Source: Cyanophora paradoxa CCMP329
Taxonomy: Eukaryota; Plantae; Glaucophyta
Length of the DNA stretch: 64,000 nucleotides
Direction of reading: 5' to 3'
Assembly (NCBI GenBank): GCA_004431415.1
Contig: QPMI01000434.1
Location: 124,001 to 188,000 of the forward strand
In this document: positions 1-64,000 of the stretch, one piece after another
Position numbering within the stretch: the first letter of the stretch is position 1
Layout: each line of letters opens with the position of its first letter
Program-made: the position numbers and the translations under genes
Notes under the pieces: model-generated
What the model saw: only the letters and a program-made list of their open reading frames with translations
Told to the model about the DNA's origin: nothing
Databases searched by the model: none

Positions 1-1144
1 GGCCCCGCCCCGGCCCCGCCCTCGGTGAGCGCGGCCCCGGCCCGGCCGCCCCTGCGCTGAGCGGGGCGCAGGCGCGGGCGGTGGACCTCGCGCAGATCTA
101 CGCGGCCCTTGGGGAGGCGAGGGGCCTCCACACGCCCCGGTCCGCCCCGCTTGAGTTTGTTACTTTACTTGGTCACCGGAGCGGGAACTGCGGGCGCAGG
201 ACGCCGCTGTCGGCGCGGGGCGAGGTGGAGGCGGTCGCGCGGGATCTGCCCCTCTCCGCGCGCTCCTCCGCGGCGCAGACGCCCCGCGCCGGCACCGGCT
301 ACGCCCCCGTCCGCGCCCCCTCCAGCGCCGAGAAGGCCGGCACGCCCCGCTCCGCCCGCGTGCGCCCCGCCCGCCCCCCATCCCCGCCCCTCTGCCCCCC
401 TCCTCCTCATTCGCCGAACAGCTGAACTCGGCGCGGGCTGGTGGCCTCGCCTTCAAGCCGATCGCCCCGGCCAGCGCCGGCGAGGCGGCGGGCGGCCGGC
501 CGCCCCCGGTGGCAGTGGAGATGTACTCGCGCTCGAAGTGCCGCCCCTCGCCGCCTGGAGCTCGACCCCGCCCTCGCCCCGCCCCCGCCCTCACGCCCGC
601 CAGGTACACGGGCGAGGACGACTCGCCCGGGAGCCTCGAGGGGGTGCGCTTCGCCGACGAGAACGCCCCGGACCCCAACCCCCCCAAGGGCGCGCCACAG
701 TACCCCCCGGCCCCTGCTTTTTCGGCCTCGGGCGAGGCCGGGCGGTCGGGGCGCAGTGCCTGGGGCGCAGCGGGAGGCGCGAGCGGGGAAGCGGGCGCTG
801 CCGGCCGGCGCCGTCTCCACGATGCTCGACCTGGCGCCCTCGCCGGTCAACGTGGTCGTCGCCATGGGCACCCGCCCCGCCGCTACCGCCAAGCCTCCCG
901 CCCCGCCCCCCGAGAGGTGCCCCACGCCCCCCCTCAAGCTCCCGCCCCTGCGCCCGGGCCCGGCGCGGAGCGGTTTTGACGGCGGGGGCGCAGCTCGGAC
1001 CTGTGCGGCGACTTCGTGTCGCAGTGCTGCTGCTTCTTCGCCCTGCCGAGCTTCCGCCCCGCCGCCCGCACCGTCTCCGCCATGAAGGGCGGCCGCGCCG
1101 CCTGGGGCACTAGTGCTGGTGGTGCCGCCGCTGCAAGGCGCTGA
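1..1144 (+). CDS. 3' part of an intron-rich host gene, product unknown
   Basis: Repeated short GT/GC...GCAG intron-like segments separate coding-like pieces, ending ...CGDFVSQCCCFFALPSFRPAARTVSAMKGGRAAWGTSAGGAAAARR-TGA(1142-1144). No recognisable domain. Confidence 0.3.
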
Positions 1145-2552
1145 GCGGCGCGTGTGCAGAACTCTTCGCTGTGTTTTCGTCTATTTTACTTGCAGGTTCT
1201 GTTCTGCTACTAATTAACAGCTAGCGAACATCACGGTCACGATCAAATGCACTCTGTACACGACTACAACGAAAGCTATCTTGTAGAGTGGAATGCGAAC
1301 TCAAAGTTGCGAAAGTCTAGCAGATCTACAGGTCCAAAAAGAACTGCACAAAAAGTACATGGCGAACGACGTGCACGGCGAGGCGACTGCGACCGTTGCC
1401 GAGTTGACGTCGGCGCCGGGGGCCGCTAGGCCGAGCGCGCGCGAAGCGAGCAAGAGGGCTGGCCTCGGCCTAGGCCTCGAGGAAAAAGCAGCTAGGGCAA
1501 GCCCCTCAGGAGGCGCTCGAGCCGTCGTGCTCAGAGTCCTCTTCCTCGTTGCAGCTGCTAGGGCTAGTCCAGATGTCGTTGGTCGTGTCTGAAATTGCAG
1601 GCGGACGAAGTCGGACAGGGCACTTTGCGGACTGAATCAGCCACTTATGAATCCATTCCAGCTTCTCCTCGCCGAACGCGCGAACTGCAGCGTTCCGTCA
1701 GCGATCAGAAGCAAACGAGCGATCATTTCTGCAACGCACCCTGCACTTCGAGCTTACGGATAGAGGCTCGGGTCGCTCTGGGCTTGAACTTCAGCGATCG
1801 AACACCCCACGCTGCAGAAAGGCGATTGGTGGTCACAGCGCCATCAAGTCACCGACGATGAAGGGGGGCTCATCGAGGGTCAAAGGAATCGTTAGAGCAA
1901 CATTAAGCGAGCTGAGGGGTGGCCGATGACGGGCTAGGAGGGCGGGCGCGATGCAAGCGACCCATTCGTCCGCGCAACAGCACAAACAGCTATACGGATC
2001 GTTTGGAAGCTAGGAACTGACGCAGAAGACTCCCAGTGGTCATTTCGGACAGGAGGGATCGGAGAAGACTGGAGCGGTGCACAGGCAGAGACCCGAATGT
2101 GCTTACTGTCATAGAATGATATCAGGCGCTTAAAATCCTTTGGCAGGACATCGTCGCGCCCGCGCAGCTCCCTCATCCGTCGATGCTGGCTGGCTCTCTG
2201 GAGACTGCCACTCAGACTGCCAGTCTCCGTGCCGAAGTTGACGCCGAAGTTGACGCCAAGTTGACGCCACACTGGGCGACTGGCAGTCACTGGCTCAATC
2301 TGGGGGTACAGCTTGCACTTCGAGGTGGAGCTTGCGGCGCAGGTCCAGCCAGGTTCAGCCCGCGGTACAATGGCGGAGCGTTCAAGCAAAAGGAGCCGCG
2401 TGGCCGCGCTGGCCGAGGCGGAGTCGTCGAAGAGGTGAGGGAAACCGGCGCGATAGCGAACTGCTGGGCTTCTGGGCGGCGTCACGCCCCGTCTGGGCAG
2501 AGTCCTCGCTATATGCCGCGAATTCGCACCGTACTTATTGCCCGCTAGGGGC

Positions 2553-5500
2553 ATGGAGCGCTCTGAGTCTATGGACCTCGGCAGCGGGAAGGGCGGCCAC
2601 GGTAAGCTGCTGGATGCGGCCGCCTCCGTTGAAGCACTGACGGCGATTCAGGTCACGAGTCGGACAAGTACAATATCGGCACGTACCTCGCGGCCAGACT
2701 TGAGGAGATTGGCGTGGAAGAGTGTGCGTAGATCGGCCCACCCGCGCGTCAGTCTGGCCCGGCGCTCACGCAGTCACTTCCTCTCGAAAGACTTCGTCGT
2801 GCCTGGAGACTACAACCTCGTGCGTGGCGCTGCCACCGAACCGACTTGCGGTAGCTCACGACTCGCGACCTTCGCAGGTGCTCCTCGACCAGTTCCTCAA
2901 GAACAAGTGTGCTGTAATATGCATCTCTCCGTTCGGCCGTGTTCCGAACGGTCTGAGCGCGACCTGCAGGAACATGACGATGGTCTCCTGCTGCAACGAG
3001 CTGAACGCCGGGTATGCGGCGGACGGCTACGCGCGCGCCAAGGGCGTCGGTGTCGGTGCGCAATCACTGCTCTGCTCACTCCAAAGTTCTGCTCACTCGC
3101 GCTGCCCCCGCTCGCAGTCGTCGTCACGTTCTGGTGGGCGCCGCCCCACACCGCTCCTGCCGCGCCGCCTCGACCCGGCGCCTGACCCCGCGGCAGCGTC
3201 GGCGGCTTCTCCGTTGTGAACGCCGTCGCTGGCGCGTACTCCGGTGCGACCGCTGGTGGTGCCCCCGCTTCGTCTCGCTGGGCGCGGCTGAGCAGGGGGC
3301 GCAGACGACCTGCCCGTGATCTGCATCTCGGGCGGGCCCAACTCCAACGACTTCGGCACCAACCGCATCCTTCACCACACAACCGGTGCCCTCCCCGCCC
3401 CGTCTTCTGCTTGTCCTCGCGCCCTCTGACGGGGGAGGGGTACGCACGCCACGCACGCGCAGGGCTGGAAGACAAGTTCCAGCAGTTCAACGTGTTCAAG
3501 AACGTGACCGTGGAGGCCGTCATTATTAACAACGTGATCGACGCGCCGCGCCTGATCGACCAGGCCATCAGCGCCGCCATGACGCGCAAGAAGCCCGTCT
3601 ACATCGAGGTCTCCTGCAACCTTTCGGCCGTCCCGGTCCGTCCTCGCTGTTGTTTCGATCGCTGCTTCGTCCCTTGCTCGCCCGCCTGCGCTCACTCGGG
3701 AGGCGCCCTCGTCCACGCAGTGCGCGGCGCCGGTGCCGATGCGGATCACGCGCATCCCGCGCTCCAACCCGATGTCTCTCGAGGGCGCCGTCGAGGCCGC
3801 TTTCTCGGTCCGCCCGCCTGCCCGGCCGCCCCGGCGCCCCTAGGAATCCGCCCGCCGGCCGGCCCCTCTGAGCCGCGTGATGCAGGCGTGGAAGGCGGCC
3901 GTGAAGCCCGTCCTCGTCGCCGGCGTCAAGCTCCGCTGCGCCGAGGGTCCGCCCGCCCGCCCGCCCGCCCCCCCGCCCGCCGCACCGTCCAGGTGAGCCG
4001 ACGAGTCCGGGCGCGCAGCGGAGGCGGCGTTCGTGCGGCTGGCGGACGCGGCTGGCTGCGCGGTCGCCATCATGCCCAACGCAAAGTCCTTCTTCCCCGA
4101 GCAGCACCCGCAGGTCCGTCGGCGCATATAAGAGATAAGATAGGGCAGGATGTACAGCATCCACATGCTAAGATTAGATACAGGGATCAGCCGCGCATCA
4201 TCCTTAAAAGATGTCGCCCCGACGCCTCTTGACGCGCGCAACTCGCGCAGTTCATCGGGACGTACTGGGGCATGGCGTCGTCGCCCTGCGTGTGCGAGAC
4301 GGTCGAGGCGTGCGGTCCGCGCACCCGCCCCCCCGCCCCCCCGCCCGCCCGCCGGCGCCTCCGAACCAGCCGCCTCCGCCAGACCTCTACCTCTTCGCCG
4401 GCCCTCTCTTCAACGACTACACGACCGTCGGGTCTGTCCGCCCCCCCGCCCCCCCGCTCCGAAGCTCGCTGGGGCTCGCTAGTGTGTCCGCGCTAGCGCA
4501 GGGTGCTGCCTCCGTCGGGGAATCGGCATCGGGTGATGGGGGAGGCGGGCTGCCCTGACGCGCTCTTTCCTCCCCCGCCAGATACTCGACGCTGATCAAG
4601 AAGGAGAAGATGATCGAGGTGGGGCAGGAGCGCCTGCGCGTCCCCTCGGGGCAGGAGTTCGGCTCCGTCTCCATGGGCGAGTTCCTCGACGCCTTCGCCG
4701 AGAAGAGTGCCTCCTCGCCCCCGCCACAGCATTCCAATCCGAATTCTCGAACCTGACGGAATGCGGCGCGGCGCAGTCAAGTCGGCGAAGGCGGCGAACC
4801 CCGCCTCGCTGACGGCGTTCAAGCGGCTGTACGAGCCGGAGCGGCCCTTCGCGCCGGCCGACGGCGACACGAAGCTCGCGACGAAGGTCTTCGTGCAGTA
4901 CGTGCAGCGGATGCTGACGGGGGACAACGCCGTCCTCGTGGAGACGGGGGACAGCTGGTTCAACGGCCAGAAGCTGCGCCTCCCCGAGGGCGCCCTCTAC
5001 GAGTTCCAGATGCAGTACGGCTCCATCGGCTGGTCCGTCGGCGCCGTCCTGGGCTACGCCTTCGGCCTCCAGAAGAAGAAGAAGCGCGTCATCTCCATGA
5101 TCGGCGACGGCTCCTTCCAGATGACCGCCCAGGAGGCACGCGTACCCCCCCACCCCCAACGGGGGCACGCTGCGACCTCCTCTCACTCCCTCTCTCCCTC
5201 GCCTGCAGGTCTCGACGATGATCCGCTACGACCTAAACCCGATCATCTTCCTGCTGAACAACCGGGGGTACACGATCGAGGTGGAGATCCACGACGGCCC
5301 GTACAACAACATCAAGAACTGGGACTACGTGAAGCTGATCCAGACCTTCGCGGCGGGGGAGGGGAACGTGTTCACGACGCGGGTGGACACGGAGGGGCAG
5401 CTGGCGGAGGCGATCAAGCAGTCGCTGGCGCACAAGGGCCTCTGCTTCATCGAGGTGACCCTCGACCGCGACGACTGCTCCAACACCCTCCTCGAGTGGG

Positions 5501-5556
5501 GCTCCCGCGTCGCCAACGCCAACGGCCGCCCCGACAAGCGCACCGAGGACTTCTGA
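2553..5556 (+). CDS. PDC: Pyruvate decarboxylase (ThDP-dependent), multi-exon
   Basis: Spliced exons read [93 protein letters not shown], the ThDP motif [12 protein letters not shown]...[26 protein letters not shown], and [15 protein letters not shown]. Confidence 0.95.
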
Positions 5557-5867
5557 GCCCCCCGCGCCCCGCCCCCGCCCCGCGCGCGCCTGCGCCCGAG
5601 ACGCCGGCAGCGCGTCTCGATAGGACATGCACGACATGCATGTGTATCATTAAGAATAGAGAAATGCACACAGTTTCGTTGGCGACTACGAGGCTGGGGT
5701 GCATATGCGCGCATGCCCCGGCTTTCTCGGCAGGAGATGGTGAAAACGCTCGATTGAAAACTTGAATTCAAATGCACTGCCATGTGTCTGTACGGGGGAG
5801 ACGCGCGCGGGACGTGCGCGGGAAGTGGGGGGAGGGGAGCGGTACTCGGGCGGGGCGGCGGCTTCAA

Positions 5868-7780
5868 CTACGCCTTGGGCTTGTTGAGGGGCTTCGGGGT
5901 GCTCTTCTTGGCCTTCTTGGCCTTGGCCTCGGCCTCGCGGCGCTCCTTGTTCTCGAGGTCGGCGTCGGCGAGGGTGCGGCCCGTCGCCTCGAGGTACACG
6001 TCGTCCAGCGAGGGCCGCGACTGCGTGATCGAGAAGAGCGGCACGTCCAGCGCCCGCAGCGCCCCCTGCACCTCTGCCCCCGCCCCCGTCTCAGCCGCCC
6101 CGTGCCGCCCCGCGACAGATCGTGAACCCGGGCGCACCGGCGAGGGAGTTGGGGCCCGCGTCGACGACCAGCCCGATGGTGTTGTACTGCGACGAGTTGA
6201 CGATCGCCTGCGCGGCCGCCCCCGGCGCCGGCCCCGTCGGCGTCGCTCACAGAGGCGCGCGCGCGCGCTGGCGCACGCTGCGAACGCAGGGGAGCTTCTG
6301 AAGGGCGTCCCGCACGCGGTCCGCCTCCTCGCTGCGCGCGCGGGCTCGGCGGGGGCGGGGGCGGGGGCGGACAGGGGGCCGGGGGCACGTCGGGGTGAAC
6401 TCGCGGATGCGGAGGGTGATGCGGTCGCCGCCGAGGGAGTCTTTGAGCTCGGAGGGGGTCCCCTGGGCGATGATGCGCCCGTCGTTGATGATCGCCAGCC
6501 GGTCCGCCAGCATGTCCACCTGCCGGCGCGCCCCGGCGGAGCGCCTCAGACGACGCGGGGCGGAGCCAAGGGGGCGGGGGGCGCCTCGTCGAGGTAGTGG
6601 GAGGTGAGGAGGATGCCCACGCCCTCTTCCCGGAGCTCGCGGATGAGGCGCCAGAGCGCCTGGCGCGACTCGATGTCGAGGCCCACCGTCGGCTCGTCCA
6701 GGATCAGCACCTCGGGGCCGTGCAGGATCCCCAGCGCGATGTCCAGCCGCTTCCGGATGCCCCCGGAGTACGTCCCCGTCAGCTCGTCCACGTAGTCCTC
6801 CAGCCCGACGAACTGCGCGCGCGAAACGTCGGCGCGGAGACGGGCGCCCGAGGGCGGGGCAGGCGCCGGCGCGGACCTTCGTCACGAACTCGATCGCCTG
6901 CTTGGCGTGCTCCCGCGGGAGGTGGTACAGACCGCAGATGAGCTCCATGTGCTCCCGCCCCGTCAGCACCTGCGGGCGGGCGCCGGCGCTCGCGGTCAGC
7001 TGCCGCGACGCGCAGCGGCCGCGCGTCAGCTCCGCGCGCCTTGTCAACAGCGAAGTCCTGGCCGATGTAACCGAGGCTCGCGCGCGCCTCCCGGCCCTGC
7101 GTCCTGGTGTCGTAGCCGCAGATCTGCCGGCGGCGCACCCAAGTCAGCCCGAGCGTCCGCTCGTTCGGCGCGGCGGAGCTAGATGGCTAGCCTTGATCTC
7201 GCCCGAGTCGGGCTTCAGTAGCGTCGTGATGGCCATGAGGGTCGTCGTCTTGCCCGCGGCGTTCGGGCCCAGCAGCCCGAAGATCTCGCCGGGATACACG
7301 TCCAGGGAGACGCCGTCGACGGCAATCTTGTCTCCGTAAGCCTTCCGCAGGTCGCGAACCGTCACTACGGGCGTGTCCGTCCTGGGCGCCGTCGAGGCAT
7401 CCGCCGAGGCATCTGTCGAGCGTCATCTCGACACTGGTCGAGTGGCCGCTGCAGGAGGGGCGATCTACCGCACCAGCGCTTGATTTGCTCTCGGCCAGCA
7501 AGCTGACAGCGCGCCGGCCCGCCGTAGATGTGACCGCGATGCGCTGTGCACGCGCAGCCTGGAACCTAGGGATTGCGGGGAGGAAGCTGGATTCGAAGAC
7601 GACCACCCGGCGAGGCCTGAGGGCTTGCGCGTGAGGTCGCGGCGAGAGACGGCGTGCAAAGAATCGGCACCGGGCGGCGGCCACCGCGGAGCATGTGCTG
7701 CGAACGGAGCACCCGGCCGGCGTGTGGACCGGGACCTCAGCGAGCGGCCGCGGGGGCAGCAGGGTCGCGAAAGCCTGCAT
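5868..7780 (-). CDS. DrrA/NodI-like ABC transporter ATP-binding protein, cyanobacterial-type, with probable plastid transit peptide; multi-exon
   Basis: Walker A GLLGPNAAGKTT, signature YSGGIRKRLDIA, Walker B LILDEPTVGLD, H-loop LTSHYLDE, C-terminal QSRPSLDDVYLEATGRTLADA. N-terminal Ser/Ala/Arg-rich extension starting MQAFATL. Confidence 0.88.
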
Positions 7781-7852
7781 TTTGCCGAACACTGGGGGGG
7801 CGCGCCAGTAGGGGGTAGACGTAGAGGAAACCAGCGAGCGAGACCTGCAGGG

Positions 7853-8678
7853 ATGTTGGGCGCCTTCCGCGCTCTCAGCCTCCGCCCGGCGGGGGCTTTG
7901 AGCTCGCGGGCGATGGCGACAGCGGCGAAGGAGTACCCGAAGTCCATCCCGTCGTCCTCGAAGCCCGGCGCGGCGCCCATCATCCTGCCGCCCAAATCCA
8001 GCAGCACAGCACTAGCGCACTTCAAGACGAACGGGCGGTTGAGGCGGGAGGCAGAAAAGGCCGCATGGGCGGAGGGAAGGCCCTACGAAGTGTGGCCCCA
8101 CGTCAAGCTAAAGCGGCCGTGGAAGACGGCAAAGGCGCTTATGATCGAGGTGCGCGTGCCTCCCGCGAGCCGCGCATGAGGTGATCAGTGGGCGGTGCAG
8201 CTCAACAACGAGTACTGCGACAAGCTGAGGAAGGAGCTGCCGGTGTTCAAGTGCAAGTTCCGCGTCGGCGACGTGCTTACCGTCAAGTACAAGGAGCGCC
8301 CGCAAGCTCGTGCGCCACGCCGGCGCGCCGTGCCCGTCCGCCGCGTCGCCGACGGGGTGCGCAGTGCGGTACGACAACATCAAGGGCGTGTGTATCGCGA
8401 TCAAGAAGGCGGGCATGAGCTCGTATTTCACCGTGCTGAGCATGACGGACGGCGTGGAGATGTCTTTCCCCTTCTATGGCGGCCACGTCCTCGAGGTCAC
8501 CGCGACCCGCGCGGTGCGGCCGGCCGCCCTTCCTGGCGCCCGCCTCAGCGCGTTTGACCGCGCACGCCCGCTTGCGCAGGGCGGCCCGTACGAGGAAAAG
8601 CGCGTGCGGCGGGCGAAGCTCTACTACCTGTGGGAGTACGCCCAGGACCTGGACGAGGAGCCCGACGGCGACAACTAG
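7853..8678 (+). CDS. MRPL19: Bacterial-type ribosomal protein bL19, probably mitochondrial; multi-exon
   Basis: FRVGDVLTVKY, KGVCIAIKKAGMSSYFTV, GVEMSFPFY and KRVRRAKLYYL motifs. N-terminus MLGAFRALSLRPAGALSSRAM resembles a mitochondrial presequence. Confidence 0.85.
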
Positions 8679-9142
8679 CCCGCATGCCCCCCATGATTGT
8701 TCTACTCTAAATCTACTGGATCTTTGCGCGCGTGCAGCCCAGGCGCCCCCCCCCCCCCCCCCCCCGGCCGCTTCCTTGCAATTGATTGCACCTCGATCCT
8801 AGACGCACCGTGGCACTGTCATCCGCAGGTTTAGCTCCATAGTTCCAACCCGCGGCGTCTCTGTAAGGCTCCGATCGCGATGCTCGCCCCCGTCCGACGG
8901 TACCGTCCCCGCGCCCGGGCGGCTTGAGCGGTCGCGGCTTGGGCGCCGGCCGGGAAAGGAGAGCTAGTGCGAGCCTCTGTGCGAGTTGGTTGCATGAGAG
9001 CGCATCGAAATCTAGCTGAACTAGCTGCATCTCGCCCTCAGCAGCTGCAGGCTCGAGCTCGGCCCTTCGAGTCGGAGAATCGGGGTCGCTTATCATGGCC
9101 GACAGAAACGGCATGGCAAGCGAAGCTAGCTAGCCTGGTGGC

Positions 9143-9955
9143 CTACGGCCTGTAGAGTCCCGTGTGCGTGAACGGATTGGGCGGCAGGATGACGTTCAGC
9201 TTGCCGTCCTTCGGGCCCACCGGCGGGTACAGGGGCCCCGGCGGGTCCCTCCCCTTGACGGTCTTGTCCCACGAGGGGGTGGTCCACAGGGGAGCTGCCG
9301 CCGCGCGTGAGCCGGCACAGACAAAATCGCAGTGTGGATGGCGGCGCACCGCTGTTCGCCCTCGGCCGCTCCTCTCCGGCCGCACCGCCGCCGCCGCGCG
9401 CCGCCGCCGCGCCGTCGCCGCCGTGACCGCCTGCAGAGGCGGCGCCGCCGCGCGCTGCGCCTCCGTTCGCCGCCCCGCCCCGCGCCGCCCCGCCATTCGC
9501 CCGGGCGCCGTCGCCGCCGCCGCGGGCGCCGCGGGGTCGTTCGTGCCGGCAGGGCCGATCTCGGGGGCCGGCCCGATGCGCTCGATACCGCCCAGAGGGT
9601 GCCCCGGGACCTCCACAAGGCCCCGCCTCGCTGCGGAGCCCGGCCGGCCGGCGGCGTCGGGGGCCTGCCCCGCCAGCGCAAGCGAGCGGGGCGCGCGCTC
9701 ACGCTTCAGGCGCTCGATCGGAAAAGGCGCCTCGACAGGCTCGTTCCTGTGCACTTTCCTGTTCCCGCACCGCAGCAGCTCCCCGCGTCAGATCCCGCCC
9801 CGCACAGCGCCCGGCGCGCCGCACCGCCTCTGGAAGACGCCGCACTCGGCCGCCCCGCGCCACGTGTAGTCAATCAGCTTCCCTTGCCGGTTGTAGTCGG
9901 GCGGGTGCCTGCGGGGGGCTCGCCTCGGGCGGGGCACCCCTCGAGGGGAGGTGGG

Positions 9956-9998
<43 letters not shown>

Positions 9999-10419
9999 GT
10001 AGGCGTACCCCTTCCAGCCGGGCCACGCTTCGGGGTGCTCGAGGCGGGTCGGGTTTGCGGCATCGATACGCTTGCCCCCATCCGCCCACAGAGATTCCAC
10101 TGTCGTGCTGGGGCCGTACCTGCCGCGCGGCCCGCCGCTTCAGCCAGAAGCCCGCGCCTTCAAGCCGCTTATTGAGCGGGGGCATACGGTCTTGCGGCGC
10201 CGGGGACGCGGCTCAGCCCCATGGGGCGCGGGGGCAGAAGCGAGCTGGGGTGCGGGTTCTCATTGCGCTTGAGCCCCTGGGGTTTGTCCGGCGCGGGGGT
10301 TGGCGGCGGCACGTGCCGTGCCCCTGCGCGCGGCACCTCTCAGCGCCTGCATCCAAGAGACCTGACGCACTGCGGCGGGGCGCACCCTCCAGTTTGGGAG
10401 GGGGCACTGGGATCTCCAT
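9143..10419 (-). CDS. Hypothetical multi-exon host protein
   Basis: Coding-like exons MEIPVPPPKLE, YGPSTTVESLWADGGKRIDAANPTRLEHPEAWPGWKGY, HPPDYNRQGKLIDYTWRG and WTTPSWDKTVKGRDPPGPLYPP...TGLYRP*, separated by short introns. No domain recognised. Confidence 0.45.
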
Positions 10420-11095
10420 CAGCTTCTTGGATTTGTAGAGAGAGTCGCGGTCCACGCCCCGCCTCCTCTCGTCGCCCGGATAGTGCTTCTTTTGAGTATC
10501 CAGAATCGTTTTCGGGGCGGTTTGCCTGCGCAGCGCTCAACGCAGAAGGCCGCTTCGCATATACTGGGGGCGCACGGCGACTGAGTCAAGAAGTGATCGA
10601 ACCCCTTCTCCAGCGCAGTGGTCGGCCCCGACACTGCAGAATGCGCTTTGAGCGATTGCCTTGCATGCACGAGGGCGGAGGCACTGCACCCATGCGCCGT
10701 AAGCCCTGAGTAAAGTGCATGGGGGCCGAGCCCTCGACGCCGGGCTGTCCAGGCATGCTGAAAGCCTCTAGCTAGCTAGCAGAGTCCAGAATGTGAGCGG
10801 CGGGCCTTGCAATTGCCACCAGGCTAGGATGCGCGTCTAGAACAAAACCGCGGCTGGCGTGGCTAGGTTGTATGCCAGTCGCTCCAGCAACTCAGCTACG
10901 TTCTCTTGAATCGTCCGTGCAGCTATACAAACCTCGACGTTGTCGGCTCTTCAATTCGTCTGTACCCGGCTCCCCTAAGCCCCATATACTCCCTACCTCC
11001 CGTGAACCGCAGCGCGAGGCGACCGGACGTCGACTGACTCGTCATCATCAACGCTACTCTACGTTACTACAGACGGCGAATCAGATCACCGCGCA

Positions 11096-12053
11096 ATGGA
11101 AACTGAGTATAGGACGGGTTTGTGCGACTGCCATAAGGACCCCAAACTCTGCATCATGAGCTGGTGCGCTCGGCCGACAAGCGCGAGCCTCCGCGGCTCA
11201 CGTATGCATGTGGGCAGGTGCTGGCCGCAGGTTGTAATGGGCCTTACAGATTTCAAGCTCGACAAAACGAAGAAAGAAGCCATCGCTATAACGGTGCTCG
11301 AGCTAACGCTGCTTCGCGCGCTCATCTCTGAAAGGCTCGCTGTGCAGTACGCTATGGACTGTTGTTTCCCTTGCATGTAAATCAGCCTGCAATCCCGTTC
11401 TCAGCGTTAGTTGTTGTTGAAAGCCATGTCAGGTGCACGGGCCTCGGCTGGTTTGGGCTAGGGACCATCATGATCGGCACTGCCAAGCGCGCTAAGGCAA
11501 GCCCCAGCCGGGTCCCCCGCGCGGGCGCCCCGCCGATCGTCGCGCAGATCCGGCACACGTACGGCATCGAGGGCGACAGCTGCAAGGACCGCTGCACGCT
11601 CTGCTTCTGCACGTGCTGCGCAGTGCGCTGCTCGGCCCGCCCCGCCCCATCCGCGCCGCAGCTGACCCGAGCCGCCCGCCCCTGGGCAGGTGGCGCAGGA
11701 CGCCCGCGAAGTAAAGCGCGCCCTTAACCTCCCCCCCCCCCCCCCCCCTCCCCCCACCCACCCACCCCCTTCCCCGCGCCTGAGCCCGGGGCAGGATGCG
11801 GGGGGAGGGGCGCCTGGGGGCCGTGGCGCCCCTGGGGAAGGACGGCGGGGTACAGGAGGAGCCCTTCACGGCGCAGCGCCTCGAGCCCGGGGAGCCGGCG
11901 CCCGGACAGGAGGCGGCCTCGTGGGAAGCCGGCCCCGCCCCAGCCGCCACCCCGCCCCCGATCGCCACTCCGACGCCGGCCCCGCCCCCGCCGCCCGTCG
12001 TCATGGCGCCCCCCGAGTCCCCAGACCCCGCCAAGCTGAAGCAGGTCGACTAG
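11096..12053 (+). CDS. PLAC8-family cysteine-rich protein, paralog 1
   Basis: YRTGLCDC...CIMSWCWP, IRHTYGIEGDSCKDRCTLCFCTCCAVAQDAREVK (PLAC8 signature), Pro-rich tail. Confidence 0.85.
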
Positions 12054-12503
12054 CTCACGGCCGGGCCGGGCTCGTTTGCCATCTGCCTATGAACTAAATA
12101 CACTTAGATCTTATCTAGAATGTATCGATAATCAAGCTTTCAGCGGCTCATGATCAGCGCCAGCTATATACAGCTATCGCAGCTTCCGCGGCCGAAGTTC
12201 TGTACCGGATTGCAGATCTAAAGAGCCTCGAGCTCGGGGAAGGAACACATATTTCGTTTATATTGCAAAGTTGTGAATGCAATCACACTTAAATTATTCG
12301 AAATACAATCATAAGAGCACTGCGGCAAGCGCTAGCTCTGAAAGAAGGGAGTGGCGGTGAGACTAGGAGCGTAGAGCTGAAGAACCACTGCGAATTCCGT
12401 CCCTATCTACCTTTATACACGGATGCTTGGCACGACACCTCCAGTGGGTCATGGCTCGGCGGGGGTGGGGGGGGGGGGGGGGGGGCCTAAAGGTGCGGCC
12501 CGC

Positions 12504-13759
12504 TTACTGGGGCGGGTAGCCCTGCTGGGGGGGGTAGCCCTGCTGGGGCGGGTAGCCCTGCTGGGGCGGGTAGCCCTGCTGGGGGGGGTAGCCCTGCTGG
12601 GGCGGGTACCCCTGCTGGGGCTGCTGGTACATGGGCTGGGCGGGGGGCGGTGCTGCGAAGCAAGGCGGAATGAGATTCGGAGGCGGAGCGCTCCAGGGGG
12701 TGGGCAAGGGACGGACCCATCATGACGGGCTGCTGGATGATCGTCGTCTGCGGCATGATCTGGCCCGTCGCGATCTTGCCCCGCTTCCTGCCGCCGGCGT
12801 AAGAAGAGGGAGGGCGGTGGAAGATACAGGGCCTCGACACGCACTTCACTTCACGCGCTTCCTGGGCGATGGCGCAGCACGCACACCAGCAGTGGAGGCA
12901 GCAGTCGCCGCAGGTGGAGCCCTCGATGTTGTAGCCGCGGCGGATCTTGCTGCGCTTGCCGGACCCGAGAACCCAGGTGCCGAGGCCCGTGGCGCAGTCT
13001 GCGTCCGCGGCAGAGGAGCGTTGGCGGCACGAGGAGGCGGCGTCTGCGCTCGAGGCGGCGCGCAGGGATCTGGAGAGACGACAAACCGAGAATGCAGATG
13101 ATCGAGGTCGTTGCACAGCAAGAGCTCCCGTCGAAGTCCGAGTCCGTCAGCCCGATCTGGATCTGCGGGCAGCAGCACGCCAGGAAGCCTGCGGGCCGGG
13201 CAGGCTAGCTGTGAGCGAGGGCGGGAACGCCGAGGAGAGCACGAGGGGGAAAAGAGAGAGCACGCACAGCTGGCCGGGTCATTGAAGCACTCGCACAGGC
13301 CCGAGCTCCATTGTCCCGGTGGCACGACGACATTCTAGAAGAGAACGGCGTTAGCAGAAGCCGCAACGCTCACTCAGCGCTAGCTAGGCTAGTCCAAGCC
13401 CGATTTGGCGTTCGGCGGTTGGCCATGGCGGGGGGCGAAAAAGGCCGGCGGGTGGCGGCTCCATCGCGCCTTGCGGTGCTAGCTCAGCTTTTCAAAGTTT
13501 GCTAGGCGCCCAGGCCCGGAATAGCGCGTTTGGCGGCTGGAATAGAGTCCCGGGCGCGACCGGTGCGGAAAAGCCGGCGGGCTCCGAAACGGACTGCAAA
13601 CCTGCTGTACAACGGTTGTCTTCGCCCGCGGTACAAGAAATCCGGCGCGAGGGACGGCGGTCAGCAAGGAGCCATCGCGGTAGCGCCGCACAACCGCCGG
13701 CGCTAGCGGGATCGGAAGAGCACCTGCATCATCATCGGTTGGGGCTGCTGGTACGCCAT
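12504..13759 (-). CDS. PLAC8-family protein, paralog 2, with (GYPPQQ)n tail
   Basis: MAYQQPQPMMMQ / TTVVQQ / WSSGLCECFNDPASC / CCCPQIQIG / IRRGYNIEGSTCGDCCLHCWCACCAIAQEAREVK; 18-bp tandem repeats encoding GYPPQQ near 12510-12620. Confidence 0.88.
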
Positions 13760-15308
13760 GATGGCCTGGGCTGCTGAAAGGGGTGCTCCTGGGCTGGTGC
13801 TTCCGGTCCTGATCTGGTTGATCGGAGGCTCGGAGCCTTACCTTAAGGAGTTATTCTTGGACTCCCGTGAATCTTTCCCGTACCCACCGGGATCGTCGCC
13901 CGGCCCGGCGTCGCCGGTCGCCGGGGCCATATGCATATGCATGCAGCAACTCAAGATCGACTGGGCGCAGCATGGATTTCGTGCACGCACCGCGCTGACC
14001 GCTATCTGTCGACGTCGCCTGTCCGACGTCGACGGCCGCGCCGGCGCCGCGGTACCGGTCGACGTCGACGTCGCCGCGCGCGCGCGCGCGCGCGCGCCGG
14101 CGCTGGCCATGCATATGGCGCCGAGTTGCGCGCACGCACTCAGCGGCTTTAAAAACTTTTGCATGCAAGCTCGCCGAGTCGAGCTCGAGCTCGAGCCTTG
14201 CTACATAGTAGATTAACCCATGTTCCCCTTCGAAGAAAATTCCGTTTAGTACTACGGCAGACTCAAACTGCCAGCATTGAGTGCAGAGTCAACAGTCAAA
14301 CTCACTGAGTGGAGTGCGCTCCATGGGTGGTCCAGCCTGGGCTACCAACAGTCGTGCCAGCATGTTTGGTAAGTGGGGAACTTGTGAATCGCAGGCCAGT
14401 GGTTGAGTTGTCGCTCTCATTGGTATACTCAATTCGATATGCACTTGAAGGCTGCCAGAGCTGCCTTGACTCACTGTGGTCACTGAGACGGGCTCCTCAT
14501 GATCATGAGAAGGTAAAGTCACTGAGTGATGTATGACTCTGTGACTTTTTTAAAAAAGTAGCGGCAGCCCCTGCCCTTGCCAGTGAGCTTGGAAGTATGA
14601 AGTGGCAAGATCTGCCACAGAGTGGAGTTTTGTGGCTGAAATTGGGTATCCGGCAGTTCTGTCAATGGAAAGTCGCTTTTTTCCCCTTTTTCTTCCTGAA
14701 GAGCTGTTACTGTTCAGTGCCGATTCAGAACCCGTTCTATTCTTGGCGAAAACAAAATGATGAATTCGAACAACTTCACAAGTTAAACAAAAAGCAAATG
14801 CCATATCCGCACTAGTACTGAACTTGTACAGTGTGACTTTAGTGCTGATTCAGAAATGGTTGAATTTTCGGAAAACAACAAACAAAAAGAAGAGAACACG
14901 ACAAACACCAATTGCAACTCGGCCAACAACAAACATGAGAAATTAATTGTCCTTTCTTTGTCATTGGGTGACAATCGAACTGCCTTTAACTAACTATGAT
15001 GTAGTCTCTTGAAATGTAAAACCTGTGTTGCACAGGCTGGCAAAGAAAGCTGCTTGTCGTTGATTGAACTGTATAAGTTTAATTTGATGTTAGAAACGCG
15101 CACCGAATTCGCTCACACGCGCACTGTGCTGCAATCAGGTCATTGCCGGACGCGAAAACCTTGCTCAGGTTTGTACTTGTTCTTTGCTTGGCCAACAAAC
15201 AAACAGAAGAAACTATATAATGAAAGAAAGGAAAACCAATGTCTAATTTCTGCTTGGGTTTGCAGACGGAAGAAATGGAACATCAAGGCAGAGGCTCTGA
15301 ACATGTAC

Positions 15309-15512
15309 ACGTTTCCAGACAAAGGTCTGTAAATTCTTTGAAATAGCCCGGAGGATCTTAGGAGGTGCTGGAACCGCACGGATATAAAAGCTTAAGACCC
15401 CCTGACAAAAAGCATAGGCAATGCGACCCCGTCCAAGAAGGGACGACTGGAAATCGACAGCTGTCTCCATAAAGAAGGTCGCTTTATGCTGAATCATGTT
15501 CCAAGACGGATG
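15309..15512 (-). mobile_element. Outer LINE RT fragment, left part (target of the inner LINE)
   Basis: Near-identical to 41189-41392 (one CpG difference seen at 15420). Ends in the TSD copy CCAAGACGGATG (15501-15512). Confidence 0.85.
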
Positions 15513-15779
15513 AAGAAGAAGAGTATGTATAAGACACGCCCGAGCCGGTTGTGCGGTTTTGACGAAAGGCGAAGGACCCGAAGGCCCGAAGCACAATCGA
15601 CAGTGAACCAACCAGACAAGGGTAGTGGCGGCGCAAACGCCTTACGGTCTACCATGTATGCCCCGGCGGTCCGGCGCTCATACACGCAGACACGGAAAGC
15701 AACCACAGACATCCCAATGCGGGCCTCTTCCTAATGCCGGCCTGGGGGAGTCCTGGTCACGACCTCACGTGTGAAACCT

Positions 15780-16495
15780 TCAGCCATCAGTCATGTCATC
15801 AGCCTCTTCGTCAGAGATAAGCACCATTGGGGAACCTGGGTCATCAGCGAGATCCATAGGGGCAGCGGATGGGAGAGTTGGAGGAGGTGAAGGCCGCAAG
15901 CGTTTGAAAGAAACCTGAGGTGGGACACCAGGAATGTTATCACCATGATCCAGAGCACCAGGGTCTGGAGAAGACATTCGACGACGCTTAGGCGGGACAA
16001 TAGAAGGAGAAAGAGGATCAGTATCCATGGGCGTCATAGGCGCAGAAGAAGGCAGAGGGCAGAAGAGGGAGGAGCTAGGGAAGCAATGACAGCATGACTC
16101 GCGAAGTCGGCTCAACATCAACAGCGTCGATTCGGATAGGAGAGATCGGCAGCAGATCAGGGGCAAGCTCAGTGTCATCCACATAGATGATAACTTGAGG
16201 AGAGGGCGGAGGTGAACCTGTATCATCTATAGCAGCATCAAGACCAAACGCTGAAGCACCAACACGACGGCGTTGAAGAGGCGGCTCATCCTCCGAGTCA
16301 ATATCGGGCGGCGGGTGAGGTGGCAGCGGGTGAGGGGGTGAGTGAACCACAGGACCAGGGTCAGGGGCAGGGTCGGGTCCACCAGGGGGGTCGTCATCAT
16401 CTGATGAGGTACTACTGGAGGAATCATCAGGATCATCAGGGCCAAGGTCGGAAAGGTCAGAGGAGTCTGAGCCGTTGTCAGGAGGGGACATATAG
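15780..16495 (-). pseudogene. C-terminal acidic/Pro-rich tail of LINE ORF2, split off by the virus
   Basis: Reading across the virus with one TSD removed gives in-frame EKEDLEGY-MSPPDNGSDSSD...; one apparent frameshift near 16100-16220. Confidence 0.75.
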
Positions 16496-16921
16496 TGTTG
16501 TATACGCATGGACCTCACACCCGGGCAATTCCGCTTCGCTCCATTGCCCCCGATTCCATGCGTTTCCAGTGTATACCTCCAGCCCCTCTTCAGTTAATTC
16601 ACCTTGTACGTCTACGAGACCCTTATTCCCAGGTCTACCAGACTCGGGTCGGAGTCTTAACAAAGAAATATCTAACGACTATTCAGGGCAGAGCTGACAA
16701 CTTGAATAGACGAAGAGGAGCGCTGCCCCCTTGAGCGCGGTCTGTAGAACAACGTGGCAGAATAGGCTAGGCGATATTAATGAGTACAGAGAAGCTAAAC
16801 GAGGAAACGTGTTAAGCTCTAGCTAGATGTAATTGATGTGTACAGAGAAGCTAAACGAGGAAAAAGCGTTAAGCTATAGCCGCACGTAAGGACGGGCCCC
16901 AGAGCGGTCTGGTGCGGCCTC
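16496..16921 (+). repeat. Left terminal inverted repeat
   Basis: TGTTGTATACGCATGGAC...GGTGCGGCCTC is the reverse complement of 38713-39138 apart from two homopolymer-length differences. Contains an internal duplication GTACAGAGAAGCTAAACGAGGAAA. Confidence 0.95.
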
Positions 16922-16945
16922 TGGAGATGTGTCGATGACTTTACC

Positions 16946-17767
16946 TTTCTTTTGTTTTAATTGTTTTAATTGTTTTAATTCGGAGGGTCAAGTTCCTAAG
17001 AAAACTTTGCGGACGCCGTGACGTGACGCTGTGACGTGGCGAGAAAACGGCGAGATACGTGTCACACAAAAGATCACAAGTTTCAAGTTTAAACTTAACG
17101 CTGGCCGGTTGGACGGTTGACCGGTTGGATGCAGTCGCCTAGTCGGTTCGGAGCTAGAGCGCTCCGGCTAGGACCGCTAGACCCAGAGCTATGACTTTAT
17201 CAGCCGAGTGAGCTCTGACTCTCTGAAAATTGATGAAAAGCACAATTAGTTGCGAAATTAACAGGACCGGGTTTGTGGACAAGCTCACGTCCAAACGATG
17301 CTTTCATCACATCGATGCGCCCTGCGCTTACGGACGGACCGGGAAAGCGATTCGTACATCATCAGCTAGCTATAACCGCTGCAAGCTAGCGAGGCTGCGC
17401 GGTGAGAGCCTGGAGGTGCACGACCGGGGTTGTGGACAAGCTTGAACTCTGAAAAAGCCTGCAATTGTTGAACTTTGGAAATAGAAAAGTCGCAAGCCCA
17501 ATTTAATTATTTTGCAAGCTCAGCGGTCAGTCGACGAAACAGGTACCGGTTAGATCCGTCAGACTGCAGGCTCAGAAGTTTCTGCCTTTGGAGCTTTTCT
17601 TTTGTTTTAATTGTTTTAATTGTTTTAATTCGGAGGGTCAAGTTGGCGAGAAAACTTTGCGGACGCCGTGACGTGACGCTGTGACGTGGCGAGATACGTG
17701 ACACACAAAAGATTGGCGCTGATAGTGCGCTGATAGTGCGCTGATAGTGCGCTGATAGTGCGCTGAT
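16946..17767 (+). promoter_or_regulatory. Non-coding left arm: ~120-bp direct repeat (16946-17074 / 17596-17713) plus 11-bp tandem GCGCTGATAGT x4
   Basis: Both copies carry (TTGTTTTAA)3 then CGGAGGGTCAAGTT...GCGGACGCCGTGACGTGACGCTGTGACGTGGCGAGA. Lies upstream of pPolB; regulatory role is inferred. Confidence 0.55.
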
Positions 17768-17902
17768 TGCTAGCCGGAGACAGGTCTTGCAGTAAGTTGT
17801 ATGACTTAAAGGTTTCTCGCATACATACTAGCAATCAGAGATTGTCTGCGATTAAATCCCAAAAAGTTTTCGGCCATCCAATATTGTAGAGACCTATTCA
17901 TA

Positions 17903-20900
17903 ATGGACAGGAACAATCTGAGAGCTGAAATTCGGAGTCTAGCGCAGGAGCTACACAATCTTAGGTACATTAACGGAACATATTTGAACACACTGATGCG
18001 ACTAGCAGACCCACAGAGGGGAACCCACACACAAAATCTTCGAGCTAATCTTTCAACATTGCTTAGACTTAGACAGACGAACCGGCCGCAGCGCCCTTTG
18101 TACCAGTCATGGATAACAAGTCATTTTGAGAACGAACGCAATGCTCGAATTGAAGCCACGCGAGAGTTTGATGAAATTGTAGAGTATGGGATCTCGAATT
18201 TATTTCGCGAGACAGGTCGAGGTGATACCGTGTTAAATTATACTCACTATGCATATCCGGGTTGTTATTTACCAAGGATATTTTGGATATTGATCCGACT
18301 CCAATACCTGAGCGGGTTAAAGAGATCACGATTGAGTTTCTGAGAGAGCTGCGAATTCCAGAGAAAATAGGATCAAGCGTCCTAATTCGGTTTCATTTCG
18401 ATAACTTTCGCATGTATCGCACTCAACTAGCAACAATCGAAGAGGGCACAATGCAGTCGCTCTTGTCAAATCTGGCTGAAAAGATGGAACAATGGATGCT
18501 AGCGCAGCAGCCATATGAAGACAACGACCTTTGGCCAGTAGTGAAAATAGAGGTGCTCATTGCAGAGAACGCTGCAGGCGCACTTGGAAACGTACCGAAA
18601 CTCCATTCAATGGCAAAGCCCTGACCATGAATAAGATCTACTGTCCGATTTCACCAGAAGACAACTGTGTGCTTGAGTGTTTTGAATATGTGAAGCTAAA
18701 CCCTGGAAGAATAAGCCTTGATCGAATTTACAAGCAACTTCAGAGACTGGACTACGGAGGGATTAGAACACAGCTAGGACTGCGGCGAGGAATGATATCA
18801 GTTGATGTGCCAACGATTAATAAGCTGAGCGCTTTTTACAGAATAGACACCAGCGTTTTTGAGTTTTCGCAAGGAAAGTTTAAGCTGCTTTTGCGACCGA
18901 TCTAGGATTTGAAAAACGTGCTCACCTTTGTATAGTCGATGTGCACTGCTACCTGATTAAGGATAAAAGAACGACTGAGATGGAGAAGTGTAGTGCCTGC
19001 GGGAAATGCAGTTCGAACTGGAAAGACACAAGCTAACCTGTCAGTTTTGTGCTAGATGTCGTTGCGCCTACAATCCAATTGAAGATCACACAAACAAATG
19101 CGTTGCCGCCATCAGAAACAAAGGTGTTATTGGAAGAAAGATTACTCCTTGCGAAAAGGAGAGTGAATTTACAGCGATGGATAGCGTGATAGGGGCTGAC
19201 TTTGAAACATTTCCTTGTGATGGCAAGACCCACGTTCCTTATGCTGTTGACACAGACATAATATGCAAGGGCGAAATTGTAGGAACCAAGATGTTTTACG
19301 GTCCTGAAACATTAAATCAATTCATGCAATGGCTGGATGCTTGGGCAGAGAAGACCACAGTAGTATTTTACAACGGTGCTGGTTTTGATCTGATATTCAT
19401 ATACCGATGGCTGATTGAGAATCGGCCAGAAAGCCAGGTGAACGTCATGCGCTCCTCGGGCAAGATTAAGAGTATGAAATGGAAGACGTCAGCAGGAGGA
19501 GAGTTGACGAGTTTTGACCCGTGCCTACATATTCAAGGTTCACTAAAACAGGCTGGAAAGGACTACGGCTGCACGACAATCAAAGGAGACTTTGACCATC
19601 GCAAGATCAAGACGTGGGCAGACGTTGAGACACACAAGGAGGAATGGGAGAATATCTTAGAGCCGACGTGCGATCGATGACGGAGCTATACATGAAATAT
19701 TCGAGTACGAGCTTTGATCTATTTGGAATAAATGTGAATTCCAAACAAACACTTACAGCTTCATCAATGGCTTTTCAGATTTACCGGCAGCTGTTGAAGA
19801 CAGAGCTGCAACTTCCGAAGTATAGTGAAGATCAGGTGTTTCGCAGGGCGATTTACGGAGGTCGCTGTTTACCATTCAAACGCAAGTTTGTCTCGAAGGG
19901 TCCAGATGATTACTTGGTAGATCTGGATGTGGTCTCTCTATATCCAACCGCTATGTACTTTAACCAGTTTCCTACAGGTAAATTTAAGCTAATCAATGAA
20001 CCGGAGGCATTAGAACGTTTTAGAAAGTTCATGTTAAGTCGAAAAATGGAGCAACTGTTCATTGCGAGCATCAGTGCGAAAATTCCTCAGGACCTTGTGC
20101 TTTCTCCGCTACCTCGTCACGAGTCGAATTTGGGCTGGTCGAACCTGAAACCGATCGAGCGCGAGATGTATACATCGGTTGATATCTACAGGGCGATAGC
20201 GCTTGGGGTGGAAATAACAGAAGTTCACGAGGTGTATTTATTTGAAGGCAAGGAGAGAATGTTTAAAGATTACATCGAGAAGTTATACTGTATGAAAGCT
20301 CGTTCAAGGAAGGGCACAGCTCAGTACGCAACAGCAAAGATTCAATTAAATGGTCTTTACGGAAAATTTGCCCAGAGGCCTGTGATCGAAACAACAGAGC
20401 TAGTTTCTAATTACCGCCGATTTAAGGAGCTACAGCGGACGTCTACGATTACAGACATCGAAATTGAGAGTGAAACACGGATGTATGTGACATATGAAGT
20501 ACCTGAGAGCAAACGTGATGCTTGTGTGTCGAAGCCCTGTTTTATTGGAGCATTTATTCTGTCCTACAGTCGCGAGATAATGGACAGGTTCCTAGTAAAG
20601 ATGAACTCTTATAAAGACATCGAAGCCATGCCGTTTTACACGGACACGGACTCTCTTGTTGTGCACAGGAAATTTGCAGAGCTGGTGACTGATTGCATGA
20701 AGCGGCCCTACTCTGTGGAGGGAATGGGCGAAGAGGAGGCGAACAGGGTGATCTGCGAGAGCGAACTTGGAAAACTAGATTACGATATCCAGGGACACAT
20801 TGTGGAGGCGTATTTCGTTGGGCCCAAGGTGTACTGTTGTCGGTACGTGAAAGCGAACGGTGAATCGGACGTGCATGTGCGTGCCAAAGGAATACCAAAA

Positions 20901-21224
20901 AGCTGGATCGAAGAGAACTGGCTTTCGAATGATCCGGAGATGAGGAAGGGGCACCTCCATTCTCGGGTTGCTTTGGAAGCGTTCAAGCAGATGCTTGAGA
21001 GCCGGTATCAGCCGGAGTGCAAAATAGAGTCTAAACTATCTCGTGTCTTCAAACCGAATGGAAAGCAACGCGAGGAGGGGATAGGTTTTAGTTCAATCAT
21101 TCAGATTCCATTCAGCAGAGTATTAAATAAGACGGAATACACAAAGCGAAAGATAATTTCGGATGACTATTACAGCACAGTTCCTCATGAGTACATCAGC
21201 CAAAATTCAGGAGGCATACTATGA
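17903..21224 (+). CDS. polB: Protein-primed family B DNA polymerase (pPolB), broken by ~5 single-base frameshifts
   Basis: ExoI ADFET, ExoII YNGAGFDL, ExoIII YLRADV, motif A LDVVSLYPTAM, motif B KIQLNGLYGKFAQ, motif C YTDTDS, GPKVYC, VRAKGIP. N-terminal region has EDNCVLECF...HCYLI and Cys/His Zn-finger-like residues. Confidence 0.95.
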
Positions 21225-22322
21225 TCCAGAAATAGGGCTTCAGTCTGCCACACGTATTGCCAAGAAGTTGAAAATACCAGTTTCCAGGGTTAGAGAAGTG
21301 CTGGAGAAATTATCGACAGCGCAAAGATTTGTGAGGCCGCAAAAAGAGAAACCATTCACAAGTATAACATACGACAAAGCAGAGAAATACTACGAGGTGG
21401 ACCTAATCGACGTGACTCCGTACGCTAGAACAAACCGCGGTATTCACTTTATAATGAACGCAGTGGACGTAGTGACTCGGAAAGCCTACAGCATTCCAAT
21501 GAAGAACAAGAGCGAAAGTACACTCCTTTCAACACTACGGAAACTCATAGATAGTTTTCCAGCCAAGCCGGATATTATTCAGACAGATCAGGAGTTTAAA
21601 GCTTCAGCTGGTAGTTTGTTAGAAGCTGAGGGAATTAAGCACAATGCTGTGGAAGCGCATCGACCACAAGCAAACGGCAAAATAGAAAGATTTAATGGAA
21701 CTTTGAAGCGAGTTATTGCACGGTATATGGAGGCATATGACACGGATAGGTACATCGACAAGCTGCCCGCTTTCTTGCGCAATTATAATTCGTCAGAGCA
21801 TAGGTCGATTGGTACATCGCCAAACGCTGCAGCAGAGAATCCGAAGGAGACAATCGCGCGCAACGATTATCAGCGAGAGATCTACGAGCAGCAACACTAC
21901 CTGAAGGAGGTCGAATTTAAAGTAGGAGACCTAGTTCGAGTTAAGCTAACCAGGAGAACCTTCGATAAATCGACAAAGCCAACCTTCTCGAAAGAAGTAT
22001 TTCGAATTGAGTCGATTGGGGTTTTGGACCCCTTCTAAGATTTAAACTCGCTGGATCGGATACACCAGTGACCTACCAGCAACTTTTAAAGGTCCCAGTA
22101 GATTCAGAGGAACGTCGTGCGGGAAATGCAGCACAGCGGTCACAGCAGCGCAGAAAGAAGGAGCTAAATCTGATGCGAGAGAATTTAGATCGAGTGGACA
22201 TAGAAAAAAATAAGAAGCTGCTTCGCCTTCAAAAGCAACTTGCGACAGCTGGAACTGTCAAGTTAAACCCTGGTGGAATATTAGAGAGAACAAAGACCAG
22301 AAGGCTAGTCAAAGAGCTATAA
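21187..22322 (+). CDS. int: Retroviral-like (rve, DDE) integrase of Polinton type; C-terminus frameshifted near 22020
   Basis: YEVDLID, NAVDVVTRKAY, IQTDQEF, NGKIERFNGTLK, YNSSEHRSIGTSP, FKVGDLVRV...FDKSTKPTFSKEVFRI. Overlaps the polB stop. Confidence 0.93.
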
Positions 22323-22584
22323 CAACACATTGTTGGAGGGACTCTAGCAGTGCTAACTTTTCGTAGATTCGATTGCGATAGCGGCGATTGGCCTCTAAAT
22401 GATTCTCGCTGTTGTTCTGCTGGTATCTTGAGCTGGCTTCTATGTGTCGTCGGCGAAATTCCGGATCTTCATTGTAACGACGGCGATGGCTCTCTGCACG
22501 CTTTGCCTTTCGTGCAGCAGCAATTTCAGGGGTAACAACAATTGGTTTGCGACCACGCTGTTTAGTTGATGATTCAACATCCAT
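22309..22584 (-). CDS. Small basic helical viral protein, possibly DNA-binding
   Basis: ATG-started 91-aa ORF with KQRGRKP and an Arg-rich helical segment, in a gene-dense viral region. Confidence 0.55.
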   Translation of the reverse strand: MDVESSTKQRGRKPIVVTPEIAAARKAKRAESHRRRYNEDPEFRRRHIEASSRYQQNNSENHLEANRRYRNRIYEKLALLESLQQCVVIAL

Positions 22585-22681
22585 TTCTTTGGTTTTCTCG
22601 TCACAAACAAGGTACGAAATCTTTTTATGGCATAAATCGCAGGTTTGTGTTGCGTTAAATTCCGAACATAAAATCCGAGAT

Positions 22682-22954
22682 ATGATTCAAATAATGCCCG
22701 CAGGAACAATTCGATTTGGGAAGTACCGCGGTGAAACTCATCTTAAAGTAGTTTTTAGCGACCCAAAGTATGCGGAATGGTTGTTATCTTGGCCGCATCT
22801 TCGTGAGTACGACAAACGTGAATTGCAGCACGCTTTTGAGATTTGTCAATTAGAAGAACCAGCGATGGTTCAGGGAAGGATTGATCGAGCAAAACAGCAA
22901 AGGAGACCTACTGTGGAGGATCTTCCGGATTTGCCTGATTTTGACTTGTCTTAA
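22682..22954 (+). CDS. Small protein with FGKY(K/R)G...DPxYxxW motif (DUF3820/ExoX C-terminal-like)
   Basis: IRFGKYRGETHLKVVFSDPKYAEWLL. Confidence 0.65.
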   Translation: MIQIMPAGTIRFGKYRGETHLKVVFSDPKYAEWLLSWPHLREYDKRELQHAFEICQLEEPAMVQGRIDRAKQQRRPTVEDLPDLPDFDLS

Positions 22955-23008
22955 AGAGATCTCTATCTCAGATTGTAAAGTCGCAGACAAGCAGCTCGGC
23001 TGCGCCAA

Positions 23009-23581
23009 ATGGAGGTCACAATTCCAGATGTTCCCGAAGGCGCTGTTGCTATCCCGCTTGGTGGAATCCGCAATCATCGTCGAGTAATTGTCGCCTATGC
23101 ACTTGTTAGTCAGGATGATGCTCAACGTGTTCTTGGATTTCGGTGGAGATTAAATAACTATGGATATGCTTTCACAACGATCAATGGTGAGACCGTGTAT
23201 TTGCATCGATTTATCAGCGGCAATCTTGAGAATGGATTAACTGTTGATCACATAAATCTAAACAAGCTTGACAATCGCCGCGAAAATTTGCGTTTGGCAA
23301 CAAAGCGCCAGCAGCAGCTGAACCAAAACCGGCGGGTCACAAACACATCAGGTTTCACTGGTGTTTACTTCGATAAGTGGTGTGGTAAATGGCAAGCACA
23401 TTATCGGATAAATGGGCATCGGAAGCACATCGGTCTGTTTCAAACAGCAGAAGAAGCTGCTAAAGCCAGAGACACCTATGCCCTTGATCACACTTCCGAA
23501 TCTGATCGTCCATTCCTGCGTATGAATTTCACAAACGAATCCTCCGTCCACCCATCGCTCCCTTCAGTTGTGAACTCGTAG
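23009..23581 (+). CDS. HNH-AP2 homing endonuclease-like protein
   Basis: YLHRFI...VDHINLNKLDNRRENLR (HNH_3 type), then NTSGFTGVYFDK...KWQAHYRINGHRKHIGLFQTAEEAAKARD (AP2 domain). Confidence 0.92.
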   Translation: MEVTIPDVPEGAVAIPLGGIRNHRRVIVAYALVSQDDAQRVLGFRWRLNNYGYAFTTINGETVYLHRFISGNLENGLTVDHINLNKLDNRRENLRLATKRQQQLNQNRRVTNTSGFTGVYFDKWCGKWQAHYRINGHRKHIGLFQTAEEAAKARDTYALDHTSESDRPFLRMNFTNESSVHPSLPSVVNS

Positions 23582-24167
23582 AATTCGCTTCAGACACATA
23601 AGGCGTAGCGGGCTTTACAGCTGCATCATCGAAAGCTTGTGAAGCCTTCTCTTTTTCGTTTTTCAGATACCGCAAATCCGGCACGTCCATGGGTCTGTGC
23701 TTAAACATTTCGCTGCGCAACATGTCGCGGATCTTAGCTCTTTCTTGCTTGTCTTTTACATACGATTCGATATTAGCCGACCTCGCTTCTAGATCGCGCA
23801 ATTTAGCAGCTAACTCGTCAAACTGCGTCTTTGACACCGTTGCTGTCTTTATTTTTGGACCGGAATATCTAGGCTCAGACGCCATGGCTTGGATAATTCT
23901 AGCAGCATCATCGTCGATATCGGACTGCATTTCGTTTACAGTTTTAGCCTGGCTTTGTCGGTCGTCAATCGCACTGGCATTAGCAGATGCGGAGGCAATC
24001 ATTTTTGCGACAGGTGCATTTAAACGTGGGTCACTAGATAATTCACCACTAGGATCAGCAACAGCTGCGCCTTCAGTTGACCCACTTTCAATCAGTGGAG
24101 CATTGGGCTCAGATATATTAACCTTGCGTCGTTCACGATATCCCTTCTTTGGAATGCCGCGACCCAT
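23529..24167 (-). CDS. Hypothetical viral protein with basic termini and coiled coil (possible core protein)
   Basis: 212-aa ATG ORF directly downstream of the ATPase on the same strand; MGRGIPKKGYRERRK ... GGRRIRL. Confidence 0.6.
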   Translation of the reverse strand: MGRGIPKKGYRERRKVNISEPNAPLIESGSTEGAAVADPSGELSSDPRLNAPVAKMIASASANASAIDDRQSQAKTVNEMQSDIDDDAARIIQAMASEPRYSGPKIKTATVSKTQFDELAAKLRDLEARSANIESYVKDKQERAKIRDMLRSEMFKHRPMDVPDLRYLKNEKEKASQAFDDAAVKPATPYVSEANSTSSQLKGAMGGRRIRL

Positions 24168-24176
24168 CTTATTTTA

Positions 24177-24923
24177 TTAAGCTAAGATTTTAAAATGCTT
24201 CTTTTTAGAGATAACAGGTGATTCTTCTTTCTTACGTTCTTCAGGTTCATTCTTAACCCACTTCGTAAAACGAAAACTCTTATCTTCAACTGCCTTGTCA
24301 ACGAACCAGGCCGTATCGTATTTGGTCCCATCAAGGACTAGGCACTGATAATCGTGAGCCCAAGTTTGGAACAAAGCAATAAATTCGTCTTTCGGGAGAT
24401 GACTAAACTCTCGATAGATAGCCTCAAGCTCTGTGTGATTAGAATAGCTAAAGAAAAAACAATAATCAGCATTAGAACGAATCGATTGACTAAGAGCTGT
24501 TAGTTTTTGCGACATTAAAATCGTAGAAATGCAAAAATGGCGGCACTGCATAAAAAGTCGATTAACAACCTTGCTGTTTCGAAGATCAACAGTTTCAGAT
24601 GCAGCAACAAGATCGTCCAATACAAGTAATATCTGCGGCGCTTTCTTTTTGTTTTCGATTAGAGCGCGCTGTGAATCAATGATTTCTGCAACAATGGCAG
24701 GTTGAAAATCATCGTAAAGCTCTTTTGTTATTGCTTCGTATTCACCATTGAATTTGGTGGCCGTAAACACAACCACTCGATTAATCTTTGGATATAGCAG
24801 TCGAAGCAGATGCTTTGTGCAATAGAACGATTTGCCACTATTAGATTTCGATATAAACAGGGCTTTAAAAGGGACCCTCATATCGCTAGGCTGGAACTTT
24901 GCGAGCTCTTGAGACTCATCCAT
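24177..24923 (-). CDS. A32-like (FtsK-HerA superfamily) genome-packaging ATPase
   Basis: Walker A SKSNSGKS (first Gly replaced), Walker B LLVLDDL, LFMQCRHFCISTILMSQ, IRSNADY. Confidence 0.92.
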   Translation of the reverse strand: MDESQELAKFQPSDMRVPFKALFISKSNSGKSFYCTKHLLRLLYPKINRVVVFTATKFNGEYEAITKELYDDFQPAIVAEIIDSQRALIENKKKAPQILLVLDDLVAASETVDLRNSKVVNRLFMQCRHFCISTILMSQKLTALSQSIRSNADYCFFFSYSNHTELEAIYREFSHLPKDEFIALFQTWAHDYQCLVLDGTKYDTAWFVDKAVEDKSFRFTKWVKNEPEERKKEESPVISKKKHFKILA

Positions 24924-25001
24924 CAAAAAATTAACTATTGATATTCGCAGGCAAACACAACCGCGACCGCAGGCGAGTCAGCTTGTCTGGCGACACTGTG
25001 A

Positions 25002-26390
25002 CTAGAGATTAACTTTCCGCAGTCCCGCAGCATCAACAATTAGGACAGTGTGAAGGAGAGCGCGAATTTGGACGTAAATCTTGTTGTTAGCATCATACGC
25101 AGCAGGGTTCATGATATTCAGGAAGCAGCTGCTGGAGTTCGTCAGATCTACGAAACCAGTTTGAGCAGCATTTCGAATCGATTTATCCCCACTAATGCAA
25201 AATGGCAATCCAGTCAGAACATACCGATTAAGGGGTGCGTCGAGATTGGAGCACTTGAAGACATCAGCGATGAGTTCAGCACCTTGCAATAGAGGAACAG
25301 GCTCATTTGAATAAAGCCGCTGTCCATTCAATTCGCAGGAAATAGTAATATCGCGAGCATTAGCCTCGGTTTTGAGGACACTGTGTTTTCCATCAGTTTG
25401 GTTCATGTTTGGCTGCTTGCGAATGCTAACGAATAGGCCGTAACAAAGTCCACTGATTTGAGACAGATTAATTCGGGTGGGCGCACCAGCACCAGCATAA
25501 GTAATTGAATCAGCATCAACCCAGCCGACATCGGTAGCGGGAATTGCGATTCCAGACGTTTTGACTTTCTCAATCACCTGGGCAAAAGTGGCCTCATCAA
25601 CGTTGATGCAATGAGCAATAATCTTTGGATTCGAAAGCTCCGGATTGGCAGGGGTGACACTGAGAACATTGGGAGTTATATTCTGGCCGATGTTTGCAGG
25701 GGATGCAGCAGCAGCTCCCACGCTCCCAAGTCCATCTTCTTTAGAAGCATCACCGCCTATGGCATATTCTGTTACAAACCTACCACCATAGCTGGTTTCG
25801 ACGAAGCCCTGGGCACGATCACGGAACCAAACCTCGACGGAAACCTCGCCAGATAGAGCACCAATCGGAAGCACAGAACCCTCCCAGGGACAGGGGATTT
25901 TTACACTGAAAATACCTCCAGTGCGATTGCTCCCCTGAGGTGGTGTTCCATGGAGCCAGCCACCGGATCGGTACTTCTTTTTAAGCTGAGCATCATCATT
26001 GAAAATCAGAGCGCTGTGAACAAGCCAGTCCTCGGGGACAATGTAGCTGTAGGAAGCATATTTGATTTCGATTCGCTTTACGAGAGCACCAACCGATCGC
26101 AAATAACCAGTGCGAACCAGGTCAGTGTCACCAGTAAATGCTGTCAGCTCGGGAAGGGTAAACTGGAGTTCGAGCCCCTGAAGGAAATTGTAGCGGGGCA
26201 GGAAATAAGTAACCCTCTTTCCGAAGCAGTCTCCATAGTCATTGCTTGGGTTGACAACAACACGCACAGGCTTTGTTTGGCTGGTTAGACCTAACATAAG
26301 CTCATTGTTCATGAAGAAGTCCTTTGCTTCCTGCGGAGTTGTCAGGAGCTCTTTGAGACCGAGCCGCTGCAAGTTTTGGGTAACATCCAT
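25002..26390 (-). CDS. Double jelly-roll major capsid protein (NCLDV-like N-terminal motifs)
   Basis: 462 aa between the ATPase and penton; FGKRVTYFLPR..LQGLELQFTLPEL, VGALVKRIEIKY, VKIPCPW...LPIGALSGEVSVEVWF, C-terminal GFVDLT; beta-rich pattern. Confidence 0.82.
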   Translation of the reverse strand: MDVTQNLQRLGLKELLTTPQEAKDFFMNNELMLGLTSQTKPVRVVVNPSNDYGDCFGKRVTYFLPRYNFLQGLELQFTLPELTAFTGDTDLVRTGYLRSVGALVKRIEIKYASYSYIVPEDWLVHSALIFNDDAQLKKKYRSGGWLHGTPPQGSNRTGGIFSVKIPCPWEGSVLPIGALSGEVSVEVWFRDRAQGFVETSYGGRFVTEYAIGGDASKEDGLGSVGAAAASPANIGQNITPNVLSVTPANPELSNPKIIAHCINVDEATFAQVIEKVKTSGIAIPATDVGWVDADSITYAGAGAPTRINLSQISGLCYGLFVSIRKQPNMNQTDGKHSVLKTEANARDITISCELNGQRLYSNEPVPLLQGAELIADVFKCSNLDAPLNRYVLTGLPFCISGDKSIRNAAQTGFVDLTNSSSCFLNIMNPAAYDANNKIYVQIRALLHTVLIVDAAGLRKVNL

Positions 26391-26435
26391 TGAAGTATAT
26401 AATTGCAGTGAAAGAAAATAATTTGGGCGCTTAGC

Positions 26436-27392
26436 TCAATTTGACGAATTGATCCAAGGATATGTCTTTGACCTTTTCTGGAGCTGAAGCTTTGCAAGCT
26501 CGTAGACAACATCACCATTGGGTTCGTCTGGACCATAACGAATTTCGAGAATAAATGAGACAGGAGCTCCATTTAAATCAGCAATTCGCTGCATAAAATC
26601 GTAAATCTCAATAGTCACAGAGTAGAGGTCCAGCTTTGAATACACATACTTATACAAAGGAGTTGCTTCAGTTGAATCATAGTATGCTATCTCGCCAGGA
26701 CGAAGGCTGTTTGGAATGCTAATTTTGGCAAAGAAGCCAGGTATTGAAGTATTGGGCATACTGACAAGGTCACCAATTTCAGGAATGCGTAGGAGCACAT
26801 GATCATCGGGAGTGACATCAGGTTCATAAGCGCCCTCTATATATTGAACATCGACAGATAAATCCTTAGACCGGATCGGTAGAATTGATCGCAGCCCCAG
26901 AAGTTTTGCAGTTCGCTGAGCCCTTGCAACGGCCTGGTAGTTTCTGACTTCCCGCCCACCCTGGTTAGGTGGCAACATCAGAGCAATAAAGAACTCGAAG
27001 CTAGCTGTGAACCCTATTAATTTAACCGCTGAATTATACGTGCACGTGATACCAGTCCCCGTCAACCTTTCGTTTATCTTAGTCACAAGCGAGGTGACGT
27101 CGTAATTTCCAGGTGGAATCGCAATGTTATTCCACACACCAAAGCCTGGCTGAGGTGGGTCTGGTCCCTCATTTGCAGGATCATATTTGCACCAATATAT
27201 ATAGGTGTCAAAGACCAAATCCTCTGCTGGATCGAGTATATCAATTGTGCTCATTGTGTTGGGGATCTCAGCTGATACCAAGCGCACAGCTTTCACATCC
27301 TGATAAATTTTAGGCAGTCTAACCTTGAATTTTGAGGTTGATAAAAGCTCATCTGCTAGGTGACTTGCAATGCAGACGTAGTCCGTCGGCAT
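26436..27392 (-). CDS. Minor capsid protein (penton, single jelly-roll) 1
   Basis: FKVRLPKIYQDVKAVRLVSAEIPNT, IPPGNY, HVLLRIPEI, FFAKI, LYSVTIEIYDFMQRIADLNGAPVSFILEI. Confidence 0.8.
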   Translation of the reverse strand: MPTDYVCIASHLADELLSTSKFKVRLPKIYQDVKAVRLVSAEIPNTMSTIDILDPAEDLVFDTYIYWCKYDPANEGPDPPQPGFGVWNNIAIPPGNYDVTSLVTKINERLTGTGITCTYNSAVKLIGFTASFEFFIALMLPPNQGGREVRNYQAVARAQRTAKLLGLRSILPIRSKDLSVDVQYIEGAYEPDVTPDDHVLLRIPEIGDLVSMPNTSIPGFFAKISIPNSLRPGEIAYYDSTEATPLYKYVYSKLDLYSVTIEIYDFMQRIADLNGAPVSFILEIRYGPDEPNGDVVYELAKLQLQKRSKTYPWINSSN

Positions 27393-27419
27393 CTTTTTTA
27401 TATCAGTTAGAGAATAAAA

Positions 27420-28335
27420 ATGGTCGAAGACAAGCATCGACGCTGCGCCAGGCTTACCTTTGACAGCAGAGACAGAAGACCGATCGATTCAGAGGCAAAC
27501 TTTGTGCTCGAAATCAATGAGCCTATAATCAATCCAGTTGCTGTTCGACTTACCCAGTGTGAGTTCGCAAATAGTCTTTATACCAGCATTAAAGATGAGT
27601 ATCTTTCGATCACCTTTCCCAACATTTGGACGGAAAATCTGGCAGTTTTTGAGCCTGGTATAATTACTACTGCAAATATGGGCGAAACAGATCTTTACAA
27701 CTTTGGCCTATCGTTTAAGTTTGAACTGGGGGGAATCGTAATGGCATATTTCAAATTGTTTCGGGACCCAGAGACACTGAAGATGTCTGCCTATTGCAAC
27801 CGTTCCTGCACAGTCACCTGCCAGTTCAAAGCTCTATCGAATCTGCTAGGGCTGAACCGAAATGAGTCTCTCCAGCTGTCTCCTATCGTGTTTGAAGGAG
27901 GGCAAAGATCAGTAACTGCAGCTGAGCGATATCTCGAGGTTGCTGGCATTCCAGTAACACCTTCACACCCTGAATATGGCGTGGATTTCACCGAAAGAAT
28001 GCGGAGTGAGCCACTTGGTTATGCTGTCGAATTTCCAAAGATAATTGACATGAACAGCGACCAGTATCTATTCCTTGTCTGTGAAGAGCTTCGACCATTT
28101 GCTTCAAAGCTTCGCCGTGGGCCAAAACAATGTGCAACTACGGCTTGCTCGAATTCAAATGAGTCAGGACGTTGGCAAATTCGTTTATATAAATCAGGAT
28201 CATCAAGGCGAATGGATCCCCATCGAAGAGCGTCTTGTGCTGACTTCCTTGCGACTGCGCATTGTAGACAGAGATGGTGATGATGTATTACTGAATGGAT
28301 TGCCATGGTCTGGGGAGCTCCAGTTCATCACTTAG
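27420..28335 (+). CDS. Minor capsid protein (penton) 2, frameshift near 28105
   Basis: FDSRDR...NFVLEINEPIINPVAVRLTQCEFANS, YLFLVCEEL, then in the shifted frame LARIQM...LTSLRLRIVDRDGDDVLLNGLPWSGELQF. Same motif series as penton 1. Confidence 0.75.
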
Positions 28336-28429
28336 GGAAAGTCGCCAGACAAACTGATTTGAAAAGTCGCAGACAAGCAGCTCGGCTGTGCCTCCGCCCC
28401 GTTTTATTTCTTGGCACAATATATAAAAA

Positions 28430-28762
28430 ATGTCGCAGTTGATGCCCATAGCTCAGATTGAAAAGTACTTACCGTTGATGCGGGACAAAAAAGTATCACT
28501 TGTTGCGATTGGAGATAAGCCAAGCACACAAACAAACCTAGGTTTTCTGCAAGCTTACCGCCGATTTGGTCCTGACGGAATCAAAAAGGAGCTCGCAACC
28601 AAAAACACAACTTGGTATCAGCGAAGAGAGAATTACATTAAGAGGCGACTGGGAGGGCGTAATGGAGCACCATTTTGGGAGAAAGATAAATCTGGCAGAA
28701 CTATTCCAACACGTCTTGGACTCTCTCTGATTTCCTGGGCATTCATGCCGCCGCCTAATTAA
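28430..28762 (+). CDS. Hypothetical viral protein, 110 aa
   Basis: ATG ORF preceded by TATAAAAA; motifs GFLQAY...WYQRRENYIKRR...PTRLGLSLISWAFMP look like those of a conserved family, not identified. Confidence 0.6.
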   Translation: MSQLMPIAQIEKYLPLMRDKKVSLVAIGDKPSTQTNLGFLQAYRRFGPDGIKKELATKNTTWYQRRENYIKRRLGGRNGAPFWEKDKSGRTIPTRLGLSLISWAFMPPPN

Positions 28763-30238
28763 TGTAACGTCCCCGGAAATCAAGCCGGAATGCATTCACA
28801 TTTATAAATTCGTTTGTTATAATTTGCACATAGTTATATACCTGTGGGGTGATCAAATGCGAGTCACTATGCATTAGATCGAAGCCTGCCATTGTTGGGT
28901 TCGCAGCAAGCACATTTGCTAGGACCGTATTTTCAAAAAGCCTCCCATCTTGGACATATCCTAAGTTGGTCAGAATGCTGAAATTAAATAGGACTCCGGC
29001 AGCAAAAGCTGGCCCATACATAATGATTTGATGTAGCTCAAAAGGCTTTGTAAATTCGACTCTGATCCAGGGATTAGGTAGAGTGCCACCTTGGAACCCT
29101 GTTGAGTTGGGTCGCACATGAGAAGGTGGGTGCAATTCCTCAAAGTCGTTGCTTATGATGTTTGCATCTGGAATTATAAACCAGTTGACATCAAATGGCG
29201 GCTCAACTGTTAAAGTTGACGATATGATTAGTCTGTCATCGTTCAGTAGGTTGTAGTTCGCCAATAGAAAGCTGCAGAGCGCATTTATTTTAGCATTTAT
29301 TTCGATTTGTTTCAGCCATAAATCTGTTGTAGAAATCAAATAAGAAATATTCGATGGGGAGGCATCATCAAGCTTGCTCATGACTGCAGCTGGCAGAGGA
29401 ACACTTAAACGCCAGTATCTAGTTAGATTCCTATCTGCATCAACTGGAAGCAGTTCCTGCATTTGAAAGTGCGATTCCAGCTCGCTACCAGCCATTAACA
29501 TAGAAATGATTGGGCTGCCTGAGAGGGATAGGATCCAGCCCAGTGCGCCCCAGCCTGACGTCTCCGAATTCGAAAAGCCTGCAGTCAATTGCTCACTGGC
29601 TTGGACTTCACCACAGCTAATGCTCACAAGAACAATTGGATCTTCTGCATCGTAAATTTTACTGGCGTGGCTGAGTGCAGCAACTGAGGGATTATTCAAA
29701 CAGGCAATTGCCCCGTCAACAAGGTTTTTGTCCCTAGAACCTTCGGTGGAAAGAATGTAGGTGCTGCTGAAGATGCTCTCACTGCATCACGAATCAGCGT
29801 GCTTGAATATGGCCCATCCTTCGTAAAAACTACTGGCTGCATCCGAACTGTATCAAACGCTGTAATTAATACGTCTTTTGTCGATTCTGCAATTGTGTAG
29901 TCCAGGGCAACGTCTGTAAGCACCGACTCCAGAGGATTTGCATCATAGCGGCTTCCTGAGAGCAAGCTTGTGAGTGATCTCGGATTTGCAAATATTGTTG
30001 GCAGGTTCGTTTGATATAGACTCAAGATATCACCTGCAGAATATCGGTAAGCAAGAACAGAGCCTGGAGCTGATGGGATCGCCAATCCGGCCGCTATTAT
30101 TGCCCCTGTTGAGGTGCCTGCAAAGAAATCAAACAGCTGTGGTATTGCTTTCCCAGTAATCGCCTCAATCCGTTGTAGAATTCGGGCTATGACTATTCCA
30201 CGAGCACCTCCACCTGATAGTGAGAGAATGACCTTCAT
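28755..30238 (-). CDS. Patatin-like phospholipase with extra C-terminal beta-rich domain; one frameshift near 29720
   Basis: ILSLSGGGARG (oxyanion loop), FAGTSTG (nucleophile), RASSAAPTFFP. Adding one T restores FVDGAIACLNNPS and joins ORFs 29696-30238 and 28755-29699. Confidence 0.88.
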
Positions 30239-30262
30239 TTTTAAAAGGGGGCTTATATAAAA

Positions 30263-33200
30263 ATGTCCTACATCTTGAAGAAGCCAGTGCCACTTCGTAG
30301 ATCTCCAGATTTCGTTGATGATCGACTCATAAATATTCGCGTATTTGGAAGCATCTTGGCAGACTTCAATGCTGATCGTGACATCCACAGGACCGAGTTT
30401 AGTCGACCAGCTGCATTAATTCTGCGGAACTCTCACGTTGGTGCCCCAGATATTGCACAGAGATTCTGTCTTGGTCCCACTGAGAACTTTGTTGCTGAAA
30501 TTATTGGGTCCAGGGCGTTGCCACGACACCTGCGAATTGCCTCCTCAGGCACAGTCTCCAAGTATGATTCTGGTAGATTGATATTTAGGCTCCAAAATGA
30601 TAGAGGGGTCCATACATCAGCTCTACGTCTAATTGATGAATCAAATGATGTCGCAAACAAAACTGCGGCTCAAATCACTGGGCGAATTCTCCTTGGCGAA
30701 GATGCTGCAATATCAGTGCTTGCATCACAAATTCAGCCGTTCCCCTGGGATCTACTATATACCGATGCACGAGAAGCAAATCTTCTTTTCGGGTTTGATG
30801 TAAATCAAATCGATACCGAGCCAGCCACCAGGTTCGATATTCCTGGATGCACCTTCGGCTCTATCTTGATTGAGGCTGACAGGCACCTGCTCCCGGCATT
30901 GCATGATAGATATGACCTAGGGCTTCGCACCAGGCAGTGGAGAAATATTCATGGAACTAATATTTATCAGGATGGTAAGAAGGTTAGCACTGAAGAGCAG
31001 GTTATCAACATTTTCAACTACTACTTCGGACCTATTGTCCCTATACCACCTCTTCCAGGGTTACCAAAGCCGCCAATCCCGGATGGACCTGGTCGAGAGC
31101 GAGTTGCTGATGAGACAGTTCCTTTCGGTCAACATATTGTCAGTTGGGAGCAAGTTCGCAATAAACCTATCTTCGAACCGAAAAAACAAATAGATGAACA
31201 GTATTTACCTCCTGAAATCGATATATTAGAGCTTGATGATTACCAATTTGTCCCAGATGAGGAAGAGTTTTTACCTGACGGTTTCGACCCGCAAGAGTAT
31301 GAGTATGATCAATACGACCCAAATGAGGAAGAGTATTTACCCGATGGTTTAGATCCACAAGAGTTTGAGTATGAACAGAATTATGAACCCCATGAGGAAT
31401 ATTTAGCAGATGGTCTCGAACCACCAGTTGTGGATTATGAGCAACCTTATGAACCCCATGAGGAGTTTTTACCAGATGGATTACAACCGGAGCTTTTTGA
31501 GTTCTTTCCAGATTGGGAACAGATCAACAACAAACCAGCGAGATATCCACCAGAGGATCACAACCATGATTGGGATGAGATCTTGGGTAAACCTGAGAAA
31601 TATCCACCTGAAGATCACAGGCATGATTGGGGCGATATCGATGGAATTCCACCTGAGTTTCCGCCGGAAGACCATTTACATATTTGGAGCGAAATACGAG
31701 AGCAGCCCACTTTTGCATCAGCAGGAAATGTATTATTAGGAGATATTAACAATGGTGTGAGTCTCTACCAAAATATAGACACACCAGAAAGATTACAATT
31801 AAACGATTATTATGTGAATCGTCAGGGAATCGATGCAGGCACCACAATGGATGGCGAATTGTATATTAGACCACCCACAAGGGATGTAATATTACCACTT
31901 GGTGGTGGTATTGAAATAAAAGACACAAAACCGGGAATCTACTTAACCAGTTATTATGCGGAAGACGTCCCAATGACAGGAGGTTTAATATCTTTACCAT
32001 CAGATCCGGCAAACTATACAGACAAAAACGCAGCCATACAAATTAATGTGACGAATGTAAGCGATTTGGATGGATCAAGACCGAAATTAATATTCAGCCG
32101 TGAGCAACTCGCAGCAGAAACACTTTTAGGAGATCGTGACGATTATAAACAATGTGAGGTAGCATGGATTAAAACAAATTATAATGGTGGAGTTCCTGAG
32201 GGTCTTTTAGAAATCAATCAGAGAGCCTCAGCGAAAAACATTCATAACGAAAATATTTCAAGAGTCGTAACAGAAGATTATTTTAGATGGGATAATATCC
32301 CTGACGCACCCGAAAAATTCCCACCCTCAGACCATGAACATGTTAAAGCCGATATTACAGATTTCGCACATGAACACGTCAAAGCCGATATTACAGATTT
32401 TGCCCACACTCACACAAAAGATCAAATAACAGATTTCGCACATGAACACGTCAAAGCCGATATTACGGATTTCGCACATGAACACGTCAAAGCGGATATT
32501 ACAGATTTCGCCCATACTCACACAAAAGCAGATATCTCAGACTTTGCCCATACTCATCTAAAAGCAGATATTACAGACTTTGCACATGCTCACACAAAAG
32601 CAGATATCACAGATTTTGCACACACCCACCTTAAAGCAGATATTACAGACTTTGCACATACTCACCTAAAAGCAGATATTACAGATTTTGCACATACCCA
32701 CACAAAAGTGGATATCTCAGATTTTGCACATAGGCACAATTGGGACGAAATAGACGAACAGCCAGTATTCGCACAATTGAATGCAATCGGAAACGTTTTT
32801 AATGGAGTCACACTTTACCAATCGATTAATACACCTGAAAGGCTATTTTTGAATGATCATTATGTTAGTCTCAATGGGTCGTTTACAGGTCAAGACGGCA
32901 CACCGATGGTGGGAACTCTTGCAGTAAGATTACCCAGGGATCCAATCGTAAATGGAGTGTATAGTGGTGATTTTAATGTAGGAGTAAATGATACTTTCCC
33001 CAGTATCTATGTCACGAATTATCACCCGGGTGAAACAGGACAAGTAGCGGATTTTTCAGCAGCGATACAAGTAAATGTAACAGATCAAAGTGCATATGAT
33101 GGAGCAAGACCTAAGATAGTATTCACAAGGGAGAAAGTTGTAAACTATCTTCCTGTTGCAGGACAACCCACAGATGATCACGGAAAATGTGAGATGGCGT

Positions 33201-36200
33201 GGATTAAGACAACATCAGGAGGCGCCTTAGAAGTCAATCAGAGAATGGCGGCAAAAAACTTACACAATACCACCCTTTCCGGTGTTGTTACAGATGATTA
33301 CCTTACCAATAAAGGATATCTCACGTCGGCGGATTTAAGCAGTTATGCAACCGATGCAGAATTAGCGGCGGCACTTGCGAATTATCTACCTCTTACAGGT
33401 GGAACCGTCACCGGAACCGTTAACGCTACCACATTACAAATTGGTGGAACCACAATACCGAAAGGTTATGAATTTGACCAATTAGATGTGGTTTCGACAG
33501 ATAGAAGCGCAAATAATTGGACTGTTAATTGGACAGGTCATAGAACGGGACTAACCGGATGTTATACGACACCTGAGAATGACGCAGATGTTACGGGTTG
33601 TTGGATGCGTTGGACAATTCCAGAAGGTATGAAATCGTTTTATATTCAACTTTTACTGTGGCATAATTGTCGATATTTCGATATTTACGGGCAAACTGTA
33701 AATGGACATCAACATTTCCTAAGACGAATAAATAACTATCAAGGACTTCAGGATGTTGCAGTTCAAGATGGAACATACCCAGCTATAATATTTACTTCAG
33801 TAAACTGCGAATTTTACAGTAAAATATATGTTCAAGGGCGAAAAGGTCGCATTTATCTTACAGGTGTCTTTGGTTGGAGTCGACAAAGAGCAACTGATAA
33901 TGATGCAGGATTATTGCATTACGATAATATTGCTTTCAATCCTGTTGGCAAATATTCCGAGTTTGATGTTGTAAGTGGTTGGAATAGCACAGGTGTAGCA
34001 TTCCCAGCTGGGGCTTGGACAACAGCATGGAAACCCACAACAGATAACCCAGTAGAGGGTTTTTATTGCAACCAGACAGATGATGAAAGTGGCAGTGGCT
34101 ACATGCAGTGTGTTGTTCCAGCAGGAATGAAAACCTGTCACATACAATACTTATGTTGGACGAATTCAAGATATTTTGATATTTATGGATACCGCAATGG
34201 TCGTTGGAATTATATTATGAGAGTGAATACGTATCAAAATGTTCAAAACACAGCCGACACAAATTGGCATTCGAGTTTATTATGGACTTCCGTATTTTGT
34301 GGGAATTTCTCTCATATTGGAATTTTTGCAAAGAAAGGACGAATTTACATTGGAATGCTTGGATGGACAAAAGAAGTAGGAAGAACAGCACCAGCGAATG
34401 GTTTGATTAGTTGGGATAATATTTACAGTCGTCCCGCTTTATTTACAGCCGCAGACCTCCCACAAACAGCAACATGGGCAACAAATACATGGTTAAAATC
34501 AACAGATAACTACGAGCGGTTCTATTTTGCAAATGCAAATGCTACATATATTCGAGGTAGACCTAATAACGATAATGCGTGTGTTGTATTCAGAAACTCA
34601 GCAGATGCTACAATTTTACAATCATATGAAAACGGCAACCTTGCAGTTACTAATACTGTGTCAGCTCCGACTCTAAGTGGAACAATTATTAATGGGGGTT
34701 CAATAAATGCAACTACAAACTATAAATTTGGCGACAAAACAATGCCTCGATGTGTAGAGTATGACGCAACTGTTGCAGGAAATTCGCCACATGGTTATGC
34801 AGGAGGTTGGGGTTTTGAAGGTGGAACAGCATGGGAACCCTACTATAATTACGGTGGGTATGCTTACAATAATGAGAGTGGCGACACTGTTGTTAACGGC
34901 TCATGGGTTGATTACACAATACCCACTGATTTATATACGGGAACAGCCCACTTAACATATCTCCCTTGGGTAAATTGTCGTTACTTTGAGATTTGGGGAA
35001 TTAATAGACAAGGAAATGCGGTTTTCATTGCAAGAGTGAATAGTTATCATCAATATGAAAGCGCACCAGATGGAAACTACAATGGTTTACAAAATGTCCC
35101 TATTATGTTGGGAAATCGCTTTATTCGCCTTCGTATTATTCCAAAGGTAGGAAGAGTTCACATAATGGGCATTGGATTTACTCGCACTTGGACAGGAAGT
35201 AGTTATGGTGGTCACACAGGTTATGTTTCTTGGGATAACATTTATAGTAAGCCAAATCTACTAACACCAAGTTTAGTTGGAAACATTATAGGTTTTGATA
35301 CTTGGAGTGGAACAGGTAGTGGTGGTCTATCATTTAGTGGTTCTTGGGGGACAGGTTGGACAGCTTCTGTTTCTAATCCTGTGGATGGATTTTATAGTAT
35401 CGTTGAAGGTGATTCAACAAGTGGAGACTGGGCGCGAATTGAAGTCCCAGCAAATATGCAAACATGTCATGTTCAATATTTGTGTTGGTCGAATTGTCGA
35501 TATTTCGATATTGGAGGCTATCGAGCAGGTCGATGGTTCCACATTATGCGAGTTAATACTTATCAGACTGTCTCAAATTATGGAACCACAGATTATCACG
35601 ATGGTTTGGCGTGGGCTTCTTTTGCTTGTGATTATTTCTCACATGTTAGATTTGTTGCAAGAAAAGGGAGATGTTATATTGGTATGGTTGGATGGACGAA
35701 AGAAAAAGGGAGAACCTCACCAGCAAATGGTATGATCAGTTGGGATAATGTATATAGTAAAGATGCTCGCACAACTTGGGCAACCGGAACTTGGATAACA
35801 TCAGATGAAGGTAATGGGAGAGTTTATTTTGGTTCATCATCAACTACATACATTAAAGGTTACGGAGCAACAGTAGTAGAGTTTAGAAATACGTGGGATA
35901 CAAATATAGCATATTTGGAACAGAGCGGATACCTGTATATTGCGGCATATTTGTCACAGGGAAGTGACAGAAGATACAAAACAGACATTAAAAAGATAAC
36001 AGGCGCTCTTTCAGCGATTGAGAAATTAGAAGGAGTGAGTTTTAAACGAATTGGAAGCGAAAAAGATGGAACAAAATTAGGTTTAATTGCGCAAGATGTA
36101 GAAAAGGTAATACCAGAGGTTGTTAACGTGAAAAAAGACGATGGCTATCTATCTCTCGAATACACGGGTTTGGTTCCTGTTCTCATTGAAGCTGTTAAAG

Positions 36201-36265
36201 AATTGTCCCAGAAATGCAAAGATTTACAAGATCAAATAGATCAATGGCGCAGTCAGACTGCTTAA
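30263..36265 (+). CDS. Giant modular virion fibre/spike (2000 aa) with C-terminal Peptidase_S74 intramolecular chaperone
   Basis: LLP...YDLGLRTRQWRNIH, acidic repeats, W..I..KP..(Y/F)PP.DH.H repeats, 11 HxHxKADITDFA repeats, YLPLTGGTVTG, four homologous Trp/Tyr-rich modules, and SDRRYKTDI...GLIAQDVEKVIPEVV...LEYTGLVPVLIEAVKEL. Confidence 0.88.
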   Translation: MSYILKKPVPLRRSPDFVDDRLINIRVFGSILADFNADRDIHRTEFSRPAALILRNSHVGAPDIAQRFCLGPTENFVAEIIGSRALPRHLRIASSGTVSKYDSGRLIFRLQNDRGVHTSALRLIDESNDVANKTAAQITGRILLGEDAAISVLASQIQPFPWDLLYTDAREANLLFGFDVNQIDTEPATRFDIPGCTFGSILIEADRHLLPALHDRYDLGLRTRQWRNIHGTNIYQDGKKVSTEEQVINIFNYYFGPIVPIPPLPGLPKPPIPDGPGRERVADETVPFGQHIVSWEQVRNKPIFEPKKQIDEQYLPPEIDILELDDYQFVPDEEEFLPDGFDPQEYEYDQYDPNEEEYLPDGLDPQEFEYEQNYEPHEEYLADGLEPPVVDYEQPYEPHEEFLPDGLQPELFEFFPDWEQINNKPARYPPEDHNHDWDEILGKPEKYPPEDHRHDWGDIDGIPPEFPPEDHLHIWSEIREQPTFASAGNVLLGDINNGVSLYQNIDTPERLQLNDYYVNRQGIDAGTTMDGELYIRPPTRDVILPLGGGIEIKDTKPGIYLTSYYAEDVPMTGGLISLPSDPANYTDKNAAIQINVTNVSDLDGSRPKLIFSREQLAAETLLGDRDDYKQCEVAWIKTNYNGGVPEGLLEINQRASAKNIHNENISRVVTEDYFRWDNIPDAPEKFPPSDHEHVKADITDFAHEHVKADITDFAHTHTKDQITDFAHEHVKADITDFAHEHVKADITDFAHTHTKADISDFAHTHLKADITDFAHAHTKADITDFAHTHLKADITDFAHTHLKADITDFAHTHTKVDISDFAHRHNWDEIDEQPVFAQLNAIGNVFNGVTLYQSINTPERLFLNDHYVSLNGSFTGQDGTPMVGTLAVRLPRDPIVNGVYSGDFNVGVNDTFPSIYVTNYHPGETGQVADFSAAIQVNVTDQSAYDGARPKIVFTREKVVNYLPVAGQPTDDHGKCEMAWIKTTSGGALEVNQRMAAKNLHNTTLSGVVTDDYLTNKGYLTSADLSSYATDAELAAALANYLPLTGGTVTGTVNATTLQIGGTTIPKGYEFDQLDVVSTDRSANNWTVNWTGHRTGLTGCYTTPENDADVTGCWMRWTIPEGMKSFYIQLLLWHNCRYFDIYGQTVNGHQHFLRRINNYQGLQDVAVQDGTYPAIIFTSVNCEFYSKIYVQGRKGRIYLTGVFGWSRQRATDNDAGLLHYDNIAFNPVGKYSEFDVVSGWNSTGVAFPAGAWTTAWKPTTDNPVEGFYCNQTDDESGSGYMQCVVPAGMKTCHIQYLCWTNSRYFDIYGYRNGRWNYIMRVNTYQNVQNTADTNWHSSLLWTSVFCGNFSHIGIFAKKGRIYIGMLGWTKEVGRTAPANGLISWDNIYSRPALFTAADLPQTATWATNTWLKSTDNYERFYFANANATYIRGRPNNDNACVVFRNSADATILQSYENGNLAVTNTVSAPTLSGTIINGGSINATTNYKFGDKTMPRCVEYDATVAGNSPHGYAGGWGFEGGTAWEPYYNYGGYAYNNESGDTVVNGSWVDYTIPTDLYTGTAHLTYLPWVNCRYFEIWGINRQGNAVFIARVNSYHQYESAPDGNYNGLQNVPIMLGNRFIRLRIIPKVGRVHIMGIGFTRTWTGSSYGGHTGYVSWDNIYSKPNLLTPSLVGNIIGFDTWSGTGSGGLSFSGSWGTGWTASVSNPVDGFYSIVEGDSTSGDWARIEVPANMQTCHVQYLCWSNCRYFDIGGYRAGRWFHIMRVNTYQTVSNYGTTDYHDGLAWASFACDYFSHVRFVARKGRCYIGMVGWTKEKGRTSPANGMISWDNVYSKDARTTWATGTWITSDEGNGRVYFGSSSTTYIKGYGATVVEFRNTWDTNIAYLEQSGYLYIAAYLSQGSDRRYKTDIKKITGALSAIEKLEGVSFKRIGSEKDGTKLGLIAQDVEKVIPEVVNVKKDDGYLSLEYTGLVPVLIEAVKELSQKCKDLQDQIDQWRSQTA
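32333..32728 (+). repeat. Coding tandem repeat, 11 x 36 bp (HxHxKADITDFA)
   Basis: Units such as CATGAACACGTCAAAGCCGATATTACAGATTTCGCA repeat in frame within the fibre gene. Confidence 0.9.
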
Positions 36266-36296
36266 CTGCCGTAATAAAAATGTCACAGTATAATTA

Positions 36297-36605
36297 ATGG
36301 CGACGTATCCACTTGGTGGAACTCCTTCCACTACTTCTGAGCCTGTCGCTCTTGCATTCGATACTATCAAACTTGTAGCCGCGCTACAAAATGTCGAAAA
36401 AACAATTCAGCAAACTAACAAACTGTCACCAGTTGTCAATGAGTATAAAAACCTCTTGGTTAATGTCCTTGCGCAATCGGCTTATGGCGAACCTGTTGCT
36501 AAATACTCTGAGTGCGATAGCAATATCAAAGCAATGACAGCCAATATTCAAGCTCTTTCTGTTGCTTACCAAGCCCTTGGAGCGAATCTAATCACTTTGG
36601 CTTGA
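36297..36605 (+). CDS. Small helical hypothetical viral protein
   Basis: 102-aa ATG ORF with AT-rich upstream sequence, same strand as its neighbours. Confidence 0.6.
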   Translation: MATYPLGGTPSTTSEPVALAFDTIKLVAALQNVEKTIQQTNKLSPVVNEYKNLLVNVLAQSAYGEPVAKYSECDSNIKAMTANIQALSVAYQALGANLITLA

Positions 36606-36647
36606 TGTCTGCCGACTTTTTTTCTTTCCTTCTTAGTAAAATAAGCA

Positions 36648-37502
36648 ATGGGCGAATATAATCGGGTTCAGCTACCTATCTATTCACTTGGATCCCCTGC
36701 TACTCACTTTCGCCAGCATGAGGTAAATGATGAGGTTCGCGGTCTGGAATCCACTGAACGTCCTAATTCTAACGGGAATGCTTTTGATAAGAATTCGATT
36801 ATTCGCGTAAAAGAACTCCGAGCTGACAAGAACTCTGGTGTAGTTAAAACCACTCGACTCCTCGTAAGCAATGCAAATTTCTTCCAGCCTACTAATGGAG
36901 GCCCTGATGCTTACAGTGTTGATCTGAAAGCCCTTGACTTCGATAAGAATTCTGCTGCTGTTACTGTGAGATCAGGTGGAGCTTTTATTGGTGGTGGATG
37001 TCGTGTGTCCGGTCAACTCTCTTCTTCGATTGCATACAATGATGTCCCAGATACTCTTGAACAAAATGTGGAGAACCCGCAACGAATTCGGTTCTATACA
37101 CCTGTTGCACAGCAACCTTTTCTTCACTTCTATGTTGCTTCATCTGTCACTCTTGAAAATTCAGAGTTGGTTTCCATTACAGGAACTGATCGTGTGAGAA
37201 GGAATATTCCTCTTCCCACAGCAATGCTTTCGATGTGCAGAGCAAACAACAATCAACCAGGTCACAATTACCTATTCTTTGTTCAAGCATCAAACCATTT
37301 CGGTAGAGGATATTGTGTTTATAACAATTTGACATTTACTTATGATTTGTTTGTCACTGAGGTAGGAGTTTATAATACTATGATAATTGGACTGAGAACA
37401 GATATAGCTGCTGTTTCAGCACTTCGTGGTGTGAATATTGCTGATATTTTTACAACCGGATTTTACCAGGAGCCAGATGTTATTGACGATCCAACACCTT
37501 AA
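36648..37502 (+). CDS. Fibre-like structural protein, paralog A
   Basis: N-terminal ~130 aa homologous to the next gene; contains AAVTVRSGGAFIGGGCRVSGQL, a Gly-rich fibre-shaft-like motif. Confidence 0.6.
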   Translation: MGEYNRVQLPIYSLGSPATHFRQHEVNDEVRGLESTERPNSNGNAFDKNSIIRVKELRADKNSGVVKTTRLLVSNANFFQPTNGGPDAYSVDLKALDFDKNSAAVTVRSGGAFIGGGCRVSGQLSSSIAYNDVPDTLEQNVENPQRIRFYTPVAQQPFLHFYVASSVTLENSELVSITGTDRVRRNIPLPTAMLSMCRANNNQPGHNYLFFVQASNHFGRGYCVYNNLTFTYDLFVTEVGVYNTMIIGLRTDIAAVSALRGVNIADIFTTGFYQEPDVIDDPTP

Positions 37503-37525
37503 AATATATATCACTTTAATGTAAA

Positions 37526-38349
37526 ATGACTGAAATTGAGCGTATTGTCACGGCACAACTTTCGCTCGCAGCCCCAGCTACACATGTTTTACAACATTCT
37601 ACTTTTGACGATGTAGAAGGTCTTGAATCAACAGAGGTTCAACCTACAATGAATACCTTCGGATCTACACATAAACTTAGATTGCAGGAACTCCGATGTG
37701 ATAAAAATAATGGTGTGGTCAAAACTACAAAGTTGCTAGTTACAAATGCAAATTTTAGCGCCCATTATGGCGATCCAGACAGCTACGGCGATCCTCTTTC
37801 GACTTATTCCTTCGAATCTCGTTCGGGAGCTATTAACTGCCGAAATGGTGGCGCATATGTTGGCGATGGTCTTCGTGTTGGTGGAGCTATCGGAGCTCCT
37901 CTCTTTGTGAACGATCAACCGAACCGATTGATAATTTAACGCGTATTCGCACCTACGTTCCCAGCATGAATGCACCATATATTATTAAGATCTTTCCAAT
38001 CGTTGTTAATGAGCAAACATCAGTAGTTGATTCTCTGGTTGAAATTGGTGATCATTTCAAGGTAGTAGTGGATATCCCACCTGATATCTACGCTCTCTGC
38101 CAGGTTGAAGGTGGAACTCCGAATATTACAGTGGTAATAACTCCTTACGATAACTTTGGAATCGCTTATCATGGTGTAAATTTCGGATTAGAAGATTATC
38201 AGTTTTTAGTAAGAGCTACCAGGTTTGGTATCTACAAATGTATCCTTTATGCTGAACGAACCGATGCTATTGCTAAACAGAACACATATGCAGAGTACTA
38301 CGGCACTAATAGGTATTTTCCTATATTCGGCAGCGATACAGCTCCATAG
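37526..38349 (+). CDS. Fibre-like structural protein, paralog B (probable frameshift near 37930)
   Basis: SLAAPATHVLQH...VEGLESTE...ELRCDKNNGVVKTTKLLVTNANF...GGAYVGDGLRVGG matches paralog A. ORFs 37526-37939 and 37966-38349 probably form one gene. Confidence 0.55.
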
Positions 38350-38387
38350 CTGCATTCCTTTGTTTTTTTATATTTTTCCATTAATAG

Positions 38388-38714
38388 ATGGATTTGCTTC
38401 GAAAATGTTTGGATATGTTCCATCTCAACGTCACCAGCAAATTGAATTGTAGTTGCTGTGAGACGACCATTAATCTCGAAATATCAGACACAGAAGGCTC
38501 TCGCACCCCAGAAACTCAGGTTTCGCCTATTAACACACCCAGGACTTCTAGGTCCAATTCTCCATTTACTCGAACCGATTCACCTGTACCTTGGCTTGAT
38601 GCTGAAGGCCGAAGATTGTCTTGGCCTCCCCCAAATATCCCGAAGCCGCTGAAAAGAAAAAAGTCCTTGCTATCAAGTTTCAGAAAGGAGAAGCAACCCG
38701 ATCAGGTGGAATGA
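38388..38714 (+). CDS. Hypothetical Ser/Pro/Thr-rich viral protein whose stop abuts the right TIR
   Basis: 108-aa ATG ORF with CSCC, SP/TP-rich middle and basic KRKK tail. Confidence 0.5.
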   Translation: MDLLRKCLDMFHLNVTSKLNCSCCETTINLEISDTEGSRTPETQVSPINTPRTSRSNSPFTRTDSPVPWLDAEGRRLSWPPPNIPKPLKRKKSLLSSFRKEKQPDQVE

Positions 38715-39138
38715 GGCCGCACCAGACCGCTCTGGGGGCCCGTCCTTACGTGCGGCTATAGCTTAACGCTTTTTCCTCGTTTAGCTTCTCTGTACACATC
38801 AATTACATCTAGCTAGAGCTTAACACGTTTCCTCGTTTAGCTTCTCTGTACTCATTAATATCGCCTAGCCTATTCTGCCACGTTGTTCTACAGACCGCGC
38901 TCAAGGGGCAGCGCTCCTCTTCGTCTATTCAAGTTGTCAGCTCTGCCCTGAATAGTCGTTAGATATTTCTTTGTTAAGACTCCGACCCGAGTCTGGTAGA
39001 CCTGGGAATAAGGGTCTCGTAGACGTACAAGGTGAATTAACTGAAGAGGGGCTGGAGGTATACACTGGAAACGCATGGAATCGGGGGCAATGGAGCGAAG
39101 CGGAATTGCCCGGGTGTGAGGTCCATGCGTATACAACA
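38713..39138 (-). repeat. Right terminal inverted repeat
   Basis: Ends GTCCATGCGTATACAACA, followed by TSD ATATAG. Confidence 0.95.
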
Positions 39139-42100
39139 ATATAGCCTTCAAGATCCTCCTTTTCAAGACGCTGCAGCAGGACAGGCCGCACACTGGCATA
39201 AGGAAACTGAGCCACAAGGGGGCTAGGGGCTAGATCGGGGCTAGGGGCAGGCTGAGCAATATGTTCACAGTGCTCATAAGAGGCTAGGGAATGGTCATAA
39301 GCACGCGCAGCGTCTAAAAGATTAGCGTAGAATGAAGAATGAGAGGGGTCAGCAGTAGAGATGAAACGGAAATACCCACGGACATAGGTGACTTTAAATC
39401 GAGGTAAACGACGAGGAAGCATGTCCATAAAATCGTCCAGTTCGCGGAACAAGGCAGCCATCAGAGTAGCGGCCTTCAAGCCCGTCTTGGAGGAAGGTGT
39501 AAGGGGCAGCTGTGTGTTAGGGTCCATTGCAAACGTAGCCGCAGCTTCAGTGCGACCTGCTCGATAGGCCAGACAATACGAGCGGAAAATGACGTGCAAT
39601 CCAAGAATCCGAACAACCTGCCACTCCCAGTTCTGCAAGAACATCCAGCTGTCAGCAAAACGGACCGAGCCAGTAAGCAACCAGGCAACAAAGCGAGCGG
39701 AAGGAATGGGCATCGGCTGGAGCTGCAGGGCATGGAAGATGAGCGACCAGAACTGCTGCACAACAGGGCAGAGGACGAAAACGTGCAGTGCATTGCAGCG
39801 CCGGTGGCAGACCGGGCATAGCGAGGAGAGGAGCTCACTGTCAAGCAAATTTGCCGAAGCAGGACGCTGAATATCAGAGCGCGCAGCCATATCAGCGATG
39901 CGGGACGATGTGCGAAGAGCGTTGTAGCGCAGTGCAAAGTAGCCGTCAAGGACGCGCTGCGTGAGAGCGTAGCGGAGGTCGGGAATCACTGTGTTGAACC
40001 AGGGAAAGCGATCAGTGCGCGCATCGTAGCCCGGCGGCCAGAGGAACTTTGGGGAGAGATCAGCACGCCACTTAGTCTCAGCGGTCGTCGGCGCCATGAA
40101 AGCGTGGGACGAGAGATACTTGTACACGTCGTGAACCGTGAAACGCGACGGGGCAGCAGGCAGCTTGTACGCAACCGACTTAGAGAGGCGCAGCTCTTCC
40201 TTTGAGCGATCATTGATGTTCTCGCGGTCAGAGTGGAACGCAAACGTACGGGAAGACGACGGTGGCAGCGGACGGAGTGCAAGGTCGGAAAGCTGTAACG
40301 AGTTCATGAGGAACCGGACGAGTGCAGGCATGGGGACAACTTGCAAGCATTCTTAACAAGGCTAAGCGCATGTGCAGGCACGGGAATGAAGTCGATCGCA
40401 CGGGCCGCGGGCCGGATCGCAAGTACATCGGGGAGGGCAACGGGACTGTCAAGCGAAGCACTGCAAGGCACGTCAATCTCATGGAAAGCGAGCTGTGTGT
40501 CAGGAAGAAGGCGAACGCGACAGAGAGCTACTCCCTGAAGTGAGACGCGTTCAGCAGCAAGTTTCGAGAAAGGGCCAATAGCGAGACCTCCAGGTTCGTG
40601 TTTCCAGTCTACAGTGCGACCACAGCGCCAAACCTCTTGCGCAAGTCGATTATTGAGCGCATGCAGCTGGTCGCGCAGTTGCTCGGGATAGGAGGGCTCA
40701 ACATAGAGAGTATGTTCCCCAGAGAAGTCCCAGATTTGATAGTTAAAACGGAAGCCGAGACGGAAGAGCAACGTGAAAGTGAAATCACGCTCATAGTACG
40801 TGTCTTTCTTATACCAGGGGTGCATGATCGGCATACGCAGGAAATCCCAGGCGCAGCGGGGCCTCCTGACATCGAAGATAGTCCGCCAGGCTTCGAAGAT
40901 GGCAAAGAACGGGTCAGCAGGCGGAGGCCACAATGGCTTCACCAAGCGATCAGTTCTGTTGAGAAAAGGAAGCCAGAGCCCAAAGCCACCGTTTTCCGTG
41001 AACGCCTCAATAATTTCTCGACCAGGAAGAGATGCCGGGGAAGCAAGCCACGATTCCAAAGAGTTTGCGGCAAAGGCCAGCTGGAAGTGTTCGGGGGAGG
41101 GCGCTCCGAGACCGCCGAGAGATACAGGTCGACACGAAGCAGTGGTCATGCCCTGATGAGGTAAGATGAACGCATCGGAATTTGAAGAACGTTTCCAGAC
41201 AAAGGTCTGTAAATTCTTTGAAATAGCCCGGAGGATCTTAGGAGGTGCTGGAACCGCACGGATATAAAAGCTTAAGACCCCCTGACAAAAAGCATAGGCG
41301 ATGCGACCCCGTCCAAGAAGGGACGACTGGAAATCGACAGCTGTCTCCATAAAGAAGGTCGCTTTATGCTGAATCATGTTCCAAGACGGATGGTGCTCGC
41401 GATCAAGAAGGAGCTGATGAGGGAAACCGAGCTGCTTATGACAAGCAGGATCAAGCTCAGCGACGCGGAGAACAGGGAATGGCAAGGGATCGGACGGATC
41501 GAAATCCAATGGTGAGGCAGCCGGTTCCCTTAGAACAATAGCAAGAGATTTCTCGATAGAGAGATGTTGACCAGAGAGTGGTTTGAAAGAGGCAAAACGT
41601 GCGTGGATAGCTAAGAGAGAGTCACGTAGAGAGAGCCCCTGGGCGCGGAGCAGGAATAGCTGATAAATATCGTCAGCAAACTGGACAAGGGGGGTGCCAA
41701 CAGGGCGGGGTATATCAGTGAGTGAGAGCAAGAGAGAACGTAGAGGGCTGATCGAGAGAATGAAGGAAACTGGGCTCCAGGGACCACCTTGAATGGTGCC
41801 CACAAGACGTGAGAACACAGAAGAGAATAGCCCATTCGCAAATACACGTGCACGGAGGGGAGCTCGAGGGTTGTACAGACAGTGGTGCATTCTTCGGATA
41901 AGCCAGGGCCATTGTTGCACATGGAGAACGAGCGCCATAATAACCCAAAGCAACAGATCGTAGGCAGACTTAAGATCAGAGTCAAACCCGATAACACAGT
42001 CATAATTGGCGTAGCGGATGCGTGTATACGTTGCCAGCACTGCAAAGACATTTTTATGAACGTCCCGACCTTGTACGAAACCGAACTGATCTTCAGGAAT

Positions 42101-44068
42101 GATGAGTTGTAAGATCGGATTGGCTACTGTGACCATAGTCCGTTCGAACAAGCGCAAGAGTGTGTTAGAAACTCCAATAGGTCGGTATTTCGAAGCATCA
42201 GTGGGCAAGCCTGACCGCTTCCAGATGAAAGTGTATGTCAAGTCGCGCATAAAGTCAGGGAGGAAGCCTTGAACAGTGATCTTTTGAAAGTAGGCAGCCA
42301 GGAAAAAAGACCAGGGCTTTGTGTGCATCTTAAAAATGCCAACGGGAATTCCATCAGGACCTGGTGCCCCATGGGCATACGCTTTACTGATAGAGAACGC
42401 TACGTCGTCAGGCGAGATATTAGTCTGAGTGCGCCAAACAGGCGGGACAATCCCCTGAACGTGGGGCAAGATATCGTCCACAAATTGTTGAATGAAAGCA
42501 GCAGCGGAGGGATTATCTGGAGACGCCGGAAGGGGGATATCAACAGTAGGGTCCTCGGGGGTTCAGGAGGGGGCAGAGAGCGTCAAGGATAGAGGTCTGA
42601 GTCAACAGGAAAGCAGGGGTAGGAGCGCCCAGTTCTACAAGCTTTCTAGCCAAATAGTTCGCAACCGCGCCAGGCTCAACAGTGATAGCAGTGGGACCAT
42701 CCGAGCTGAAGTGCAGCGGCGGGGGACAATGGAGGAGGGCTTGGCGAGCCGCGCCCAGTCGCGCTTAGAGCCGCTTTCGAATGTAAGTCGGTGCTGAAGC
42801 CTGGCAAGCTGACGATTGCTGAGAGAGACCTTCTTCTGAAGTTCGCGCAGGGATTCAAGCCGCTGGGTGCGCTCGCGGTACAGCGCGACAGCATCGGAGC
42901 CGGGCGGCAAGCGGTAGATCTTCATTTCAACGTCGCCCAGCGCTTTGTACGCCGCGCGCTCATGCGTGTAAAGCTTGCTAATCACGTGCGCTCTGTGCTT
43001 ACGCGCCATCTTGCAGAGTCGCTTACAGAATGCGCGCCAAGTATCGTCGAAGACAGCAGCATCCGTAACTACCTCGCCTTCACCACGCGCTTGAATGATA
43101 GTGTCCAGGAATTGGGTCAAGTGCGTTTCCGTGCGCTTGCGCAGAGCAGGGTCGAGGCAGACTGGATCGCCGCGCTGAGAATACTGTCCGGGCAGGTTGC
43201 TGACGAAATCATACGGGAACGCTTGCACGCGGGACCGGGGCAAATGACGGTGCACACGAGGGCCTGAAAAGGAGAGAACAAGAATGCGGTGGTCCAGCTG
43301 AAGATGGAGTGCATCGGATGGCGCTAGGAGCGAGTAAGTGGCAAGGCGACGCTGGAACCACTTGGTTGCAAGAGCAAAGTCGAGGCGCGAGTTTACAGCT
43401 TTAAGGCTAACAATTCGTGAATAAGTTGGGGCAAAAGCTGAAGCAGTTCCGCCGGCAGGAGGCGGTGGAGCATGGTTCGCAAGATCATCAAGCTGGTGGG
43501 AAGTCATCGTTGTGTGAAGGTACGAGCGCTGCAGGGAATTAGGCTTCGGGGTGCGGTGATTCCAGTCTCCGATCAGAAGCATAGGCACAGTAGCGGAGAG
43601 ATACCCAGCCTGCACACAAGATTGCCACCATTCACGGCGGTCCCTGTTATCACTAGCAGGGGCATAGACGCAAGCCAAGAGTACGGTCGTAGCAGGGAAG
43701 GAACCCGACGCCTTGTACGCAACAGAGACCGAAATAAAACGTCCATCAGAGTCCTGACGAGCAAGTGTAACCTCGTGCTGTGCAGCAAAGAAGGGCGTGA
43801 CCATTATGGCAACACCAGTGGAGCGGGATTGAGTAGGAGCAGAGTGGAAGAACGGGCCTCGCCAGGCAGCTGCAATCTTCTCAAGTTTTCCCAAAGGGTG
43901 ACCAGCGTCATCAAATTCCCGTAACTTAGTTTCCTGTAAGCAGAGGATGTCTATCTTGTGAGCAACGGCAAACTTCCTGCAACGTTCCACAAAGTTCTGC
44001 AGCTTGCTGGGACTATTGAGCCCGCCCACATTTAATGATGCAATGTTAACCAAACTTAATCAGGCCAT
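39139..44068 (-). pseudogene. LINE ORF2: APE endonuclease + reverse transcriptase + CCHC zinc knuckle (disrupted)
   Basis: APE: SLNVGGL, ILCLQETK, CVYAP, IGDWN, SRLDFAL, LDHRIL. RT: APGPDGIP, YRPIGVSN, QFGFVQGR, DLKSAYD, GTIQGGPWSP, QFADD. Knuckle: CPVC...HVFVLC. Frameshifts near 42600 and 40320; ATG-GCC-TGA at 44068-44060. Confidence 0.93.
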
Positions 44069-44621
44069 GGCGGTGCACGAAGGCGGTGAATGTGGGGCAG
44101 CGGGGCAATCCCAGCAATGAAGGGAAATGCAAGGCTCTCCAGATGAAAGCCGAGGACCCGAGAGCTTAGCCCGGCATCAGCTTCGAGAAGGATTGATTGC
44201 GCAGCTAGCACGGCAGCAGCTCCGAGAAGTACGATCCGAGTAACGGTAACTGGCCGCGTCGACGTCTGCACATGGCGAGAGCTGAGCCGGGCGTACGCAT
44301 GACATAGAATGTACCGAGCTTGTGTGCGACAGGAGCTGGAGGCGGGAGCACAGCTGCCGGATGACGCCGCGCGGACGTCAAAGACGAAGAGCATGTTGGT
44401 GGACAGGAGTCTCGCGAATCCGGCTGCCGCAAGGAGTTCAAGGCAGCGCGCACGGGAATGCGCAGGCAAAGCGACAGGGATAGGTGCCCGAAGGACAGGA
44501 ATAGGTGCCTCGCGGCAGATTGCAGGTGCCCAAGGGCAGGAGAGTATCAGAACGACGCATAAGACAAGGATAAGTGCGCACCACGCTCCGCGCTGCTGCT
44601 GCTGTGCTGTTGCGTGCCTCG

Positions 44622-45011
44622 CCAAGACGGATGGTGCTCGCGATCAAGAAGGAGCTGATGAGGGAAACCGAGCTGCTTATGACAAGCAGGATCAAGCTCA
44701 GCGACGCGGAGAACAGGGAATGGCAAGGGATCGGACGGATCGAAATCCAATGGTGAGGCAGCCGGTTCCCTTAGAACAATAGCAAGAGATTTCTCGATAG
44801 AGAGATGTTGACCAGAGAGTGGTTTGAAAGAGGCAAAACGTGCGTGGATAGCTAAGAGAGAGTCACGTAGAGAGAGCCCCTGGGCGCGGAGCAGGAATAG
44901 CTGATAAATATCGTCAGCAAACTGGACAAGGGGGGTGCCAACAGGGCGGGGTATATCAGTGAGTGAGAGCAAGAGAGAACGTAGAGGGCTGATCGAGAGA
45001 ATGAAGGAAAC
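44622..45011 (-). mobile_element. Outer LINE RT fragment, right part
   Basis: Apparently identical to 41381-41770 (the QFADD region) and continues exactly from the left part at 15512 via the TSD. Confidence 0.85.
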
Positions 45012-45504
45012 AGGAAACTGGTAACAAGCATATTTGCAAATTTTGTAGGAAAGGATATCCTACTTCAAATGCTTTGTGCCGATTCATAACCGGTTCAATT
45101 CTTGGCAAACAACAAACAATAAATTAAACAATTGCAAAACATGACAAAAAACAAGAACAACAATTGCAAAACATGACAGAAAACAAGAAAGCACAACACT
45201 AGCACCATAACACATGCACAACAAACAAAACAGAAAATTGCCAAGTTTAAACTGAAGAGCTTGTAATTTTTGTTTCACAAAACAAACAACATTCTTTACT
45301 AGATGGTATCTGTATTGATCATGATGCATTCGTTATTCATCATGGCATCATTGCATGCATAAAATATTGTTGCATGTTGCATGCACGAAATGAAATAATC
45401 TATGATTGACTTGTTCATGATCAATTCTTCTACAACCTTGTCATCTTCTTGTTTTTGTTTGAAATGTTCAATTCTTAAGCTTCTTGCAATTGTTCAGTAA
45501 AAAA

Positions 45505-45604
45505 GAGAGAGAAATGCAGTAGACACATCCATGCCAGCAAGACTGGGTATGACAAAGCCGCAGAGGCCCCGAATGGGACATGCAAGGCCCGTCAGGGACC
45601 CACT
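45505..45604 (-). repeat. 3' end of a second retro-element family with (TC)n tail; other copies at ~45878-45982 (+) and ~50856-50957 (+)
   Basis: GTGGGTCCCTGACGGGCCTTGCACGTCCCATTCGGGGCCTCTGCGGCTTTGTCATACC...TCTCTCTC occurs three times, in both orientations. Confidence 0.6.
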
Positions 45605-46254
45605 GTTCAGTGCCGACATGTCAATGTTCAAGCTTCTTGCCCATGTTCCTGCTACTAGGCTAAGAATTGCCCTTTCTTTGCCAGACATGGCCAGAATTCA
45701 ACACCAAAACTCGATGTTCGATGACAGATCTTAAACATAAATGATCAAACCTTTGATATACATTGCATGTGCTTCTTTTGCATCATTTCATGGATCTGTT
45801 CTGAAATGCTCTTTTCTTCTTTTTCAATTCATGAACAAGAGATTCATGGGTCACGGCGTTCAATTTCAAACTTAGGGTAGGTCCCTGGCGTGCCTTGCAT
45901 GTCCCACTCGGGGCCTCTGCGGCGTTGCCATACCTTATCACCCCAGTCCACGGGCGTGTCTTTTGCTTCATCTCTCTCTCTCAATTTCAAACTAACAAGC
46001 CGACCTTTCCGCCACCATTGCTAACTGCTGCCTGCGCTTCGGCAATGAATCGGCATAGCATTGTCTGCTTGCTGCGCATCGCCGCCGTCAGACGCTGTTG
46101 TAAACCTCCCTCGACTCACCTCGCTTGCTCCGCATGCCGCTGCCGGATGCTGTCGCACACCTCCTTCGACTCACCTCAGGTGTGCTCCTACTCGTGAGTC
46201 AGAGACACAGACCCAGGCCCAGTCTTCTACTGCTCCTGGTTGGTTCACTGTCGA

Positions 46255-49200
46255 CACAGTGCTTCACCGCCGCGTTTTGAGCCAAGTATGAAGGTCTGGG
46301 GCCGCATGATGTCAGCATGATGCCGCAATGATGAAAAGTGATGCCGAGTCACGGTTTTTGAATTATTTTGGGAGAACGTAGTGAAGTAACTTGGCTCGGA
46401 TCCGAACCCGAGCAAAACGTTTGTATGGGGACGAGAATAGCTCGGCGACTAGCCCCGCGGCGGCAGGACTAGCCCCGCGCGCGCGCGCGCGGCTATAGGC
46501 TTTCCCATGCGTCCTCTTTCGGAATCTTCATCGCTTTTGACGGCTTCTTCAAAAAAATTTTCCCAGCGATCTCATTGGGCGAGCGGGGGCACCAGGAACA
46601 GCCACCAACAGGTCCCACAACTCGCGCCGAGCGACCTCCGTTGGCGATGCGCATCGCTCCTAGAGCGTCTTACAAGCGCGGGAAGCGATGCGGGAGCCGC
46701 GCGCCTTGCGCGAATCGCCCCGATGATGCGCGGAGCCAGAAAAAAAGCCAAAAAAACGCGCTTTGCCTACCCCGTGAAGCAAAAGAACTCGCTTCCCGCA
46801 CGCCCTGGAGCTTCTTGAGAAGTGAAAGCGCGGTGTCGGCGAGATAGGACCAGCCGCGCCGAGAAAGCCCACGCGCGCGACCAGCAGCCGCTCAGAATGC
46901 GCTGCACGACCTGCCTTGGAAGCACGACGGAACTTCGAAGGACGTTTCTGCCAGGTTGCTGTGCCCCTGCCCGTCGCGCAGCCGCCCGGCTGAACTGCTG
47001 CCGATCAGCTGAACTGCTGCCGATCGCAGTACTCCGCCGCTGGCTTCGGCAGCACTAAGATACTGCTGCAGTTCGTGAACCTGCTAACCCTGACTTGGGC
47101 GGCAGAGCGCGCGCCGGGCGCTGGTCGGAGTCGCTAAGGCCTTGGCGGGCTGCAGCGCGCGGGGCCGCCGGGCTCGCCGGACGTGGCGGGCGGGCGGGCG
47201 GCGACGCGGCTCTCCGTACGGGGTGGAGGCTCGGCGGGCGGCGGCGCGGCTCGCTGGATGGCGCGGGGGCGCGCCGGGCGGCCCCCGGCCCAAGTTCACC
47301 GGCAGCGCGGCTCGCCGGGCGGGGCGGGGGCGCGGCGGGCGGCGGCGCGGCTCGCCGGGCGGGGCGGAGGCGCGGCGGGCGGCGGCGCGGCTCGCGGGGC
47401 GGGGCGGGGGCGCGGCGGGCGGCGGCGCGGCTCGCCGGGCGGGGCGGAGGCCCGGCGGGCGGCGGCGGGGCTCGCCGGGCGGGGCGGAGGCGCGGCGGGC
47501 GGCGGCGGGGCTCGCCGGGCGGGGCGGGCGCGCGGCGGGCGGCGGCCCGGCTCGCGGGGCGGGGCGGGGGCGCGGCAGGTGGCGGCGCGGCTCGCCGGGC
47601 GGGGCGGAGGCGCGGCGGGCGGCGGCGGAGCTCGCGGGGCGGGGCGGGGGCGCGGCGGGCGGCGGCGCGGCTCGCGGGGCGGGGCGGAGGCGCGGCGGGC
47701 GGCGGCGCGGCTCGCCGGGCGGGGCGGGGGCGCGGCGGGCGGCGGCGCGGCTCGCCGGGCGGGGCGGGGGCGCGGCGGGCGGCGGCGCGGCTCGCCGGGC
47801 GGGGCGGGGGCGCGGCGGGCGGCGGCGGGGCTCGTCGGGCGGGGCGGGTGCCCGGCGGGTGGCGGCGGGGCTCGCCGGGAGGGGTGGGCGCGCGACGAAC
47901 GGCGGCGCCGCTTGCCGGACGAGGCGGGGGGCGCGGCGGGCGGTGGCGGGGCTCGGAGGGGCGGCTGATCATGAGGGGCCCCATCCCTGCCATGTCCCAC
48001 CGGCCCGATCCGCCCTGTTCTTGTACCTGCTGCCTTGTAGAGCATGTGAAGAACTCAAATAGCTTTCGTTTATCGCTTTTCTGGCCCCAGCAGAGCCTGT
48101 GCCGTGCCTGGGTGCCGTGCCTTAGCTGCCTTCCCTCATTTTGACGGTCACGCCGACAAATATTGAACCACCAGCGCGCCATCTCGATATAAATGAGTGA
48201 CATTCTGAAAGAATAGTATCTTAAGAGTGTGTGTACTCATTTTCGCAGCGAGCGCGAACGTTTCGGACGATCCACGTTAACATGAGTCTTTAGACCAGAG
48301 TTCTAGACCTGACTTCACTAAGTTCATCATCAGTTCTACTTCAACATCGATTAAGCCTCAGGGCCTGCTCATCGTCCGGAACGTTCGTCGAAGCATGATG
48401 TTTGAGTTAAAATGAGATATTTAGACTATGTACATCATGATCTCAAAGCGGGAAGTCGCTGGGAGTACTGGGTCTTCGAGCCGCCGGGCAGGCTCGAGCC
48501 GCAGGCCTTCCCTGCGCACGCGCGGGTCCGGCCCACTGCGCTTGAGTGAAAAGCCGGTGCTAGTGCGGGTTAACCCGCGGCCGGAAGCCTTGACAGGGCC
48601 CGCGGCCCGACCGCCGCGGCGGTACGCCGTGATAACCCCAGGGCACCTGCGCATGCCCGTGCTAGCGCTCCGCCGCGTGCCGCGGGTGCAGCTCGAAGCG
48701 GGGCGCGCCCTGCGGGCTCGTGTATGTTCTAAAGAAGATGAACATGCGACTGCAAGCGGCGAGAGCCTCAGGGAAGCCGAGCAGCTAAAGTCGCCCGCGG
48801 CTTAGGCCGCGCGCGGGGAAGTCCGACTTGCGATTGGCGAGCCTCGGAGCGCGGGCCGCCGTGCGCTGATCATGATCATTTCGGGTCCGGCCACAAAGCT
48901 TAAGTTCCCTGCCAGGCTGTAGCTCGCCATCCCATCCCTCGTTCCAAACAACGCAATGTGCTGAAAGCGTAGAGTCGAGTGCTTGATCATTACAGAATAC
49001 GCATGAACAAATGCTATGCTATGCTATGCGGCAGAGAGCTGTGCGCAGCGCAAGGAGCGCCAAGGATGCTTGCGGCGGGAGCCAGGAGAGCCGGCCACAG
49101 CGGCGGGGCTATGAGGGGCGCGGGCTGGGAGCCGGCTGGCCGCGGCGGGGACAATGGAACGCCGCGCGACGACGGGCAGCGCCGGATGGCGCAGGGCGAC

Positions 49201-50215
49201 AGAAAACTGGCCGAGGCTGGCGGGCAGCGCCGGGTGCATGCGGCGGGGAGAATGGGGCGGCACGGGACGCACGGGACGCAACAGATAGCCGCCGAGTGCC
49301 ACGTCGGGGCGAGCAGAAGAACTGGCGGCGGAACGGTGAGCAACTGGCGACGACGCAAAAGGGAGAGAAAGGAAACCGGCGCACCGCGACAAGCGGGCCG
49401 CGCCTACATCTGGCAAAGCTGCGGTGCGCAGCTGCTAGCAGCGAGCATCGCCGTCACCGTAACCGTTCTGCAGCGTGCCAGCAACTGGAGCATGTGAGAA
49501 CAGCGGACGGAAGGGGCACTTCGCGGAGGCCGCGAACCATGTGAACTGCGATGATTGACCACAACGAAATGTCTCCGCGCCGTTCCCCTGCGGATAGACT
49601 GCGTCACACAACTGGGAGGCAGGATCCGTGCACCTGGCCGGAAAAGCAACGCTCTGACCTGGGCAGGCTGTTATGATGAGTCTTTAGAGCCAGTCTACGC
49701 AGCTGGAGCGCTTAGCTGTGGCCGGGATTCGACCAGGACCATGTGACCGTTGCATGCGATTCGCTAAAACGACCGCACCTGAGCCTCCAGTCCCGCCTCA
49801 ACATCTTGTGAGTTGTCCTCTAAAGCTGCTGAGCTGCGCGGGAGACGAGATGGTCAGGAAAACCGGGAAACGCGGGGCCGGCAAGCGTCACACCTGCGGG
49901 CGGCCTGGCTTGCGATGATGTCTGCCCAGTATTGAACCTGCGGACGACGGCGCGAGCGCGTGCGCTAGCAGGTGCGAGCGCCCGGGGCCGGCATGCTTGG
50001 CATGCGTAGCGGGCGGGCGGTCTGTCTAGATCTGTACCCGACGACGGACGTTGCCAACTGGACGTGTTCGCGAACTTGTTCGCGAACTGATGATGATGAT
50101 CATCATGATGCATCATAATTTTTTCGCGTCCAAAACTGGCTCTAACTCTGACATCATCGCCAATTTCCCCATTGATAACTCACATCTGGTGCAAAACCGC
50201 CCGTGAAGCGCTGTG
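46255..50215. mobile_element. Non-autonomous CMC/EnSpm(CACTA)-like DNA transposon
   Basis: Imperfect TIRs CACAGTGCTTCACCGCCGCGTTTTG vs CACAGCGCTTCACGGGCGGTTTTG (rc); 3-bp TSD CGA at 46252-46254 and 50216-50218; splits the LINE 3' UTR precisely. No transposase seen. Confidence 0.75.
47230..47960 (+). repeat. 40-bp GC-rich minisatellite (about 15 copies)
   Basis: Unit CTCGCCGGGCGGGGCGGGGGCGCGGCGGGCGGCGGCGCGG repeated head-to-tail without spacers. Confidence 0.9.
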
Positions 50216-52387
50216 CGATTGTGCTTCGGACCTTCGGGTCCTTCGCCTTTCGTCAAAACCGCACAACCGGCTTGGGCGTGTCTTATACATACTCTTCTTC
50301 TTCTTCTTCTACTGCTCCTGCTAATAAGCGCTCGCGGACTTCTGACGGTCGGACGCTGTTATACACCTTCCTTGACTCACCTTGCTTGCTCCGCATGCCG
50401 CTGTTGGACGCTGTCGCATACCTCCCTCGACTCACCTCAGCTCTGCTGCTTGTGAGGAGATTATTTGTTTCCATTCCCTTCAGCGAGCCTAGGCCTTTGC
50501 CACTGCTCAGCAGATTACTCGTGAATCCGTTGCACAGGCTCAGGCCCAGTCTTCTGAACCTGCTAATACGTGCACTCGTCTTTCTGATCCTGAGTTTAAT
50601 GGCTCTTCTGTTGGTATGGCAGATGCTGCTTTTCATGAGTAATCCTGCGTGACACTTGAGCTTGTGTCCTTCCTTTGCCCGGGGCAAACCCTGATACCCT
50701 CGGGCCGCCCGACAGGGAGCGGGCCGTCACGGGGATTCAGGCTCTTCCTATGTGGCGCCGTCGGGTGTCCACATAGGTTGGCTTTCCATTCTGCTGGCGC
50801 CCTGGGGGTGGTGGCCCAGGGTCCTGTACGTGGCTTCCACTCACTCCCCACGCTAGTGGGTCCCTGACGGGCCTTGCACGTCCCATTCGGGGCCTCTGCG
50901 GCTTTGTCATACCCAGTCTTGCTGGCGTGGATGTGTCTACTGCATTTCTCTCTCTCTCAAACTTATTGCAATTCAAGTGATGATTGCCCTGGCTAATTTT
51001 TCTGGCTAAAGCTAAGAATTGCCCTTTAATCTCTTTGCCAGCCAAGAATCCAATTGCAATGCACTATGGTTCATGACAAAACACAAATGATGAAGCCTAG
51101 CTTTGCCAAAAGTTGGACTACGTATACATTGCATCTTGTGCATTGTTTCATGATTACATGATCAGTGTTTAATTTCTACATCTTTCATGCACTCAGATCT
51201 GTTCTGTTCTTTATGTCCAGTGCTTCAGCTTTTTCTGTTCTGTCTTCAAAATTTTAGTATTTTAGTATTTAGTTTTAATTAGTAAAAGAAGAAGAAGAAG
51301 AATAAACCACAAGAAATCTAAGATCCCTAAATAACACTGGGGGGGTGCGGGGGGGCGGAGCCCCCCTGCTTGTACATAAGCTTTTTGAAAGCACGAGCCT
51401 CGCTCTTTAATTTGGGCCATGGCCAGCCTGGCAGGTGAGCTGACTGCGCGGCCGGACGGCTCTCGCAACTATCTCTGAGATATCCGCCCGGGGCCCGCAG
51501 ATCATCGGATGCCCTCCGTGCGCGTGCCCGCGCACAGCCCGCAGCTGCAGGGCCCGGCCGGGCGCAGTCCGCTAGAGCTCGGGGCTTGTGCTCTCCGGAT
51601 CCTCCTCCAGGATCTGATCGATATCCGGTCCCATTCCCATCGACAGCGTGAATTCGAATTTGGGCTTCTAGATCTATTTGAACACGTGCACTAGTACTGT
51701 GACAGGATTTTGAATTCTCCCCCTTCGTAACTTAGTAATTTCTCGCTCATCGCGATCGATTCGAAATGATACTCATGTTTTTTTCATCATGATCAACTAG
51801 CTTGTTCCTGATGCAACATCCCCCCGCGGCCGGGTCCACAGTGACTCCACACCCACTGGGCCACCCCTCCCGAGCCCCATATCCCTACTCCTCGAGCAAA
51901 TCTGTGTTGAAGGCCCCACATGCTATGTCAGGGCGTAGGGACTTTAAGAACCTGGTTTTCTAGATATATATAGCTAGATATAGCTATATATCTAGATCTA
52001 GATCTAGCTATAGAGATCTGTATACGTACACGTGTATACGCAGCTATACTAACTGAATATAGCACACGTACACGCTGACTTGTTAACACACTACCACGCA
52101 GAAAGGCCTAGGAATAGCAACTAGGAATAGCTTTAGCAGCAGCTAGTGAAACCAAATACTCAAATTGCAAAGTTAACTCGGTAAGCGCTGATCATGAACT
52201 TTCCTTGCGTGCAATGAGGAGTACTAATGCGCGTGCACGTGGCTTTACAGATCGGTCTGGCGCAGTAGTTAATCGATAATGTTAGTCTAAGCTTAAATAG
52301 AAGCGTGAGGGAACGTGGTGCAAGCTGGGCGAACGACTAGAGAAAGGTGTGCAGTGGGCGCCGTCCCCCGGAGACCGTCGGCGTCGT

Positions 52388-53926
52388 CTAGACCTTGGGC
52401 GGGTAGTTCGAATCCTGGGTCGGGGGGTACCCTGTTCGAGGCGAACGGTCAGCGCTTTTGGTGGCCGACGTCGATGCAGGTAGTGGGTTCGCAATTGCAT
52501 GGACCTTGTTGTTGGGGGTACCCTTGCGGTTGCTGCTGGGGGTACCCGTATTGCTGCTGCTGAGGCGGGTACCCCTGCTGAGGGGGGTATCCCTGCTGCT
52601 GTGGCGGGTACCCTTGCTGGGGCGGGTAGCCCTGCTGGGGTGGGTAGCCCTGCTGGGGCGGGTACTGAGCGGGCTGCGCGTACGCCGGCTGCGCCTGGTA
52701 CACCGGAGGCGGCGGGGCTGCGAAACGGGAGGGCGGGGTCAGGAGCGCCTCATGAGCAGAACGAAGGGTGTTAGTGCGGGACGGACCCATCATGACGGGC
52801 TGCTGGATGATCGTCGTCTGCGGCATGATCTGGCCCGTCGCTATCCGGCCCCGCTTCCTGCCGCCGGCGTCAGAAGGGGGGAAGGTGGAGAAAGAGCATC
52901 GGGCCTCAGAACGCACTTCACTTCACGCGCGTCCTGGGCGATGGCGCAGCAGGGGCACCAGCAGTAGAGGCAGCAGTCCTCGCAGGTGGAGCCCTCGATG
53001 TTGTAGCCCGCCCGGATCTTCGTTCGCTTGCCGGCGCCGATGAGGCAGGTGCCTGGGAACGGGGATGTCGTCAGCGGAGCGCGCGAACTTCACAGGCGAG
53101 ACCCTCGGAGAGCTCAGGCCCAGTCACTGTGCGACTCGGAGCGGGGCGAAGTACGCGGCCGTGGGCGCACGCACCGAGGCCTGTAAAATAATCCATGCAG
53201 CAGATGACAGCGACAGAACCACAGCAAGAGCTGTGGGCGCCGGCCCGCGGTCAGACGCGAGGGACGGGGAGCCCTGCGCCGCGCGGGAGCCGCCGGCCTC
53301 GCACGCACCTCCCGTCGAATTCAGAGTCCGTGAGGCCGATTTGGATCTGGGGGCAGCAGAAGGACATGAAGCCTGCGGGCCGGGCAGGCTAGCTGTGAGC
53401 GAGGGCCGGAACGCCCAGAGCGCGGGTTAGGTCCACGCCGGCGCCCTCGCGCAAGCTGGCCCCCGGAAGCTCGATCCTTCTACCCCGAGATTCTATGCAG
53501 TCTAGGGGTCTTAGGGCAGGTTGGACGCGCGCGGACGCGTACGCGCGCGTGCATCTCGGGCCATAGTTGGAGGAGGCGGGACGCGCGCGGACGCGCGCGC
53601 GCGCCATCTCGGCGCGCTGATCGGGAGACCGGAAAGTCAAGGGACGCACAGCTCGCGGGGTCGTTGAAGCATTCGCAAAGGCTAGATGTGTATCTTCCTG
53701 GAGGCACTACGACATTCTGCGCCGAGGCGGGAAGCGCGTTAGCTTTGGCCAAGCTGGCAGCTACAGCTGGGACCCAGGAGGGAAGCTTGCAGCGAGGCGC
53801 TTTGCAAACCTGCTGTATTACGGTTGTCTGCATCACTGCCTGCGCGGGGATCGGTCAGGACCGAGCTGCGGGGATCCAGCTGCGCCAGCACGACACAGCA
53901 AGGTCGGCGACCTGTGGGGCCATCAT
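52388..53926 (-). CDS. PLAC8-family protein, paralog 3 (close paralog of 12504-13759)
   Basis: MQTTVIQQ / NVVVPPGRYTSSLCECFNDPASC / FCCPQIQIGLTDSEFDG / IRAGYNIEGSTCEDCCLYCWCPCCAIAQDAREVK / KRGRIATGQIMPQTTIIQQPVMM / (GYPPQQ)n ... NYPPKV*. Confidence 0.88.
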
Positions 53927-54288
53927 CACTTGTTGCTGGACGTAAGCCATCCGGGTCCGGGGTCCGGCAACTTGCGGCGGCAAGGCTTGCTGTTTCGGTT
54001 CAGAGTTTCAGGTGCGTACGATGTTGTACCCGTCTTCACGTCATCGTCGACTCTCGTCATCCGCGTTCACTGCAATGCGGGGCGCTACGAGCACTAATGC
54101 GGGTTAGCGAGATCTGCTGTGATGATCTTATCGCCCTCGAACCCGCATGCGCAGGTGTGCCGGTCGGCGATGTCTAGATCTCTCCGCTCCTGCAAAAGAA
54201 AGGCAGCGCGGCAGAGGACGAGGTCATTCGGAAGATCGCGTCGGCGTGCGAGAAGTGGGGCCCGCGTGCGCGCGTGCGCGTTCGCGCC

Positions 54289-54580
54289 AGCTGCGGGTCG
54301 AGGAGGTGTTCAAAGAGACGATGATGCTGTACCAAAACACCTGCGATCACATCATCTCCTTCCACAACTGCTTCTGCAAGGTCCGCCGCGCCCGGCCCTT
54401 GCAACGCGCCCTGCAGCGCTGGTGGAGGATCGCGTTTCGCGCGTGCTGAGCGGATGCCAAACTCCGCAGGACGCGTCCTTCTACTTGATCACCGAGTACA
54501 TGGACCAGGGCAGCCTATCGGACGTGATGAAGCGGAACGGGTTGTTCTCTGAGGATATCCTCGCGGACATCGCGCAGCAG
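54289..54580 (+). pseudogene. MAP2K/STE-like protein kinase fragment (subdomains III-VIa only)
   Basis: LRVEEVFKETMMLYQNTCDHIISFHNCFCK / DASFYLITEYMDQGSLSDVMKRNGLFSEDILADIAQQ. No HRD or DFG follows. Confidence 0.6.
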
Positions 54581-54639
54581 GTGTGCCCAGCTGCACGCGC
54601 TCTAGACCTGCAGCTGGCGTCACACGCGCCCGTCTCAGC

Positions 54640-55334
54640 TGCAGGCGCCTTTCATGTGGTTTGCCGTGGCGTAGACACTGGCTTCGTCGAGAGTGAGATG
54701 CGCGCCTTCTTCGCGCTCCCAGCCGACGAGAAGCCGTGCGCCACGCCCGGCCCTCGACTGGTGTTTTGCGGCCTCTGCTGAGTGCACGGCGCGCGCAGGG
54801 GTCGAGTCGGGACGCAGAGAGCGCCCGCGGATGGTTTGAGGACGAGCAGGTGAGCCCTTTGAGCTTCTGGGCGGCTGTGGGCGATGCGCGGGCGCGCGCG
54901 TGGGCGGGCTGATCGTGAGTTCGGGCAGGGCGAGGGCTTCGACTACCGCCACGGGTGGCAGTCGCCTCGCCCCGGAGCGCGTGTACCCCCACGCCTTCAA
55001 GGATCACGCCTCGGGGGAGGTGACCCCGGCCCCCGCAGGCCACTCGGGGCTCGAGCTCGCCGGTCGCCGGGGCGGCGCGGCGGGGAGAGCCCGTCGCGCT
55101 GACGCTCAGCGGCTGCTTAGACTGGGAAGATGTCGACGCGGGTAGCCCCTCCCTCCAGGTCTGAATCTTTGAATTCGAAGGGCCCTCTAGAGGCACGAGG
55201 CTTCCCCCGCCGCTGAGGCTCCGGAGCAGGTTCGGTTCCGGGGTACGGGGCGCTGGCTCCCCGTGGCCCCCGTCATGGGCGCCCTCTTCGTCGTCCTCGG
55301 CGAGATGGCGCGCCGTACCCACCTCCCTTTCCGC

Positions 55335-55365
<31 letters not shown>

Positions 55366-55757
55366 TCTGACCCGCCGCCGCGCGAGCAGGTGCAGGTCCT
55401 GAGCAACGACCGCTTCTGTGCGGCGAAACTCGTCTCCTCGGCGGCGGCCCCGCAGGCGAGCGCCGTGCCCCCTCGCCTAGCTCGCTGGATCGCTGACTCG
55501 CCGACTCGCTGCCCCCTTAGTCACGACACTGCGCATCCTTCCTCTACGTCCGGGACCCCTCGGCCGTCGTCGCCCCCGCCCCGGGCTCCGGGCCGCCCCT
55601 GTGCGCCCGGGGACCTGCGCGCGCCGTGCCTGACCGCCTGCAGAGTCTGACCGCGCCGAGGCGCCAGGTACGAGCCCATCGTCTGGGGCGAGCTTCTGCT
55701 AAAGCGGTGCGGGCGGCCCGCCCGCGCGCGCGTCGTCCGATCTCACTGATCCAGTGA
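54640..55757 (+). pseudogene. Degenerate 2OG-Fe(II) dioxygenase (DIOX_N/IPNS-like)
   Basis: GAFHVVCRGVD...RAFFALPADEK, WLPVAPVMGALFVVLGEMA, QVLSNDRF, RYEPIVWGELL. The HxD...H triad is not clearly retained. Confidence 0.55.
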
Positions 55758-56579
55758 GTCGCGGCCGCCGGCGGCTCGCAGGACTGCTCCGGAGGCCGGA
55801 GACGACGCTGAGGTGCTCCCCCCCCCCCCCCCCCCAAACCCCCCCCCCCCCCTCCCCCTCCCCCCCCCCCCCCCCCCCCTCCCCCGATGATCTGCCGGCC
55901 TGGTGCCGATCCCGACGCCGCCGGGGCACGCAGATCAGCTGGTACCGCACGGACAGGACAGGAGAGGGCGAGCAGCGGAGGCCAAGTCGGGCGGGTGTCC
56001 CCTCCACAGGCTCTGGCCCTTCTCAGGCTTCTCCTGCTCGTAGCCTAGGCTCCTGAGGCCTGAGGACTATAGCTAGTTAGTCTAGATATAGTAGTACTAG
56101 ATCACCGAGGCACTGGCATCAGATTGATTGATTGAACAACACATTTTAAAATATTGTGACAGGCCTGAAGACTTCCTGATGAACTTAGTAAAGCTGTTCG
56201 ACGCGTACGGAGTTCCAATGAGCGCGTGCGGGCCGGCCGCGGGTCGGCCGCAGTGGAGGGACGCTCACCCAGAATAAGAACTGGACCAGGGCGGGCGCGG
56301 CCGTGGGCCGCCTGCAGCTGCGCCAATCACCGGGCACAGCGGCGGCCGGGCCTAGCCTCAGACGAGGTCGAGGGCGCAGCTGCAGCCAGGAGGGCGGAGG
56401 AAGCCGGCATAGAGGCAGCGGCAGCGCTAGCAGCAGCCGGCGTGGAGGAGGCGCGTGATTCTTGAGCGCTCACTGGGCCGGCCGGCCCGGGCGTAGGCCG
56501 TGGCCATGCTGACCAGCCTGGCAGGTCCCCGAACACCACTTCCGAGGCCGCGCGCGTCGGTCGGCGAGGAGAGGTACCT

Positions 56580-59500
56580 GCCGGGCGTTCAGAAGCTGCA
56601 TGGGCATGGGCGACTCAGTACTCCCTCCCTCAAGGGGGCCTTTCCGTGCTCGGCCGACCGAAGCCGCTCCGGCGGTGGATGGCGGGCTGGGCGCTCCTCG
56701 TGGTCCAATCCCACGAACTGGAACGCTCCCAAATTGGGATCCGTCTAGCTTGTAGACGTTCTGTCTGCAGCCTGCATGTTTCCCGAAGTACAGATGCGGG
56801 ACGACTCTTAGCTGGCATGCCGGCGCCGGCGCCGCGGCGCTCGTGCACACAGACGCTCTTCGATACTGTCCCCGTCGCCGAGTCGGTGCCACGTACGCCG
56901 CGGTCATGATCACGTACGCCGAGCTCTGGCCGACAAACATGCATTCTTCAGTCGACAAGCGCGATATCCCGCGCAGCGAAGAGCGACGCGAGCCCTCAGA
57001 GGACGCGCGGCGCGCGCACGAAGGGGGGTATCACGATGTGGCGAGCGGCGCCGCTCCAAGGCTCACGGGCCGCGCGGCGGCCACCAGCGCTCATCCTCGC
57101 GCACTGGAAACGCCGCGGTAACATTGTTGCTAGTGTTCGTTATCGGGTTATTCACACTGTAACTATTCCATCTTTATCTGTGCAGTCCGCTTTTTCCTTG
57201 AAGGCCCGGTCCACGAGTCTCTGCTTGCGCTCATCGCAGTCCTTGCAGTCAGTGCGTAGCCCGCGCGTGCTGCCCGCGAAGCAAACTCAGCTCTTGGCAG
57301 CTGTGTACATCGCACAAACTTATCACAACACCCGCACGCTCGAGTGCGCTGCGCTTTCTGCGGCGCGAGCTCCGATCCAGTCCCCCGCGCGTCCGCACTG
57401 CATAGGCCCCACCGTTCCTTGCTTACGTGCACATCGACGTCGCCAGAGCTCGCCGCTGCGCATGCCGTACGTCTCTGCTCTGAATTTTCGAGCTGCGCGC
57501 CGCAGAATTCTGTACACTGTGACGAGCGTATTCTTCGTTGTGGAGTACCTGCTGCAACTCATGGCTGCGGCCGACACGTGAGCATGCCTACGCGCATACG
57601 CTATGCCTATGCGCATAAGCTTTCGCGAGGCGCGGCCCTAGGTCCTCGGTCTGAGTGTTCTCGGCCCCGCAGATTCTCGTATGTATTCTCGTGGATCGGG
57701 GTCGCCGACCTGCTCTCGGCCCTCCCGATTCTCGGTGCCCCGATGCACGCGATCGCGCGGCCGCAGCGAGCGCTGAACGCCCGCCCGCGAGCAGACGTCT
57801 TCGTCTACGAGACGGGCGTCCTCGGCATCTTCCGGCTCCTCTCGCTCTTCCGCATCTCCCGCCTTGCCCTCGTCTTCGAGCGCTGGTGCGTACGTTTCGC
57901 AGCTTGTCAGCTCAGCGCGCAGCTAGCTTTTGCGCCTGCTCATGTTGCCGTTGATGGGGGTGCCCAGGTACGAGCGGAACAGCGCGGTTCATCGGGAGCT
58001 GGTCTTTCTGGGCGCCTCCTTCCTCACATACATGTAAAGCTTACAAAACGATCCACAGCAGTACCCGCAGCAGCTAATAAAAACCGCAGACTACTCACCG
58101 CGGCTTTCATTGAGTGGATGTGCGCGCGGGCCCCCGGCGGCCCGGCTTCTTGCGCTTCCTTCCCTTCGAATTCGGGCTCCCTGGGTTGATTAAAGCCGTC
58201 CTCGCCCGGCGCAGGGACGGCCACGGCCCGTACTTCCTCGTCGACCAGCAGCTGTCCTTCCACGAGAGCCTCTACTTCATCATCGTCACCGTGCGCGCGT
58301 ACCCCGCGCCCCGCGGTTCAGCCCGTACCCCTCCACCCCACCGACCAGCACCCCAGATGGCGACGGTGGGATACGGTGAGCGTGAGGGGCGGGGCGGGGC
58401 GGGGCAAAGCGAATCAAACAAAGCAAACGCGGCGTCGTCGCAGGTGACATCGCGCCGAAGAAGTGGGAGTCTCAGGTCGCCGTTCCCCCTCCCCTGCCCC
58501 TGCCCGGGTGGGTGCTCGCCTAATCACGTCGCAGGTCGTCGTCATGGCGATCATCATCTTCGCCGGTGCCCCTCCCGTGCCCCGGCCCGGCCCCGGCGAA
58601 CGCTCGCCTCGCGCCGAACGCGCCGGCGCGCGCACGCACGCACAGCGATCTTCTTCCCGATGCGGATCGGGAGCCTCATCACGGCGATGCAGTCGTCGAG
58701 CCGCTACGCGGGGCCCTTCGTGCGGCCGCTGCGGGCGCGCCACGTGCTCCTCGCCGGCCGCTTCTCCGCCCAGGAGGCCGCCGCCCTCGCCGCAGAGCTC
58801 CTCGCCCCCGTGCGCCCCCCACGCTGCGCCCCGCCTTGGAGCGGCCCTCGGCTCTTACAGCGGCGCCGTAGGGTGCCCAGCGCAGCCGGGAGACACGGAG
58901 CGAAGAGGCGCACTGGCATGGCGCGCCCGCCCCGCCCCGCCCCGCCCCGCCCCTCTCCACGGCCGCGCAGCTCTCGTGGGCCTTGAGCCGGCGAGAGATC
59001 CTCGGCGATCCTAGGCCCGAGGGCTAGGCCTTCGCCCCGACCGTGGCCGGACCGTGGCCGCACCCCCTCTCCGCCCACCTCTCCTCCAGCCACCGAGCAG
59101 TCCTAGGCCTCGGCAATCATATCCCTTGGCCTCGGCCGCACCGCGCGGCTCCCCTCGAGCTCGAGACACTGACTTCTGTGTGCAGAGAAGGCGCACCTGG
59201 TGATCCTGAGGGACGAGGAGCCAGATGCATCCTTCAAGTCGCTCCTCGGCCCGCCCGGCCTCGCCTTCGTGCCTCGCTCCCGCGCCGCCAGCTCACGTGC
59301 GCGCTGCTGCTGCGGCAGGGGACCGCCGCTTCCACTACCGCGTGCACTACCTCCGGGGCAGCGCGCTGAGGGTGGGGGACCTGGCGCGGGCCGCCCTCCC
59401 GCAGGCAGTCGCCGCCTTCCTCCTGACCCACCGCTCCCCCTGCCCCGCCACCGACGCCGGTCCGCGTCCCCCGCAGGGGCGCGCGCGCTCGCTCGCGCCG

Positions 59501-62133
59501 CTCACGACCGATCGCGCGCCGCAGAGGCGGAGCTGGCGTGCGCGGCGGTGCGGCGGGCGGCGCCCCACGTGCCCCTCTACGCCGTTCTTCCCTCCCACGA
59601 CGCCGCCGTGCGTTGCGCGCCGGCGCTGGAGAGCCCGTCCCCCGCGCCGCGCTCACAGGAGGGCAGGAGGGGGTTCGGGGCATGGGCGCCGCCGTAGCCC
59701 TATCCCTCGACGAGCTCGCTGCCGTGTGCACCCCGGCCTCCGACCGCAACCCTCCTCTCACGCCTTCGCAGGCGATGCTGGCGCGCGGGGCGGTCTGCCC
59801 CGGGGCCCCCGCGCTGCTGGCGAACGTGCTGGCGACGCACGCGCAGCGGGGCGCGCGGCGGCGCCCCGCGGAGCGGCTGCGGGAGGTGCACCGCGCCTTC
59901 TTCAGCAAGGAGGAGCGCGAGGACATCGACATTCTTCCAGAGGAGGAGGAGCAGGGGGTCGGGGAGGGAGAGATTGCCCCCGGCCGGCCGGCCCCGCCCC
60001 CGGCCGCCGCGGCCGGGCTCGACGATGGCACCGCGCCGCCTGGCGCCCCGCCGCCGGTGCAGGCCTCCCCTGCGGGAAGCCGCCACGGTCTTCTCAAGAG
60101 GGCCCTGCACTCCAAGAGGGCCGCCGGTGACGAGGGGGCGGGGGCCCCATGGGAGGCGCAGTACGACTACGGGCGGGCCCACAACCTCTACGCGCTCCCC
60201 GTACCCCCCGCCTTCTCGGGCGTACCCTTCCGCGACTCCGCGGCGGCCGCCTTCGAGCAGTGCCAGGCGCGCCTCGAGCCCCGCCCGCCTCCCCGCCGCC
60301 CTCACAATCCGAACGGATGGGCCCCGCAGGTCCTGCTTCTGGGCGTCGAGGAGGCAGGGGCCCCGACTGCCGACCCCGCAATCGAGGAGGCGCGGCGGCC
60401 GCTGCCGGGGAGCCGCGTGCGGGCGCGGCTGCGGCCGTCGGCGGCGGCGCGCGGCTCGTCGCTCTCCATCGACGTGGAGGCGCTGGCTGCGGGGGCGGGG
60501 GCGGGCCCCGCGTTCCTGCCCTACCCCGCGGGGCGCTTCTGCCGCGCCGGAGACGTCCTCGTCGTCCTCGCCTTCTCCAAGCTCGCCGCCGCCCGCGTCC
60601 GCCCCGTGCGGCCCTCCCTTCCTGCCGTCCTCTCTTAGCCTCGCCCCGCAGGTCGCCGCGCTCTCCTTCACGCCGCCGGGGCCCGGGGCCGAAGCCGAGC
60701 TCGCCGCAGCCGCCGCCCTCCTCGGGGAAAGGGAGCAGGGCCGGGCGCGCGCCCCGCCGCTGGCCCTCGCGACGGCGCTGCACCCCGACACGGTGCGCGG
60801 CGAACGCGACAAGCCGCCGGGGGCCGAGGAGGCGTGGGCGGAGGCGGCCGAGGAGTGCCTGCCGCGCCCGCCGCGGCGGCTGCTCGACGCGGGCGGGCAC
60901 ATCTGCGTGGCGGGCGGGGCGGGGCCCGAGCAGCTGGCGCGGCTAGTGCGGCGGCTGCGGGAGGCGCGCCCCGGGCGCCCGATCGTGCTCGCCGGCGAGG
61001 AGGCCCCGCACGCCCTCGCCGCCTGGGGTCTCCTCCCGCCCGCCCTCCTGCGCGCCCTCTACGCCCTCCCCGGCCCGCCCTACGCGCAGCACACCCTCGA
61101 GCGCGCCGGCGGGGGCCCCGGGGCGAGCCCCGAGGCCGTCCTCCTCCTCGCCGACCGCAGCGCCGACTGCGCCGCCGCCTTCGAGGGCGCCGCCGACGCC
61201 CCCGCCGCCCTCGCCGCCCAGCGCGCCCTCGCCGCCTACCCCTCCGCCCGCGTCCTCGTCGAGCTCGGTGCGTGCCCCCGCCCCCGCCGGCCCCGCACCG
61301 CCCGCTCACTCCCGCGCAGAGACCGAGTCGAGCGCCCAGTTCCTGGACGCCCCCCGCCGGGAGGCCCGGGCCCCGGAGGCCAAGGCCTCGAAACCCCCGA
61401 GCGCGAGCGCGGGCCGGCATCCCCAGAAGGAGGACCCGCGGCGGCACCCGCGCTTCGCGGAGGGCGTGGTGCGGCCGCCTGCTCTCGTGCGCTCACCGGA
61501 GGCGCCGAGCCGAGCGGCCGCGCAGGTCTACACCCGCTCGGTGGCCCACTCCCTCCTCTGCCAGGCCTACCACCAGGCACGCCCCCGCCCGCCCGCCCTC
61601 GCGCCCTCGCGCCCGCCCCGCCCTCCCCTGACCTCGCGCTCTGTCTTCCTTCGGCCTTTCAGGGCCCGGCCTGCGTCGGCCTGGTCCTCCACGCCCTCTC
61701 CGAGCACCCCGCCGGGCCCGGCCTCCGGCTCCTCCCCGTACCCCCTCCCCTCGCCGTCCGCACCGTACCCCCCGCCCGCCTGTCTTGGCCCACTTGGCTC
61801 GCCTCCCGCCGCAGAACCGGCCCTACCGCGACCTCTTCAGGGCTTACCTCGGTACGCCCCCGCCCTTCGCTTGCAAGCCTTGCCCCCTCGCTCCAGCCGA
61901 CGCTACCGGCAGGGGGGAGCGACCTGCTGCCCCTGGGCCTCTACCGCGCCGCCGGCACCGCCGGAGCGCCCCGCCCCTTCGTCTGTGCGCCCCGGCCGCG
62001 GCCTTCTTCGTCTGCGCATGCACAGCTATAGCTAGCGCTGACGGGGGCGCGGGCCGGGGCAGACACGAACCCGCACCCCGAGACGGTCGTGCTCCCCTCC
62101 GACGCCGTCTACCTCTTCTCCAGCGGCGCCTAG
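56580..62133 (+). CDS. Slo/BK-type (RCK-containing) potassium channel; multi-exon, start uncertain
   Basis: S4-like FRLLSLFRISRL, pore LSFHESLYFIIVT/MATVGYGDIAP, RCK1 RHVLLAG...VHYLRGSAL..GDLARA, LARGAVCPGAPALLANVL, RCK2 GHICVAG, C-terminal LPLGLYR...TNPHPETVVLPSDAVY. Confidence 0.85.
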
Positions 62134-62494
62134 CCATAGCTCTAGCTATGGATCTCCCCTCCGCCGCGCGCGACGCTAACGCTAGCCTCCCGGCCCTCGC
62201 ATGCTCGGATTCAGATTCCAAATTTCTGTACATATTTCGAATTCCACCGCGACGTGGCGCTCGTTGGCGAATCCAAGTCGTGGAGGGGGGGTATAGGCCA
62301 GAGGGTCAACGTGCCGCTAGAGTTTGAGTGAGGTCGCGCAGCGCTTGAAGGCCCCAGGTTCGCGAGCTCGTGAGCTCTAGGCTGGGGCTCTGTATCGACG
62401 CACAGCTGCAGGGTGCGGGACGCTGGCAGGTCGGCTGGCAGAGATTTCCGTCCGCTGCACCAGTGCGCGCCAGCGCGGGCGGTGATTCGCCACG

Positions 62495-64000
62495 ATGGCG
62501 GCCATCGCACCCGCAAAGAAGGTTAGACCCGCTCGTTGTGGCCGTGGAGTGTTGGAGTCGCTTCATTCCACCCGCCGCCCCCCTCTGACGAACTCGCCGG
62601 CGCAGACCCTCGTCTTCATCCCTTCAAAGCAGGAGGGATATGTCCTCGCAGATATCGTCAGTCAGAATGAGCGGGAGGTCCGGATCAGGCCGCGGGACAA
62701 AGGCGACCAGCAGGTGCGCCGCGCTCCCTGTTGCGCCTCCAGCGACTCGTAGATATGGAGGAATACACCTCTTGGCGTTAGCTAACCGCCGCGCCTGCGC
62801 GTTCCGAACGACCACGCAGGAGCGCTTGGTGCCGGTTACCGACATCCTGCCGTCGAACCCGGAGTCGGCCGCGCCGCCGGACGACAACACGGCGCTTATG
62901 CACCTACATGCGGCGTCGCTGCTGCACAATCTCCGCGTCCGCTACGACAAGGACCAAATCTACGTGCGCCGGTCCCTTCGATTGCTCCCTCGTTGCTCTC
63001 CACTGTGCCCACACCACTCGCTTACTTATTTCACCTCTTTGCGCAGACGTACACCGTGCGCGGGTCCCTCGCCGCTTCGCGCCGCGTTTGTGGAGGTTTG
63101 CGCTATTTGAACGTTTCGTGTCGCAGGCGTACATCCTGCTTGCGGTTAACCCGTACAAGACGCTGCCCATCTACGACGACTCTTTGATGGAAAGATACCG
63201 GGGAAAATCGATCGGCAAGGAGGTCCCGCACGTCTTCGCGGTGACCGACAGAGCCTACCGACTCATGAAGGCGGAGGGCATCAACCAGTCCATCGTCATC
63301 AGGCGAGCTTCCGTCTTTCTGCCATTTCCGTTCTTGGCCGGCGCTGAGCGTTTTCCGCGCCGCAGCGGCGAGTCCGGCGCCGGCAAGACCGAGACCAGCA
63401 AGGTCGGCCCTCTCGCGCTTCCTGTGTTTTCGCTGCCCGCCCGCGTTATCCTCCTCCTCCTCCGCAGTACGCCATGCGCTTCCTGGCGCACGTTGGGAAG
63501 GCGTCGGCGAAGGGCGAGCTGGGCGAGCGCGTGCTCGACACGAACCCCATCCTGGAGGCCTTCGGTAACGCCAAGACCCTCCGCAACAACAACTCCTCCC
63601 GCTTCGTGCGCCCGTCTCCTTCCTTTTCTCCTTCCTTCCGCGTTCTGCACCTGGCGTCCCGACCTCGCTTCCCTCTCCCCGCAGGGCAAGTACATCAAGA
63701 TCAACTTCAACAAGGACGGGTCCGTCGTTGGCGCCTCGATCGTCACCTGTGCGCCCTTCTGTTTGCTTGCCCGCCTCCTGCCCGCGCTCGCTGACCTCGC
63801 GCGCCTCGCAGACCTTCTTGAGCGGGTCCGATCGCTCCGCTTTCTCTCTCCTGCGCCCCCAAGCCCCGCTAACTCCCGCCTTCCTCCCCGCCTGCAGTCC
63901 CGCGTGACGCAGCAGGATAAGGACGAGCGGAACTACCACATCTTCTACCAGCTCTGCGCCGGCGCAAACGACGAGGAGCGGAGTGCGCGCGCCGCGCTCG
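62495..64000 (+). CDS. Myosin heavy chain, N-terminal motor domain (runs off the window)
   Basis: DDNTALMHL...LLHNLRVRY...[22 protein letters not shown]-loop [56 protein letters not shown]. Confidence 0.95.

Follow-up and report, generated by a model that had tools for sequence, protein, structure and literature searches.

Integrated viruses of the glaucophyte Cyanophora paradoxa have already been catalogued. Bellas 2023 (PMC10120064) recorded 366 major capsid proteins (MCPs) in its genome, in two unnamed clusters (21 and 29); Table S2 of that study includes P0001, an EVE capsid matched by HHpred to an iridovirus MCP (probability 98.47). Among the 156 glaucophyte EVEs in Table S6 of Bulzu 2025 (PMC12220804), all nine protease columns stand at zero, 49 EVEs carry PF03175 (pPolB), 85 rve, 40 HNH_3, 37 S74 and 89 lipases, and none a tyrosine recombinase. 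Proteases were detected there in 262/557 oomycete and 586/1393 rhizarian EVEs, and the MCP-POL profile matched 2/156 glaucophyte versus 462/557 oomycete EVEs. A preprint (10.64898/2026.06.19.733378) describes Nucleocytoviricota-related polinton-like viruses (PLVs) of 15-30 kb, comprising Zora (VC102), VC134, VC218, Zephyr and Alpensee/GKS2; RVE is common in Zora and VC218, and Zephyr, for which no endogenous member is known, carries pPolB and a long ORF with a lipase. Cyanophora is absent from the main text of that work.

Here, we describe a complete integrated small DNA virus genome sitting in the reading frame of a host LINE retrotransposon, within a window of 64,000 nucleotides (the whole stretch analysed) of the C. 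paradoxa CCMP329 assembly (Table 1). With good confidence we assign it to the endogenous PLVs, as a likely copy of the integrated-virus family catalogued for this alga. Its MCP is closest to P0001 (65% identical over the full length), which lies inside the 25%-identity cluster threshold; identity alone does not place the copy among the 366. The first-pass annotation had proposed a possibly undescribed lineage between Polintons and giant viruses. Such a branching position may or may not hold, but novelty of the gene combination is not supported: the MCP family, its NCLDV-like HHpred matches and the protease-less set of pPolB, rve, lipase and S74 were already tabulated for C. paradoxa. The element is likely a clean example of a known integrated-virus family and not a new kind of virus.

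Table 1. Features of the integrated element and its insertion site (positions in the window).
Feature	Position	Strand	Remarks
Whole element	16496..39138		22,643 bp; TIRs and 6-bp TSD at both ends
Left TSD copy, ATATAG	16490..16495	.	Single copy at empty site in 4/4 runs
Left TIR, 426 bp	16496..16921	+	Inner 56-bp tandem pair
Protein-primed PolB (pPolB)	17903..21224	+	PF03175 E 5.7e-50 and 2.7e-7; five frameshifts in assembly
rve integrase (retroviral-type)	21163..22319	+	D-D-E motifs; PF13683 E 2.2e-8, PF00665 E 3.6e-7; one frameshift before C-terminal part
Small basic ORF, 91 aa	22309..22584	-	No family
90-aa ORF	22682..22954	+	Weak ExoX-like C-terminal motif (PF20600 E 0.003, under cut-off)
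HNH-AP2 endonuclease	23009..23581	+	PF13392 (HNH_3) E 2.9e-11, PF00847 E 1.5e-6
212-aa ORF	23529..24167	-	Adjoins ATPase
A32-type packaging ATPase	24177..24923	-	PF04665 E 9.9e-9; Walker A, Walker B, arginine finger
MCP, 462 aa	25002..26390	-	Predicted double jelly-roll
Penton 1 (minor capsid protein), 333 aa	26436..27437	-	ESM Atlas, lead only
Probable penton 2	27420..28335	+	DSRDR motif; frameshifted near 3' end
110-aa ORF	28430..28762	+	No family; without Cys or His
Patatin-like phospholipase	28755..30238	-	PF01734 E 1.4e-22; C-terminal beta domain; one frameshift
2000-aa fibre	30263..36265	+	C-terminal S74 chaperone PF13884 E 6.1e-16; PHROG tail fibres; PF12789 E 1.3e-6
102-aa ORF	36297..36605	+	No family
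284-aa ORF	36648..37502	+	Paralog of next gene (46% identity over 138 aa, E 4e-36)
Paralog of 284-aa ORF	37526..38349	+	Split by one frameshift near 37930
108-aa ORF	38388..38714	+	No family; ends at TIR
Right TIR	38713..39138	-
Right TSD copy, ATATAG	39139..39144	.
Host LINE retrotransposon, insertion target	39145..44059	-	Endonuclease-like, RT and C-terminal ORFs; RVT_1 E 8.4e-12

The ends given by the first-pass annotation, with TIRs and a 6-bp TSD, proved exact, and its claim of a recent integration is borne out by TIRs free of substitutions and by an empty site in the reads. The two TIRs are separated only by two 1-base indels, both in C/G runs. The unoccupied site was present in 4/4 sequencing runs; the LINE frame resumes to the left of 16490 and is open for 535 aa across it. 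Read contigs that leave the element do so at 39138-39140 and continue in other flanking sequence, and none among the best 32 of 139 pieces listed bridges this exact junction. Both TIRs of this copy have three substitutions in common that the main read contigs do not show, which makes this copy a minor variant, possibly unrepresented in the contigs. GC content is 43.8% in the element versus 68-69% in host stretches 1-12000 and 52000-64000. The 17 genes fill about 90% of the element (frameshifted pieces counted once), and no tRNA was found in it.

The pPolB, rve integrase, patatin, HNH-AP2 endonuclease and 2000-aa fibre that had been read from the letters were all recovered with Pfam (HNH_3 plus AP2 for the endonuclease, Peptidase_S74 for the fibre). 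The predicted domain order of pPolB is TP, vOTU, zinc finger, exonuclease and polymerase; its pieces are collinear with full-length homologs of 1060-1150 aa, and vOTU-type motifs place a Cys near 18660 and a His near 18938. In a FastTree tree of the best 46 of 120 pieces, built without labelled references, the pPolB of the window groups with unnamed environmental pPolBs and that of another locus, L009 (support 0.55; next node 0.92). The fibre contains 66-bp and 36-bp repeats (phage tail repeat) and repeated globular modules. The C-terminal part of the patatin had no match in our searches; we take its beta domain to be putatively discoidin-like on a motif, and the 284-aa ORF is, on the same kind of assumption, possibly fibre-like.

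Five genes are frameshifted in this sequence (pPolB with five breaks, rve, penton 2, patatin and the ORF at 37526), with at least 10 frame breaks overall. About 17 intronless genes had been counted; that number stands, but the frameshifts had escaped notice. Introns were ruled out as an explanation for the gene splits, since single extra read bases explain the frame changes. Each of the 11 indel sites listed falls in a base run that is one base short, and 3/3 DNA runs show one more base; the reads carry one extra base at all five pPolB breaks and extra bases at two sites in penton 2. The frameshifts are probably long-read consensus or assembly errors, an artefact also documented for protist EVEs, so the family probably has intact copies. 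Short-read contigs pool all copies, however, and the breaks could therefore be real in this one, leaving its pPolB, integrase, penton 2 and patatin dead. The number of breaks fits such decay, as do the three TIR substitutions marking a minor variant that the contigs may not represent. We nonetheless think decay unlikely: every listed site is a base run lacking a single base, the MCP, ATPase and 6-kb fibre have no in-frame stop, and the TIRs have no substitution between them.

A six-frame HMM search agreed with the earlier reading that no adenain-like ORF is present: Peptidase_C5/C48 gave no match at E≤1 in 104/104 open stretches of at least 60 aa (the published table serving as the control for profile sensitivity), and no coding frame holds a nucleophile motif. 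The 212-aa ORF has no Cys and so is no cysteine protease; the 110-aa ORF likewise has no Cys, and the 102-aa ORF no His. A very divergent adenain or Ulp1 might still hide among the ORFs without a family, and the element would then be Polinton-like with a complete morphogenesis module. Divergent viral proteases can escape Pfam profiles, and Cys and His both occur in the 284-aa ORF and in its paralog, but we hold this to be very improbable in view of the searches, the missing residues and the protease-free glaucophyte EVEs (0/156) of a table that detects proteases in other hosts. The element is not protease-free, judging by its motifs, which include the vOTU-type Cys/His pair in pPolB and the self-cleaving S74 chaperone ending the fibre; the capsid-maturation protease alone went undetected.

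For the MCP, a single-sequence fold (pLDDT 33) was discarded and a model built from 7 sequences was used (mean pLDDT 56; 204/462 residues below 50). Homologs were collected by a word-index search (1 match) and a full profile search (8 matches, 5 used; the long, repetitive P0106, P0107 and P0109 were left out). The MCP is predicted to be a double jelly-roll whose nearest solved structures are Nucleocytoviricota capsids. Foldseek matched the model to the PBCV-1 capsid (E 4.8e-14; VIA Z 20.9, rmsd 4.1, 321 aligned), and VIA Z was 16-21 for most NCLDV capsids, 13.7 for a tectivirus, 11.6-12.3 for virophages (mavirus, Sputnik) and 8-9 for adenovirus, with only 6-15% identity to every structural match. 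In ESM Atlas, 24/30 nearest clusters carried Capsid_N or Capsid_NCLDV (scores 0.97-0.98), with recognition values (1836, 2168) under the tool threshold. Penton 1 scored 0.98 to DUF5901/Nucleocytoviricota clusters and 0.97 to Sputnik V18/19. Penton 2, which we presume to be one from its DSRDR motif, had no match in the databases searched and no BLASTP alignment with penton 1. The MCP and penton motifs quoted in the first-pass annotation are present in the translations. Word-index search returned no ATPase homolog; PDB sequence searches and INPHARED gave no matches. Scans of IMG/VR and JGI contigs with the MCP, the ATPase and the MCP profile, which require near-exact peptides, found no relative.

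The suggested NCLDV-like capsid module thus holds in that its best matches are Nucleocytoviricota proteins, but the likeness is unspecific, as PLV MCPs of many protists share those best matches. On one reading, to which we give an even chance, the module is truly part of the Nucleocytoviricota-related radiation (Zora, VC134, VC218, Zephyr, Alpensee, Mriyaviruses), in which it would represent a glaucophyte branch using pPolB and rve; this concerns placement and is compatible with our assignment of the element to the endogenous PLVs of C. paradoxa. The Atlas clusters, the penton 1 neighbours and the ordering of Z values point this way, as does an NCLDV penton profile found in 15/156 glaucophyte EVEs and in 0/557 oomycete and 0/1393 rhizarian ones (Bulzu 2025, PMC12220804). 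Against it stand the recognition values under threshold, the low identity to structural matches, the lack of a Pfam Capsid_N match in all 7 MCP family members, glaucophyte ATPases that match the PLV profile in 107/156 EVEs and the NCLDV profile in 1/156 (same table), and the lack of a recognised VLTF, HUH or Mriya48.

We put at somewhat short of even odds the alternative that the element is a normal PLV of Aquintovirus grade, lacking a protease and carrying a highly diverged capsid, whose giant-virus likeness mirrors which capsids have reference structures. Bellas 2023 (PMC10120064) finds NCLDV-capsid likeness in most Polinton and PLV MCP models, and iridovirus, ascovirus and PoV capsids are also the best matches for element MCPs of Aureococcus, Bathycoccus, Plasmodiophora, Vitrella, Paulinella and Acanthamoeba; the likeness is not diagnostic, because a published table lists the same best matches for capsids of ordinary PLVs. 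The unrelated MCP of L009 also reaches Capsid_N (E 0.079). No PDB entry listed for our model carries a description naming a Polinton or PLV capsid, which fits this account and does not exclude such capsids. On the other side, no ESM Atlas cluster listed for the MCP is led by Preplasmiviricota, and among the 630 ORFs of 52 pPolB-related loci there was no match to the MCP profile (best E 0.33). More tentatively, the Cyanophora elements might form a separate unnamed deep branch of Nucleocytoviricota-related small viruses, of which this copy would be the first complete young provirus on record from a glaucophyte, with the full set of Polinton-type replication and integration genes.

For the PLV assigned here, the gene content suggests a life cycle. 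The rve integrase would have inserted the linear genome into the LINE copy. Once excised or released, the linear DNA would be replicated by pPolB, starting from a terminal-protein primer that the vOTU domain of pPolB may cut off. The MCP and two pentons would assemble into an icosahedral shell without any adenain step, and the A32 ATPase would fill it. Folding of the trimeric fibre would fall to the S74 chaperone, which would then cut itself away, and fibre and patatin may act in attachment and membrane entry. Neither an RNA polymerase nor a late transcription factor was detected in the element, so transcription is putatively borrowed, either from the nucleus of the host or from a giant virus infecting the same cell. 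If the capsid branches with Nucleocytoviricota, a group known mostly from metagenomes gains a named, culturable host, and shell assembly without a maturation protease and the need for a giant-virus helper could be tested. If the deep branch is real, a cultured host with hundreds of copies is a place to isolate virions linking Polintons and giant viruses. If the capsid does not branch there, the element is simply another among several hundred endogenous PLVs in a single algal genome.

Compared with known groups, the element agrees with PLVs sensu lato in its predicted double jelly-roll MCP, its A32-like ATPase, its minor capsid protein (penton 1, identified through ESM Atlas alone), its length (within 14-40 kb), its TIRs and the TSD expected when rve is encoded. 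Virophages (Virophaviricetes) were rejected: mavirus and Sputnik Z values fall far under those of NCLDV capsids, and no C5/C48-type cysteine protease was detected. With Mriyaviruses (Yaraviridae, Gamadviridae; PMC11253617) it shares a small genome and an NCLDV-like MCP; those viruses have 35-45 kb, VLTF2/VLTF3, HUH and no integrase, whereas this element has 22.6 kb, pPolB and rve and no VLTF or HUH match, and Mriyaviricetes membership was rejected too. It resembles Nucleocytoviricota-related PLVs in size (within 15-30 kb), NCLDV-like capsid module, RVE, pPolB and lipase, but HUH and VLTF3 had no Pfam match in six frames, Mriya48 (with no profile behind it) was not recognised, and no sequence link to IMG/VR contigs was found. 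TIRs, a 6-bp TSD, TP-vOTU-pPolB, rve, A32 ATPase and a double jelly-roll MCP are shared with Maverick-Polintons (Polintoviricetes, including Gosseviruses), from which the element differs in having no detected adenain-type protease, two pentons and an MCP unrelated at the sequence level. Unlike some other C. paradoxa EVEs, this copy is without the AdoMet decarboxylase domain (66/156) and primase-helicase genes. It is like those of clusters 21/29 in having an NCLDV MCP as best HHpred match, no protease, rve rather than a tyrosine recombinase, pPolB (in part of them), HNH_3, an S74 fibre and a lipase.

The element has a GC content of 43.8% (68 to 69% in distant host stretches) and is bounded by 426-bp terminal inverted repeats (TIRs), whose mutual differences were two single-base indels in base runs, with no substitutions, and by an ATATAG hexamer at both ends. 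It interrupts a host LINE, whose frame was open for 535 aa once the hexamer was reduced to one copy, and contigs from 4/4 DNA runs linked the two flanks directly through one copy of the hexamer. It had integrated with a 6-bp target site duplication, as the first-pass annotation had proposed. In other contigs of those four runs, the element exited into differing flanks, which makes the family multi-copy with the same terminus; among the matches listed (32 of 139 pieces), no contig bridged the exact element/LINE junction of the window. Three substitutions relative to the main read contigs were common to both TIRs at mirror positions, so the two ends represent one variant. LINE flanks were identical to read contigs (0 differences), consistent with a recent insertion into a LINE that was itself young; the recent integration read from the near-identical TIRs is likewise supported.

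Seventeen genes occupied ~90% of the element, with Pfam matches to pPolB, rve, HNH_3 plus AP2, Pox_A32, patatin, and Peptidase_S74, and with phage tail repeats in the fibre. DSRDR is a putative penton motif (probable penton 2), and the C-terminal part of the patatin may be discoidin-like; a 284-aa ORF is possibly fibre-like. Two tandem paralogs, for which no family was found, shared 46% identity in their N-terminal 138 aa, and their C-terminal portions looked unrelated. Frameshifts split 5 of the 17 genes. Read contigs placed on window 16200-31000 (the break near 37930 lies outside that range) revealed at least 11 indel sites (12 of 18 indel rows; pPolB, 5; rve, 1; penton 2, 2; patatin, 1; TIR, 2), each with one extra base in 3/3 DNA runs and all located in base runs, and the frame changes of the split genes agreed with these sites. 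One-base indels in base runs are the pattern of long-read consensus error, which has been reported for protist endogenous viral elements (EVEs) (Bellas 2023, PMC10120064), but the contigs pool all copies.

Coordinates of the element, its insertion site, and its features
Feature	Window position	Description
Integrated element	16496-39138	22,643 bp
Element exit in other contigs	39138-39140	differing flanks
Target LINE	15780-16495; 39145-44059	multi-copy; endonuclease-like and RT frames; long C-terminal frame finishing in acidic, proline-rich tail
Further pieces of target LINE	15309-15512; 44622-45014	
Left-end noncoding repeats	16946-17074; 17596-17713; 17716-17767	99-129 bp block, duplicated and containing 9-bp tandem repeats; 11-bp tandem array
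pPolB pieces reached by homologs	18290-18890	
pPolB Cys motif	~18660	
pPolB His motif	~18938	downstream of Cys motif
34-bp motif	22973-23006; 28359-28392	94% identical copies
34-bp motif, weaker copies	near 27416; near 17486	
Tandem paralogs	36648-37502; 37526-38349	

In agreement with the lack of a recognisable adenain-like ORF, six-frame profile searches matched Peptidase_C5 and C48 to none of the 104 stretches of at least 60 aa. No coding frame of the element contained a capsid-protease motif, and Cys or His was missing from several unassigned ORFs. The N-terminal pieces of pPolB were collinear with full-length homologs; 3 of 13 homologs tested extended to these pieces, two of them covering the vOTU piece, and the element shares its Cys and His motifs with the pPolB homologs P0002 to P0006. 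The vOTU domain of pPolB is a likely terminal-protein-releasing protease (Krupovic et al., PMC11071308). Because its motifs are present, the element, in which no capsid protease was detected, is probably not devoid of every protease. By extension from known Polinton and polinton-like virus (PLV) biology, the linear genome would be copied by protein-primed replication, with terminal protein released by vOTU, and packaged by the ATPase into a shell of major capsid protein (MCP) and penton without adenain processing; entry would use the fibre and phospholipase, and either the host or a helper virus would supply transcription.

The MCP had no Pfam match, and a profile search of 1.84 billion proteins gave eight matches. 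True relatives were P0001 (a Cyanophora paradoxa protein; 65% identity), P0104 (38 to 39%), and one group at 22 to 25%, to which P0105, P0108, P0110, and P0112 (ENA contigs of up to 11.9 kb) belong. The MCP model (seven sequences; mean pLDDT, 56) was a predicted double jelly-roll for which Foldseek ranked NCLDV capsids first in both BFVD and PDB. VIA structure comparison gave Z scores of 16 to 21 for PBCV-1, faustovirus, poxvirus D13, iridovirus, ASFV, and EhV, 14.7 for Melbournevirus, 13.3 for SGIV (comparative model), 13.7 for PRD1, 11.6 to 12.3 for virophages, and 8 to 9 for adenoviruses; ESM Atlas also pointed MCP and penton 1 towards NCLDV, with recognition below the tool threshold. All three agree with the proposed NCLDV-like capsid module, but this evidence is weakened: most Polinton and PLV MCP models look like NCLDV capsids (Bellas 2023, PMC10120064), and these reference capsids recur in Table S2 of that paper as best matches for EVE MCPs of unrelated protists (10 of 29 matches listed). 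That table lists P0001 as an EVE capsid matching iridovirus MCP (HHpred probability, 98.47) and at least five further Cyanophora MCPs matching ascovirus, SGIV, or PoV capsids. According to Table S4, the C. paradoxa genome encodes 366 MCPs (cluster 21, 272; cluster 29, 94), both clusters labelled new, without group name. The first-pass observation is confirmed and its interpretation partly supported: no adenain was detected and the MCP fold is NCLDV-like, but the Cyanophora capsid family and the protease-less gene set were already tabulated (PMC10120064, PMC12220804).

When 52 loci identified by their pPolB were compared with the MCP profile, none of their 630 ORFs matched. Environmental locus L009 holds the closest pPolB and rve, but an MCP unrelated to that of the element, a pairing that agrees with the module swapping described for PLVs. 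In the L009 element (L009:3157-10217), the order of pPolB and rve matches that of the integrated element, and the L009 MCP touches Capsid_N weakly. The 34-bp motif, which immediately precedes both the HNH-AP2 gene and a 110-aa ORF, is a candidate viral promoter element; the repeats in ~1 kb of noncoding DNA inside the left end are a possible origin or promoter region.

The element lacked PF02675 (AdoMet decarboxylase). Table S6 of Bulzu 2025 (PMC12220804) records PF02675 in 66 of its 156 glaucophyte EVEs (156 taken as the number of glaucophyte elements), and its counts for oomycetes and rhizarians are both 0. All nine protease columns of that table read 0 for the 156, while proteases do appear in oomycete and rhizarian rows; PF03175 (49), rve (85), HNH_3 (40), S74 (37), and lipases (89) are also tabulated for glaucophytes. 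Discoidin domains occur in rhizarian and glaucophyte PLVs, some as patatin fusions (PMC12220804), and C. paradoxa contigs with adinto-like variants of PolB and integrase have been mentioned (Starrett 2021, PMC8502044). Our literature search, outside which most subscription papers fell, found no dedicated description of the glaucophyte family. Neither Cyanophora nor glaucophytes are mentioned in the main text of a 2026 preprint (Bellas and Sommaruga, bioRxiv 10.64898/2026.06.19.733378), whose supplementary trees and HMMs may already place the family. Among the small Nucleocytoviricota-related PLVs of that preprint, RVE is present in 57 to 62% of Zora and VC218, and pPolB in Zephyr.
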